A stretch of 57,939 bases of DNA, counting the filler, from Malassezia furfur (lineage: Eukaryota): NCBI GenBank assembly GCA_052055015.1. It is 3 parts of 3 records of this genome, joined end to end, with 100 filler letters (N's around TTAATTAATTAA, not from the genome) between each part and the next. Parts side by side here need not be neighbours in the genome. Positions count along the whole stretch, not along the records: positions 1 to 19,274 come from JBQJIT010000193.1; positions 19,375 to 38,609 come from JBQJIT010000194.1; positions 38,710 to 57,939 come from JBQJIT010000195.1. One strand, given 5' to 3'. The translations under genes and the position numbers were made by a program. The notes beneath the pieces were generated by a model. The model worked only from the letters and a program-made list of their open reading frames with translations. It had not been told where the DNA came from and did not search any database. This document shows, in pieces, positions 1 through 57,939 of this stretch. Within the stretch, counting starts at the first letter, position 1, and every line of letters starts with the position of its first letter.

Positions 1-2015
1 AGGCGCCGGCGCTCGGCGTGCGCGCAGCATACGTTGCGCCGGCCGCATGGTACGTGCAGGCGCTTGTTGCGCGCGGCGTGCGCCTTGCGCTCGGCCTGCA
101 GGCGCACACGCGCGGCGTCGCCGTGTGGGAGCGCGTGCTGTGCATCGTGCTGGGCCATGCGTATGCGCTGCTGCTGCTCGCCGCCGAGGCGTACGGCGGT
201 GCGTTTGTGCATGGCGTGCCGATGCCGTGGGCCATGCACGTGTTCAAGCAGTACATGCTCGTGGTCAAGGTGTTTGCCTTCTCGGTGATCGACCTGGTGC
301 TCTTCCCGCTGTTCTGTGGTGTGCTGCTCGAGTGGTGCCTGTTCCCGCTGTTCCCCGGCGCGTCGTTCCGCGCGATGGCGGGCGACGCGTGCGCCGCGCC
401 GTTCACGTTTGTGTTCACGCGGTGGACGTCGGGCACGGTGTACATGTTCCACTTTGCGCAGATGCTCAGCGCGATCCGCTCCGTCGTGCGCCCCGGCGTG
501 ATGTGCTGGATGCGCGACGCCACCGACCCCGATTACCACCCGATCCGCGAGATCGTCGAGACGCGCACGCCGCTGCAGCTGCGGCGCATCTGGGACTCGG
601 TGCTGATGTACGGCGCGGTGCTCGTGCTCGTCATCGGCCTCGGGCTGCGCGCCGCGTTCGCCGTGCTGCCCGGCGTGCTGCCGCTGTACTGGCATCCGCA
701 GAGCCCGGTGCTGCATGCGCCGCTCGACCTGCTCCTCGTGCACTTTGGCCTGCGCCTCGCGGTGAAGCGCACGCGCCTCGCGCACCACGCGCACCGCGCG
801 TTCCGCGCGTGGTGGATCGCGGCCGCCAAGCGCCTGCGCCTCTCGGCGTTCCTGATGGGCGACGAGCAGCTCGGCGAGCGCGGCTACGTGCCGGCCACGT
901 GGCTCGACGCCGTGCGCCACTTTGTGGCGCCGCGCGCCGACCTCGAGCACGACCCGCGCTTTGTGCACAACGGCGGCTTCGCACGTGTCCCGGCCGACGA
1001 CCACCCCGCACCGGACGCGCAGCTGATCATCCCCACCAACGCCGCGGGCATTCCCATCGACGCCGCAGCGCAGGCCGCGTTCGAGGCACAGCAGCGCTCC
1101 ATCGTGCAGATGAAGGAGCGTGCCGCATACACCATCGTATACCTCCCGCCGCACCTCTACGGCCGCATCGTCGCGCTGATCGTCATGCTCTGGCTCTCGT
1201 GCGCGGTCGTCGGCGTCGCGGCGTTTGTCACGCCGCTCGTCCTCGGCCGCACGATCGCAGTGCTGTGCGGGCTCCGCGGAATGCACGACACGTACGCCGT
1301 CGTGCTGGGCCTCATGGCACTCGTCGCCGCGACCTTTGTGCGCCACTGCGTCGTGCAGCTCCGTCTGCCGGGCGAGCGCCGCTGGGCAAAAGGCGCCGCG
1401 GCGGCCGCGCGCGCCGCCTACGTTCTCCTCATGTTCGGCACGCTCGTTCCGTTCCTCGTGGGGCTCGTTGCGCACCAGTACATTGTGCCGACCCAGCGCA
1501 TGGTGGACGGCATGCCGCAGCTCAACGTCTTCCACACGTGGGCCCTCGGCGTGGTCGCAATGAACTGCGCACTCCTCGCGATCCTCATGGTGTTCCCGGA
1601 CGACTACCCCATGCTCTGGGATGCGTACGATTTCCTGCACCACGGGCGCATCTGGCGCATCCACGTCGCACACGCGACGCGCCACGCCCTGCTTCCGATG
1701 CTCGCCACGCTCCTCGTCGCGCTCGTCGCGCCGTACCTGGTCGCGGCTGCGGCGCTCGCCCTTGGCGGGCAGCTCGGCGCGTCCGCGGACGTGCAGCAGC
1801 GTGTCCTGCGCTTTGCCAACGTCGCCGTGTTCCTCATCGCACTCGGCGTGGCCGGCGCTCGCGCCCTGCCGTCGCGCCTCGGCATCTGGACGGATGTGCT
1901 GCGCGACGAGCTGTTCCTCGAATCCACCGAGCTGTGCAACTACAGCGAAGCGGACGAAAAACTCGCGCCGCGCGACGGGTACGGGCCGCTGCCGGACCGC
2001 CTCGTGCGTGGGTAG
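1..2015 (+). CDS. DOA10: ERAD E3 ubiquitin ligase Doa10/MARCH6, C-terminal multi-TM part (5' end outside window)
   Basis: Many TM segments; TD-domain-like RPGVMCWMRDATDPDYHPIREIVE; C-terminal element WTDVLRDELFLESTELCNY; TAG ends 2015. Confidence 0.85.
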   Translation, partial: APALGVRAAYVAPAAWYVQALVARGVRLALGLQAHTRGVAVWERVLCIVLGHAYALLLLAAEAYGGAFVHGVPMPWAMHVFKQYMLVVKVFAFSVIDLVLFPLFCGVLLEWCLFPLFPGASFRAMAGDACAAPFTFVFTRWTSGTVYMFHFAQMLSAIRSVVRPGVMCWMRDATDPDYHPIREIVETRTPLQLRRIWDSVLMYGAVLVLVIGLGLRAAFAVLPGVLPLYWHPQSPVLHAPLDLLLVHFGLRLAVKRTRLAHHAHRAFRAWWIAAAKRLRLSAFLMGDEQLGERGYVPATWLDAVRHFVAPRADLEHDPRFVHNGGFARVPADDHPAPDAQLIIPTNAAGIPIDAAAQAAFEAQQRSIVQMKERAAYTIVYLPPHLYGRIVALIVMLWLSCAVVGVAAFVTPLVLGRTIAVLCGLRGMHDTYAVVLGLMALVAATFVRHCVVQLRLPGERRWAKGAAAAARAAYVLLMFGTLVPFLVGLVAHQYIVPTQRMVDGMPQLNVFHTWALGVVAMNCALLAILMVFPDDYPMLWDAYDFLHHGRIWRIHVAHATRHALLPMLATLLVALVAPYLVAAAALALGGQLGASADVQQRVLRFANVAVFLIALGVAGARALPSRLGIWTDVLRDELFLESTELCNYSEADEKLAPRDGYGPLPDRLVRG

Positions 2016-2080
2016 CGTTTGTATAGTATACGTACCTCCACCCCAGCCCCCTTTGCATCCGCCGCCGCTGCACCTCCACC

Positions 2081-3184
2081 ATGCGCGAAGACGGCGCCGA
2101 GCGCGCGGACGTCGAGCACCGCGCGCCCCTTGATGCCGCTGCACAGCGCCTCGCGCTGGACAAGAAACAAGTGGTGGCATTCGCTGCCATCACATTCGTG
2201 GGCGGCATGGCTGCCGCAATGGCGTACACCCTGCGCCGGAAGCCGCCCATGGACGCCGTCGCACCGCTCGCCCACACGGCACGCTCGCCCGCCGAGCATG
2301 CACACACGCACGTTGCGCAGGCCACGCATGCACCGGCACATGCGCTCGCGCCTCGCTCCTCGGGTCCGCGCATAGTTGACGTGCGTACGCAGCGCCCAGA
2401 GGCGTCTGCACCAGCACCGAGTACACCAGTAACAACAGCGTCCACCGCGAACGGAGCGGCCGCGGACGCACCGGCGCCGCTCTCCGAGGCCGCAAAACAG
2501 GGACCTATGGCCATCTTTCGCGAGATGAACGCCGCCATTTTTTCCGCGTTCCGCTCGTCGCCGGCATCGCCGTCGGCCACGGCACCGGCATCAGGCGGCA
2601 TTCGTGCCTTGCGCGCCGCACGTTCGCCGGCGCCGGGCGCGCCGGCGTCGAGCGCGCCGGCGTCGAGCGCGCCAACACAGTCCACGGCCCACGCGGTCGG
2701 ACTGCGTACGGCCACGAGCAACCAAGGAATTGGTGTCCTGCACAAGACGCCGCAGACGCTTCCGCCCGGTGTCGCACCGGCAGCGGCCCAGGCAGGTGCA
2801 CGGAACGATGGGCCGCTGCTCGCGTTCGGCGCGTTTTCGCTCGCGACCGCGATCGTCGGCGGTGTCTCGCTTGCCGTGGTGTTTGCCGTGCGGCAGGCGC
2901 TCAACATCTCCACGGTCGAGGAGTTTGCGGACTGGATGCACGAGCGCATGCCGCGTCTGGGACGCGGCGAAGTCCTGTCGCGCTACACGGCCGTCATCGA
3001 CTCGGGGCCGGAGCCGAACGAATGGGTCGGAATGCTGCCCGACGATGTCACCGAGCGCATGAGCCAGACCGAGGACCCCTTTGAGTGGGCGCAGCTCGTG
3101 CAGCTCCAACTCGACTACGAGCATGCACACCACCTGAAGGAGCGTGCAGAGCGTCGAAAACTGCGCGCGCAGCGCGCAGAATAG
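2081..3184 (+). CDS. Two-TM membrane protein, AIM11/TMEM242-like (tentative)
   Basis: Two hydrophobic helices flanking an Ala/Pro/Ser-rich linker; AFGAFSLATAIV..ALNISTVEEFADWM resembles the AIM11/DUF1358 segment. Confidence 0.45.
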   Translation: MREDGAERADVEHRAPLDAAAQRLALDKKQVVAFAAITFVGGMAAAMAYTLRRKPPMDAVAPLAHTARSPAEHAHTHVAQATHAPAHALAPRSSGPRIVDVRTQRPEASAPAPSTPVTTASTANGAAADAPAPLSEAAKQGPMAIFREMNAAIFSAFRSSPASPSATAPASGGIRALRAARSPAPGAPASSAPASSAPTQSTAHAVGLRTATSNQGIGVLHKTPQTLPPGVAPAAAQAGARNDGPLLAFGAFSLATAIVGGVSLAVVFAVRQALNISTVEEFADWMHERMPRLGRGEVLSRYTAVIDSGPEPNEWVGMLPDDVTERMSQTEDPFEWAQLVQLQLDYEHAHHLKERAERRKLRAQRAE

Positions 3185-3195
3185 ATACCTCTAGA

Positions 3196-4302
3196 CTATG
3201 TACGCGATGCACCGCGATCCGTCACCGTCGATGACCCGCTCGGCCGCGCCATAAAGTCGCCGGGTAGGTCGACGCCGGCGCGTGCAGGGTGGCCGTAGCT
3301 GCCTGGCTCCCCGTCCTGGGGGATGCGCGGCGCACGCTTCGTCTCAAGCTCGCTTAGTGGATGCAGCTCGCCAGTTTGGAAGCGCTGCTGGCGCTTCTCA
3401 AGGTCGTGCGCCCACATTGCCGCGCCAATCCGGTTCGAGATCGAAAATGCCATGCCTAGGATCGGCACGCGCTCCAGCAGCATTGCGAAGAACCCAAAAA
3501 GCCAGTACGACGTACGCCGCTCTTCCACCCACACCTCAACCTGCTGGGGCGTCATGTGCTTGGCGTCAAACAAGGGCGACTGCAGCCTCACTGCATAGTC
3601 CAGCGCCGAAAAACCGGCATACACCACCACACCAAACAGGGGGATCGACGTCGTAAAGATCATGATCACCTTGCGCATCACCCAGCGAATGACACTCTGC
3701 TTCAGCCGCTCACTCAGACCGCGCCGCGGTGCGCTGGACGACTTGGGCGCGGGCGGCTTCTGCCACTCTTCCGTATACGGGGTCCACCAGTCGGCCGGCT
3801 TCCCACGCGAGGCGACTGTGTCCGCATACGCTGTGCGCCGAAAGTGACGGAGTTGCGTCTTGAGGTTTGTCTCGAACACGAAGCTCACCTGGTTCAGGAT
3901 GAAGAGCCATTTTGCCAGCGCTGCATAAGCATTGACACGTACCATGGAAGGACAGCATAGGGATGTGCATGGACCGCGCATATCCTGCCAGGAAATTGTA
4001 CGCGCTGCATCAGAATGTACAACGTACTGTTCTGCACCCACTGCAGTGCCGACACGGTGCACAAACAGCGACGAAAAGAAGCCTTGGAAGGGTAGCGAAA
4101 GAACCACCTGCGTGAGCGCCCTTTGTATCGTACCCAGAGACCGGCCATCATCCCAGCACGCGCCATCGAGTGCCGGCTGGCCTCCCAAATTGAGCGCCAG
4201 AGTTTCGGATCATGGAATAGACGATACACACCCACTGTGGTCAGCCGTGCGCGACCTACCAACCGTGTACACCGGCGGAAACTCGAGCGTAGCTTGCGGC
4301 AT
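3196..4302 (-). CDS. EI24/Rrt8/Lds-family membrane protein, 4 introns
   Basis: Starts MPQATLEFPPVYTV^VGVYRLF; introns 4235-4259, 4108-4133, 4005-4027, 3921-3942; C-terminal FGFFAMLLERVPILG..SNRIGAAMWAHDLEK. Confidence 0.7.
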
Positions 4303-4374
4303 TGTGGAGGTCAGGCACCAAAAGTAGGTGCCTGGCAAGTGATCCTACGAAGAGACACGCATGACGGTAGCTAC

Positions 4375-5140
4375 CTAGTCATCCCAGTCGTCGTCATCCT
4401 TGGGTGCAGATGGCACACCGAAACCCAGAATCGGCTTGCTTGCGGTCTGCTGTGGAACAATAACACCTTGCGTTAGCGCACCACGAACCTGCTCTACCGA
4501 GCCGCCATTCCAACGCCGCGGTCGAGAAGTTGTCTGCATTCCCAAAGTCCTCAAATCCGACCAGCCGCTCCTTGCATTCGCCATTCACGAAAGCAAGCAT
4601 GCATGGCAGGACTTTGATTTTGAGCTTCTCTACCAGGAACGGCGTGTCCTGCACATCAGCCTTGAGAAAGAGGGTATGCGGATGCTGACGCGCAAGATGC
4701 TGCGTGAGCTTAGTATACTTACCTCGAGATGCCGGTCGAGGATATGGCACCGCCGGAACTCCTTGTGCGCAAAGTGAATCACCACGCGCGGCTCTTTGTA
4801 GCTCGTCTGAAGCAGCTCTTTTTCGTCGCGCACTTCGCGATATTTGCCACGGTTTGCATTCGCACCGGTTCCTTTTCGTGCCGCAACACTACATCAGCCT
4901 TTCCACGTACGCGGCTTCAATTTCGGCCATGCGCTGCGCGCGATATTCCTGGAAGGCACTGGCCAAGTCGCCATTCGCGTCGCGTCCCGAGCTGCCTGTT
5001 ACTGCAGCTGCATCATCGGCGTCCGCCTCGTTCAGTGCCTCGACCTCGGCATCGAGCTCTGCAAAGATCTCGTCGTCGCTGCCCGTCTCATGTCGGTCGG
5101 CATACGACCCCAGATCCGGCGCGTCCTTCCACGCGCTCAT
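4375..5140 (-). CDS. PLP1: Phosducin-like thioredoxin-fold protein (Plp1/TXNDC9), 3 introns
   Basis: EYRAQRMAEI, VVIHFAHKEFRRCHILDRHLE, PFLVEKLKIKVLP, LVGFEDFG; introns 4889-4910, 4700-4722, 4467-4488; ends DDDDWDD. Confidence 0.85.
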
Positions 5141-5176
5141 GGCGAAACACGCTGAGTAATTGCACCTCCTCCACCC

Positions 5177-5962
5177 ATGGCCAGCAGCGATGTGCAGCTG
5201 CAGCATACCCAGGTGTCGGCGGCCGGAACCATCGAGCCGTCACACGTCGGCGCTCTGCTTGAGGCGCTAAGTCGCAAAATCAATGTACCTCCTACTACGT
5301 TCGTCACACGCGAGACATTTCTGCGCCGCAGCGACGATGAATCCGCGCAGGCGCTCGAGATGTCCGACTCCCAATGGAGCAACGTGCGCCGCGCTCGCGA
5401 GCATATGCGCATCACCGTGCGCACAGAGAGCGGCGTGACCTATTTGGCACTTCCGCTCCCGCCCGCTCCGCCTGGGTCGACGCCCAACGTGCTGGTTCGC
5501 TCGGTCGTCCTTGTGGAAGACCTGACACCAACGTCAGTAGCTGCGACGCCTACGCCCGTTGATGGTGTCACGGTGTTTACGACACCTCTTGACAAGCTGG
5601 GCGCACTGGCTATGCACCATGCGGGCTGGAATGAGCTGGTGTATCTGTTAAACTGGACGCCGCACGCCGAGCAGCTTGTGTATGGACTTCGCTATGTGCT
5701 GCACTCTGACAACCCGCTCGTTTTGAACGAGTTGCGCGTGTACTGCACGGCCGACTCGGATATGAGCGGCGATGATACCAGGGCACACCCCAAACACATC
5801 TTCCATGTGCGCGCACTGTCTAGTTTCCGGTCAGACGTCGGACCGGGCGTACCCAAGTTCCGGCAGGACGAGTCGGCGGCCGCGCTGCAGTACGCCAAGC
5901 AATACGTGGAGCAGCTGCGCAAATCGCTCGAGTCCATTGTGCCGCTACATCGGGATAGCTAG
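5177..5962 (+). CDS. Probable Mediator subunit Med18/Srb5-like protein
   Basis: Intact 261-aa ORF; size and pattern (LLEALS..PP..F..RE; LGY-like LLNW..EQLVYGLRY; C-terminal helix) resemble Med18 from memory only. Confidence 0.45.
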   Translation: MASSDVQLQHTQVSAAGTIEPSHVGALLEALSRKINVPPTTFVTRETFLRRSDDESAQALEMSDSQWSNVRRAREHMRITVRTESGVTYLALPLPPAPPGSTPNVLVRSVVLVEDLTPTSVAATPTPVDGVTVFTTPLDKLGALAMHHAGWNELVYLLNWTPHAEQLVYGLRYVLHSDNPLVLNELRVYCTADSDMSGDDTRAHPKHIFHVRALSSFRSDVGPGVPKFRQDESAAALQYAKQYVEQLRKSLESIVPLHRDS

Positions 5963-7275
5963 TTATACAAGTTGGATACTGTGTGAGTAGCATGTATACA
6001 TACTGAGAGAGCAAGACGCGCTCCCACTCGCGGAGCCCTTCGTCGTCTTTGGTTTCGGGGGTGCCCTTGCGCGCCGCTTCGAGCTCTGCGAGGCCTTGCT
6101 CGAAAACCGACCAAGGGATGCAGTTGCCAGGCAGCGACACCTGGCTGTCTTCTACAGAGGCACCGTCGGCGACTGGGCCATGTCCCAGCGAGAATTGGCC
6201 TTGACGTGTACGAATCAGGCGCACCACATGCGCTGCGCTGCCGCATGCCGCGCCAAGGTCGTGAATGATCGAGCGCACATAGGTCCCTGACGATACGGTC
6301 ATCTCCAGGGTAAATGCAGCAGGATGCTCCGATGCCGGGGCATCTGCGGATGCCTCCGCAGAGGTGGATTCTTTGGATTCGGGCTCGGCATTCTCTGTCT
6401 TCGGTTGCTCCGCGCCTTCGGTTGCCTCTGCGCCGTCTGATGCCGCCGGCTTCGTCGTGTCAAACGTGTGGTCACGACCCGCAATTTTTCGCATCCGCTC
6501 ATACACCTGCTTGTCTTCCTCGGACACTTCCATATCGGGCGCGCGGTATGTGTGCTTATCCTCGGGGAGCCATTCCACGAGACGAAGTTCGTGCACCGTC
6601 ACATCGCGTGCTTCAATGGGCCGAGGCAAAGGGATACCTTCGCGCGCGTACTCAAACAGCCGCTTGCCATCCATACGCAGCGCACTGTACAGCGGGGGTA
6701 TCTGCTGCACTTCTCCCGTGAACAGGGGCAGCTTTTCACGGATCAACGCCTCGGTCACCTGCGAAGAGGGGGCGCGGTACACCACTGCGTCTTTGCAATC
6801 GTACGAGCTGGTTGCACTGCCGAGCAACCCTGTTGCCCGGTAGTCTTTTGTGCAGTGCAAAAACTGCTGTAGTTCTTTGGTCGCGGCACCTACGCCGATC
6901 ACTGGGTAAGCAGAGCAACGTACCCAAGACACCTTCGGCCAAAGGGTCCAGCGTGCCGCCCTGACCAATCTTGGGGGGCAAGCGCCCGCACTTTTCAAGC
7001 ATTGCCTTTTCCCATGGCTTTGGCCGCTTGAGTTTCTTGGCGGCGCTCGAGAAAGGCGCCGGCGCATTAGTGGGGTAAAACAGCGCAGAGCTGGCAAGCA
7101 ACGGTTTGAGTTTGTCCAACAACTCCATGGACGTCGGACCGCTGGGTTTGGCAATAGCAAAGAGGCCCGACAACGGGCGGTCGGCTAGGGTTGGCGTGCG
7201 CCCACCCTTGGTCACTGGCGGCATCCTTCGAGCAAGCTGGGAAGCAGTTTCCAAGACGCGTCCCTTCGCACCCAT
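5963..7275 (-). CDS. PUS4: tRNA pseudouridine-55 synthase (TruB family), 2 introns; alternative start 7224
   Basis: FAIAKPSGPTS, KIGQGGTLDPLAEGVL^VIGVG, QIPPLYSALRMDGKRLFEYAR, VSSGTYVRS; introns 6902-6923 and 5979-6003 give the end LLSHIQLV*. Confidence 0.92.
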
Positions 7276-7305
7276 ACGCGAGTGGAGGTTTGGTAAGCGT
7301 GGACC

Positions 7306-8448
7306 ATGGCACTGTTGGGCGTGTTCGGTCGGCGGACCGTGCGCGGGCCGCTAAGTGTGCGTGCCATATCGACCCGCGTACCCAACGGACCATACGACGT
7401 GCTGTTTTGCGGGACAGATGGATTTGCCTCGACAATCCTCGAGCGTCTAGCTGCGCACAAGGAATTGTACAACACCATCCAGGTGCTCACTCCGCCGGAC
7501 GCACAGCACTCATGGGGCGGCAAGCGGATGCGCGTATCTCCCGTCAAGCAATTTGCACAGGCATATAAGTTTCCGATTGAGCATGTGCCAGCCGCAGGCA
7601 TGGATCAATACGCATTGCCGGAAGCGCTACGCTCGTCGTCAGCGCCCCTGCTTCTTACTGTGTCGTTCGGACACATGATTCCGCAGTCGATCCTGCGGGA
7701 GTTTCCATCGGCATCGCAAACACTCAATGTGCACCCTTCGCTTCTTCCACAGCTGCGTGGTGCGGCACCGATCCAGTGGGCCATCGCACGGCAGCTGGAC
7801 ATGACCGGCGTGTCGGTGCAGCAGTTGGCCCCGGAGCATTTCGACACGGGCCGCATTCTGGGGCAGGTTCCCATGCCGATCGTTGAAGGCAGTACGTACA
7901 AGTCTCTGGCGAGCGAGTTGGCATCGCTCGGGTCGGAGCTGCTTGTGGATGTCATTGCGCACCTCCGCGAACGCGACCAGGAAGCCTGGTCCCAGGATGC
8001 GGCCAAAGCAACCCGCGCACCCAAACTCAAAAAGAGTGTAGGCGAAGTCAAATGGACCGAGTGGGATGCGGACAAGGTGGATGCACGCATGCGTGCTTTT
8101 GGCGACTATGTTCCACTGATGACCACGCTGGTGCCCGCCAAGGCGTCGTTCCCCCCTGTCGCCGTGTCCATCCGCGAGGGGGCATCGCTGCGTCGTACTG
8201 CGCAAGGTTCGCTCGCCGAGCTGGATGCGCAAGCGCATGCAGCCCTAAGCGACCGTCCACCGGGCTCAGCAACGTACTCTTCTGTGCTGAATGCGATGGT
8301 TGTACGCTGCGCATCGTCGAATGACAACGCCTTCCTCGCCACAAAATTACAAACGCAAGGAAAACCGGTGCGCAATGCCGGTGACTGGTGGCTTGGTTTC
8401 CATGACCGCAGCGACGACGACGGATGCATCCGATTTGCACACTCTTAG
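7306..8448 (+). CDS. FMT1: Mitochondrial methionyl-tRNA formyltransferase
   Basis: Arg-rich presequence, VLFCGTDGFA, NVHPSLLPQLRGAAPIQWAI, FDTGRIL, APKL. Confidence 0.92.
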   Translation: MALLGVFGRRTVRGPLSVRAISTRVPNGPYDVLFCGTDGFASTILERLAAHKELYNTIQVLTPPDAQHSWGGKRMRVSPVKQFAQAYKFPIEHVPAAGMDQYALPEALRSSSAPLLLTVSFGHMIPQSILREFPSASQTLNVHPSLLPQLRGAAPIQWAIARQLDMTGVSVQQLAPEHFDTGRILGQVPMPIVEGSTYKSLASELASLGSELLVDVIAHLRERDQEAWSQDAAKATRAPKLKKSVGEVKWTEWDADKVDARMRAFGDYVPLMTTLVPAKASFPPVAVSIREGASLRRTAQGSLAELDAQAHAALSDRPPGSATYSSVLNAMVVRCASSNDNAFLATKLQTQGKPVRNAGDWWLGFHDRSDDDGCIRFAHS

Positions 8449-8467
8449 ACATAATATTACGAGATAC

Positions 8468-9577
8468 CTATGGCTTGTTGGTAGAGGGATGACGGGGGGG
8501 CTGCGGCGGAACGTACGGTGCTTCGGTCTGGACGCCTGCAGGTTGCACTGCAGGTTGGGCAGAAGGTGCAGCGGTAGACGCTGGCATGTTGCCCTCCGCT
8601 GCGCTGCGCTTCGCCGCTTCCTGCTGCAGTGCCTGCTTGTCCTCTTCCGACAGCTCTTGGTCGCCAGGTGCAGGTCCATCGCTAATCAGATCCGTACCAA
8701 GATGCTCTGGACGCCCCTCGGCAGCGCACAGCGCCTGCCACAGCGGCATGCAGTCGTTGGGAATCTGGTGACGGGGTAACTTGTTGTCCAAAATCGTGGT
8801 GATTGGGATCTCTGGGTAGTTGTAGAAGCGAGCATTCTCATCGGAGCGGGTCACGATGATCGTGCCATCCAGCTGAAGGCCAAAGTAGAGGCCTTTCGAC
8901 TTGACATACGACAGGCAGGGCGAGGCTTCGACACCCGAGTCGAGCATGGCGCCGTTCCCCACAGGTCCCGCTGCAACGCTCAATTCGCCACCGATGCTGA
9001 TCTTGGGATACTTGAAGGCATCCACGGCGCGCTCATTGCGCAGGACGAGCACGACGTCGTACACATCCGCACCGATCACGAAGCCCCAGCCGATCGTATG
9101 AATGAGGATTCCCGAGGGACTACCCCATTCACCGTTCTCGTCCTTGGTCAGCACGACACCTGAGCCACTTGCGGCGCTGAATGCAAGGCCTGTACGGAAC
9201 ACGGTGAAGATAGCGACGCCCTTGGCATCCTGTAGAATCTTTTGCGGGATGGTAAAGGCGACCTTTTGCGTCTTGCGGTCCGCGTACTCGTCGCTAGAAG
9301 GCTTGTGTTCGGCCTTCTCCTCAGGCGCATGCGGGACCTTTTCGTCACCGACTGCAGCGCCTTGGCGGGTAAACGTCGTGATGATGCGGGCACATTTTTC
9401 GATTTCCTTGTCGAGCGAAGTGGGCCAGAAAGACTCCATGCCCAGACGCCCCGCAACCCGGTTCGAGAAGTGACCGACCGGCTCAAGCACATTCCATGCC
9501 TTGGTTTCCACCTTCTTTGCCGAGGCCCATGCCTTGTTCTTCCATGCGGTCCAAGACGACTCGGTAGGCTGCGACAT
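8468..9577 (-). CDS. SYLF/Ysc84 actin- and lipid-binding domain protein without SH3
   Basis: AKGVAIFTVFRTG..GSGVV..WGSPSGI, GGELSVAAGPVG, YVKSKGLYFGLQLDGT..RSDENARFY. Confidence 0.88.
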   Translation of the reverse strand: MSQPTESSWTAWKNKAWASAKKVETKAWNVLEPVGHFSNRVAGRLGMESFWPTSLDKEIEKCARIITTFTRQGAAVGDEKVPHAPEEKAEHKPSSDEYADRKTQKVAFTIPQKILQDAKGVAIFTVFRTGLAFSAASGSGVVLTKDENGEWGSPSGILIHTIGWGFVIGADVYDVVLVLRNERAVDAFKYPKISIGGELSVAAGPVGNGAMLDSGVEASPCLSYVKSKGLYFGLQLDGTIIVTRSDENARFYNYPEIPITTILDNKLPRHQIPNDCMPLWQALCAAEGRPEHLGTDLISDGPAPGDQELSEEDKQALQQEAAKRSAAEGNMPASTAAPSAQPAVQPAGVQTEAPYVPPQPPRHPSTNKP

Positions 9578-9659
9578 CGTTGTACGGCGCAATGCAGTAC
9601 CACGGATCGGCGGTGCAAAATGACGTCATTACCCCGGGCACGGACCGGTCCCTTCCATC

Positions 9660-10550
9660 ATGAGCTTTAGTGTGCAGTCGCAGAACAAGGTGTTTGACGG
9701 CGTGTTGACCAAATACGCATTCACGTCCTCTGCTCTTGGCGGACTCGAGACAAAAATCAATGTCTTCGTCCCCCCCAAAGCGAGCTCGAGCACCAAAGCG
9801 CCTGTTCTTTATTATCTTGCAGGCCTGACATGTACTGAAGACAATGGCGCGCAGAAGGGCGCTTTCTTCGAGGCGGCCGCCCAAGAGGGGATCGCAATCG
9901 TGTTCCCTGATACGAGCCCCCGTGGCGCCAACATTGATGGCGAGGACGAATCGTGGGATTTCGGCACAGGTACGTGGACGCCACTGACACCAGGCGCGGG
10001 CTTCTACCTGAATGCGACCAAATCGCCTTGGAACAAGTACTACAATATGTACGACTTTGTCACTAAGGAGCTGCCTGAGAAACTCAAGGCTTCGAATCTC
10101 CCGCTCGACCTGGAAAAGTCTTCGATTTTCGGTCATTCGATGGGTGGCCATGGCGCGTTGGTTCTGTACCTGCGCGAGTTTGGCACGTACCGCTCGGTGT
10201 CCGCCTTTGCCCCCATTTGCCACCCAACGGCTTGCCCGTGGGGTGAGAAAGCGTTCAATGGATACCTGGAAGGTGGCATGGAAGCAGGCAAAGAGTACGA
10301 TGCCGTGGAACTTCTTGGCAAACTGGGCAAGACGAACGTCGACATCCTCGTCGACTGCGGCCTGGCGGACAACTTCTACAAGCAGAAGCAGCTGCTCCCT
10401 GAGACGCTTACCGAGGCTGCGAAGAAGGCTGGAATTGATACAAGCCGTGTCCAAGTGAACATGCGCGATGGCTACGACCACAGCTACTTCTTCATCAGCA
10501 CGTTCGGCCCTGAGCACATTCGCTGGCATGCCAAGTTCCTGCGTGCTTAA
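9660..10550 (+). CDS. S-formylglutathione hydrolase (esterase D), 1 in-frame intron
   Basis: YLAGLTCTEDN, PDTSPRG, GHSMGGHGA, YDHSYFFI; removing 9970-9993 restores WDFGTGAGFY. Confidence 0.95.
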   Translation: MSFSVQSQNKVFDGVLTKYAFTSSALGGLETKINVFVPPKASSSTKAPVLYYLAGLTCTEDNGAQKGAFFEAAAQEGIAIVFPDTSPRGANIDGEDESWDFGTGTWTPLTPGAGFYLNATKSPWNKYYNMYDFVTKELPEKLKASNLPLDLEKSSIFGHSMGGHGALVLYLREFGTYRSVSAFAPICHPTACPWGEKAFNGYLEGGMEAGKEYDAVELLGKLGKTNVDILVDCGLADNFYKQKQLLPETLTEAAKKAGIDTSRVQVNMRDGYDHSYFFISTFGPEHIRWHAKFLRA

Positions 10551-11609
10551 TTAGTTTGCTTTCGTAGCACGCTTGCGACGACGCGTAGGCGTCTTCTTGG
10601 TACTGCTGGACTCCTCCACGACTTCCTCGGCCGGCACGTCCTGCGGCTCGGTAAGTTCCGTGTCGCGCTTCGCGAGAAACGACTTGATCATCGTGACAGG
10701 CCATGTGGTCAGCAGAGAGGGAGCATTCTTGTCTTCCAGCGGCTCAATCGCAAACCACTCTTGTGTCGCCGGGTTGCTCGCAGCCATACTGCCATCCGCA
10801 TAGACCATGACGTCCAGCAAGTGGTTGTCCTCCGAGAAGTTGAGCGGCGCAGAAGTAACGGCCTTGCGCACCTTCTCGCCCTCCTCATTCCAATCCACAG
10901 TTCCGGCCTTGATGGCGCTCTCAGTGGGCGCCTTGGGGAAGTCGGGGAAGCCCGAGAGCGGCACACGCACCTTCTTCTCGTGTGGGCGTGCTTTGGGCTT
11001 AATGCCCTTGGTCGAATCTGACGGCGTCTGGAACCAGGCACCCCATGCAAGTGCATAGGCGCTCCGCCGAAGGTTCTCAATACGCTCCTTGTCTTTGCGC
11101 CAGTTGATCTTTTGCACCAGCAGCTGCATCCCCACAGAGAAAGCCACGAGCAAGAACAGCACCAGAGGGAGGCCGGGGCGGTACCGCTCGTAGTAGTAGC
11201 CTGTGCTCCGCCACTTGGGGAAGCCGTGCGAGAGGAAGTGGTCGTAACGGTCACGGCGCTCGTCGCGCAAGATCTTGTGAATTAAGCCGAGCTGCTCAAA
11301 CCGCTTGTACGCATTGGGTACGCCCGAGTTCTTGTCGGGGCTGTGTGAGCAAAAGACACATACTGCCACTCCAGACTTTTCTCACGGTACGCCTTGCGGA
11401 TTTGCGCCAGCGTCGCACTCGGCTTCAGGCCCATGATCGAATAGAAGTTGGCACCTGCGCCTTCCATCTTCTCCAGTGCATGCTGGAGGTCGAAAATCTT
11501 CATGAGAGCTTGAACGTACCTCAATGTCATCTTTGTCCCAGTTGGCTGCGTAGACAATCGCGCTCAGTGCAAAGAGCGCACTCAACACGAGAAACCTGGT
11601 AAGGTGCAT
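10551..11609 (-). CDS. ERJ5: ER J-domain membrane co-chaperone (Erj5/ERdj1-like), 2 introns
   Basis: Signal peptide, WDKDDIE^IFDL, HPDKN restored by intron 11341-11363, RYDHFLSHGFPKWR..YYYERYRPG, TM helix; first intron 11498-11519. Confidence 0.88.
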
Positions 11610-11722
11610 GTTGGTTGCCGATCGGCAAGCACAGCACGACCATCGATCGGGTCGATCGGGCACAACCTTCCTTTGTGTCGCGCACGGGGTACGTCGCGTG
11701 CGGAGACGAGGTGCTTCGCGCC

Positions 11723-12778
11723 ATGCCATTGCTTCCGTTTTGGGCATGCGCCGGTTACACGGTTGTATATGTCGGGTCGATTTATGTGCTCCCAAAGGTA
11801 TACGCATGGTTCTTCCCAGGAAAACAAATGGCAGAGAAGCGCAAACGTAATGAGCCTAGCGTGATTCGCGAACGGCTCTGGTCGGTTTCTGTCGCGACTT
11901 TCCTCAATCTTTTGGGTACGGCCTATGTTGTGCGTACGAGCGATTTAATCCAACGCAAGGTGTGTTGATATTACTCACGCCAGGGGCTGAATGGTGTCGC
12001 GCAAACGATGCAACTCATGGGTCTTCCTAGTCTCACTCCATCCTTGCTCACCTCCAACTTGCTTCCTTTCACCCCGGATTTACCCATATATGCTCTACAG
12101 CTGGGTAGAGTTGTAGGAGGTGCACTTCTCCTGACAGGTCTGGCCTACCTAGGCACCTTGTATTCGGACTACTGCGAGAAGTCGTTGCCAGCCCAACGCT
12201 ATTTTCGGCCACCAGCGACACGCCTCGAGTTCCTGCGCAATTTTGTGTTGGGCCCAACCACTGAAGAACTCGTCTTCCGGTCATGTATGCTTGCAACACT
12301 GCAATTTGGTGGTGCGAATCTCTCTCGGATAACCGCCATTCTTACCACGCCCCTCTATTTTGGACTGGCGCATCTGCATCACGCATATGAGCTATATCGA
12401 CACGACAAGACACCCAAGGCATTGCAGCGCGCCAGTCTAAGCGGAGGTTCGTCACGGATTCTCACAACAGTGATTCAGTTTGCCTACACAACCGTATTTG
12501 GTTGGTATGCTGACTACCTTTTCGTACGAACAGGTACGTTGGACTTCTTACTCCAGGTTCGGTCTTGGCGCCTTTGGCGGCACATATCTTCTGTAATGCC
12601 ATGGGTCTACCTCGCTTGCCGCACAATGTCTCTGGAGCTACATCTGCGTGGAGTAAGTGACATACATCGTCTGACTGCAGCCGTCGCGTTGCACATCTTG
12701 GGCGCCGCTGGATTCGTACTTTGCATGCCCTCCCTAACATCCTTGTCGCTATGCGACGCTTACAACTTTCAGTCATAG
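11723..12778 (+). CDS. RCE1: CAAX prenyl protease 2, 4 introns
   Basis: YVGSIY, RNFVLGPTTEELVFR, FGLAHLHH, QFAYTTVFG, HIFCNAMGLP (seen only after splicing); introns 11960-11983, 12447-12470, 12534-12556, 12653-12680. Confidence 0.9.
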
Positions 12779-12812
12779 ACCATTGCAATTGAAATCATCT
12801 ACAAAGAAATGT

Positions 12813-13155
12813 TTACTTGTTGAGGCCAAGCGACTCCTTAGCCGAGTTGACGGCGTTCTGGGCCTGCTCGGTGAAGCTCGAGCCAGCCGAGTTGCCAGAG
12901 CCGCCGAGGGTCTCCTTCAGGCTCTCGGTCTTCTCCGACAGGAAGTTCTTCGCATCCTGGCCGTACTCGCTAGCGGCTGCGGTGTTAGTATTCGATGATC
13001 GAATATGACCACGTACTGTTCGAGAGGCTGCTGGCCTCGTTCTTGCCCTGCTGGGACAGGTCGCTAGCCTGGTTCTTGCCCTGCTGGGCGTACTCGCTGG
13101 CCTGGTTCGAGAGGTTGCTGGCCTGGTCCTTAGCTTGCTGAGTGTAAGAAGACAT
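12813..13155 (-). CDS. 100-aa hydrophilin, LEA/Hsp12-like, 1 intron
   Basis: 11-mer repeats QQAKDQASNLS/QQGKNQASDLS/QQGKNEASSLS; intron 12977-13016 joins to TASEYGQDAKNF..AKESLGLNK*; strong codon bias. Confidence 0.8.
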
Positions 13156-13197
13156 GTTTGAGGGTTGGTGGGGTCCTTCGTGCACCAGAAGACCCCA

Positions 13198-13206
13198 TTT
13201 TTATAG
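13198..13206 (-). promoter_or_regulatory. TATA box of the hydrophilin gene
   Basis: CTATAAAAA about 43 nt upstream of ATG 13155; the clearest TATA I saw in the window. Confidence 0.65.
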
Positions 13207-13707
13207 CTTCATTACGAGCGGTGTGCCGCCCCCGAACATCCGTGCGTAGCAAGCACGGGTAGCACACCGCCCTCAATTATTTGCGGAGTAACCTGGACGG
13301 GCGTCCGTGCGGCCAGGGTGCCCGTTCAAAGGACCAATCAGCGGTCGACATCTCTTAGGAGGCCAAGCGATGATTTGTTCGCTTTACTAACCGTGCGGAG
13401 TAGGGCCAGAAACTGCGCGTGCGCGGACGAGGAAGGCTCGGCGAAACCTGGGGCGGGGGCACGAGCGCTGGAAGCTTCTGGATGGCGTGCCAGATGTTGC
13501 CCGTTTATTGGGTTAGTGGGGAGGATTCGCGGGGAATTCGACCTGGCGGTGCGGGGATGCCCAGGAAGTGACGTGTCGGTGCAACGGTTCATCTATGATG
13601 TCATTTGGGTCAGTGCGCGCCGAGCGTATCTTAGGGCGTTGCGCCACGTTTAGTCAGCCTAGTGGTGGGACTCGCGCAGTGCCAGCACGTACAGCGCACG
13701 CACCATC

Positions 13708-14887
13708 ATGGCAACAGGTTATTTGGCAGCAGAGCGCCGTGTCGCCATTGAAGCAGTTCAGGCTGCGTGCTCAATCACGACGAAAGTGTTCCAGAGCCTC
13801 GTATCTAGTGAATCGATCACAAAAAAAGACAAGTCGCCCGTCACCATTGGCGACTTTAGTGCACAGGCGGCTGTGAATGAAGTGCTCTCGCATCATTTCC
13901 CAGATGACGGCATCGTCGGCGAGGAAGATTCGGCAGATCTCCAGGGCGAGCAGGGCGCGGACCTGCGCGGCAAAGTGTCGCACCTCGTGAATGAGTCGCT
14001 GCTGCAGCATGGCCAGACGAAGACGCCCCTGTCCGACACGCAGCTTCTGAACGCCATCGACTTGGGCTCGTTCCCGGGCGGCAAATCGAAGCGTATGTCA
14101 TCCAACTTACGCAGGGTTCTGGGCGCTTGACCCGATCGATGGAACCAAGGGGTTCCTGCGCGGCGGTCAGTACGCCGTGTGCCTTGCGTTGCTTGTCGAC
14201 GGGCGTGTGGAGCTGGGCGTAATGGGCTGCCCGAACCTGCCCCTCGACTCGTCACAGCCGAAGCCGGCAGACGGTGAGATCCGCTCGAAGCAGATTCCAG
14301 GCCTCGGTGCGCTGTTTGTGGCGGTCCGTGGACAAGGCGCCGTGGTGGTGTGTAGCAATGCGTGAAGCTGACATACAGCGTCCGATCCAGGGCAGCGATG
14401 TCACCGAAAAGCCGATCTACATGCGCGACCTCCAGGGCGACTTTACGAAGTCGGCATTTTGTGAATCCGTCGAGGCTGGGCACTCGTCGCTGACCACGAA
14501 TGCGCGCATCGCTGAGCTGCTCGGTATTCCAAAGGACCATTCGGTACGCATGGACAGCCAGGCGAAGTACGCGAGCATTGCGCGTGGCGATGGCGACATT
14601 TACCTGCGTCTGCCCGTGGGCGATGGCAGCTATCAGGAAAAGATTTGGGTACGTCTACGAGACTCACCGTGCAGGATCATGCCGCAGGCACGCTGCTGGT
14701 CGAAGAGGCCGGCGGTACGGTTTCCGACATTGCGGGCCGCCCGTTGGACTTCAGCCAAGGCCGTACGCTGAACAAAAACCGCGGCGTGATTGCATGCCAG
14801 ACCAACATGCACGGCCGGCTGACCGAGGCGGTGGCCCAAGCGCTGCACGAGGAAGGGCGTGAGCAGCTGCTCGCGCCGGTGCCGTAG
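13708..14887 (+). CDS. MET22: 3'(2'),5'-bisphosphate nucleotidase, 3 introns
   Basis: [45 protein letters not shown]^DHAAG; introns 14093-14114, 14348-14378, 14649-14674. Confidence 0.95.
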
Positions 14888-14952
14888 ACGATCGGGCGAT
14901 CGGGGGAGCGAGTAGGAAGGTGCCGCGTGGGGCAAGCGTGCGCTCCACCACT

Positions 14953-15887
14953 ATGAGCACGCATTCGTACGCGAACCTGCTGCCGCCGTCGTGGAAGACG
15001 GTGGTGCTGGAGTGGTTCAAGGAAGACTGTCCGTCGTTTGATTGGGGCGGGTATGTTGTAGGTGAGGCGGAGCGCACCGCGACGCTGCTGTGCAAGACAG
15101 AGGGCGTGCTGGCCGGTGTGCCGTTCGTGAACGCCGTGTTCGAGGAGATGCAGTGCAGCGTCACCTGGAACTTCGACGAGGGATACTTTTTCACGGCAAA
15201 GGACAGTGTGCCCGGTACACCCGAGGGGCGCGTCAAGGTCGCCGTGGCGCACGTGCGGGGCCCGACGCGGAACCTGCTGCTGGGCGAGCGCGTGGCCCTC
15301 AACACGTTGGCACGGTGTTCCGGCATTGCGACGGCGTACGTGCACCACACTCACGCAGATCTCGGCGCATGCTGAATGCCGCGCGCGCAGCCAACTACCG
15401 CGGGATTGTCGCAGGCACGCGCAAGACCACGCCCGGCTTCCGGCTGGTGGAGAAGTACGGCATGATTGTAGGGGGTGTGGACGCGCACCGCTACGACCTG
15501 AGCAGCATGGTGATGCTCAAGGACAACCACGTGTGGAGCACGGGCTCCATAACGAACGCAGTAGAAGCGGCGCGGCGTGCCGCGGGCTTTTCGCTACGGA
15601 TCGACGTCGAGGTGCAGTCCAAGGCGGAGGCGGAGGAGGCCATCCGCGCGGGTGCCGACGTGGTGATGCTCGACAACATGACGGGCGATGAGCTGGTGGC
15701 GTGTGCGCGCTCGCTCAAGGGGGAGCTGGGCGGTGCGCACCGCTTCCTGCTCGAGAGCAGCGGCGGCATCACGTTGGCCAACTTGGAGCAAGGGGCGCAC
15801 CTCGACGATGCGATCGACATCATCAGCACGAGCGCGATCCACCAGTCGACGCAGCACGTCGATTTCAGTTTGAAGATTGACCACTAG
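14953..15887 (+). CDS. BNA6: Quinolinate phosphoribosyltransferase, 1 intron
   Basis: [48 protein letters not shown]; intron 15336-15358. Confidence 0.95.
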
Positions 15888-15903
15888 ATAGGCCTATGCA
15901 ATG

Positions 15904-18900
15904 CTACTGTCCTGCGACCATCGAGGTGAGGATGTCGGACAGGATGCGCGGGATGTCGCGCGTGTTCTGCGCGACAAAGGCGCGGCCGCGGAGGATCTGC
16001 GCGGCCTGCATCGCCTCAGGTCCCTTGTCGATAAAGATCACGGCCGACTTGACCTTGTCGTTGCTCTTGAGCGCGTGGCCGAGCGCCTCGGGCGTGATGT
16101 GGTAGCGCGCGAGGTTGGCGTCGCTCAGCGCGATCACAAAGTAGTCGTCGGCGTTGTCGTCGTTCGCGACCTCCTTGATCGACTGCTCGATGCACTCGAC
16201 CGTGTTGTCACCCGAGAAGCAGAAGCGCATGATGGTCACCACGTCGCGCAGGATGCGGAAGCGGTCGCCGTCGGTCTGCGGCAGCTGGTTGAGCTTGATC
16301 AGCGGGATGACCTGCTGGTCGCCCGAGTGCGCCACCATGTCGAACGCAAAGCGCGACGTGTCGACGCGCTTCATCGCCTCCATGATGAGCATCGCGGCCT
16401 CGAGCTCGCGCGAGAGGCGCCCGTCGAACTGCATGTGGTACATCGACGCGCTGGCGTCCAGGATGATGCGGATGCGCTTGGGCTTGGTTTGCGGCGCGCC
16501 AATCTCCGGCGGCGCCTCCTGGCGGCGCTTGAAGATGGCGCGCTCGCCGACGAGGCCCTCGCTCAGGCGGCGCTCGTCGAGCTGCCCCTCTTGCTGGCGC
16601 ACCATCCACTTGCGCTCGTGCTCGTTCGCAGTGAGCGCATTGAGCACGTTGGCGAGGTGCTGCACCTGCGCGGCGACCTGCTTCTGGATCTGGAGCAGGT
16701 ACTGCGCCTCTTCGGGCTCGAGGCGGTCTGCCTTGAGCTTCTCGGCGAGTGCCTTTTGCGCCATGGCGCGCGCCTCGTTGGTGATGTGCTCGGGCACCTG
16801 CTGCTTGAGCTCGTCGGGGATCTGGTGGATCTTGTGGCCCTTGTACAGCCGCTCGTAGCCGCCGCGCCCGCCGAGGCCCGCCGTGTCGCGCCCGCCGGTG
16901 CCGCCGCGGAAGGTGTTGCCGCCGACGTGGATTTCGTCGTCCTCTACGCCGTTCTTGGGCTTGTCGAGGCTCGTGTCGCCCGGCGGGTCGTACGCGACCT
17001 GGCCCGGGCTGTGCTTGGCCTTGTCGGCGGCGTGCGCCCGGAGCTCCTCGAGCGAGAGGTTGCCGACCTTGAGCCCGTTGCGCGCAAACGTCTCCTGGAC
17101 GAGCTTCATCGCCTCGGGGCGGTGCAGGTCGAACGCGAGCATGTTGAGCATCACCTCGCTGAGCGGCTCGTCGGGGTACTGGTTGAGGTGGCGCACGATG
17201 TGGATCAGCTCGCGCAGCGAGTAGGGGTGGTTGATCAGGTCCTCCTCGAACGCCGTGCGCAGGTCCTGGAACGCGAGCACCAGCTTGCCGATCAGCTTCG
17301 GGTCGACGCGCGGCGCCATGCGCTCCAGCAGCTCGCGCTCCGACTTCGCATCGGGGTTCGCCACCGCGTAGCACGAGAAGCCCTCGCCGATCACCTCGGT
17401 GAACGAGTTGCCCAGGAAGGGCCAGCCCGGCCGGTTGGCGAGCAGCACGAGGCGGAAGTCGGGGTGCACCTCGATGCCGCCCGCGACGTGCGTGCCGTGC
17501 GGTACGACGCGCCGGCCGTCGGGCAGCGACAGCTCGCCGCGCTCCGCGAGCGACTTGAACACGGCCGAGACCGACGCAGAGCACTTGTCGACCTCGTCGA
17601 CCACAATCACGCGCCCGAGGCGCAGCGCACGCACGAGCGGCGAGTCGGCGTAGCGCAGCTGGCCGTCCTCGAGGTAGGCGCGCTGCAGCAGCTCGCCGAC
17701 GGTCGAGTCGCGGTTCATCTGGATGTACTCGCGCGGGCGGTCGAGCAGCTCGAGCGCCTGGTCGATGATCTTGTTCTTGCCCGTGCCCTGCGCGCCCATG
17801 AGCAGCAGGTGCTCCTTCAGCACCACCAGGTCCTGCATGAGCGAATACAGCAGGCGCGACTGCTGTGCGTTGTGGAAGAAGGAGCCGCGCGCGTCGGGGA
17901 TCAGCGACGCGCCGTCGGGGTCGTGCGTGCGCCAGTCGTACTGCGGCACGGTGAGCAGCGTGCGCTCCCCCTCGGCGGCACGGAACGTGAGCGTGCGCTG
18001 CGCCGCATCCACCGTGGGCGGCGCAACGGCCACCGGCGGGATGTACTGCGCCGCGCCCTCGTACCCGTGCGGCACGAGCCCGGCCTCGAGCAGCATCGTC
18101 TTGAGCACGTCGCGCACCGTGCGCGGCAGAAAGTCGGCGAGCTGGTTGCGCCACACGAGCGCGTACACGTCCGTCTCCGGGAAGTGCGCGAGGCGGTTCG
18201 CGAAGCGCAGCAGCTGGCGCGTGCCGAGGCGCCGCGCCTTGTGCAGGCCGACGTTGGGGTCGGCGCTCTCGCGGCGGTAGCGCTGCGCAAACGCGAGCAG
18301 CTGGTCGACGCGCGCGCGCGCGAGGCCCGTGCGCTTCTCGAGCACGTCACGCTCCTCGCCCTCGTCCATCGGCGGCGCCGCGAGCGTCGCAAACATCGTC
18401 GCGACACTCTCCGAGAGCCACTGCGCGGCGCTCGGCGCGCTCGCAACAATCCGCACATTGCGCGCCATCGGGCACACGGTGCCGGACGTGAGGCGCCCGC
18501 GCGTGCCGGGCGGCGCAAGCGTGAGCCGCGTGCCCTCCCACAGCTCCAGCTCGCGGTCCTGCGTGAGGCGCGCGAGGCTCTCGAGCGTCGAGCCGAGCAC
18601 GTCGGCGCCCGCGAGGTGCACGAGCGTGCCGTCCACGGCGCCGAGCGTGAGCGGCGCGGGGTGCCACACCGTCGCGCCGTCGGGCGACGTGCCGCGGCGC
18701 ATCACGAGCTCGTTGCCGCTCACGTCCTTGTACAGCCAGAGCGTCTCGACGGGGTAGCCCAGCAGCGCGCCAAACACGCCGATGCACACCGACTTGGACG
18801 TCGACGCCTGCGCGTGCACCGCGTCACCCGCGAGCGACGCAGGCACCACACACACGTCGCGCCCGAGCGCGTGCAGCTGCAGCATCGTCGACAGCATCGC

Positions 18901-19274
18901 CATGACGCGCGGCGACAGCTGCACGTCGCCCAAGTGCGCGGGCAGCGCATCGAGCGGCACGAGCGGCTGCGCACCGCACGGCGCATCGACCGACACGCGC
19001 GTGCCGTGCACAACGTGCGTGAAGGTGAGCGTCGCCACATTGTCCTCGCCCTCCTTGCGCACGATCGACGCAATCCGGTAGCCCAGCAGGCCCGCGCCCT
19101 CGGCGTACGTCGACGTGCACCCGTCGCCCACGCCGTCGGCGAGCGCGAGGCGCGCCAGCATCTCACGCAGCACCGCCTGCTTGTCGCGCGGCATCTCCAG
19201 CAGCGCAGGGTACGCCGTGCTGAGCAGCGCGAGCGTCGGCTGCGCCGTGTCGGGCAGCGCGCCGGCCGGCGCCG
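15904..19274 (-). CDS. VWA8: VWA8 (AAA+ / von Willebrand A protein), 5' part lost in assembly gap
   Basis: Walker A GAQGTGKN, Walker B IVVDEVDK, HPDFRL, HVGGNTFRGGTGGRDTAGLGGRGG, MIDAS DASASM, VIALSDANL. Confidence 0.88.
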
Positions 19275-19374
19275 NNNNNNNNNNNNNNNNNNNNNNNNNN
19301 NNNNNNNNNNNNNNNNNNTTAATTAATTAANNNNNNNNNNNNNNNNNNNNNNNNNNNNNNNNNNNNNNNNNNNN
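19275..19374. other. Artificial scaffold linker (44N-TTAATTAATTAA-44N)
   Basis: Six-frame stop linker centred in exactly 100 bp; genes on both sides are truncated. Confidence 0.97.
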
Positions 19375-20891
19375 GCCTCGGCGTGCGGCGCACACCACGC
19401 GGCGTGCAGCACCGGCGTGGGGTCGGGGATGCCGAGCACGAGCGTGCGCGGCGCGCGCTCGAGCATCCACGACACGGCGCGGAGCGCGCGCGCCGACGCA
19501 CACAGCAGCTCGTTGGTGACGCTCAGCACGTACAGCTTGCGCTCTGTGCCGCTCGTGGCGTCGACGACGCGCTGCGGCGCGGCGCGCAGCGAGATGAGCT
19601 CGCAGAAGCGCGCATAGGCGCCGCCCAGCTCGGCGCACGCCGCGGCGTACTCGTGCGTGAGCGGCGGCGCGGCCCATGCGTCGGCGGTGTAGGCGCCGAC
19701 GGACTCGACGAGCGCGGTGAAGTAGTGCGCGCTCGCGGTGAGCGTGCGGCGCACATCGACCACGCGCTGGAACGCAAAGTTCAGGTGCAGGTCCTCAAAC
19801 GTGTGCAGCTGCCCAAAGAACGCCGCGGCCACCGAGGCCACCTGCTCGTATGCCGAGTGGGCCACGTCGAGCAGCTGGCTCGGCGACACGGCGAGCACGT
19901 CGCTGGTGCGCCGCTCGAGGCCGTCGCTCAGTTCGGCGCTGCGTGCGCTGCGCTCCGACTCGGCAGAGTCACGCACGCTCGAGCACGTGTCGTGCACCGA
20001 CAGCTCGTCGAGCAGCGACGGCGTCTGCGACAGCGACCCGTCGGAACAAGCGTGCCGGCTGTCGGCGTCGCCCGACCCGCGGCGCATCGGTGGCGCGGCC
20101 GTCGCGCGGTCCACCAGCTCGGCTGCGGCCAGCATCACGCTGTTCAGGCCGAGCGCGGCGTCCGCATAGCTCGCCTCGGGCTTGGCGCGCGCCGCCTCGA
20201 TGCGGCCGAGCAGCTCGCTGAGCTGCACCGCGAGCGCGTCGCGCTGCGCCGCGAGCGAGCGGCTCGGCACGCGCTGGACACGCTTCGTGTCCTCGATGAG
20301 CGCGTGCACCGCCACGTCCAGCGCGCGGAGCGCCGCATCGCTCGGCGCGCGCGCCTCGAGCGCGTCGTGCAGCGCATGTGCCGCACGCACACTGGCGCTC
20401 AGCAGCGGCATGGGCGTGTCGGGCACGTACAGCTCGGCGAGCGCACGCTCCGACGCATGCGACGCGCGGGGGCTCGCACGCACCGTGCTCGAGCGTGCCG
20501 ACGCGGGGTCGTCGCGCGCCGCCGCCTTGATGCCGGCCGCATGCGGCTGCGGGTAGGGCGGCTGCTGCTGCTGCCACGCCGTATATTCCATCAGAAAACT
20601 CGCAGGCACCCAGCCACGCTCGCCGTGTGCCTCGACGTCGCACCAGCCCGACGTGTCGAGCGCGTGCCGCGTCACAATCTGCCCGGCCACGAGGCGGAGG
20701 CATCCCAGCGCAATGCTGGGGTCGAAATCGTGCAGCGCAATCATCCGCACGAGCGCGGGCGCGAGCGACGCGCGCTCAGAGCGCGTCGGCGCCGCATACG
20801 CGTCGCCAGATGTCACCGCACACGCGTCGAAGCGCGCACACAACTGGATGGGGTCGGTCGCCATGCCGATGGCATCTGTCGTGCACGCCAT
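19375..20891 (-). CDS. SH3-containing protein, probably the N-terminus of a Cdc25-type Ras GEF; 3' part lost in gap
   Basis: SH3 ALHDFD..CLRLVAGQIV..DTSGWCD..RGWVPASF followed by helical regions typical of fungal RasGEF N-termini; catalytic domain not visible. Confidence 0.6.
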
Positions 20892-21504
20892 CCCCACCGA
20901 CACGGTCGTTGGCTCACGGATCGTAGGAGACAAGCGGGATTGGACCGGTGTGCGCCCTGCTTCTCCTACAACGCCCGTCGGTCCAGGGTCGTGGAGCACG
21001 TCGAAGGACCTGACACCGCGTGAACTAATCGGCTGCAGGCGACCTACGCCCTCCGCTCAATATAGGCACCCGCCCAAATACGGGGCTGCGCCGCCGCGCG
21101 CACGAGTATCTTGGGCGTTTCTGCAGCAACACGCATACTTCCCAACCACCTAGCAGGGACCCAACACACCGCCCCTCTTTCCTCTCTCCCCCCAACCTCA
21201 GGTCCCTACGTCATTTGTGCCGCTCGCCTGCGACGGTGCTGCGGCACACGGCCGGCTGCGACGCGCGCGGACCCCTCCTCGGTGCAAACGCGCATGCGGT
21301 AGGAGGCATCCACCAATCACCGCATGGCCCTGGCCAGCGATAAATTAAGCTTCATTCTCTAAATGGAAGAATCGGTCATATGCAAAGGGGAATTACGCAC
21401 AGGTAACGTCATAAGGACACTGCGCGCGTTTGGCATCGGCCAATGAGCTATGTGTACAATCGGGGCGATCGGGCTGTCCCTGCGGCGTGCCCCACTCGAG
21501 GCCC

Positions 21505-22957
21505 TTACGTCGCGCGGTAGCCTAAGCGATGCACCCACGCAGCGAGGTCGACAGGACGCGCCTCCGACTGGCGCACGTACGCGTGGTCGCGCAGCGCCAT
21601 GGGTGTCGGACGCACCGCAGGATCCTTGCTCAGGCACAAGTTGACGAACTCGACCATCAGCGGCGGGAAGTGCATCTCAGGGTTCAGCCGGGGCGGGGGC
21701 TCGTAGACAATGTGCTGTAGCAGTTCCAAGATGCTCATCGGCTGTGCCTGGCGCGGTGCACGCGTGTCCCGCGTACCCCTGCCGGCATTCGCGGCGGTCG
21801 TGGTGCTCTGGCCGGGCGCATGCAGGGTATCCTCTTCCCCATCGAGCGCAAAGGGGAAGCATCCGTGCGCCAGCTCAATCATGGTGATCCCGAGCGACCA
21901 CACGTCCGACTTGATGCTGTATTGGTCGCCTTGAATCCGCTCCGGCTGCCGTCAGTCTCCCACACCTCGCGCGCACTTACACTCATGTACGTGCTCGTTC
22001 CTACAAACGTGTCGGCGATCGAATTGATCAGCTCGCCCGACACGCCAAAGTCGCACAGTTTGATTTCGCCGCGCAAATTCACCAGGATGTTGCTCGGCTT
22101 GACGTCGCGGTGGATGATGCGGTGTACCTCGTACAGATACGAAAGCCCCTGCACCACCGTAACCACAATCTTCCCACACACATCGACGTCAATGGCACCG
22201 TGCTTCGAGTAGATAGAGTCGAGCGAGCCGGCGTCCATGTACTCCATGCACATGTAGATATGAATGTCACTCAGGCACGCCCCGTAGAAGCCCACAATGT
22301 ACTGCGACTGGCACTCGTGCAGGATCTGCAGCTCGCGCAGGATCTGCTTGCGCACCTCGGGCTTGGCATCGATGAAAACGACCTGTGTGAGTAGGGAACA
22401 CGCACCTTTTTTGCCATCACGATGCCGGTCGGGATGTGCACCACCTTGCTTACCGTGCCGCCGTTGCCAGCGCCCAGCTCACACAGCGTACGCAGGTTGC
22501 TGTTCTTCAGCTCGAGGCGCTGCGCGGCATCCTCTTCCGACTGCAGGCTCAGACCGTTGAGGCGATGCGACAGATCGTTCGATCCTTGGCTGCTCCCCGT
22601 CGAGCTGTGGCCCGACGAGTGCTGCGTGCTGGACCCCGAGCCATTCAACGTCTTGGACACCGCCTCCGGCCCTGCGTCCGATCCAGGGTGCGCCGACGAC
22701 GTGGGATGCCGCAGCGTCGGAGAGAACCAGTCTGGCAGCTCCAGCCGCGTTGCCGCACGCGGGCCGAGCGCAATCCCCGCCAGGTTATCGTACGCAGTGC
22801 TGTCTTGAGGCTCTTCGAGCGGGCGCATGAGTCGTGTGAAGCTGCGCCCGGACTCGTCGAGTGGCGAGACATGCTCTGCATGCGACACCGAGGTATCTTT
22901 CAGGAGAAGGCCTTTGAAGTTGCGCGTCTTGCGCTTCGGGGCCGTGGACCCGAGCAT
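21505..22957 (-). CDS. STE7: MAP kinase kinase of the pheromone pathway (Ste7/Fuz7), 2 introns
   Basis: Docking motif [53 protein letters not shown]^PERI; introns 22383-22405, 21946-21980. Confidence 0.93.
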
Positions 22958-23084
22958 GATGTCGCACCGCACGGTCTTTGTGTCGAAAAGCTGTCCGATC
23001 TGGTTTTTCCGAACCCCACGCACACGCCACGCCACGCCTGCCAGGGCAGGCGTGCGTACGCACGTGGTTGGTTGTTAGAAATAG

Positions 23085-24140
23085 CTACGGCCATAAGGTA
23101 CGCCTGCGTTCGGCACGCCAGACGTACCAGGGTAGGAGCCAGGAACGCTGCTGACTGCGTGCGTCGTAGGGGTTAAAGTCGTACTTTTCGAGCCGCTTGA
23201 GGAACTCGCGCGTGTGAACCGCCATCAGCATGGGCGGCACAGCCGCTGCAGGCATGCGGCCCCCGTACGCATCCCGCAGCTGCGTCTGCGCCGTGATCAG
23301 GTAGTCGTTGGCGCGTGTCGCCGTGTAGAAAATCGCATCCCGCAGTCCGTGCGCATGGATGCCGTTGCGGAAGACGTCCTCCTGTGTCACGTTAAACTCC
23401 AGCAAATACTCCAGAGGAAGCGGCAGCGTCGGTGTGCGTGGCACTACATTGCCTTGGGGGGCATAGCGCGAGCCGCCGGCCATGCCGGGTATATTGCCAC
23501 CGCCAGTGCGCGGGCGTGCGGGGGGGTGCGTGTGGAAGGGCAGTGAGCCAACCAGGATGCTCAGGCCCATCGCCTTCCCGAGGTGCGAAAAGATCTCGTC
23601 GACGGGCCGCTCCGAAATGCCTTGCAGGTTGAGCAGGAGATAGAGCATGCGCGACGAGGTGGACTCGGCGTACTGCTCCAGCTCCGCCAGCGACGGCGGC
23701 GCAAGGGGATCGCCTAGGTCTGCTTCGCGCGCATCGATGATCGCGAGAAAGTGGTCCTCAACCAGACCACCGGTCGCAGCGACGCGCGGATCAAACACGG
23801 CGTCGCGCAGCCCGAGGGCGACGGGGTGCTTGGGCGGGCGGTCCTGATAGATGCCGTGAATGGCATCGCGCCACCACTGCATACGGACGCGCCCGACCAG
23901 TTCGTTGCTGACCACGTCCTTGATCGACGCAAGCTCGACGTGGAAGGCGCGCAGCGCGAAGAAATGTGGCTGAAGCGCGCGAGGGTACGCGAAGTGCGTC
24001 AAAAAGGCAGGGTAGTCGCGCGTGCGCACCGTGTCCTTGAGCGACTGCTCGACTGACACGGGTGCTTTTGCCTGAGTGCTCGCATAACGAGCGAGCGGGG
24101 CCTGTCCCGCAGCAACGGGCACGGCACGGCGCACGAGCAT
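23085..24140 (-). CDS. NDUFAF6: Complex I assembly factor NDUFAF6 (squalene/phytoene synthase-like fold)
   Basis: Mitochondrial presequence, FFALRAFHVELASIKD..GRVRMQWWRDAI..PPKHPVA, IIDAREADL, YAESTSS, LKRLEKYDFN. Confidence 0.9.
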   Translation of the reverse strand: MLVRRAVPVAAGQAPLARYASTQAKAPVSVEQSLKDTVRTRDYPAFLTHFAYPRALQPHFFALRAFHVELASIKDVVSNELVGRVRMQWWRDAIHGIYQDRPPKHPVALGLRDAVFDPRVAATGGLVEDHFLAIIDAREADLGDPLAPPSLAELEQYAESTSSRMLYLLLNLQGISERPVDEIFSHLGKAMGLSILVGSLPFHTHPPARPRTGGGNIPGMAGGSRYAPQGNVVPRTPTLPLPLEYLLEFNVTQEDVFRNGIHAHGLRDAIFYTATRANDYLITAQTQLRDAYGGRMPAAAVPPMLMAVHTREFLKRLEKYDFNPYDARSQQRSWLLPWYVWRAERRRTLWP

Positions 24141-24198
24141 CGCACAGACAAGGTAGGACAAATTGGCAGAATTTCCTTAGTCAGCCTTCTCCGACGCC

Positions 24199-25809
24199 AT
24201 GGCCACGACTGCGGGGTCGGAGGCCAAGGCCGACGACGAGCACACCAACACCCCCCCTTTGACCGACACCGATGACCCCTCTACCGCGGCCGATGTGCCT
24301 CCCAACGAACGCGCAGCGGCGGCGCCAAAGCGCGCACATCCCGCGTCTGATGCAGAAAACGACGTGAGCGCCGACGAAGATACCCCTGCGAAGCGTCCGG
24401 CGCGCGCGTTCGAAGCGATGTCGTTCGTGCGCGCGACGTCGTCCGATGCCTTCTTCCTGTCCAACTCTCACCGGCGAAACTTTGCGAGCCGCAAGCTCGG
24501 GCGGGACCTGCTACGTGGCACGTCCGGTAAGCGCATCTCGGAACTGCTGGGGCCGCTCGACATCACGCAGCTGCCGCGCATCGCGCTCGATGCACTGGAC
24601 GACGGGCCGCCGGACCCGCCTGCGCGCACGGCCCAGTCGCGCCTGGCGCTTGCGCTGCAGATGCGGCCGGAGCGGACGGCGATGTACATTGCACAGCTGC
24701 TGGGCGGCTTCCATCTGATCCTCTACGGCGTCGGCGACCGCCTCCCCGTGGTGCGGCACCTCGTTGAGAAGGCCGCTGAAGAGCACGAGGGCGCCATGGT
24801 ACTCATCCAGGGCGCCGCGGGGCGCGCGCTCAACGTCGACCGCGTGCTGGACGCCATCGAATCGGCGATCCATGCGCAGCTTCCTACCGATCCGCCGCTC
24901 GAGGTGCAGTCCACGCACGGCTCGGCGCGCATGTCACGCCTGACGCAGCATATTGCGCGCATCGTGCACATACTGCATCACGCCAACGTGCACCCTGGCC
25001 ACACGCACCCCCGCCATCTGTTTCTGGGCGTCGTTGCATTTGACCACCCACTCATCCACACGTCGCGGCTGCACACGCTGTTCCACGCCCTGGCACGGTG
25101 CCCCTACGTGCACATCTGTGCCTCGGTGACGCATGTACAGGCAGGCCTCGTGCTCGACGGTGCTTCGGGCCAGTTTGGCCAGGGGCTCTCGTCGCATGCC
25201 GAGGAGGTCGAGCGCGACGGCACATTACCTATGCGCGATGTACGCGCCGCGTGGCTCTGGCACCACTGCACAACGTATGTGCCGCCCGTGGTCGAAATGC
25301 TACACTCGCGTGGCGCGACGATGACTTCGTCGACATCAGCGTCGGCGCAGTTTTCCGGCCTCGCGACGCTCAAGCTGCCGGCCGCGCTCGACTTGGCCGG
25401 CCGGGGCGCCAAGATGCCGACGGCGCCCGGTGCGGTGTCCTCGGCGCCGATCTCGCAAAAGGCGGCGCTGCAGGTGCTCAATACCATCACCGCGCGCGCG
25501 CGGACGCTGTTTACGCAGCTGGCGCTCCTGCAGCTCTCGTCTGCGGACCAGGCGAGCGGCGAGGAGGAGGCGTCGATTCCGCGCACGGCGTACGCGGCGC
25601 TGGTGCGCGAGGCGACGCGCGAGTTTACTGCGTCGAGTGACGAAGGCGTCAAGCAGCTGCTCAGCGAGATGGTCGACCACGGCCTCGTCCTCGTCTTCCG
25701 CGGACCTGCGCCGATCACCAGCAGCCACGCGATTGCGGCGGGCGACGAGCTGCTCATACCCCTGGCGCCCCCCGTGCTCGAGGAGGTGCTTGCGCAGGTA
25801 GACACGTAA
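24199..25809 (+). CDS. ORC2: Origin recognition complex subunit 2 (divergent)
   Basis: SSDAFF, GFHLILYGVGDR, HICASVTH, WLWHHCTTYVP, winged-helix LLSEMVDHGLV..LLIPL. Confidence 0.8.
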   Translation: MATTAGSEAKADDEHTNTPPLTDTDDPSTAADVPPNERAAAAPKRAHPASDAENDVSADEDTPAKRPARAFEAMSFVRATSSDAFFLSNSHRRNFASRKLGRDLLRGTSGKRISELLGPLDITQLPRIALDALDDGPPDPPARTAQSRLALALQMRPERTAMYIAQLLGGFHLILYGVGDRLPVVRHLVEKAAEEHEGAMVLIQGAAGRALNVDRVLDAIESAIHAQLPTDPPLEVQSTHGSARMSRLTQHIARIVHILHHANVHPGHTHPRHLFLGVVAFDHPLIHTSRLHTLFHALARCPYVHICASVTHVQAGLVLDGASGQFGQGLSSHAEEVERDGTLPMRDVRAAWLWHHCTTYVPPVVEMLHSRGATMTSSTSASAQFSGLATLKLPAALDLAGRGAKMPTAPGAVSSAPISQKAALQVLNTITARARTLFTQLALLQLSSADQASGEEEASIPRTAYAALVREATREFTASSDEGVKQLLSEMVDHGLVLVFRGPAPITSSHAIAAGDELLIPLAPPVLEEVLAQVDT

Positions 25810-26109
25810 GCCGACAGTCGTATGCACAGGCTATGGCATTCGAAGAAATAGGGAAGGAAGGGGACGGGGGGAGAGACTGAACTCGGACACGAGAGACACC
25901 CAAGGCACCTATCGCATGCCATCGGGCCTGCCGCCCGCGGCATACGCGCAATTAGTGGCGCGCCCACCATGCGTGGAGTCGCTGCCAGAGCGACGCGTCA
26001 GTGCGCGAACGCTGCAGCTTGTCCGAAAGGGTGCGTTGCACCCACTTGACCAGGCTGTCGTCTTCCTGCGACGAGGCAAAAAGACGCAACCGACCAGTCC
26101 CTCCCCTAC

Positions 26110-27132
26110 TCAAAAAAACAGGTACGTCACAGCAAACACGCCCACCGCAATCGCAGCGACAATGTGCACCGGCACGCCGCTGCTCTTTTGCATCACCGCA
26201 CCGCTGCGCGTCGCCGCGCCGCCCTGCGCGGCCGCAAGCTGCGAGCGCAGACGCACAATCTCGGCCTCGAGCTCGGCAGGCGTACGCGCCTGCACACCGG
26301 CCGGCACCGCCGAGCCGCTGGTGACCGGCACCGAGCTCACCGGCACCGCACCGCTGGGGCTCGGGGCGTAGCCGGGCGAGACGTAGCTCGTCGTGACCGT
26401 CTGGGGCGACGAGGTCACGCCGTTGAGGCTCGCCATGGTGATCGGCGGCTCAGCACCCGCCGTGCGCGTCGTGTTGGTCATGTACGAAGGCGACGAGGTC
26501 GTCTCGGTGCCGAGCATCTTGGCACCCTGGTCGCGCACCGCGGCGTAGGCAGCGCCCGCGCCCGCCGCCGTGGCCGAGCCAGCCGCGACAGCGGCCGCCT
26601 TGGCACGGTCGAGCGTGCTCTGCTCATCGTTCGCGTTCGAGACGCTTTCCTCGTTCTCCTCAGGCACCGTCGCGCTCGAGGGGGGCAGGAAGACACAGCG
26701 GATCTTGTGCTCCGAGATGTGCTCCTTGTCGCGCTCCTGCATCGCCCAGAACTCGGTCATCGGCAGCGTCTCCTTGTCGGCGGTAATCACGGCGCTCTGC
26801 ACAAGGAACTTGTCGCGGCACTTGGCGCTCGTCGGCGGCTCCTCCTTGAAGGGCTGGAGCAGGACCTGCACCTCGATGCGCTCACCGGCCTCGATACGGC
26901 CCGAGTTGGGGCGCACGCAGTACTGCTTCGGCGCCGTCGTCTTCACCTTGAAGGCGACCGGCTGCGAGTTGGAGTTGGTCACAGTCAGCGAGCGCTTGAC
27001 GACCTGCGTCAGAGGACCTGAAATCGTCAGCTCTTATCCAGCAAACTTACGCGGGAAGCCAAGCTGTGCGTGGGGGCTAATTCTGCCGTGTTAGCTCGCC
27101 GTCCAGACACTCCCAACCTACTCAACAGACAT
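26110..27132 (-). CDS. SCS2: VAP/Scs2 ER MSP-domain tail-anchored protein, 2 introns
   Basis: MSVE^ISPHAQLGFP^RPLTQVVKRSL, VAFKVKTTAPKQYCVRPNSG, CRDKFLVQS, C-terminal TM ..TYLFF*; introns 27083-27121, 27018-27050. Confidence 0.95.
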
Positions 27133-27476
27133 CACCGAACGACGCAGGGCAGAAGGGATAGAATCCGCGGTGCCTCCCCGCGAGCCTACGCATCTCTCGG
27201 CCGGGCAAGCGCCGTCCTGCGCTGGGGGGTTCGCCGCGCGGCATGCATGTGGCTTGTGGGGCGAGATTCTCCTTGAACTTGTGTGATTGGTCACATGGCG
27301 ATCTCTTAGGTCGCGTGTGCAACCACTCGAGGTCGTCCGGCCCTCGGCTCGTGGCCAACTCGGCCGATCGCCCCTGCACGGCGACCAGCGACGAATTTCA
27401 TGCATGTGGAGCGCCAGGGCGGCGCCCCGGCGGCGTGGATGCGGGGTACCTCGCCGGCCGTAACTGCGACCTTAAC

Positions 27477-28598
27477 ATGACCAACTCGAGTGCGGACTTC
27501 TTGCGTCTGATTGGCGTGCGAAAGACCAACGATCCTTGGGTGTTCGAGGCCGTCTCGCTCCCTGGGCGTGCAGGCAACCAGCAGCCGATTGCCTACGGCG
27601 GCTGCGCCATGGCCACCGCACTCAACGCTGCGGGTCAGACAATCAAACCGGAGCCCCGCTTCGTGCCCTACTCGGTCACTGGCCACTTCCTTGGTCCTGC
27701 GACGCTCGATGAGCGCTATGTATGTGAAGTGAAGCCCGTGCGCGACACGCGCTCGTTCATCACTCGCTATGTCACCGTCAAGCAAAAAATCAAGGGCGAG
27801 ATGCGATCGGTGCTTGCATTGACCTTGGACATGATCGCCTCCAAGCTCTCGACGCGCGAGGCACTCGACCGTGCCAAGGCGACAGGGAAGGAACCCGCTA
27901 AGGTGCAGTCGCTGCTGCGTTACCAGCCAAATGCGAAGACCCAGCTTGACAATGTGCTCAAGCTCGAGAACAGCGAGCGTTTCACGAAGCGACTTCTCGA
28001 GACAGGCGAAGCGGAAGAGTTCCACATTACCATGTACAACGAGTTCCTGGGCCTGTGGAACGACCTGTTTGATACCCGCATTGTGCCTGAGAGCATCATG
28101 ACACAAAACATGCTGGGTATGAAGGAGGGACCCACGTCGCAGGATCACCTGTCCATCCCCGACCGTCGGGTGTTTGACTGGTTCAAACTCTTCCAGAAGC
28201 TCCCCCCCGCAGATCAGGGGAACCAGCTAACCGAGGGCGGCCCAGACGGCCAGCTGCCGCAGACGACGGTCATGTCGCACCTTTGTGCCATGGCCTTTGC
28301 CATGGATGGCGCCCTGGCATTCGCGCCCATGTCGCTGAGCAACGAGCAGTTACTCAAGGCGGGTGCGGCATCGACGCTCGATTTTGCGCAGCGCTACCAC
28401 ACGGATGTGATTGACGTGAACAAGTGGATGCTGCGCGAGCTCCAGTCGATCACTGCAGGATGGCAGCGCACCTTCTCCCAGGCCCAAGCGTTTGACGAGG
28501 ACGGCGAGCTAATTGCCTCGTGTTCGCAGCAGTGTGTGCTGCGTGCTGCGCCCGGTGTTCTCGACGACGACGACGACGAACCCAAGTCGAAGCTCTAA
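27477..28598 (+). CDS. Peroxisomal acyl-CoA thioesterase II (TesB/ACOT8 family), copy 1
   Basis: AYGG, YSVTGHFLGP, VRDTRSF, AFAMDG, STLDFAQRYH, SCSQQ; ends SKL (PTS1). Confidence 0.9.
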   Translation: MTNSSADFLRLIGVRKTNDPWVFEAVSLPGRAGNQQPIAYGGCAMATALNAAGQTIKPEPRFVPYSVTGHFLGPATLDERYVCEVKPVRDTRSFITRYVTVKQKIKGEMRSVLALTLDMIASKLSTREALDRAKATGKEPAKVQSLLRYQPNAKTQLDNVLKLENSERFTKRLLETGEAEEFHITMYNEFLGLWNDLFDTRIVPESIMTQNMLGMKEGPTSQDHLSIPDRRVFDWFKLFQKLPPADQGNQLTEGGPDGQLPQTTVMSHLCAMAFAMDGALAFAPMSLSNEQLLKAGAASTLDFAQRYHTDVIDVNKWMLRELQSITAGWQRTFSQAQAFDEDGELIASCSQQCVLRAAPGVLDDDDDEPKSKL

Positions 28599-28895
28599 GA
28601 GTTATCTTCCGAGGTTTGGTTGATGATACAGTAGATGGTCAGATCAACCACCAGCAATGATTTGCGTAGCACGAGAGCCTTGTATTTGTGTCACTCATGT
28701 CCTGTTGACATGGGTGCCTGTAAGCCAATTAGGTGGCCCAGTGAGGGTCATTTTCGTCAGTCAGGGGCACGGACCATCTCCGGCTTCCGGATAAGCGACT
28801 GCCGTGCGACCGCCTGACTCCACGTGAGGGACGTTTTTTGGATGGTTCCTGTCAGAGTGCGGGGGTAATTCCTTGCCGGATCCTGGAGTGCCACC

Positions 28896-30029
28896 ATGAC
28901 GTCTGCCGAATCCGACTTTCTGCGCCTGATTGCTGTCCGGAAAACGAACGATCCGTGGGTGTTCGAAGCCGTCTCGCTCCCAGGCCGCGCAGGCAACCAG
29001 CAGCCGATTGCCTACGGCGGCTGTGCGATTGCGACCGCGCTGAACGCGGCCGGCCAGACGATCAAGGCGGAGCCGCGCTTCGTTCCGTACTCGGTCACCG
29101 GCCACTTCTTGGGCCCCGCATCGCTCGATGAGCGCTACGTGTGCGAGGTGCAAGCGGTGCGCGACACGCGCTCGTTTGCGACGCGCTACGTCACCGTGAA
29201 GCAAAAGATCAAGGGCGAGATGCGCTCGGTGCTGGCGCTGACCCTGGATATGATCGCCTCGAAGCTGTCCACCCGTGAGGCACTGGACCGTGCACAGGCC
29301 ACAGGAAAGGAGGCGGCCAAGGTGCAGTCGCTGCTGCGTTATCAGCCGAACGCCAAGACGGAGCTCGACAACATCGTGAAGCTCGAGTCGAGTGACGAGC
29401 ACCTGAAGCGGCGTCTGGACTCGGGCGACGTCGACGAGTTCCAGATCCAGGCATACCACGAGTTCCTGGGTCTGTGGAACAAGGTGTTTGATACGCGCAT
29501 TGTGCTCGAGAGCATCATGACGCAGAACCTGTTTGGCTTGAAGGAGTGCGAGACATCGCAGGACCACCTGTCCATCCCCGACCGCCGGGTGTTTGACTGG
29601 TTCCGCCTGTTCCAGAGCCTGCCGCCTGCGCGCGAAGGCAATCAGCTCACTGCTGGTGGGCCGGACGGCCAGTTGCCGCAGACGACGGTCATGGCACACC
29701 TGTGTGCCGTGGCGTTTGCGCTGGATGGTGGCCTGGCATTTGCGCCCATCTCGCTGAGCAACGAACAGATGTTCAAGGCGGGTGCCGCGTCGACGCTTGA
29801 CTTTGCGCAGCGCTACCACACGGATGTGATTGACGCGAACAAGTGGATGCTGCGCGAGATTCAGTCGGTCACGGCCGGGTGGCAGCGCACCTTTTCCGAG
29901 GCGCAGGTGTTTGACCAGGACGGCGAGCTGGTTGCCTCGTGTTCGCAGCAGTGTGTGCTGCGTGCAGCTCCCGGCGCGCTCGACGACGACGACGACGACG
30001 AGGGCCGTGGCCCGACGGCGAAGCTGTAG
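28896..30029 (+). CDS. Peroxisomal acyl-CoA thioesterase II, tandem copy 2
   Basis: Collinear paralog of 27477-28598 with the same motifs; ends AKL (PTS1). Confidence 0.9.
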   Translation: MTSAESDFLRLIAVRKTNDPWVFEAVSLPGRAGNQQPIAYGGCAIATALNAAGQTIKAEPRFVPYSVTGHFLGPASLDERYVCEVQAVRDTRSFATRYVTVKQKIKGEMRSVLALTLDMIASKLSTREALDRAQATGKEAAKVQSLLRYQPNAKTELDNIVKLESSDEHLKRRLDSGDVDEFQIQAYHEFLGLWNKVFDTRIVLESIMTQNLFGLKECETSQDHLSIPDRRVFDWFRLFQSLPPAREGNQLTAGGPDGQLPQTTVMAHLCAVAFALDGGLAFAPISLSNEQMFKAGAASTLDFAQRYHTDVIDANKWMLREIQSVTAGWQRTFSEAQVFDQDGELVASCSQQCVLRAAPGALDDDDDDEGRGPTAKL

Positions 30030-30112
30030 AGGCGGTATGCTCCGTAGCCTCGCATGGCGCGCTTCGCGTTTCGATATGCTGGTTCCTACAAACGGCTTGG
30101 GGGTGTGCCACA

Positions 30113-31695
30113 CTACTTGGCGTCGTCCGTGACGCTCGGCTTGTTCTCCTGTGCATCCTCCTCGGTCTTGGGCGCCTTGCGCGAGTAGTACTCCTTGATG
30201 ATCTTGGGGCTGATACGGTTGAGCATCTCCTTGGGCATGATGCGCAGCAGCGACCAGCCGAGGTCGAGCGAGTCAAAGATCGTACGGGTCTCGTAAGCAC
30301 CCTGGGTGACGAACTCGCGGTCGAAGCGCTCCATGAACTCGAGCGTGAGCTTGTCCTCCTGGCTCAGGGCGTCCTCACCGACGACTGCCTTCATCGACGC
30401 CGCGTCACGGCCCGTGGCGTACGCCGCGTACATCTGGTTCGACACATCGGCGTGGTCGGCGCGCGTGTGCTTCGCGCCGATGGCGCTCTTCATCAGACGC
30501 GAGAGCGACGGCAGGACGTTGATCGGCGGGTACACCTGCCGGTTGTATAGGTGGCGGTCGACGTAGATCTGGCCCTCGGTAATGTAGCCCGTCAGGTCCG
30601 GAATCGGGTGCGTCATGTCGTCGTTGGGCATCGTCAGAATGGGGATCTGCGTAATCGACCCGTTGCGCCCTGCGACACGGCCGGCGCGCTCGTAGATGCT
30701 GGCCAAGTCCGTGTACATGTAACCAGGGTAACCGCGGCGACCCGGCACCTCTTCACGCGCGGCACTGACCTCACGCAGCGCATCCGCGTACGAGGTCATG
30801 TCGGTGAGCACGACGAGGACGTGCTTCTCGAGCTGGTAGGCGAAGTACTCGGCGGTGGTGAGCGCCAGACGCGGCGTGATGATACGCTCGATCGTCGGGT
30901 CGTTGGCCAGGTTCAGGAAGAGCGTCACGCGGTCCAGCGAGCCGTTCTCCTCGAAGTCCTGCTTGAAGAAGCGCGCCGTCTCCATGTTGACACCCATCGC
31001 GGCAAACACGATGCTGAAGTTGTCCTCGTGGTCGTCGTGGACGCCCTTGCCGGGGCGCTTGACCAGGCCGGCCTGACGACAGATCTGCGCGGCAATGTCG
31101 TTGTGCGGCAGACCGGACGCGGAGAAGATGGGGATCTTTTGGCCACGCGCAATCGAGTTCATCGTGTCGATCGTCGAGATACCCGTCTGGATCATCTCCT
31201 CGGGGTAGGCACGCGAGTAGGGGTTGATCGGCGAGCCGTTGATGTCCAGGTAGTCCTCGGCGAACACGCGCGGGCCGTTGTCGATCGGCTGGCCCGAGCC
31301 GTTGAAGACACGGCCCAGCATGTCCTCGGACACGGGCAGCTTCATCGACGAGCGCGTCAGCTCAATGTGCGTCTCCTTGACGTCGACGCCGGACGTGCCC
31401 TCGAACACCTGCACAATCGCCTTGCCGCCCGACACCTCGAGGATCTGGCCGCCACGCTTCGAGCCGTCGGGCAGGGTCAGCGACACAATCTCGTTGTACG
31501 AGGGGAATTTGACATTATCGAGCACCACCAGCGGCCTATCGGTCAGCTGCGCACACGCACCCATTGATCGCCGAGACGGTCCGGTAGTCCAGGCGCGGCT
31601 CGACGTTGTAGTCCTTCACACTGCGTTAGTCACACGACGTACGCAGCCTTGGCATTCAGCTCAAAGAGCTCCTTCTCCGACAAGCGGGCCGACAT
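30113..31695 (-). CDS. VMA2: V-ATPase subunit B, 2 introns
   Basis: [13 protein letters not shown]^[44 protein letters not shown]; introns 31621-31642, 31536-31560. Confidence 0.97.
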
Positions 31696-31782
31696 CCTCG
31701 CAACGTCGGAACAGAGAGACGGTGCGGCCCGTTCCGTGGTCCCAGCGTGCTGCTTGGTCAGAAATATTTGCTCAAATCGCCC

Positions 31783-32444
31783 ATGCTCGCCGCACGCTCG
31801 GTGCTCCCCCGCGCGGCGCACGCGCTGTTTGGCGCGCCGTTCGCGGCGTATCGCGGGCGTGCAGGCGCGCTCGGTGCGCCGGTGCGTGCCACACACACAT
31901 GGGATGATGCAGAGCGCCGCTCGTGGGTCGACGCGTTCCGTTCCCAGCCGCTCACCGCGCGTGACGTCCACATCTCGTTCGCGCGCAGCTCCGGGCCGGG
32001 CGGGCAGAACGTGAACAAACGTACGCAGCACACGCCCTCGCTCACTACCAGTCAACACCAAGGTGCATGCGCGCTACGATCTACAGAACCGCGCGCTCCC
32101 ACAGCCGCTCGTGCGCGACCTCGCCAAGCGCTCGGTACGTTGGTTTGCATCCATGGCTCATGCAGCCGCTCTATATCCAGTCTGCGCACGCACTGCACGT
32201 CGCTAGCGAGCGGCATCGCTCGCAGTCGCACAACGTCCAGGACGCCCTCGGCAAGGTACGCCTGCCCGCCTCACCTCAGCTCCACGCCGAGATCCTGCGC
32301 GTCGCCTCCGAGGGGCTCCGCGGCGAGACCTCGCCCGAGCAGCAGCAGCGCGTCGCCCGCTTGGACAAGCGGCATCGCGAGCGCGTCAAAAAGGAGAAGC
32401 AGATGCGGAGCCTCACGAAGAGCGGGCGCCGTGCGAAGCCATAG
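31783..32444 (+). CDS. Mitochondrial GGQ peptidyl-tRNA hydrolase (ICT1/Pth4/ArfB-like), 3 introns
   Basis: FARSSGPGGQNVNK^LNTK, RSQSHNVQDALGK^LH, basic tail; introns 32021-32051, 32135-32165, 32256-32279. Confidence 0.88.
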
Positions 32445-32452
32445 TGGGTCGT

Positions 32453-32905
32453 CTAGGACTCGTTCAGTCGCCGCTCCCGCAGCGTACGTGCGAGCCGGTC
32501 GCGCAAGTTCCGACCAAACTCGCCGAGGTGCGTGTCTTTGGTATTCGCGAGGTACTGGTCGAGTCCGCCGTGCTTCTTGATGGAGCGCAGCGCCGAGGTT
32601 GCGATGCGTGACCGCACCCAGGTCTGCATCGTCTCGCTCCAAAGCGACTTGGCCTGCACGTTCGGCGCCCACCGCCGCGCGGTCTTGTGGCGCGAGTTGG
32701 GGATGCTGTTGCCGAACTGGAGAATCTTGCCGTCGTACAGCCCGCGCTGCGCACGCTTGAACGTGCGGCCGGCGTGTGCCGCGACGACCTCCGTGGGCCG
32801 CGACGCCGGAGAAGACCGCGCGTCCGTCTTGCCCGACCGACCCGGGCCGGAGCCGCGCGCGCCGCGGTACGTCGTGCGCGACCAACGCACCACCGAAGCA
32901 AACAT
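32453..32905 (-). CDS. MRPL24: Mitochondrial ribosomal protein bL28m
   Basis: FKRAQRGLYDGKILQFGN..KTARRWAPNVQ..LWSE..IKKHGGLDQYL. Confidence 0.9.
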   Translation of the reverse strand: MFASVVRWSRTTYRGARGSGPGRSGKTDARSSPASRPTEVVAAHAGRTFKRAQRGLYDGKILQFGNSIPNSRHKTARRWAPNVQAKSLWSETMQTWVRSRIATSALRSIKKHGGLDQYLANTKDTHLGEFGRNLRDRLARTLRERRLNES

Positions 32906-32922
32906 GGAGGAAGGGGTGAGGT

Positions 32923-32940
32923 CACGTGCCACGAAATTTT
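32923..32940. promoter_or_regulatory. CACGTG E-box plus RRPE-like GAAATTTT in the 56-bp MRPL24/IMP4 bidirectional promoter
   Basis: GTCACGTG..GAAATTTT between divergent ATGs; the same box recurs in ten other intergenic regions. Confidence 0.5.
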
Positions 32941-32961
32941 GCGGCTCGTCGCCTCGCCAGC

Positions 32962-33890
32962 ATGGTGCGTGCCCCCTTTGGCTAACGCAGCTCCGACGTC
33001 AGGCGCGCGAACGCCGCGAGTATGTCTACAAAAAGGCGCTCGAGTCCAAACAGCGCCAAATTTATGACCGGAAACAGAAAATTCGCGAGGCGCTCGCGAG
33101 CGGCAAGCCGCTTCCACCCGAGCTCCGGGGCCCAGAAGCGCAGGAACTCGCCAAGAACCTGACGCTCGACGAGGCTCAGGCGGAGCCGTCGACGTCGATC
33201 GATGACGAGTATGCACGCGCCGGTCAGTACGACCCGCGCGTGCTCATTACGACGTCGCGCAGCCCGTCGTCGCGCCTGTCGCAATTTGCCAAGGAGATGC
33301 GTCTGCTCATCCCCAACTCGACGCGCGTCAACCGCGGTGGATATACCATGCCTGAGCTTGCCAAGGCAGCGCGGGCGAACGGCATGACCGATATGGTGGT
33401 CGTGCACGAGCACCGCGGTGTGCCGGACGCGCTGATTGTGTCGCACTTCCCGCACGGCCCCACGGTGCTGTTCACTCTGCACAACGTCACGCTGCGCCAC
33501 GAGGTGGCGAGCCACAGCAACAGTACGGTGAGCGAGCAATATCCCCACCTGATCTTTGAGGGCTTTGGCGGGCGGCTGGGCGAGCGTGTGAAGAACGTGC
33601 TGCGTTTCCTGTTCCCTGTGCCCAAGGAAGACTCGAAGCGTGTCATGACGTTTGCGAACCAGAATGACTTTATCTCGTTTCGGTACGTTGCAATCCACTG
33701 ACCGCGCAGACACCACGTTTTTGTGGCGACGCACCGCGACGTGCACCTGGCCGAGGTGGGCCCACGCTTCGATATGCGGCCCTACGAGATCCGTCTCGGG
33801 ACCCTCGAGCAGGCCGAGGCTGACGTCGAATGGGTGCTGCGCCCGTACATGAACACGGCCAAGAAGCGCAGCCAGCTGTCGGCGCCGTAG
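32962..33890 (+). CDS. IMP4: U3 snoRNP Brix-domain protein Imp4, 2 introns
   Basis: ATG-only first coding exon, intron 32965-32990, MLRRQARERREY; HEHRGVPD, EVGPRF; intron 33683-33709. Confidence 0.95.
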
Positions 33891-33923
33891 TGTAGCATAG
33901 TATGTGGAGGTCCCTCCTGGTCC

Positions 33924-34600
33924 ATGACGTCCGAGCGGCGTGCCGCGGCGACCGACGCGGCGTACGCGACGCACCTTGCGCACCGAGCAGCGCTCGGCAC
34001 CGCGCGGGGTACGCATGGCGGCAGTGCTAAGGCGACCGAGATGGACGCGCTGCGCCGGCATCACCGGTTCCTGCGCGACGACCGCGAACGGCCCGACGCT
34101 TCGTACGAGGCGCAGGTCGCGCGCAAATACTATGATTCACTGTACAAAGAGGTACGCCCCATCCCTCACGCAGTTTGCCATTGCCAACCTCAAGCACTAC
34201 CGTACGCGTGGCATCGCGCTCCGCTGGCGGACCGAGGACGAGGTGGTCGACGGGATCGGTCAGTTTACGTGTGCGAACCAGCGGTGTGAATGGCACGTTG
34301 AGCCGACGATCCGCACCAAGCTCGAGACTTATGAGGTGCCGTTTGCATACGAGGAGCCCGGAGAGGATGGCGCACCGGCGCGGAAGCAGGCGCTCGTCAA
34401 GGTACGTTGCTGCCCACTCACGCGTCCAGCTGGTCTTGTGCGCTGCGTGTGCAGTCAAGCTGCGTACGTGCACGCGGCACGGCAGTGCCGAGGACGGTAC
34501 ACGCCCGTCGCGCACATCGCGCTCGCCGCACGCATCGCGCCGGCGGAGCGCCTCGCCCGTGCCGCGCCGTACCTCGTCTTCCCCTAACCGTAGTGCATAA
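33924..34600 (+). CDS. FRA10AC1-family protein, 2 introns
   Basis: HHRFLRDD, ARKYYDSLYKE^FAIANLKHY..ALRWRTEDEV..GQFTCAN..YEVPFAYEE..ALVK^LVLCAACAVKL; introns 34152-34173, 34402-34429. Confidence 0.9.
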
Positions 34601-34615
34601 TGCAACCTGTACATA

Positions 34616-36736
34616 CTATGTGCGGAGCGGACCCGGCTGGAGCGGCAGCGGTGTGACGGTGATCTGGCGCGGCGAGTTGGTCTCGTTCCAGCGGCGCGCC
34701 TCGACGAGCGGGGTCTTGGCCAGCTGCGTAACACGCAGCGGGTCGACGCCCATGCTGGCGAGGAAGTTGATGGTCTCCTCGAACTCAGACTGGCGGCGCG
34801 TCTCGGACCAGTCGAGCTCCTCGCCCATGATGTCGATCACGCGCGGGAGCGCCTCGATCGTGGCCTCCGTGTCGAGGAACGCCATGCGAGCGCGGCGCGC
34901 GATGAAGTCGACGGCCTTGGCCGCGTACTCCATGCGCGCAGCGTAGCGCACCTCGGCCTCGATGTACGGGAGCTGGGCGTTGAGGCGGATGCCGTTCAGC
35001 GGGTAGCGCTTGCCCGTCGGGTTCGCGACGGAGCACACACTCCACGCGCGGTCGCCGTACGAGTTCGAGAGGTGCTGCGCGACTTCCAGCTCCAGGCCAA
35101 ACTCTTGGAGCAGGCGCACGTACATGGTCGGCGACCAGTCGTGCGAGCCGATCAGGCGCACCTGTCTCGTCACGCATCCACGCAGCGGGCTCAGGCCGTA
35201 TTCCTTGATGGCGCGGTCGATCGTCTCCTCGGCCATCTCGCGGTACGTCGTCCACTTGCCGCCCGAGATGGTCAGCAGGCCGCTCTCGGACACGTCGATC
35301 AGGTGGTTGCGCACCAGACTCTGCGTGTCCTTCGCCTTGGGGTCCTTGACGAGCGGGCGCAGACCGCTCCACGCACTCAGCACATCGGAGCGCTTCACAG
35401 TGACGTCCGTGTTGAGGTAGTTGCGCACCTCATCCAAGATCCACTCGATCTCCTGCTCGCCCGGCACGGGGTTGGCCTCCACCTTGGCGGCGGTGTCGGT
35501 GGTGCCGGCGATCGTCGCGCCCTCCCACGGCAGGAAGAAGATGACGCGGCCGTCGCTCGTCGCGGGGTCCAGCAAGCCCATGTTGCGCGGGCTAAAGAAG
35601 CCAGGGAAGGTGATGTGCACACCCGACGAGGGCGCCACAATCTCCTGCACCGTCGGCTCGTCCATCTTGCGGATGCTGTCGCAGAATGGGCCCGTCGCGT
35701 TGATGACACCCTTGGCCTTCACGTCAAACTCCTCGTTGGTGAACAGGTCGCGGACGCGTGCACCGACGACCTTGTCTTTGCCCTGCGCGTCGGGCACCTT
35801 GTTGAGCCGCACCACCTCGCAGTGGTTCGCGGCCGCGGCGCCGTGCTGGATCGCGCTGAGGACCAGCGCAATGTTCATGCGCGTGTCGTTCTGCTGGCCG
35901 TCGTAGTACACCACACCACCCGCGAGCTTGTGGGTGCGGAGCATGGGGAACAGCTCAAGCGCCTTTTCGCGGCCGACCATGTAGGAGCCGCTCATGTTCT
36001 CACCACCGGCAATCAGATCGTACAGCTTGGTGCCCGTGAAGTAGTAGGGCAGCTTCCACCAGGAGTACACGGGGATCATGATCGGCAGGGGATGCGAGAG
36101 ATAGGGCGCGATGTGCAGGAACGTCTTGCGCTCGTGCAGCGCCTCGCGCACCATCTTGTACTGCTCGTAGTCCAGCTGCATGATGGCCTTTTGCAGGTAG
36201 CGCACACCACCGTGCACGAGCTTGGTCGACTTGGACGAGGTGCCCGCGCCGAAATCGTCGCGCTCCACCAGTGCGACCTTGAGGCCACGCGTGACGGCGT
36301 CGACGGCACAGCCAGCACCCGTCGCACCACCGCCGATAATTAGCAGGTCATAGCCCTCGTCTTCCTTGGGCGGCTCGTTGTACGCATGCTCCACCTCGGG
36401 GATCGGGCTGCTGCCCACCGCCTGGTGCTCCGGAACCAGGAGCGAGCGCGACTGCTCCAAGCTGCCGTCGTGACGCAGGCCTGCAGGCGACGACACCTTC
36501 AGCGCCTCGATCATCTGCGCGCGCGTGGGCGGCGACCAGTGCATGCTCGGGCGCACATCGTGCGGCACCGGCTCCTCTTCCTCACGACGCAGCAGCGCCA
36601 GCGTACCGGCAGCACCAACGAAGGCAGCAGCAACCAACACAGCAGCGCGCCCGCGTGGTGTACGCGGGGCATACCTGGAGGCCGCAGACGCATGTGACTG
36701 CGCCTGTGACAGGGTCCGGAGGGTGGGACGGAACAT
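34616..36736 (-). CDS. GUT2: Mitochondrial FAD glycerol-3-phosphate dehydrogenase
   Basis: IIGGGATGAG, GTSSKSTKLVHGGVRYL, YYDGQQND, SAWSGLRPL, GGKWTTYR. Confidence 0.97.
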   Translation of the reverse strand: MFRPTLRTLSQAQSHASAASRYAPRTPRGRAAVLVAAAFVGAAGTLALLRREEEEPVPHDVRPSMHWSPPTRAQMIEALKVSSPAGLRHDGSLEQSRSLLVPEHQAVGSSPIPEVEHAYNEPPKEDEGYDLLIIGGGATGAGCAVDAVTRGLKVALVERDDFGAGTSSKSTKLVHGGVRYLQKAIMQLDYEQYKMVREALHERKTFLHIAPYLSHPLPIMIPVYSWWKLPYYFTGTKLYDLIAGGENMSGSYMVGREKALELFPMLRTHKLAGGVVYYDGQQNDTRMNIALVLSAIQHGAAAANHCEVVRLNKVPDAQGKDKVVGARVRDLFTNEEFDVKAKGVINATGPFCDSIRKMDEPTVQEIVAPSSGVHITFPGFFSPRNMGLLDPATSDGRVIFFLPWEGATIAGTTDTAAKVEANPVPGEQEIEWILDEVRNYLNTDVTVKRSDVLSAWSGLRPLVKDPKAKDTQSLVRNHLIDVSESGLLTISGGKWTTYREMAEETIDRAIKEYGLSPLRGCVTRQVRLIGSHDWSPTMYVRLLQEFGLELEVAQHLSNSYGDRAWSVCSVANPTGKRYPLNGIRLNAQLPYIEAEVRYAARMEYAAKAVDFIARRARMAFLDTEATIEALPRVIDIMGEELDWSETRRQSEFEETINFLASMGVDPLRVTQLAKTPLVEARRWNETNSPRQITVTPLPLQPGPLRT

Positions 36737-36950
36737 CCTGTGCGAGGGAGGGGAAGTCTGGAGAGAAGAAGATAGGGTCGCTTTTGCGGAGGTTGCTCTG
36801 CTCCGCACGCACCTTCCGAAGCGCCGGCCACGCACCGGTAACCAATCGGTCCGACCCACTGCTGCAAAAAACCACGTGCAGCATTGGCCGAAACAAATCT
36901 AGGGTACGCTCGGCAAGCATACAACCGTGTGGAGACGCGTGCGCCGCGCA

Positions 36951-38609
36951 CTATAATTCCTCCAATTCACTATCGGACAGATCGGGCGGCGGGGAAGACC
37001 GGGGTGCGGTGGTGACCGTGCGCGGCAAAAGTGGTGCGGCGCCTGGCCGCGGGCCGTGCGCCATGTATGCCTCCGATGGGACGTCCAGGTCGTCTGTGTG
37101 CGACTCAGAGAGCACGGGCTGCTCGACCAAAGGCGGCAGCCAGCGCTGCCAGGAGGGGTCAATGCGTGTGAGCAGCGGCACAAATTCGGTCGCCATCGCG
37201 GTGAGGGGCACGTCGGCCGCCCGATCCTGTAGCTCGTGTAGCGCGGAAGATTGCAACAGCACCGTGCGCATCTCTGCCAGCGTGTCTGAGCACTGCTGCG
37301 CCCGCTGCGCCATATCGTAGAACGCGGGCTTCGTCATGCTCTGCCCCCGGCGCGGTACAGGCGAGGGAAGCGCCAGCAACGTCCCGCGCGTCGCTATCTG
37401 GAATCCGTAGAGCGCTGCCGCGGCGCTTGTACGCGCATCCTCGCTCCGCACAGGGAGGGCCTCAGCGGCGCTAAGTGCGTCCGCAACATGCATTGCCTCG
37501 TCGATTTCGTTCGTAAAAGAGGGGAAGTTGTGGCATAGGTAGAGCTGGAATGTCGACGGATCCACGGGCAGATCACGCCACAGCTCTTCGATGTCCACGA
37601 GACTCGGGCGTCGCGACACATGCCACGGTGCCGCGGGCGCCGCCGCTTGGACAGGCCCTGCATCGGCGTCGAGTCCCGGATCTCCCGCGCGTTTATTGTA
37701 CAAAATGCGCCCGAGCGCATGGAAAAGCACCATGGCCGACGCCCGCGGAGTCAGCGCCAGGTCCGTGGTCGTGAGCGCCTTGCGTTTTGTGCCGGCGCGC
37801 GCGCCGCCCGCCGCTAGTAGTGTCAGCGTCGTCTCGGCGCCGCGCAAATCGCCCGCCGATGACTGGCTGATCTCGGTGAGTAATCCGCGCGGCACATCGA
37901 GCTGTGCCGCGCGCGTATGGAGCGCCGACTGGATCATGCGCGGCGTGAGGGGGTTGAAGCGGATCTCGGCAAACGCAGCATGCATGCGCACGCGCTCAGG
38001 CACCACGGTGCGCACGTCCATCTGCGCCTCGCGTCGGGCGCGCCAGGACGATGCTGCACCGACAACGGCCGCGGCGTCGTCTTCGGCGCGCGGCACACTG
38101 TCGGACACGATGAGCACGATGGGTACGTGCGTGGCCGGTGTGGTGAGGGCGTGTTCGAGCACCTGGTGGAACTGGGCACGCGTCGCTTCGTGCGCGAGGT
38201 TGGGGAGATCCTCGACGAGCACAATCTTGCGGCGCTTAGGTTGGGGGCGCGGTGCATGCCGTGGCGCGAGCTGCAGCGCAGGGTATCGCTGGGCGTGGTG
38301 CAGGAATGCAGCGAAGCGGTCGATTGCTGACTGCTGCTCGCCTGCGTCATAAAAGCTGTCCTGGTTCTCCCACTCGACCAGGTCAAAGTCGAGCGCGTCG
38401 CGATGCGCGAGGGCACGTATGGTCGACGTTTTGCCAGCGCCGCATGGGCCGGTGAGCGCAAGGATGCGCTGTGTGAGAGGGGGTTGCTACAACGTACCCT
38501 GTACTTGCACGTCGGCGCGGCAAATGCCTCCGAGAGCCAGGCACGCACGTCGGCGACCTTGCGCTTGTGCACGGGCAGCTCGTCGGGCGTGGCCGTGCGG
38601 CGCTCGGCG
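36951..38609 (-). CDS. RAD24: Checkpoint clamp loader Rad24/Rad17, 5' end lost in gap
   Basis: DELPVHKRKV, ILALTGPCGAGKT after intron 38469-38497, LVEDLPN, IRFNP, AGDLRGA, LFHALGRILYNKR. Confidence 0.88.
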
Positions 38610-38709
38610 NNNNNNNNNNNNNNNNNNNNNNNNNNNNNNNNNNNNNNNNNNNNTTAATTAATTAANNNNNNNNNNNNNNNNNNNNNNNNNNNNNNNNNNN
38701 NNNNNNNNN
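38610..38709. other. Artificial scaffold linker (44N-TTAATTAATTAA-44N)
   Basis: Identical 100-bp structure to 19275-19374. Confidence 0.97.
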
Positions 38710-38947
38710 CGTCGTGCGCGTACCGCTTGAGCGCGCGGTACATGTCGTGCTCCCCCCCGCCGTACATCGGGGCGAAGACGAGCGGCGTGTCACGTGCGCG
38801 CCCGCCGTCCAGGTCTGCGTCGGGGTCGCGGCGGAAGCGCTTCTCCCCGTCGTACTCGTCGTGCGCGTACCGCTTGCGCGCGCGGTACATGTCGTGCTCC
38901 CCCCCGCCGTACATCGTGGCGAAGACGAGCGGCGTGTCACGTGCGCG
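38710..38947. repeat. Direct repeat of about 90 bp (38710-38800 vs 38857-38947, offset 147) at a contig edge
   Basis: Two copies with 2 visible mismatches; one copy abuts the gap, so probably misassembly. Confidence 0.8.
38801..38914 (-). CDS. 5' fragment of an unidentified gene running into the gap
   Basis: ATG 61 bp from PRP40 ATG with an E-box between; MYGGGEHDMYRARKRYAHDEYDGEKRFRRD has a bipartite NLS-like pattern. Confidence 0.5.
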
Positions 38948-38975
38948 CACGCCGTCCTCCCCCCCGCCGCCGACG

Positions 38976-40864
38976 ATGGGCGGCAGTGTGACGTCGCGAT
39001 GGGTGCGTAGGAGGGCGCGCTGACGCAGGTCGAGTACCGGACCCCGCAGGGACGCCCATACTGGTACCACTCCGTCGAGAAGCGGAGCGTGTGGGACAAG
39101 CCGGCGGAGCTCAAGACGGCGCGTGAGCGCGCGATCGACGCGACGCCCTGGCGCGTGTACAAGGCGGGCGAGCGCAGCTACTACGTGCACCGCGAGACCA
39201 AGACGTCGACGTGGACGATGCCCCCCGAGATCAAGCAAATCTACGACACCGTGCCCGACGACCCGCCCGAGGCCGTGCCGATGAACGCGCCGGCGAGTCC
39301 GCATGCCGTCGCGCCGAGCGCGTCGCCGAGCAGCCCCGCGGTGGGCGGCGGAAGTCTGACGCCGTTCGCGGGCACGCCGGACACGGGCAACGCGTCGCCG
39401 ATGGTCGGTGTGCGCGCGACGTCGCGCACCCCGGCGCCGGCGCAGACGGTGCCGATCTTCACCAACACCAACGACGCAGAGCTCGCGTTCATGAAGCTCC
39501 TGCGCGAAAAGGGCATCGACGAGACGTGGACGTGGGAGCAGGCGATCCGCGAGATCGTGATGGACCCCATGTACAAGGCGTTCAAGACGCTCGCGGAGCG
39601 CAAGGCCGCGTTCAACAAGTACCAGGACCGCCTACGGACGCTCGCCGCCGAGGAGCGCGCCGAGAAGGAGGCGCGCATCCGCCCGGCGATGGTCAAGGCG
39701 CTCGTCCACGACGGCGGACTCAAGTGGTACGCGAGCTTTGCCACCTTCAAAAAGAAACTCGCGCCCTTCTCGTTCTGGAGCGAGGTCGAGGGCGACGAGG
39801 AGCTCGCGATGCAGCTCTACGAGTCCCTCCGCAAGGACGCGCGCGACAAGCACGACGCAGCGGAGCGCGCGACGCAGCGCCACAACGAGGCCGCGCTCGG
39901 CGCGCTGCTCAAAACGATCGCGATGGATACCAAGACCCGCTGGCGCGACGTGCACCGCACGATCGTCGAGTCGGACGAGTTCCGCCAGGACGCCCAGCTC
40001 CAGACGATGCCCATCCCCGAGATGCTCGCACAGTTTGAGGCGCACATGAAGGACATCGAGGCACACGAAAAGACAGAGCTTGAGGCCGAGCGGCGGCGGC
40101 GCGCGCGTGCGGCGCGTGTCGCGCGCGACGAGTTCCGCGCGCTGCTCGACGAGCAGATCGCCCAGGGCGTCCTCACCGCGCGCAGCACGTGGGCGGCGAT
40201 CGTGCCCAAGATCCGCAATGACCTGCGCGTCGACGCGGTGCTCGCGGTGCCCGGCTCGTCGCCGCAGCAGCTGTTCTACGATGCGCTCGACGAGCTGGAG
40301 CGCGGCTTTGCACAGCACCTCAAGGCCGTGCAGGCGCACCTGCAGACGCACCCCGTGCCGATCGACGACGCGCACTGGCCCGCGTTCCTGGCGGCGCTGC
40401 GCGCGGACGACGCGCCGAGCACGGTGCGGCAGCTGCCCGAGCACGAGCTGCACGAGATCTACGACGAGCTGCTCTACCAGGCGCAGCGCGACGCGCGCGA
40501 CCAGCGGCGGCGCACCGAGCGGCGCCTGCGGCACCAGGTGGACGACCTGCGCTACGCGATGAAGCGCGCACAGCCGCCGCTCGACCCCACGTCGACGTTC
40601 GACGCGAGCGTGCCGCAGCTGCAGGCGCTGCCCGAGTTCCGCGAGCTGGAGCGCCTCGAAGGCGGCCTCGACGCGGCGCGCACGGCGTGGGACCGGTTTG
40701 CGCGCCGCGAGCTCGAGAAGCGCCACGACGCCGCGTACACGGACCTTGACGGGGCCTCGGAGGAGCGCAAGCGCAAGGACGCGCCGCCGGATCCCGCGCT
40801 GGACCCCCGCGCCGTGCGCCGGCGCGTGCGCTACGACACCGGCGACGAGCCCGTCGCACCGTAG
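38976..40864 (+). CDS. PRP40: U1 snRNP protein Prp40 (2 WW + FF domains), 1 intron
   Basis: W^VEYRTPQGRPYWYH..SVWDKP after intron 39003-39028; second WW; FF repeats (AFMKLL..WTWEQA..ERKAAF). Confidence 0.92.
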
Positions 40865-40932
40865 AAGCTGGGCACGTGGATTAGGTCAGCAGGACGGCGG
40901 CACTTTTTTCCGTTCGTTCCTTCCGCGACATC

Positions 40933-42702
40933 ATGAGCCAAGACGAAGGTGCTGTCATTGGCATCAACCTCGGCAATACGTATGGTAGTATTGCGTGTAT
41001 CAACCAGCACGGCCGTGCGGACGTGATCGCCAACGAGAACGGTGAGCGCCAGATCGCGACGCGCATCTCCTTCAACGGTGACCAGGTGTACACCGGCAAC
41101 GAGGCGACGCCGCAGCTGGTGCGCAACGCGCAGAACACGATCGACGGCTTCGTGAACCTCGTCGGCCGCAAGTACTCGGAGCTGCAGCCCGAGGAGCTGA
41201 AGCGCAAGTCGGCGCAGGTCATCGACGTGAACGACACGCCCTCGTTCCGCGTCGAGATCGACGGGAAGGAGACGGTGTTGTCGGCGCACGACGTGCTCGT
41301 GCGCTTCATTGGTGTGCTGTACGGCGCCGCCAAGGACTTCTTGTCGGGAGTGCCCATTGCCGGCGCGGTACTGAGCGTGCCGATCTGGTGGGCCGACGCG
41401 CAGATCAAGGCGCTCGAGACCGCCGCCGCGGACGCCGGGCTCCAGGTGCTCCAGGTGATCCCCGTGGCCGCGTCGACGCTCGTGGCGTACGGACTGACGC
41501 AGCCGGGCGCGCGCGGCGAGCTGCCGTCGCACCCCGACGGCGACCAGGGCAAGCCGTACGCGCCGGAAAAGACGCTCGACCGCAACGTCGTCGTGGTCGA
41601 CTTTGGCGGCTCGTCGCTCGACGTGACCGTCGTGGCGTGCCGCGCGGGCCTCTACTCGGTGCTTGCCTACGTGCACGACAAGACGATCGGCGGGCGCTCG
41701 CTCGACGACGTGCTCGTCGAGTACTTCGCGAAGGAGTTCACCAAAAAGACCAAGGTCACCATCGGCGAGGGCGACGCGCGTGCCTGGGCCAAGCTCCGCA
41801 ACGAGGCCGAGGTCACCAAGCGCTCGCTGAGCGCGAGCAACTCGGCGCAGTGCAGCGTCGAGTCGCTCGCCGAGGGCCTCGACTTTAGCGGCAGCGTGAA
41901 CCGCACGCGCTTCAACCTGCTCGCCGGCAGTGTGTACCAGCGCGCGTCGGCCAACGTCACCGAGGCGATCAAGCAGGCCAAGCTCGACGCGTGCCAGATC
42001 GACGAGGTGCTGCTCGCCGGTGGCTCAGCGCGCCTCCCGGGCCTCGTCGACCAGCTCTCGTTCCTGTTCGCCGAGGACAGCGACACGCACATCACCGGCT
42101 CGATCGACTCCGACCAGGTGATCGCGCGCGGCAACGCCGTGTACGCGCACACGATCGTGCACGTGCCCAAGGACGCCGAGGAGCGCAAGTTTATCGAGAC
42201 GCTCGCCAACACGCGCCGCGAGAACATTGACGCGCTGAGCGTGCCGGCGACGGCGCGCCCCGTGGGTCTGGTGCTGGACGCCCCCCAGGGCGCCGACGCC
42301 GAGCGCGTCGAGAAGCAGCTCGTCGACGCCCAGCTGTTTGTGCCGCTCGTCGACGCCAACACGCCGGTGCCCGCGCGCCGCGCGCTGCGCTTCCCGGTCG
42401 CTGAGGGCGCGGCGTCGACGCTGCTGCGCATCGCCGAGGCGACGCCCGAGGTACGTGTCGACACCATCCAGCCCGAGCCGCTCGACGAGGACGACGAGGA
42501 CGACGAGCCGCTCGAGCCGGAGGAGGTCAAGACCGCCTACTACAAGCCGGACGCCCAGCGGTTAGTCGAGCTCGTGGTGCCCACCAGCGGCGCCAAGACG
42601 GTCACCGTCGAGCTGGTCGTGCTCAACGGCGGCCAGATCACCGTTGAGGCCAAGGTCGACGACGCCGCGGACGTCGCGGCCTCGGCCAAGATCGGCGCCT
42701 AG
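40933..42702 (+). CDS. SSZ1: Ribosome-associated complex atypical Hsp70
   Basis: IGINLGNTYGSIA, VIANENGERQI, VVDFGG, VESLAEGLDF; truncated substrate-binding domain with acidic insert. Confidence 0.92.
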   Translation: MSQDEGAVIGINLGNTYGSIACINQHGRADVIANENGERQIATRISFNGDQVYTGNEATPQLVRNAQNTIDGFVNLVGRKYSELQPEELKRKSAQVIDVNDTPSFRVEIDGKETVLSAHDVLVRFIGVLYGAAKDFLSGVPIAGAVLSVPIWWADAQIKALETAAADAGLQVLQVIPVAASTLVAYGLTQPGARGELPSHPDGDQGKPYAPEKTLDRNVVVVDFGGSSLDVTVVACRAGLYSVLAYVHDKTIGGRSLDDVLVEYFAKEFTKKTKVTIGEGDARAWAKLRNEAEVTKRSLSASNSAQCSVESLAEGLDFSGSVNRTRFNLLAGSVYQRASANVTEAIKQAKLDACQIDEVLLAGGSARLPGLVDQLSFLFAEDSDTHITGSIDSDQVIARGNAVYAHTIVHVPKDAEERKFIETLANTRRENIDALSVPATARPVGLVLDAPQGADAERVEKQLVDAQLFVPLVDANTPVPARRALRFPVAEGAASTLLRIAEATPEVRVDTIQPEPLDEDDEDDEPLEPEEVKTAYYKPDAQRLVELVVPTSGAKTVTVELVVLNGGQITVEAKVDDAADVAASAKIGA

Positions 42703-42739
42703 GTAGACTCTGTACGCTTTTGCCCACTACCCTGGCTAC

Positions 42740-43440
42740 CTAGGCGAGCTGCTCGCCGGACGACAGGAGCGCCTGCCGCGCTTCGTGCTCGTGATTGTCC
42801 ACGGGCGGCACCTCGTCGTACTCACCCTCGTCGGGCGTCTCGAGCACAATCTTACGCAGCAGCTCGTATGCCCGGTTCAGGTCGTCGTTCACAATGATGT
42901 AGTCAAACGAGCCCGACTTGCGCGCGTAGTGCAGCTCGTGTAGCGCCATCTTGAGCCGGCGCGTGATGGCCTCGTCCGTGTCGGTGTTGCGCCCTTCGAG
43001 ACGCTGACGCAGCGCACCGTACGAGGGGGGGGATACGAAGACGTACACGGGGTTCAGGTGCGCGTGGTTCATCTTGATCAGCTTTACCCCCTGCGAATCG
43101 ATGTCCAAGATCGCACGGCGATGTCCGTGCTCCGACGAGCTCACGCTCTGCACCGCCTTGGCAGTAGTGCCGTACAGGTTCCCGCTGAACTCTGCATATT
43201 CAAGGAACTCGCCGAGCTTGATCAGCCGCTGGAATTCGTCGCGCGACACAAAGTGGTACGACTTCCCGTCCGTCTCCCCCGGGCGGATCTGACGCGTGGT
43301 GTCTGGGTCAGCACATCGCACGTACGGCTCACGCTGAACCCGAACTTGTTCGGGAACTCATCAAAGAGACGCTTGATCAGCGTGCTCTTGCCCACGCCCG
43401 AGGGGCCGCACAGCACAAGGGGACGCAGCGTGCTCATCAT
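42740..43440 (-). CDS. GUK1: Guanylate kinase, 1 intron
   Basis: [13 protein letters not shown]^HTTR via intron 43303-43325, [23 protein letters not shown]. Confidence 0.96.
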
Positions 43441-43532
43441 GCGGAGTACCAAGAAGACCGCTGCGCCTTGCCAAAAAAAGGTGGGTCACGTGGCCATAGC
43501 GCGTCGCGGTACTCTCGCCAACAGCATCGACC

Positions 43533-44794
<1,262 letters not shown>

Positions 44795-44866
44795 GATAAT
44801 TAAGCTTCCGTATCTCGCGAATTGGGCCAATTTGGCGCGAATGACGCTGACTAAGAGGGTATGCTG

Positions 44867-46433
44867 CTACCAACCAAAGAGGCCGTCGGCCAGCCTGCCT
44901 ACGACCGACTTGGACGCAGGCGGGGCACCAGGCTGCGAGGCGCTCGCCGGCGTGCCGCCGAGCGTATTGCGCCACATTGCCTCACCTGCGCTCACCGCCG
45001 CGCGCAGGGGCGACAGGCCGGGCGTCGACGGGTTCTTCTGGGCGAGCGCCGAGATCGGGGTGTCGACCACATCGATCGGGCGGCCAAAGAGCGGCGTGCT
45101 CTTGTTTTGCAGCGGCGCACGCGCCGGGGCGGGCGTGCTCGGCGCCGGGGGCTTGGCATCGGACTGGCCAAGGAGCGCGGCGTCGAGTCCGCGGATCTGG
45201 CTGAGCTCATGCAGCGCATCGCTTTCCCAGCGCACACCGATCATGCAGGTATTCGCCACGAGCTGACCACTGCGGCGCACCGCCATGAGCGCCTGGTACG
45301 GCGCGCCGTACGTGAGCCGCGCAATCGAGGGCAGCGCACCCTTGGGCGGCTTGCCGTCGGTCGTCGCGAGCAGGTCCGACTGGGCATGATCCAGCGGCAC
45401 TTCCTCGCTCTTCTGGAGTCCGCCGATCGCTGCAAAATGGTCCACCACGCGCGTGTAGAGGTAGCCGGGGAAGCCATAGACCAGGACCACGCGCTGCGCG
45501 ATCGGCACCTCTGCCGGTGCCTTTTCCGGCGTCGCCGTGGCACGCGTGCTGAGCGACGCCTGGAATGCCAGGGGGGCCTGCTGGGCCACATCCGTCAGCG
45601 CATCGGCCGGCGGCGCATCGTCGTCGTCCATGGCGCTCGTGTTGGCCTCCACGCCAAAGAAGTTGGTGCTAGGTGCAGCGGCCGGCTCGCTCGGTGCGCG
45701 CAGCAGGTACGTGCGGTCCGGATCTTCCTGCTTGCGCGTGCCGCGCAGGCCTCCCTGGCCAAAGATGCTGCCCTCGCGTCCTTTGTTGGCCGGGGGCGGC
45801 GAGTGGGCGAAGCGGCTATCGTCTGCGGCTTGCGATACGTTGAAGAACGACGAGCTGAAGCGGTTCGTCGGCGACGCGCTCGGCGCGGCGCGCCTGCTCG
45901 CCTGGGTCTCTTTGCCGCCGGGCAGCACCAGCGAAGTGTCTGCGTCGCGCGCCGGTGGGGACGCCGACTCGATTGGGCGGTGCGATGACGAGCTCGCCTG
46001 CGTTAGCCATGGTACGTACGCGCTCATTCCCACGCATCTTGGAGAGGTATCCTGGGAGGTAGTTGACCGGCGCCTGGCCCGGCTGCATCGGCGACGGCTG
46101 CGCACTCAGCGGCTGCGGCGGCGCCGGCGAGTAGGTAGCGTTTCCAGCAAACAAGGACGTATTTTGCTGGCTCTGTGGCGTGCCGAGCGTGGTCTGCTGC
46201 CCCCACTGCGGTGTGGTCTGGGGCGCCATCGGCTGCTGCGGGCGGTTCTGCGGTGTGAAAGTATTCGTGCCCTGCGGCTGCAGCAGCCCGGCCTGGCCGT
46301 GGGCGGGCGTCGCGGGCGAGGCACCGATGGACGGATTCCCGAACTGCATGCCCCCCTGCGATCCGAAGGGCGTAGCGGTCGTCTTCTGCGCCCAAGGCGA
46401 GCTGCCTTGTGCCTGCTGCGACGCCGAAAACAT
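44867..46433 (-). CDS. Nucleoporin Nup53/Nup35 family, 1 intron
   Basis: YLPGYL, RRM-like VLVYGFP..HFAAIG..LTY..ALMAVRRSGQ..MIGVRW, C-terminal amphipathic VVGRLADGLFGW; intron 45998-46019. Confidence 0.85.
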
Positions 46434-46591
46434 CACGAGCGAGCGTGGGTGGGACGAGCGCACACATATTTCCCCAAGGCGACCCAACCCGCGCGGCACG
46501 TGAGCGCAGACCAACACAAACGCGTCGGCCACGCCCAGTGACCTTGTGCTTGTCCTACGCCCACGGCCCGTCTCGTAGCACCGCACGAGCC

Positions 46592-47562
46592 ATGGAGAAC
46601 TACCAGAAGATTGAGAAGGTCGGAGAAGGTACGTGAGACGCGCTCACGCAAGGCACATACGGTGTTGTGTACAAGGCGCGCGACCTTACCCCGGGTGCCA
46701 ATGGGCGTATTGTGGCCCTGAAGAAGATCCGCCTCGAGGCCGAAGACGAGGGCGTTCCCTCGACGGCCATCCGCGAGATTAGTCTCCTGAAGGAGCTGCG
46801 CGATGAGAATATCGTGCGGCTCCTCGAGATCATCCACCAGGAGTCGCGGCTGTACCTCGTGTTTGAGTTCCTGGACCTCGATTTGAAGAAGTACATGGAC
46901 AATGTCTCGAGCCAGCCCGAGGGCCTGGGACCCGAGATTGTCATGGCACGTACCCACCGCTGACCCCAGAAATTCACATACCAGCTTGTGCGCGGCATCT
47001 ACTTCTGCCACGCCCACCGTATCCTGCACCGGGACTTGAAGCCCCAGAATCTGTTGATCGACAAGGAGGGCAACCTCAAACTTGCCGACTTTGGCCTTGC
47101 GCGTGCGTTTGGCATTCCCCTGCGCACATACACCCACGAAGTGGTCACGCTGTGGTACCGCGCCCCCGAGGTCCTTTTGGGCTCGCGCCACTACAACACG
47201 GCGATCGACATGTGGTCGGTCGGATGCATCTTTGCGGAGATGGCCATGCGCACGCCGTTGTTCCCCGGCGACTCGGAGATTGACGAGATCTTCCGCATCT
47301 TCCGCACGCTCGGTACCCCCAACGACGAGACGTGGCCCGGTGTCAAGTCACTTCCCGACTACAAGACGTCCTTCCCCCAATGGAGCGGTGTTCCGCTCAA
47401 GAAGGCCGTGCCTGCATTGGACGACAACGGCCTTGATCTACTCCGGCAGATGCTCGTGTACGACCCCGCGAGCCGGATAAGCGGTACGTTGGAATACCCC
47501 ACTGACGCCCAGCCAAGCGCTCCCTGCAGCACCCCTACTTTTCCGCGGTGACGGCCCATTGA
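46592..47562 (+). CDS. CDC28: Cyclin-dependent kinase 1, 3 introns (one GC-AG)
   Basis: GE^[43 protein letters not shown]; introns 46629-46652, 46946-46969, 47484-47512. Confidence 0.97.
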
Positions 47563-47704
47563 CAGAACATTGCCCGGAACCGACCGATCACTGCACGAGG
47601 ACCGTAGCAAAGAATGCACAGCTATGACAACACTTTGTACAGGTGCTAATAGGCAATGCGGCTGTGGCATCACCCGCACGGGTATGAGGACCTGGCGCAA
47701 GCCA

Positions 47705-48382
47705 TTAGACGTTGTGCCAGAGGAAGTTGCGCATGCTATCCCACTTGTCCGAGAGCACATACAGGTCTGGGTCAGCAGCGCGCGCCACATACAATCCATG
47801 CTGTTCACCAGCCCACCGTTGAGACGCTGGCGGCGGTTGACAAAGAGCCACATCACCGTACCCCAGGTGATCGCCGCGAAAATCTGATGGGCAGTGTTGT
47901 CAACCGGAATCACCTTGTCTGCGGGGTAATCGGAGGGCACCTTGGCGCGCGGCAGTAGCGACGCAATGCAGCGGCCCACACAGTACAGTACAATCTGGGT
48001 CAGTCTGTGCCATGCATACCTGTTCGTTGATGGGCGTGCGCTCACCAAACATGTACCAGCCGCCGATGAGACCAGCAATGAACGAATGGTTGGGGCTTTG
48101 CTTCCCGCTGGGCGACAGGTCACGCAGTATGGCCAGGATAGTCTTGTAAATCGCCACGTACGATCCCAGACGCACAGCGTGCTGGCGCGTGGCGGTCAAA
48201 ACCTTGCGGAACTTTTCACGCGGGGAACCCGAGCCAAAAAGAAAGACCATGACCAGGGCGTGCGGGAAGCGAATTTTGGCACCATACACGAGACCGTTCC
48301 GCGCGCCCTTCACAACGGAGAGCATATCATGGTTCGCGGGGTTCAAGATAAACTTCGTGAGCGCTCCCTGGATCTGCGACAT
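47705..48382 (-). CDS. PXMP4: Peroxisomal membrane protein 4 (PXMP4/PMP24), 2 introns
   Basis: KGARNGLVYGAKIRFPHALVM, INEQ^IVLY, WGTVMWLF, SMD^YLY..NFLWHN; introns 47995-48019, 47767-47792. Confidence 0.92.
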
Positions 48383-48453
48383 GTTCCCCACCGTACGAAG
48401 GTTCCGTATGGAGCTCCGGCTGACCCCAACCTGCCGGACAAGCCCCCCCCCAC

Positions 48454-48463
48454 NNNNNNNNNN
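48454..48463. other. 10-N assembly gap after a poly-C run
   Basis: Visible Ns. Confidence 0.95.
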
Positions 48464-48820
48464 CGTGCTGACCTAATGTTTATGGATGCGCTTGGGCCGC
48501 CAATTTCGTTTTCAGGCGAGGTAGCCCTCCTGACCTACGTGCCGAAAGGCCACGTGAACGCTGAGTCAGTGTGCTACGCGCCAATGTACACGGGATGGAA
48601 TGACGCGTGCGATTTGTAGATTTTAGACTGGCGCGCATTACAATGCTCCTGTGATGTGTGGGGTGCAGTTCTCACCATGCCCTTTTCGCCTCGGGCGTAA
48701 TCTGCTGGGGCCTGCGCTACTTAGTACTCCAGGAAGGCCTCAGCGCTTTACTTCGCCACTCCGTTCCTGTGTACACCACTACTCCTTTCCCCCCCTTTCC
48801 TGACACCTCACGACACTCCG

Positions 48821-50299
48821 ATGGAGCACAAACGCGTGCTAGTGCGCCGCGCTGCGCGTGCGTCCTGCCGCTCCGAAGATATCTACGTCGCACCTAAGGC
48901 GGCCTCGTCGATTAATTCGGGCAGCACGACGCTGCAATGGAATACGAAATGCGTTACCAGCGGGAACGTGGACATATACCTCTATGCACAACAGCAGCAG
49001 GCTGCCGTGCGTCCCATCCACGCCTGGCTTGGGCTCCCTGCAGGACAGGGGTCTGCGAACGTTCAGCTGCTCCCCGAGTGGTGGAACGGTACTAGCAAAC
49101 TTCCCATGAACCTGCAGATCGTCCCCTCGGGCGGCCAGGCATGGGAGACTCAGTACCCCATGAGTAAGAGCTTCACGGTACTGAGCGCCTCGGGGCTCCC
49201 GTCGGGCACCGAAAACGTTACCTCGCCGCACGTCACGGACTACTCGGGCTCGGGCCAGATTGGAACGGGTCCGCTAGCCGCCGCCATTGTCGTGCCGATT
49301 GTCGTTGTCTTGGCGTTGTTCGGCGCAACCTTTGTCTGGCTGCACAAGCGCAAGCTGAAGCGTCACGAGCAAAAGGTGCGGACGCTGGCCAGTTCGCAGT
49401 ACTCGGGATCAGGCACGCCCGCCATGTCCCAGGCACCCAGCGTGCCGCCGATGAGCGTGTACAATGCATACCCTTATGCACCGGAGCCATCGCAGGAGCC
49501 CGAGTACATGCAGGACCAGGATATGGCCGTGGCGGCGCCTGCCATCCCGGAAAAGGTGCTCGAGCTTGTGCCGGAGAAGGAGGCGAACAGCTCGATCGGT
49601 GACCTGACAGGCTCGCAGACGGCCGATGACAGCCTCACGATGAACAACTCGGATCACGAGGAAGAGCTCGACTCGGTGCGCAACACGTCGTCGTCGCGCC
49701 TGCACTATGCCGGCTTTACGCGCCCACGCCGTATGGCCGACCCCGACTCGTGGTACGATCGGCCGTACGGCGAGCCGACGGCCCCATCGCGGCGCACGGC
49801 CCGCGAAGACAACTTTGTGCCAAAGCGGCAGCCTCGCGGCCGTCGCTCGAGGCTCAGTGTACTGGACGTCGCTGTTCAGCCGACGACGCGCGAGGCGCGT
49901 GCTGGTCACCCTCGCGTTTATGAGATGGAGGACGCGCCGGAGCCGCGCCAGGCTGGTGCGGTGACGCCTGCCATTCCCGCGCAGTACCTCTCTGGTCCGG
50001 AGCGAGAGCCGTTCACGCTCGTGGACGACTCGAGCCAACGCCGCGTCTTGTCGAACCAGCTTGGCAGCCACTCGGCGGCCGAGAAGGTGTCGGCCTATCT
50101 GTCTCAACTACCCTCTTTTGATCAATCATCGTATGCGGACGACGAAGCCCCCGCAGAGCAACGCACCGAGGCCGCCGGCGGCGCCGGACGCATCAGCCGG
50201 CGGCCATCGAACGCGTCTTCTATGCACACGTCCCAGAGTCGTCCCATGTCAATGGAAGGCACCATGTTCCACGACACCTTTGTGGATGCCGAGGACTAA
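48821..50299 (+). CDS. Single-pass membrane protein of unknown function (beta-rich N domain, TM, long disordered tail)
   Basis: 492-aa ORF; Cys/Trp beta-rich region with N-glycosylation sequons, TM LAAAIVVPIVVVLALFGATFVWL then HKRKLKR. Confidence 0.75.
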   Translation: MEHKRVLVRRAARASCRSEDIYVAPKAASSINSGSTTLQWNTKCVTSGNVDIYLYAQQQQAAVRPIHAWLGLPAGQGSANVQLLPEWWNGTSKLPMNLQIVPSGGQAWETQYPMSKSFTVLSASGLPSGTENVTSPHVTDYSGSGQIGTGPLAAAIVVPIVVVLALFGATFVWLHKRKLKRHEQKVRTLASSQYSGSGTPAMSQAPSVPPMSVYNAYPYAPEPSQEPEYMQDQDMAVAAPAIPEKVLELVPEKEANSSIGDLTGSQTADDSLTMNNSDHEEELDSVRNTSSSRLHYAGFTRPRRMADPDSWYDRPYGEPTAPSRRTAREDNFVPKRQPRGRRSRLSVLDVAVQPTTREARAGHPRVYEMEDAPEPRQAGAVTPAIPAQYLSGPEREPFTLVDDSSQRRVLSNQLGSHSAAEKVSAYLSQLPSFDQSSYADDEAPAEQRTEAAGGAGRISRRPSNASSMHTSQSRPMSMEGTMFHDTFVDAED

Positions 50300-50409
50300 T
50301 GCGTTCCTGATACCCTTTCGCTAGCCTGCGGTCCTTTGTTAGATGGTTGGGCGTTCTGTTCATGCTCGGTAGCACGTGTTACGTAAATTCCCCCACATTC
50401 TGAAGGACG

Positions 50410-51421
50410 ATGACGGAGCCGCCGAGCTTGGGCCGCGTGCGCGCCGTCCTGTTCGACGTACGTGCCAAGCTCATCACAGATGGACGGCCTGCTGATTGAC
50501 AGCGAGCGTGTGCGTGTGGTGCACTCATCCAGATTTATACGGACGTCGTGAACGAGATCCTGCGGCCTCACGGCAAGGAGCAGACGTGGGAGGTCAAGTC
50601 CCAGCTGATGGGCAAGCCGGAACGCGATGCAACACGTACGTGGCACGCTGACACAGTGACCCTTTTTCGTGCGCTATGGCCGCCAAGGCCAGGCAATGCA
50701 GAGGACGAGGCGCGCGGATTCAGCGACGAGTGTCCCTTCACCATCGACTCGTTTCTGAAAGAGCGCAATGCGCGCCTTCTCCCTGCGTTCGAAAGTGTCC
50801 CCGCAATGCCGGGCGCCGAGCGGCTCGTTGCACACCTTGAGAAGCACAAGATCCCGATCTGTGTACGTGCCGCAGCTGACCAGCAGGTGGCCACTGGTAG
50901 CAAACGGTTCAACTGTGCGTCGACCCACTGACCCAGACCAAATCAAGTCTGGCGCCAATCCGACCCTTTTCCGACACTTTGGGGACCGCGCCATCTGCGG
51001 TGATGACAAGGCTGTCGTCGGTCGAGGCAAGCCCACGCCGGATATCTTCCTAGTCGCCGCGCACCACGGTTTGGGGCTGCAGCACTCCGAAGAAGGTCAG
51101 CAATTCCTGGACCGCGTGCGCCTGCCGGGCGCGGAGCACGACGGTACGCTTCGTGGCGCCGAGCATGAGATTCTCGTATTTGAGGACGCCTTGCCTGGCG
51201 TGCAAGCGGGGCTTGCCGCCGGTATGCGGGGTACGTTTGGCTCTACTAACACAATACAGTCGTGTGGGTCCCCGATCCCAACGTAAGTACAAAACAGGGG
51301 TATGCTCATGCAGCTGCGCAAGGTCACCGAGCACGGGCCCGATGTGGGCGCGCACCAGCAGATCGACTCGCTCGAAGCGTTCCAGCCGGAACTCTGGGGC
51401 CTGCCGCCGTTTGACGCTTAG
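50410..51421 (+). CDS. HAD-superfamily hydrolase (pseudouridine-5'-phosphatase/GS1-like), 7 introns
   Basis: VLFD^MDGLLIDSE, MPGAERLV, VATGS, GKPTPDIFL, LVFEDA..GV.AG.AAGM, VWVPD; introns 50458-79, 50510-32, 50636-56, 50863-86, 50915-36, 51231-59, 51283-313. Confidence 0.88.
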
Positions 51422-52102
51422 GCCGCACGCACTTTGCCCTCGGCCTCTTCCAGCTGCGGCTCGCTGGGGAGCTCATCGACAAAGTCGATCTGGGATGGGG
51501 CTGGCGCCGCGTGCTGCAGGTACGAGGGCACCTCGAACTCTTGCTCGGCTGGCTCTTCTTCGCTGAAGGTTAGGGATACGCTGGGATACGTACAGTGCTT
51601 CGAGCTCCGCTTCGAGCTCCGTCTCGTCGATATCGTCAGGCACGCCGTAGGAACGGGACATAGTCTCTTGGAGCGCATTGGATTGCTCGAGTAGGTCTTC
51701 CATGTCGTCTTGTATCCGCTCGATCTTGTCAATGTCCAAGTTGCCGTAGGTCTTGCGGAGCTGCTTGTTGGCCTGCTGCATGGCACCGACCGTGGCCATG
51801 GTGTTGCGCAGGTTTTCCGTGGTCATCATGCTCTGCTCCATGTTGTAGCTTTGTTGCGTGAGCTGTTCGATCTGCGCCTCGTACATGCGCTTCTGCTTCA
51901 GGACTCGCATCGCGCGCTGCTGCACGGCCGTTTTGCCAGGTCCATCGCGCATGCGCTTCATTTGATCGCGATAGCGGCCGAGCTCGGCATCCAGGCGACT
52001 GATTTTCACCTGCGTCGCCTCTGCGCGCGCATCTGTGCTGGCAATCGCCTGCTGCAGGTCTGGCTTGGGCTTGTTCTGCGACAGACCCAGCAAGCGGTAC
52101 AT
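51418..52102 (-). CDS. VPS60: ESCRT-III associated Snf7-family protein Vps60/CHMP5, 1 intron
   Basis: MYRLLG..PKPDL, KQKRMYE..QQSYNMEQ, IDKIERIQD, SRSYGVPDDIDETELEAELEAL; intron 51563-51593. Confidence 0.92.
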
Positions 52103-52204
52103 GGTGAGGCGGCGCGTGCGCCACGTTCGGGGAAATATGCACAATCAATCCCAGGTCGACCCGTCCACGGCCCTGCCGAGAACCGCGACGGTGCAAGTGA
52201 CACG

Positions 52205-53041
52205 ATGTCTTGGGGCGGTTTCAAGAAGTCGATCAACCGGGCAGGCACCCAGCTGATGCAGAAGACGGGTCAGCTGGAGCGCTCGGATGATTCGCGCTTC
52301 AAGGAAGAGGAGCAGAAATACCGTGAATTTGAGAAGCACACCACGGCGCTGCTCAAAAACTCGCGCGAGTACCTCGATGCGATCCGATGTACGTCTACGT
52401 GCTCTCACCCTCAGTGCTCGCGGCCTCTCAGGCGCGGATTGGAGATACGATCGAAGGGTTCTACTCGGATTCGACCGAGACGGCGATGGTGGCCAGCACC
52501 TACAAGCGGTCTGTCGAGGAGTTGGATGCGCGGACCGCCAAGGAACTCGATCTGCCGTACCGCGCGACCGTGCTGGACCCGATCAGCAAGCTCTCGAGCT
52601 ATTTCCCGGAGGTAAACAAGCTGATCGAGAAACGCAACCGCAAGCTCTTGGACTACGACGCGGCCCGTTCCCGGCACAAGAAGATTGCGGAGAAGCCGAG
52701 CGACGACCCTTCAAAGCTGCCTCGGTACGCATTTACACTAACGCAGCGCGGATCGCGAGCTGAACGATGCCAAGCTCGTCTTTGAGGCAATTGACCAGCA
52801 GCTGATGAACGAGCTGCCACAGCTGGTTGACATGCGTGTGCCATACCTGGATCCCTCGTTGGAGATGATGATCCGGGCACAGATCAAGTTTGCGCAAGAG
52901 GGCTATGAACAGCTTGGAAGTGTCCAGCGCTACTTCCCCGAGCACGTCCGCAACGAATATGCCGAGGGCCAGCTGGATACCCAGGTGGAAGGCGTGCTGC
53001 AGGAGATGCGCGCGCTGTCCATCTGCGGCACGGCTCAGTAA
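52205..53041 (+). CDS. RVS161: BAR adaptor Rvs161/Hob3, 2 introns
   Basis: MSWGGFKKSINRAGT, KRNRKLLDYD, ELPQLVDMRVPYLDPS; introns 52389-52414, 52725-52746. Confidence 0.95.
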
Positions 53042-53136
53042 CGTACATAGGTGGGCAATTCTTGAAATATTTCCGCGCTTGCTGAGGGCTGGGCTGGAAG
53101 ACGGCGCGGGGGTGGCCTCCAGCCAGGACCGGCAGC

Positions 53137-54864
53137 ATGTCTTCAACGCCCTCATCGCCGAGTGGCTCCGCAGCCTCGTCTCACTCGGACTACTCGTCTG
53201 CGACGTCGGCCGATCTCACCAACGAGACCGCCGACGTGGACCCTAAGCTGTCGCCGGAAGAGCGTGCGCAGCAGTCTGCAGAGGCGAAGGAAGCCGGCAA
53301 CCGCTGCTTTGTGCAAGGCGACTACAACCAGGCCAAAGTACTGTATACACAGGCGATTGCGCTGAACCCCAATGTTCCGGCCATCTGGAGCAACCGCGCA
53401 GCGTGCGAGCTGAAGCTGGAGCAGCACGGTCTGGCCATCGAAGACGCGGGCAAGGCCATTGAGCTGGACCCCAAGTTCACCAAGGCGTACTACCGCCGTG
53501 CCTCGGCCTACCTTTCCATCTTGGACCCGAAGGCAGCGCTTCCCGACCTGCGGAAGATCCTGCAGATTGACCCGAAAAATGCTACGGTCAAAGCGCAGCT
53601 CGACGCCACGGTCAAGCTCGTGCGCCGTCTCGAATTTGAGCGCGCGATCCGCGTCGAGGCAGCAGCGCCCACGAGTCAGACGATTGAAGAGCATCTTCAG
53701 AACGGCACAGGCGGTGCCGTGATCCGCCCCGATTACGATGGGCCGCGTCTGCCGACCGACGACGCGTCCAAGTCGCCCATTTCGCCGGCAATCGAAAGCA
53801 AGCCGTTCCTGGGCCGTATCGACGAGGCATTCATCGATAAGATGATCGACTATTTCAAGGAAGGCAAGCGGCTTCCGAACGGCATTGCATGGTCCATTAT
53901 CCTGGGTGCCATTCGTGCGTTCGAAAAGGAACCGGCGATGGTGTCGTATACCATCCCCGAAGGCACCACGATCGATGTCGTGGGAGATACCCATGGCCAG
54001 TTCTACGACTTCCTTCACCTCTTGTCTCTCACGGGCCGGCCCTCGGAGAAGCACGCCATCCTGTTCAATGGTGACTTTGTCGATCGTGGGTCGTGGTCGG
54101 TTGAGATTGCCTTGACCATCTTTGCCTACAAGTGGCTATACCCCCGCACGACTCTTGTGAACCGTGGCAACCACGAGACCAGCGACATGAACAAGGTGTA
54201 CGGTTTCGAGGGTGAGTGCAAGGCCAAGTTTGGCAATGACATCACCTTCAAGCTCTTCACCGAGTCGTTCATCGCCATCCCGCTCGCGACGCTGATCACC
54301 GCGCCGCAGCAGCCTCTGCCCGCCGACAAGCTGCCTACGAGCGCGAGCAAGTCGCCTGCTCAGGTCAAGCCGATTCTCGAGAAGGAGACGGGCTGCAAGC
54401 GCTTCTTTGTGGTGCACGGCGGTCTCTTCAGCGAAGATAACGTCACCCTCGACCAGATCACCAAAATTGATCGCTTCGCCAAGAAGCAGCCGGGCCAGGA
54501 GGGCCTGATGATGGAACTGCTTTGGAGCGACCCCCAGGCGGCGCCCGGCCGTGGGCCCAGCAAGCGCGGCGTGGGTCTCGGCTTTGGGCCGGATATTACG
54601 CGCGCCTGGTGTGAGCTGAACGGCATCACGTCCGTTTTGCGCAGCCACGAAGTGCGCCAGGGAGGCTATGCTGAAGAGCACAATGGTCTGTGCTGCACCG
54701 TGTTCTCGGCACCGAACTACTGCGACTCGGCGGGCAACTTGGCCGCGTTTGCTCGTATCGACACCCAGGGCACCCTCAGCTGGACCACGTTCAGTGCGCA
54801 GCCGCACCCCAACATCCGCCCGATGGCGTACGCCAATGGGCCGATGGGCGGTCTTCTGGCGTAG
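53137..54864 (+). CDS. PPT1: Ser/Thr protein phosphatase 5 (TPR + PPP)
   Basis: 3 TPRs, GDTHGQ, GDFVDRG, RGNHE, LLWSDP, SAPNYCD, HPNIRPMAYA. Confidence 0.96.
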   Translation: MSSTPSSPSGSAASSHSDYSSATSADLTNETADVDPKLSPEERAQQSAEAKEAGNRCFVQGDYNQAKVLYTQAIALNPNVPAIWSNRAACELKLEQHGLAIEDAGKAIELDPKFTKAYYRRASAYLSILDPKAALPDLRKILQIDPKNATVKAQLDATVKLVRRLEFERAIRVEAAAPTSQTIEEHLQNGTGGAVIRPDYDGPRLPTDDASKSPISPAIESKPFLGRIDEAFIDKMIDYFKEGKRLPNGIAWSIILGAIRAFEKEPAMVSYTIPEGTTIDVVGDTHGQFYDFLHLLSLTGRPSEKHAILFNGDFVDRGSWSVEIALTIFAYKWLYPRTTLVNRGNHETSDMNKVYGFEGECKAKFGNDITFKLFTESFIAIPLATLITAPQQPLPADKLPTSASKSPAQVKPILEKETGCKRFFVVHGGLFSEDNVTLDQITKIDRFAKKQPGQEGLMMELLWSDPQAAPGRGPSKRGVGLGFGPDITRAWCELNGITSVLRSHEVRQGGYAEEHNGLCCTVFSAPNYCDSAGNLAAFARIDTQGTLSWTTFSAQPHPNIRPMAYANGPMGGLLA

Positions 54865-55003
54865 TCAGTGTGCCGCGGTCCATGCGCGCCGCGCGCATCC
54901 CAAAACCGGGTCGCACTGTCCCATAGCACGCACGCCTTGTCCATGCACAATTTTGCTTTTTCTACGTGACACACGCTAGCAACGAGTACCGGAAGTGCAC
55001 ACG

Positions 55004-55750
55004 CTACGGAGAGCCGAGCGTGATGGCATCCACGCGGAGACGGGTATAGGGCTGCTTGTGGGTGACCACCTTGTCGTAGCCTTTGCGGCGCTTAAACTTT
55101 TCGATGCGCTCCATCGGTCCCTTGGTATGCTCGACGACCACACAGCGAACGCGCACGACCTCGGGTGAAAGCACCGCACCGACGTGCGCGAGGCCCGACG
55201 GAACGAGCTGGGCGGCCCACGACGAGGACCACGGCAGAACGGAGTCCGACGACGACTGGGCCATGGCAGTCGACCGCGTCGCGACGCCGACGGCAGCCGC
55301 GCGAGGCGCGTCTTCCGCACCCTTTTCCTGGAACAGCACGAGCGGGAACTTGCCGCCCTGGGCCTTGCGGCGGCCCAGCGCCGGGTCTTGGGCGCGCAAC
55401 GTGTAGTTGCGGCTGCCCACCTCGTGGATGCGGTCGAGGTCGAGAACATCGCCGACCTGGACGCCGCGGATGCGCGGAAGCGTGACGACGTCCGACTCGC
55501 TGAGCACAAACGTGCGACCGGTTATGGAGGCGACCACGTAGTGGTTCGGCTGCGAGCGCAGCAGGCGGAGCGCAGCGGCCGTGTCCTCCACGGGGTGCTG
55601 CATCTGCGCGGCGCCGAGCGAGGCGTGCGCTTTTTCAGGATTGGTAGGTACCGTAGAGTGGCGTGCAATGGCAGGCACTGTGCGGGGTGCCATTGCGGCG
55701 CCCCGGCCCGCGAGCGTCGCCCGAATCAGCGGCGTGGCCCAGGCCTTCAT
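55004..55750 (-). CDS. MRPL49: Mitochondrial ribosomal protein bL21m
   Basis: HYVVASITGRTFVL..DVVTLP..VGSRNYTL, VVEHTK..KFKRRKGY..HKQPYTRLRV. Confidence 0.88.
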   Translation of the reverse strand: MKAWATPLIRATLAGRGAAMAPRTVPAIARHSTVPTNPEKAHASLGAAQMQHPVEDTAAALRLLRSQPNHYVVASITGRTFVLSESDVVTLPRIRGVQVGDVLDLDRIHEVGSRNYTLRAQDPALGRRKAQGGKFPLVLFQEKGAEDAPRAAAVGVATRSTAMAQSSSDSVLPWSSSWAAQLVPSGLAHVGAVLSPEVVRVRCVVVEHTKGPMERIEKFKRRKGYDKVVTHKQPYTRLRVDAITLGSP

Positions 55751-56068
55751 GCTTCCGCGACGTCTTCGCTTTCGTCGCGCGTTCTGCGCCGCACCGCCGA
55801 TGTCCACGTGACTTTCGCGTGCTTTGCTGGCCCGTCCGGAACGATCCGGTGCCCCGGCCGAGACCATGTGCGCTGTAATTCCCCGACACGAGCGAGTCCC
55901 ACGATTCGCTGATTCGGGACCCGAGTCTGCGGCCGCGGCCGTGCCCGGCCCTGCTGGCACTTCGCGGCGCGGCCCGGCCGGGCTTTCTCACCTTCCGCTT
56001 TACGGCTACGGACCTCTAGTCCTTGTCAACTTCTTCTGTTTCACTACGACCCGAGATACTTAGTCGCA

Positions 56069-57893
56069 ATGCTCGCTAGGTCCTCCGGCATTGCAGTTGC
56101 TAACCTTGCCCGCACCTCTCTGGTGGCTACGGTATGTATCACTAGGATCGCGCCTAGTCCCCCCTCTTTCCGCGCCGCCGGCGGGAGGAGGAAAAAACAG
56201 GGGTGATCCGTACTGATGTCGCCCTGATCGGATGCTAACACCAGGCTTTGTGCCGCTGTATACAGGCCCGCCGCAGCTCTCCTGCTGTCGCTAACGCGAT
56301 CCGCACGTACGCGACGAACAAGGCTGGTACGTGGTGCTATCGTGCGCGGGAACCGATGCTAACCCCCCTCTAGCCGCCTCGGAGGTGTCTTCGATCCTTG
56401 AGCAGCGCATTGCTGGCGCCGCCCCCAACTTCAACGTTGAGGAGACAGGCCGTGTGCTCTCGATCGCCGACGGTATCGCCCACGTCTACGGTCTCGACAA
56501 TGTCCAGGCCGAGGAGCTGGTCGAGTTCTCGTCCGGTGTCCAGGGTATGGCCCTGAACTTGGAGGCCGACAACGTCGGTATCACCGTGTTCGGTTCGGAC
56601 GCCCTGATCAAGGAGGGTGACACGGTCAAGCGTACCGGCCAGATTGTCAGCGTTCCGGTTGGCCCGGAGCTGCTCGGCCGTGTGGTGGATGCCCTCGGCA
56701 ACCCCATCGACGGCAAGGGTCCCATCAACGCCAAGGAGACCCGCCGTGCGCAGGTCAAGGCCCCCGGCATTCTCCCCCGTCACTCGGTCAACCAGCCCAT
56801 GCAGACTGGTTACAAGGCCGTCGACGCCATGGTGCCCATTGGCCGTGGTCAGCGTGAGCTGATCATTGGTGACCGTCAGACGGGTAAGACCGCCCTGGCG
56901 CTCGACACCATCCTCAACCAGCGCCGCTGGAACGACAGCAAGGACGAGGAGAAGAAGCTCTACTGTGTCTACGTCGCTGTCGGCCAGAAGCGCTCGACCG
57001 TTGCCCAGCTCGTGCAGCACCTTGAGCAGCACGATGCGCTCAAGTACTCGATCATTGTGGCTGCCACGGCCTCGGACGCTGCGCCCATGCAGTACCTGGC
57101 TCCCTTCAGCGGCTGCTCGATCGGCGAGTGGTTCCGTGACAACGGCAAGCACGCCCTGGTGGTGTTCGATGACCTGTCGAAGCAGGCCGTCGCCTACCGT
57201 CAGATGTCGCTGCTGCTCCGCCGTCCCCCCGGTCGTGAGGCGTACCCCGGTGATGTCTTCTACCTGCACTCGCGTCTCCTGGAGCGTGCCGCCAAGATGA
57301 ACAAGGACCACGGTGCTGGTTCGCTCACGGCGCTGCCCATCATTGAGACCCAGGGTGGTGACGTGTCGGCCTTCATTCCGACTAACGTCATTTCCATTAC
57401 CGACGGTCAGATCTTCCTGGAGTCGGAGCTCTTCTTCAAGGGTATCCGCCCCGCCGTCAACGTCGGTCTCTCGGTGTCGCGTGTCGGTTCGGCTGCCCAG
57501 ACCAAGGTGTACAAGGCCGTGGCCGGTTCGCTCAAGCTCTACCTCGCCCAGTACCGTGAGCTGGCTGCCTTCGCCCAGTTCGGTTCGGACCTGGACGCCT
57601 CGACCCGCTACACCCTGAACCGTGGTGCGCGTCTCACTGAGCTGCTCAAACAGCCCCAGTACCAGCCGCTCGCCACCGAGGTGCAGATCCCGATTCTGTT
57701 CGCCGGTGTGCGTGGTCTGCTCGACGAGATCCCCGTGGACAAGATCGTCGAGTGGGAGGCGACCTACCGCGACGAGCTGCAGAACCAGCCTGAGCTGCTC
57801 GCCGAGATCGGCAAGGGTGTCTTCACCAAGGAGCTCGAGGAGAACCTCACCAAGTCGGTCAAGAACAGCGTGTCGTCCTTTGTCGGCAACTAA
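56069..57893 (+). CDS. ATP1: Mitochondrial F1 ATP synthase alpha subunit, 2 introns in the presequence region
   Basis: [42 protein letters not shown]; introns 56132-56244 (or -56265) and 56327-56373. Confidence 0.97.
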
Positions 57894-57939
57894 GCGCACA
57901 CTCTGCAATGAAAGAAAGTGTGCAAGGCCAAGCGCAGGG

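Follow-up and report, generated by a model that had tools for sequence, protein, structure and literature searches.

Are the very short GT-AG elements that break up the reading frames of this locus genuine introns, and, if they are, does their size call for a special splicing machinery? The window considered here is the whole stretch of 57,939 nt from the Malassezia furfur assembly; it holds approximately 45 genes, and a window protein is 99% identical to an M. furfur protein. We consider it about 90% probable that this is a gene-dense segment of M. furfur, or of a very close relative, in which ordinary U2-type GT-AG introns have shrunk nearly to their three signals.

Lengths and splice signals of the introns

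The curated set comprises 57 introns in 27 of the approximately 45 genes (Table 1), and about 22 genes have at least one intron shorter than 30 nt. Lengths range from 21 to 47 nt, with a median of 25 nt and a mean of 26.7 nt; 45 introns are shorter than 30 nt and 38 fall at 21-26 nt, including 12 of precisely 22 nt. A sequence-only reading had counted about 58 introns with a median of about 25 nt (39 of 21-26 nt and 12 of 22 nt) spanning 3921..56373; curation changed these figures little, and the first and last curated introns stand at those coordinates. The lengths peak at 22 nt and stop abruptly at the lower end, none of the curated introns being shorter than 21 nt in a scan of the window that permitted lengths down to 16 nt.

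The grammar proposed by that reading (GTRYGY, CTNAY and YAG, with no pyrimidine tract) was found to hold. The donor is GTRYGY in 46 of the 57 introns (GTACGT in 29), the branch motif CTNAY occurs in 56, and the spacing between CTNAY and YAG is 1-5 nt in 54. The 121 spacer bases of the first 54 introns are 50% pyrimidine, indicating that there is no pyrimidine tract. The GC content of the introns is 56%. With branch points assigned by motif alone, the putative branch A lies at +16 to +18 in 29 of the 57 introns; the proposed lariat loop of about 16-18 nt fits these introns, and its size is as provisional as the motif-based position. In Yarrowia lipolytica, the branch site almost abuts the 3' splice site and a pyrimidine tract is missing, a short branch-acceptor distance like that seen here; Yarrowia introns are long overall, whereas here the whole intron is minimal.

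Table 1. Curated introns of the window and the Prp40-like gene, with the basis of each assignment.
Gene	Position	Strand	Element	Basis
EI24-like	3921..3942	-	22 nt	grammar, frame continuity; homology support absent
EI24-like	4005..4027	-	23 nt	grammar, frame continuity
EI24-like	4108..4133	-	26 nt, donor GTACGA	P0157 continuous across; window shifts frame
EI24-like	4235..4259	-	25 nt, donor GTAGGT	ATG exon joined to VGVYRLFHDPKLW exon
thioredoxin-like	4467..4488	-	22 nt, GTTCGT...AAG	ortholog alignment
thioredoxin-like	4700..4722	-	23 nt, GTAAGT	ortholog alignment
thioredoxin-like	4889..4910	-	22 nt	ortholog alignment
TruB/Pus4, 3' end	5979..6003	-	25 nt, weak candidate	perfect grammar only
TruB pseudouridine synthase	6902..6923	-	22 nt	Pfam TruB_N continuity: 8-23 stop at donor, 24-135 from acceptor in other frame
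S-formylglutathione hydrolase	9970..9993	+	24 nt, in frame, stop-free	structure alignment
DnaJ	11341..11363	-	23 nt, within J domain	Pfam DnaJ 1-28 / 28-63 on two exon pieces
DnaJ	11498..11519	-	22 nt, AAG acceptor	frame continuity
Rce1-like protease	11960..11983	+	24 nt, in-frame stop	frame continuity
Rce1-like protease	12534..12556	+	23 nt	Pfam Rce1-like match reaches donor; frame continuity
Rce1-like protease	12653..12680	+	28 nt, GTAAGT	gene model
small hydrophilic protein	12977..13016	-	40 nt	frame continuity
inositol-monophosphatase family	14093..14114	+	22 nt	Pfam Inositol_P 7-76 then 85-141, successive exon pieces
inositol-monophosphatase family	14348..14378	+	31 nt	Pfam Inositol_P 85-141 then 137-219
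inositol-monophosphatase family	14649..14674	+	26 nt	Pfam Inositol_P 137-219 then 216-267
quinolinate phosphoribosyltransferase	15336..15358	+	23 nt	Pfam N and C domains on flanking frames
MAP-kinase-kinase-like	21946..21980	-	35 nt, GTAAGT	Pfam Pkinase 38-165 then 166-263; junction GTSTYMS/PERIQG
MAP-kinase-kinase-like	22383..22405	-	23 nt	frame continuity
SQS_PSY family, near 3' end	23085..23127	-	43 nt, weak candidate	grammar only
VAP/MSP domain	27018..27050	-	33 nt	frame continuity
VAP/MSP domain	27077..27121	-	45 nt, weak candidate	frame continuity
V-ATPase B subunit	31536..31560	-	25 nt	gene model
V-ATPase B subunit	31621..31642	-	22 nt	gene model
RF-1 domain (GGQ)	32021..32051	+	31 nt	Pfam RF-1 match stops at donor; junction GGQNVNK[L]NTKV
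RF-1 domain (GGQ)	32135..32165	+	31 nt	frame continuity
	32256..32279	+	24 nt, in frame, stop-free, weak candidate	grammar only
Brix/Imp4-like	32965..32990	+	26 nt, immediately 3' of ATG	ATG 32962-32964 joined to LRRQARERREYVYKK
Brix/Imp4-like	33683..33709	+	27 nt	Pfam Brix broken off at 158/193 at donor; frame continuity
Fra10Ac1 family	34152..34173	+	22 nt	Pfam 1-40 / 29-110 on two frames
Fra10Ac1 family	34402..34429	+	28 nt, weak candidate	frame continuity
Rad17/Rad24-like	38469..38497	-	29 nt	frame continuity; Pfam Rad17 begins at model position 45, right past acceptor
Prp40-like U1 snRNP protein	38889..40864	+	gene	Pfam WW (2 stretches), FF
Prp40-like U1 snRNP protein	39003..39028	+	26 nt, inside first WW domain	junction ...SRW/VEYRTPQGRPYWY; Pfam WW, FF
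guanylate kinase	43303..43325	-	23 nt	Pfam Guanylate_kin 3-43 / 35-179 on two frames
histone H4	43543..43574	+	32 nt	structure alignment of H4
histone H4	43583..43610	+	28 nt	structure alignment of H4
histone H4	43893..43918	+	26 nt	...RTLYG joined to FGA-stop
Nup35-like	45998..46019	-	22 nt	frame continuity
CDK1	46629..46652	+	24 nt, in-frame stop, inside GEGT/YG	8-residue gap vs four orthologs
CDK1	46946..46969	+	24 nt, GC-AG (GCACGT), in-frame stop	ortholog alignment
CDK1	47484..47512	+	29 nt	removal restores ortholog-like sequence
membrane protein	47767..47792	-	26 nt	frame continuity
membrane protein (same gene)	47995..48019	-	25 nt	frame continuity
pseudouridine-5'-phosphatase (HAD)	50458..50479	+	22 nt, inside FD/MDG	match to P0123
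HAD	50510..50532	+	23 nt	match to P0123
HAD	50636..50656	+	21 nt, shortest of set, in frame, stop-free	match to P0123
HAD	50863..50886	+	24 nt, in frame, stop-free	match to P0123
HAD	50915..50936	+	22 nt	match to P0123
HAD	51231..51259	+	29 nt, then 23-nt micro-exon 51260-51282	match to P0123
HAD	51283..51313	+	31 nt, GTAAGT	match to P0123
Snf7 family	51563..51593	-	31 nt	frame continuity
BAR domain	52389..52414	+	26 nt	Pfam BAR 1-58 then 75-168
BAR domain	52725..52746	+	22 nt	Pfam BAR 75-168 then 172-231
ATP synthase alpha	56327..56373	+	47 nt; donor ambiguous (alternative GTGCGC at 56342, 32 nt; common acceptor)	donor GTACGT favoured

Intron size and the splicing machinery

The sequence-only reading also held that the U1 and U2 footprints could barely coexist on such introns, implying a remodelled assembly route. 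Real introns of this size might force an altered early assembly of the spliceosome, in which, for example, U1 leaves before stable U2 binding, the donor is recognised without U1, the U1 snRNA is matched to GUACGU, or the branch-helix proteins are trimmed. In most introns, the gap between donor hexamer and branch motif is only 6-8 nt, which leaves no space for a pyrimidine tract, and the C at +4 of the dominant donor GTACGT would mismatch the 5' end of a standard U1. The available text on Stentor, whose introns measure 15-16 nt, offers the conjecture that a steric clash is averted by altered branching factors, and reports that none of the snRNAs or core U1 and U2 proteins has been lost (PMC9505925). 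Since Stentor keeps these components, tiny introns alone do not imply a rebuilt machine; U1, U2 and U2AF are likewise kept in myxozoans and in other lineages whose introns are as short or shorter (PMC9505925; PMC13644364). The window itself encodes a Prp40-like U1 snRNP protein with the usual WW and FF domains, the only splicing factor found in it (nearest atlas clusters named 'U1 snRNP protein', score 0.96, with a recognition value below the tool threshold). No Rfam family, snRNAs included, was found in the window. Nothing seen in the window supports the remodelled route, and the steric question behind it is a fair one. An altered assembly is unlikely, and we see no need for special splicing machinery.

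Published short-intron systems, as far as the accessible parts of the cited papers describe them, support the expectation that short introns are general in Malassezia. In M. sympodialis, the 5350 introns average 30 bp and RNA-seq supports 99% of them (PMC5389616), the median is 30 bp in M. restricta (PMC9241646), whose annotation set the minimum intron at 15-20 (PMC9241646; PMC6473144), and a review of the genus mentions 'very short introns' (PMC7426719). The phenomenon is the same across these congeners, the median of 25 nt and mode of 22 nt reported here coming from one window only. The open papers searched give neither a modal length nor the signal grammar or branch distances of M. furfur introns; the relevant supplementary figure of PMC5389616 carries no numbers.

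The size class was also said to be comparable to that of ciliates and microsporidia, and the published lengths match. Paramecium introns are about 25 nt (PMC5014332), and ciliates, too, have GT-AG introns in the 15-30 nt range whose lariat loop is very small (branch A at 10-11 in Stentor); however, their introns are rich in AT and show only a weak consensus at the branch site (PMC9505925), whereas those of the window are GC-richer and have strong yeast-like donor and branch motifs. Microsporidia, dicyemids and myxozoans have median introns of 22-27 bp, with U2-type signals and splicing factors retained (PMC13644364). Those lineages live as obligate parasites and their splice-site motifs are reduced, whereas Malassezia is a culturable yeast with strong ones. 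The exception list in PMC13644364 names ciliates, microsporidia and dicyemids and lacks the word Malassezia.

Protein and statistical support for splicing

Protein homology backs 29 of the 57 introns, in the form of alignments to orthologs, alignments to solved structures or a Pfam model that continues from one exon piece to the next. Orthologs or annotated proteins support 14 (three in CDK1, seven in the HAD phosphatase, three in the thioredoxin-like gene and one in the EI24-like gene). Removal of 46946..46969 renders the CDK1 alignment gapless against Tilletiopsis, Ustilago and Cryptococcus CDK1, removal of 4467..4488 does the same against M. japonica, Mortierella and Basidiobolus proteins, and the product of the seven HAD splices equals the deposited M. 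furfur protein P0123 except for 4 substitutions in 279 residues. Solved structures support four introns: 9970..9993, in the esterase D gene, is the exact site of an 8-residue gap against 3fcx and 8ilj, and histone H4 requires exactly six upstream codons. The main H4 exon aligns with residues 6-99, the 10-nt first exon and the 8-nt micro-exon 43575-43582 together encode exactly MSGRGK, and the chain has three further residues past position 99, where the last intron joins RTLYG to FGA-stop. For the other 11, the support comes from Pfam: a model runs on through consecutive positions from one exon piece to its neighbour in another frame. For the remaining 28 introns, the basis is reading-frame continuity and grammar alone, as in the Rce1-like gene, whose three-intron model gives a 366-codon open frame; frame logic by itself is unreliable in this GC-rich DNA, where gene finding without constraints gave numerous spurious long introns. 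The weak assignments number five (5979-6003, 23085-23127, 27077-27121, 32256-32279 and 34402-34429).

Many of the candidates might instead be motifs matched by chance or brief coding insertions that keep the frame. Both strands of the window were scanned with the strict pattern GTRYGY...CTNAY...(0-8 nt)YAG, and 50 second-order Markov simulations served as the null expectation. Up to 33 nt, 48 matches were observed against 7.4 ± 3.2 simulated, a 6.5-fold enrichment; at 34-80 nt, matches were at chance level (22 versus 18.4). The 48 matches correspond to 43 distinct acceptor sites, 41 of which are acceptors of curated introns in the coding orientation. The other two are false: 5820-5852 (-) is antisense to a gene, and 12644-12665 (-) is antisense and opposite the Rce1-like intron 12653..12680 (+). 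Several relaxed-grammar matches also lie within conserved coding sequence, e.g., 41482-41502 in the Hsp70 gene. The curated set extends the strict matches with other donors (GTAAGT, GTAGGT, GTACGA, GTTCGT and one GC-AG). Lengths divisible by three account for 10 of the 57 introns (binomial P = 0.006), a shortage to be read with the small sample and with stop-free in-frame introns being the hardest to detect. Read-through of the other 47 would shift the frame, and six of the 10 contain an in-frame stop. Four stop-free in-frame introns are open to read-through; homology backs three, the exception being 32256-32279, proposed on grammar only. Given the enrichment, the frame effects and the 29 homology-backed introns, this explanation is very improbable; it is refuted for the bulk of the introns and possible for the five weak ones.

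The idea that assembly or sequencing errors, or pseudogenes, account for the frame breaks, for which masked or unknown N runs in the window could speak, has next to no probability and is refuted by grammar and cross-species agreement, as random indels would neither carry a uniform GT...CTNAY...YAG grammar nor occupy conserved positions, and independent public Malassezia proteins imply identical structures.

We infer splicing from the protein evidence together with what is published on M. sympodialis and M. restricta. Judged by sequence, the elements are confirmed as genuine spliceosomal-type introns, as first claimed: they lie on the coding strand, and their removal restores conserved proteins.

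Consequences for annotation and intron evolution

The anticipated mis-modelling by annotation pipelines is visible in public protein models, with insertions, deletions and truncations exactly at intron sites. In M. psittaci, M. equina, M. yamatoensis, M. caprae and M. furfur CBS 9595, the models keep introns, pass over them or read into them. The M. psittaci thioredoxin-like model has seven additional residues at intron 4467..4488. The CBS 9595 model P0157, which also fuses two genes, conflicts with two introns of the EI24-like gene: it omits the region of 3921..3942 and joins the identical donor of 4005..4027 to a far acceptor.

Under the favoured reading of ordinary U2-type introns, the introns consist of little beyond three signals: a 5' splice site that is strong, the branch site R-CTNAY, which resembles that of yeast, and a YAG only 5-6 nt past the branch A. 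From established knowledge, the donor would be read by U1 and U6 and the branch site would pair with U2; positions -4, -3, -2 and +1 of the branch site are conserved as this pairing needs, and -1 is free. Attack by the branch A would then close a lariat with a loop no larger than 16-18 nt.

With very short introns already on record for the genus, the observation stands but is not a new one. The sharp left edge of the length distribution suggests a deletion bias that would have driven the introns down to physical minima, probably about 16 nt between donor and branch A and a further 5 nt or so to the 3' end. The under-representation of lengths divisible by three suggests selection against retained introns that escape surveillance, as has been proposed for ciliates.

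Very short introns in the window

The curated gene models of the window hold 57 introns, which are distributed over 27 of about 45 models. Their lengths range from 21 to 47 nt, with a median of 25 nt and a mean of 26.7 nt; 38 of them measure 21-26 nt and 12 are exactly 22 nt. With 45 of the 57 shorter than 30 nt, the set falls within the ultra-short regime (median <30 nt), as a property of this one window rather than of the genome.

Both strands were scanned for the grammar GTRYGY, CTNAY, 0-8 nt and YAG at a total length of 16-80 nt, and the chance expectation was taken from 50 second-order Markov simulations. At lengths up to 33 nt, 48 matches were observed, as against 7.4 ± 3.2 simulated, whereas matches of 34-80 nt showed no excess on the two strands of the window (22 observed, 18.4 simulated). 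The 48 short matches represent 43 distinct acceptors, of which 41 lie in coding-strand introns and two are false. The latter, 5820-5852 (-) and 12644-12665 (-), were discarded, both being antisense to genes. The false match at 12644-12665 (-) overlaps the true intron 12653-12680 (+) within 12644-12680, since part of the donor region forms a palindrome (GTAAGTGACATAC versus GTATGTCACTTAC). No intron below 21 nt survived, with the scan permitting 16 nt.

Ab initio gene finding with GT-AG ends alone, or with a donor pattern alone, fused genes by way of spurious 50-200-nt introns and was abandoned. Since the unconstrained finder chained genes by false long introns, frame logic alone is untrustworthy in this GC-rich DNA, and the final models came from a grammar-restricted finder and were then checked by hand. 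When the scans were relaxed (GC donors, any GTNNNN), almost all that they returned were chance coding matches or alternative donors for introns already in the set; three true introns were added through protein alignment and a milder relaxation. Where alternative versions competed, the 31-nt version at 21946-21976 was dropped in favor of a 35-nt version with a GTAAGT donor, the 53-nt version at 15306 in favor of 23 nt, and the 38-nt version at 51222 in favor of 29 nt.

At the protein level, 29 of the 57 introns are missing from orthologous, solved or deposited proteins or from Pfam profiles. Ortholog and deposited-protein comparisons account for 14 of these. In the CDK1 gene, removal of three introns (24 nt between GEGT and YG, a 24-nt GC-AG intron and 29 nt) yields a protein that aligns gap-free to the CDK1 proteins of Tilletiopsis, Ustilago and Cryptococcus. 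The HAD phosphatase gene carries seven introns of 22, 23, 21, 24, 22, 29 and 31 nt together with a micro-exon, and its spliced product equals the deposited M. furfur protein save for 4 substitutions in 279 residues. Ortholog alignment supports three introns (22, 23 and 22 nt) in a thioredoxin-like gene, and a deposited M. furfur protein spans one intron of an EI24-like gene.

Solved structures support four further introns, in esterase D and histone H4. The structure alignment of esterase D leaves an 8-residue gap exactly at a 24-nt element. That of histone H4 assigns residues 6-99 to the main exon; a 10-nt first exon and the micro-exon give exactly MSGRGK, and the last exon gives FGA. Pfam continuity supports another 11 introns, with successive profile positions falling on neighboring exon pieces in different frames, in genes for TruB, DnaJ, inositol phosphatase (three introns), QRPTase, a kinase, Fra10Ac1, guanylate kinase and a BAR protein (two). 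For the remaining 28, the evidence is frame continuity and the grammar, and five of these introns are weak. A sequence-only reading had proposed about 58 spliceosomal introns here, 39 of 21-26 nt and 12 of 22 nt, with a median of about 25 nt. Its counts were reproduced nearly exactly, and the enrichment together with the protein comparisons confirms its observation that the elements are real introns.

Selected features of the window (positions along the whole stretch)
Feature	Position	Strand	Remark
Acyl-CoA thioesterase paralogue	27162-28595	+	In tandem with the next
Acyl-CoA thioesterase paralogue	28869-30026	+
First coding exon, Imp4/Brix gene	32962-32964	+	ATG alone
Prp40-like U1 snRNP protein gene	38889-40864	+	Two WW stretches and FF (Pfam); the window's one splicing gene
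Pfam PF10712 (NAD-GH) match	40834-42024	-	Antisense to Hsp70-family gene 40885-42699 (+); probably not a gene
Micro-exon, histone H4	43575-43582	+	8 nt; internal, between 32-nt and 28-nt introns
CDK1 intron 2, GC-AG	46946-46969	+	24 nt; GCACGT...CTGAC...CCAG; sole non-GT donor among 57
Micro-exon, HAD gene	51260-51282	+	23 nt

Gene content and origin

The window comprises 57,939 bases with 64% G+C. When 275 open reading frames were scanned with Pfam, both strands showed housekeeping genes of ordinary eukaryotic type, and the closest named relatives of the window proteins come from Malassezia. The corresponding window products are 99% identical to the pseudouridine 5'-phosphatase of M. furfur and 97% identical to the CDK1 of M. 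psittaci, which identifies the genes as Malassezia nuclear genes and the window as M. furfur or a very close relative. P0157, a deposited protein model of M. furfur CBS 9595, shares no more than about 90% identity with the window over its EI24 part, indicating that the window comes from an M. furfur lineage other than CBS 9595.

Five N runs were found: two of 44 N with 12 bases between them at each of 19275-19374 and 38610-38709, and one of 10 N at 48454-48463. They break gene models, for example upstream of a Rad17-like gene, and may conceal additional introns. The G+C content dips to 57-60% in about 3000-16000 (4 to 16 kb) and is 62-69% elsewhere; the genes of this low-G+C region were scored poorly by a codon model trained on high-GC3 genes. 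The two tandem thioesterase paralogues share the same Pfam domain pair and are apparently intronless. PF10712 is a family known to derive from the reverse strand of Hsp70 genes. An Rfam search of the whole window returned no snRNA or other family at threshold.

Splice signals and intron geometry

The introns begin with GT in 56 cases and GC in one, and all 57 end in AG (CAG 48, TAG 6, AAG 3). GTACGT is the leading donor (29 introns), followed by GTGCGT (6), GTAAGT (5), GTATGT (4), GTACGC (4) and others (9). The form GTRYGY covers 46 of the 57, and the rest include GTAAGT, GTAGGT, GTACGA, GTTCGT and one GCACGT. The donors agree with the extended 5' splice-site consensus (GTRNGY-like) of U2-type introns. 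U12-type introns are marked by a rigid ATATCC or GTATCC donor and a TCCTTAAC branch site; none of the 57 has a U12-type donor.

At the motif level, the branch site reads CTNAY in 56 introns and TTGAC in one, with a purine at -4 in 47. The putative branch adenosine, as assigned by this motif, falls between +16 and +18 in 29 introns; its distance from the 3' end is 5 nt in 27 introns and 6 nt in another 14. A polypyrimidine tract before the acceptor is a metazoan feature that fungi do not need. As the sequence-only reading had stated, such a tract is absent from these introns: the spacer between CTNAY and the acceptor is 1-5 nt in 54 of the 57, and 61 of 121 spacer bases are pyrimidines, which is no enrichment. 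The introns have 56% G+C, as against 64% for the window.

Considering these signals, the elements are most likely ordinary U2-type introns cut down to their signals. Yeast U2 snRNA pairs with the branch-motif positions that are conserved here (-4, -3, -2 and +1), and the free position -1 agrees. The length distribution has a sharp left edge, which suggests a lower limit of about 16 nt for the distance between donor and branch adenosine and one of about 5 nt between that adenosine and the 3' end.

Intron lengths divisible by three are rarer than expected (10 of 57; binomial P = 0.006), and six of these ten introns contain an in-frame stop. In ciliates, a shortage of such lengths is attributed to surveillance of retained introns. 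Here it would hint at selection against 'invisible' retained introns, with too few introns to conclude.

Whether U1 and U2 can occupy such introns together is a fair question, and a remodelled assembly route is a hypothesis. The Prp40-like protein has the usual WW and FF domains. The first WW domain of the Prp40-like gene is split by a 26-nt intron. The nearest atlas clusters of its protein are named 'U1 snRNP protein' at a recognition value under threshold, so that the match serves as a lead only. We consider it unlikely that the length floor (at least 16 nt from donor to branch adenosine, at least 5 nt from there to the 3' end and at least 21 nt in total) is a true physical limit of a fungal, possibly co-adapted spliceosome. 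Such co-adaptation might take the form of a U1 5' end that fits GUACGU, a hand-over that keeps U1 and U2 from ever sharing the intron, or trimmed branching factors. If the limit were real, the first tractable system for tiny-intron splicing would be a culturable, transformable yeast, and the shortage of lengths divisible by three would indicate that a fungus monitors retained introns much as ciliates do.

Public gene models and known short introns

The warning that annotation pipelines would mis-model such genes proved justified, as public Malassezia models retain, skip or run into these introns. The CDK1 model of M. psittaci carries nine additional residues where intron 2 lies and terminates within intron 3. 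Among the HAD models, that of M. equina is missing one block and contains an insertion at intron 3, that of M. yamatoensis lacks an exon stretch and has a wrong end, and that of M. caprae stops at intron 6. In the thioredoxin-like model of M. psittaci an intron site is occupied by seven surplus residues, and that of M. pachydermatis shows a gap near another site. P0157 omits an exon that is kept in the present model, in conflict with the introns at 3921 and 4005. At 3196-5140 (-), to which P0157 and P0142 correspond, P0157 appears to be chimeric, with part of the thioredoxin-like gene joined to the adjoining EI24-like gene.

One study annotated new Malassezia assemblies by means of funannotate, using M. 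sympodialis proteins as guides, along with RNA-seq for those that had it (PMC10410736); several of the mis-modelled genomes may come from that study. In M. globosa, introns averaged 76-79 bp under an older pipeline, and 76-85% of the junctions had support (PMC4634964), which fits the mis-modelling seen here.

That short introns are known in Malassezia, as the sequence-only reading stated, is borne out by published data. These give 5350 introns with a mean of 30 bp, 99% of them supported by RNA-seq, for M. sympodialis (PMC5389616) and a median intron of 30 bp for M. restricta (PMC9241646), where one annotation set the minimum intron at 15-20 (PMC6473144); a review ascribes 'very short introns' to Malassezia genes (PMC7426719). 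For M. furfur, we found no open paper stating the length mode, the grammar or the distances of the branch site. Very short Malassezia introns are thus already in print and in deposited annotation, and their analysis is thin. In Stentor, introns of 15-16 nt are spliced with all snRNAs and core U1/U2 proteins present, and altered branching factors are a conjecture of the authors (PMC9505925). Ciliates, microsporidia and dicyemids are the exceptions named in a paper of 2026 that deals with the shortest introns, and Malassezia goes unmentioned there (PMC13644364).

Malassezia is left out of papers on the shortest eukaryotic introns. Yet it is a free-living, culturable yeast whose introns match those of parasites and ciliates in shortness and carry unusually clear signals, so it could become an experimental model for very short introns. 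The practical point weighs most: orthology, drug-target or allergen work on these proteomes inherits the errors of the models, and a grammar this strict could serve to repair faulty Malassezia models.
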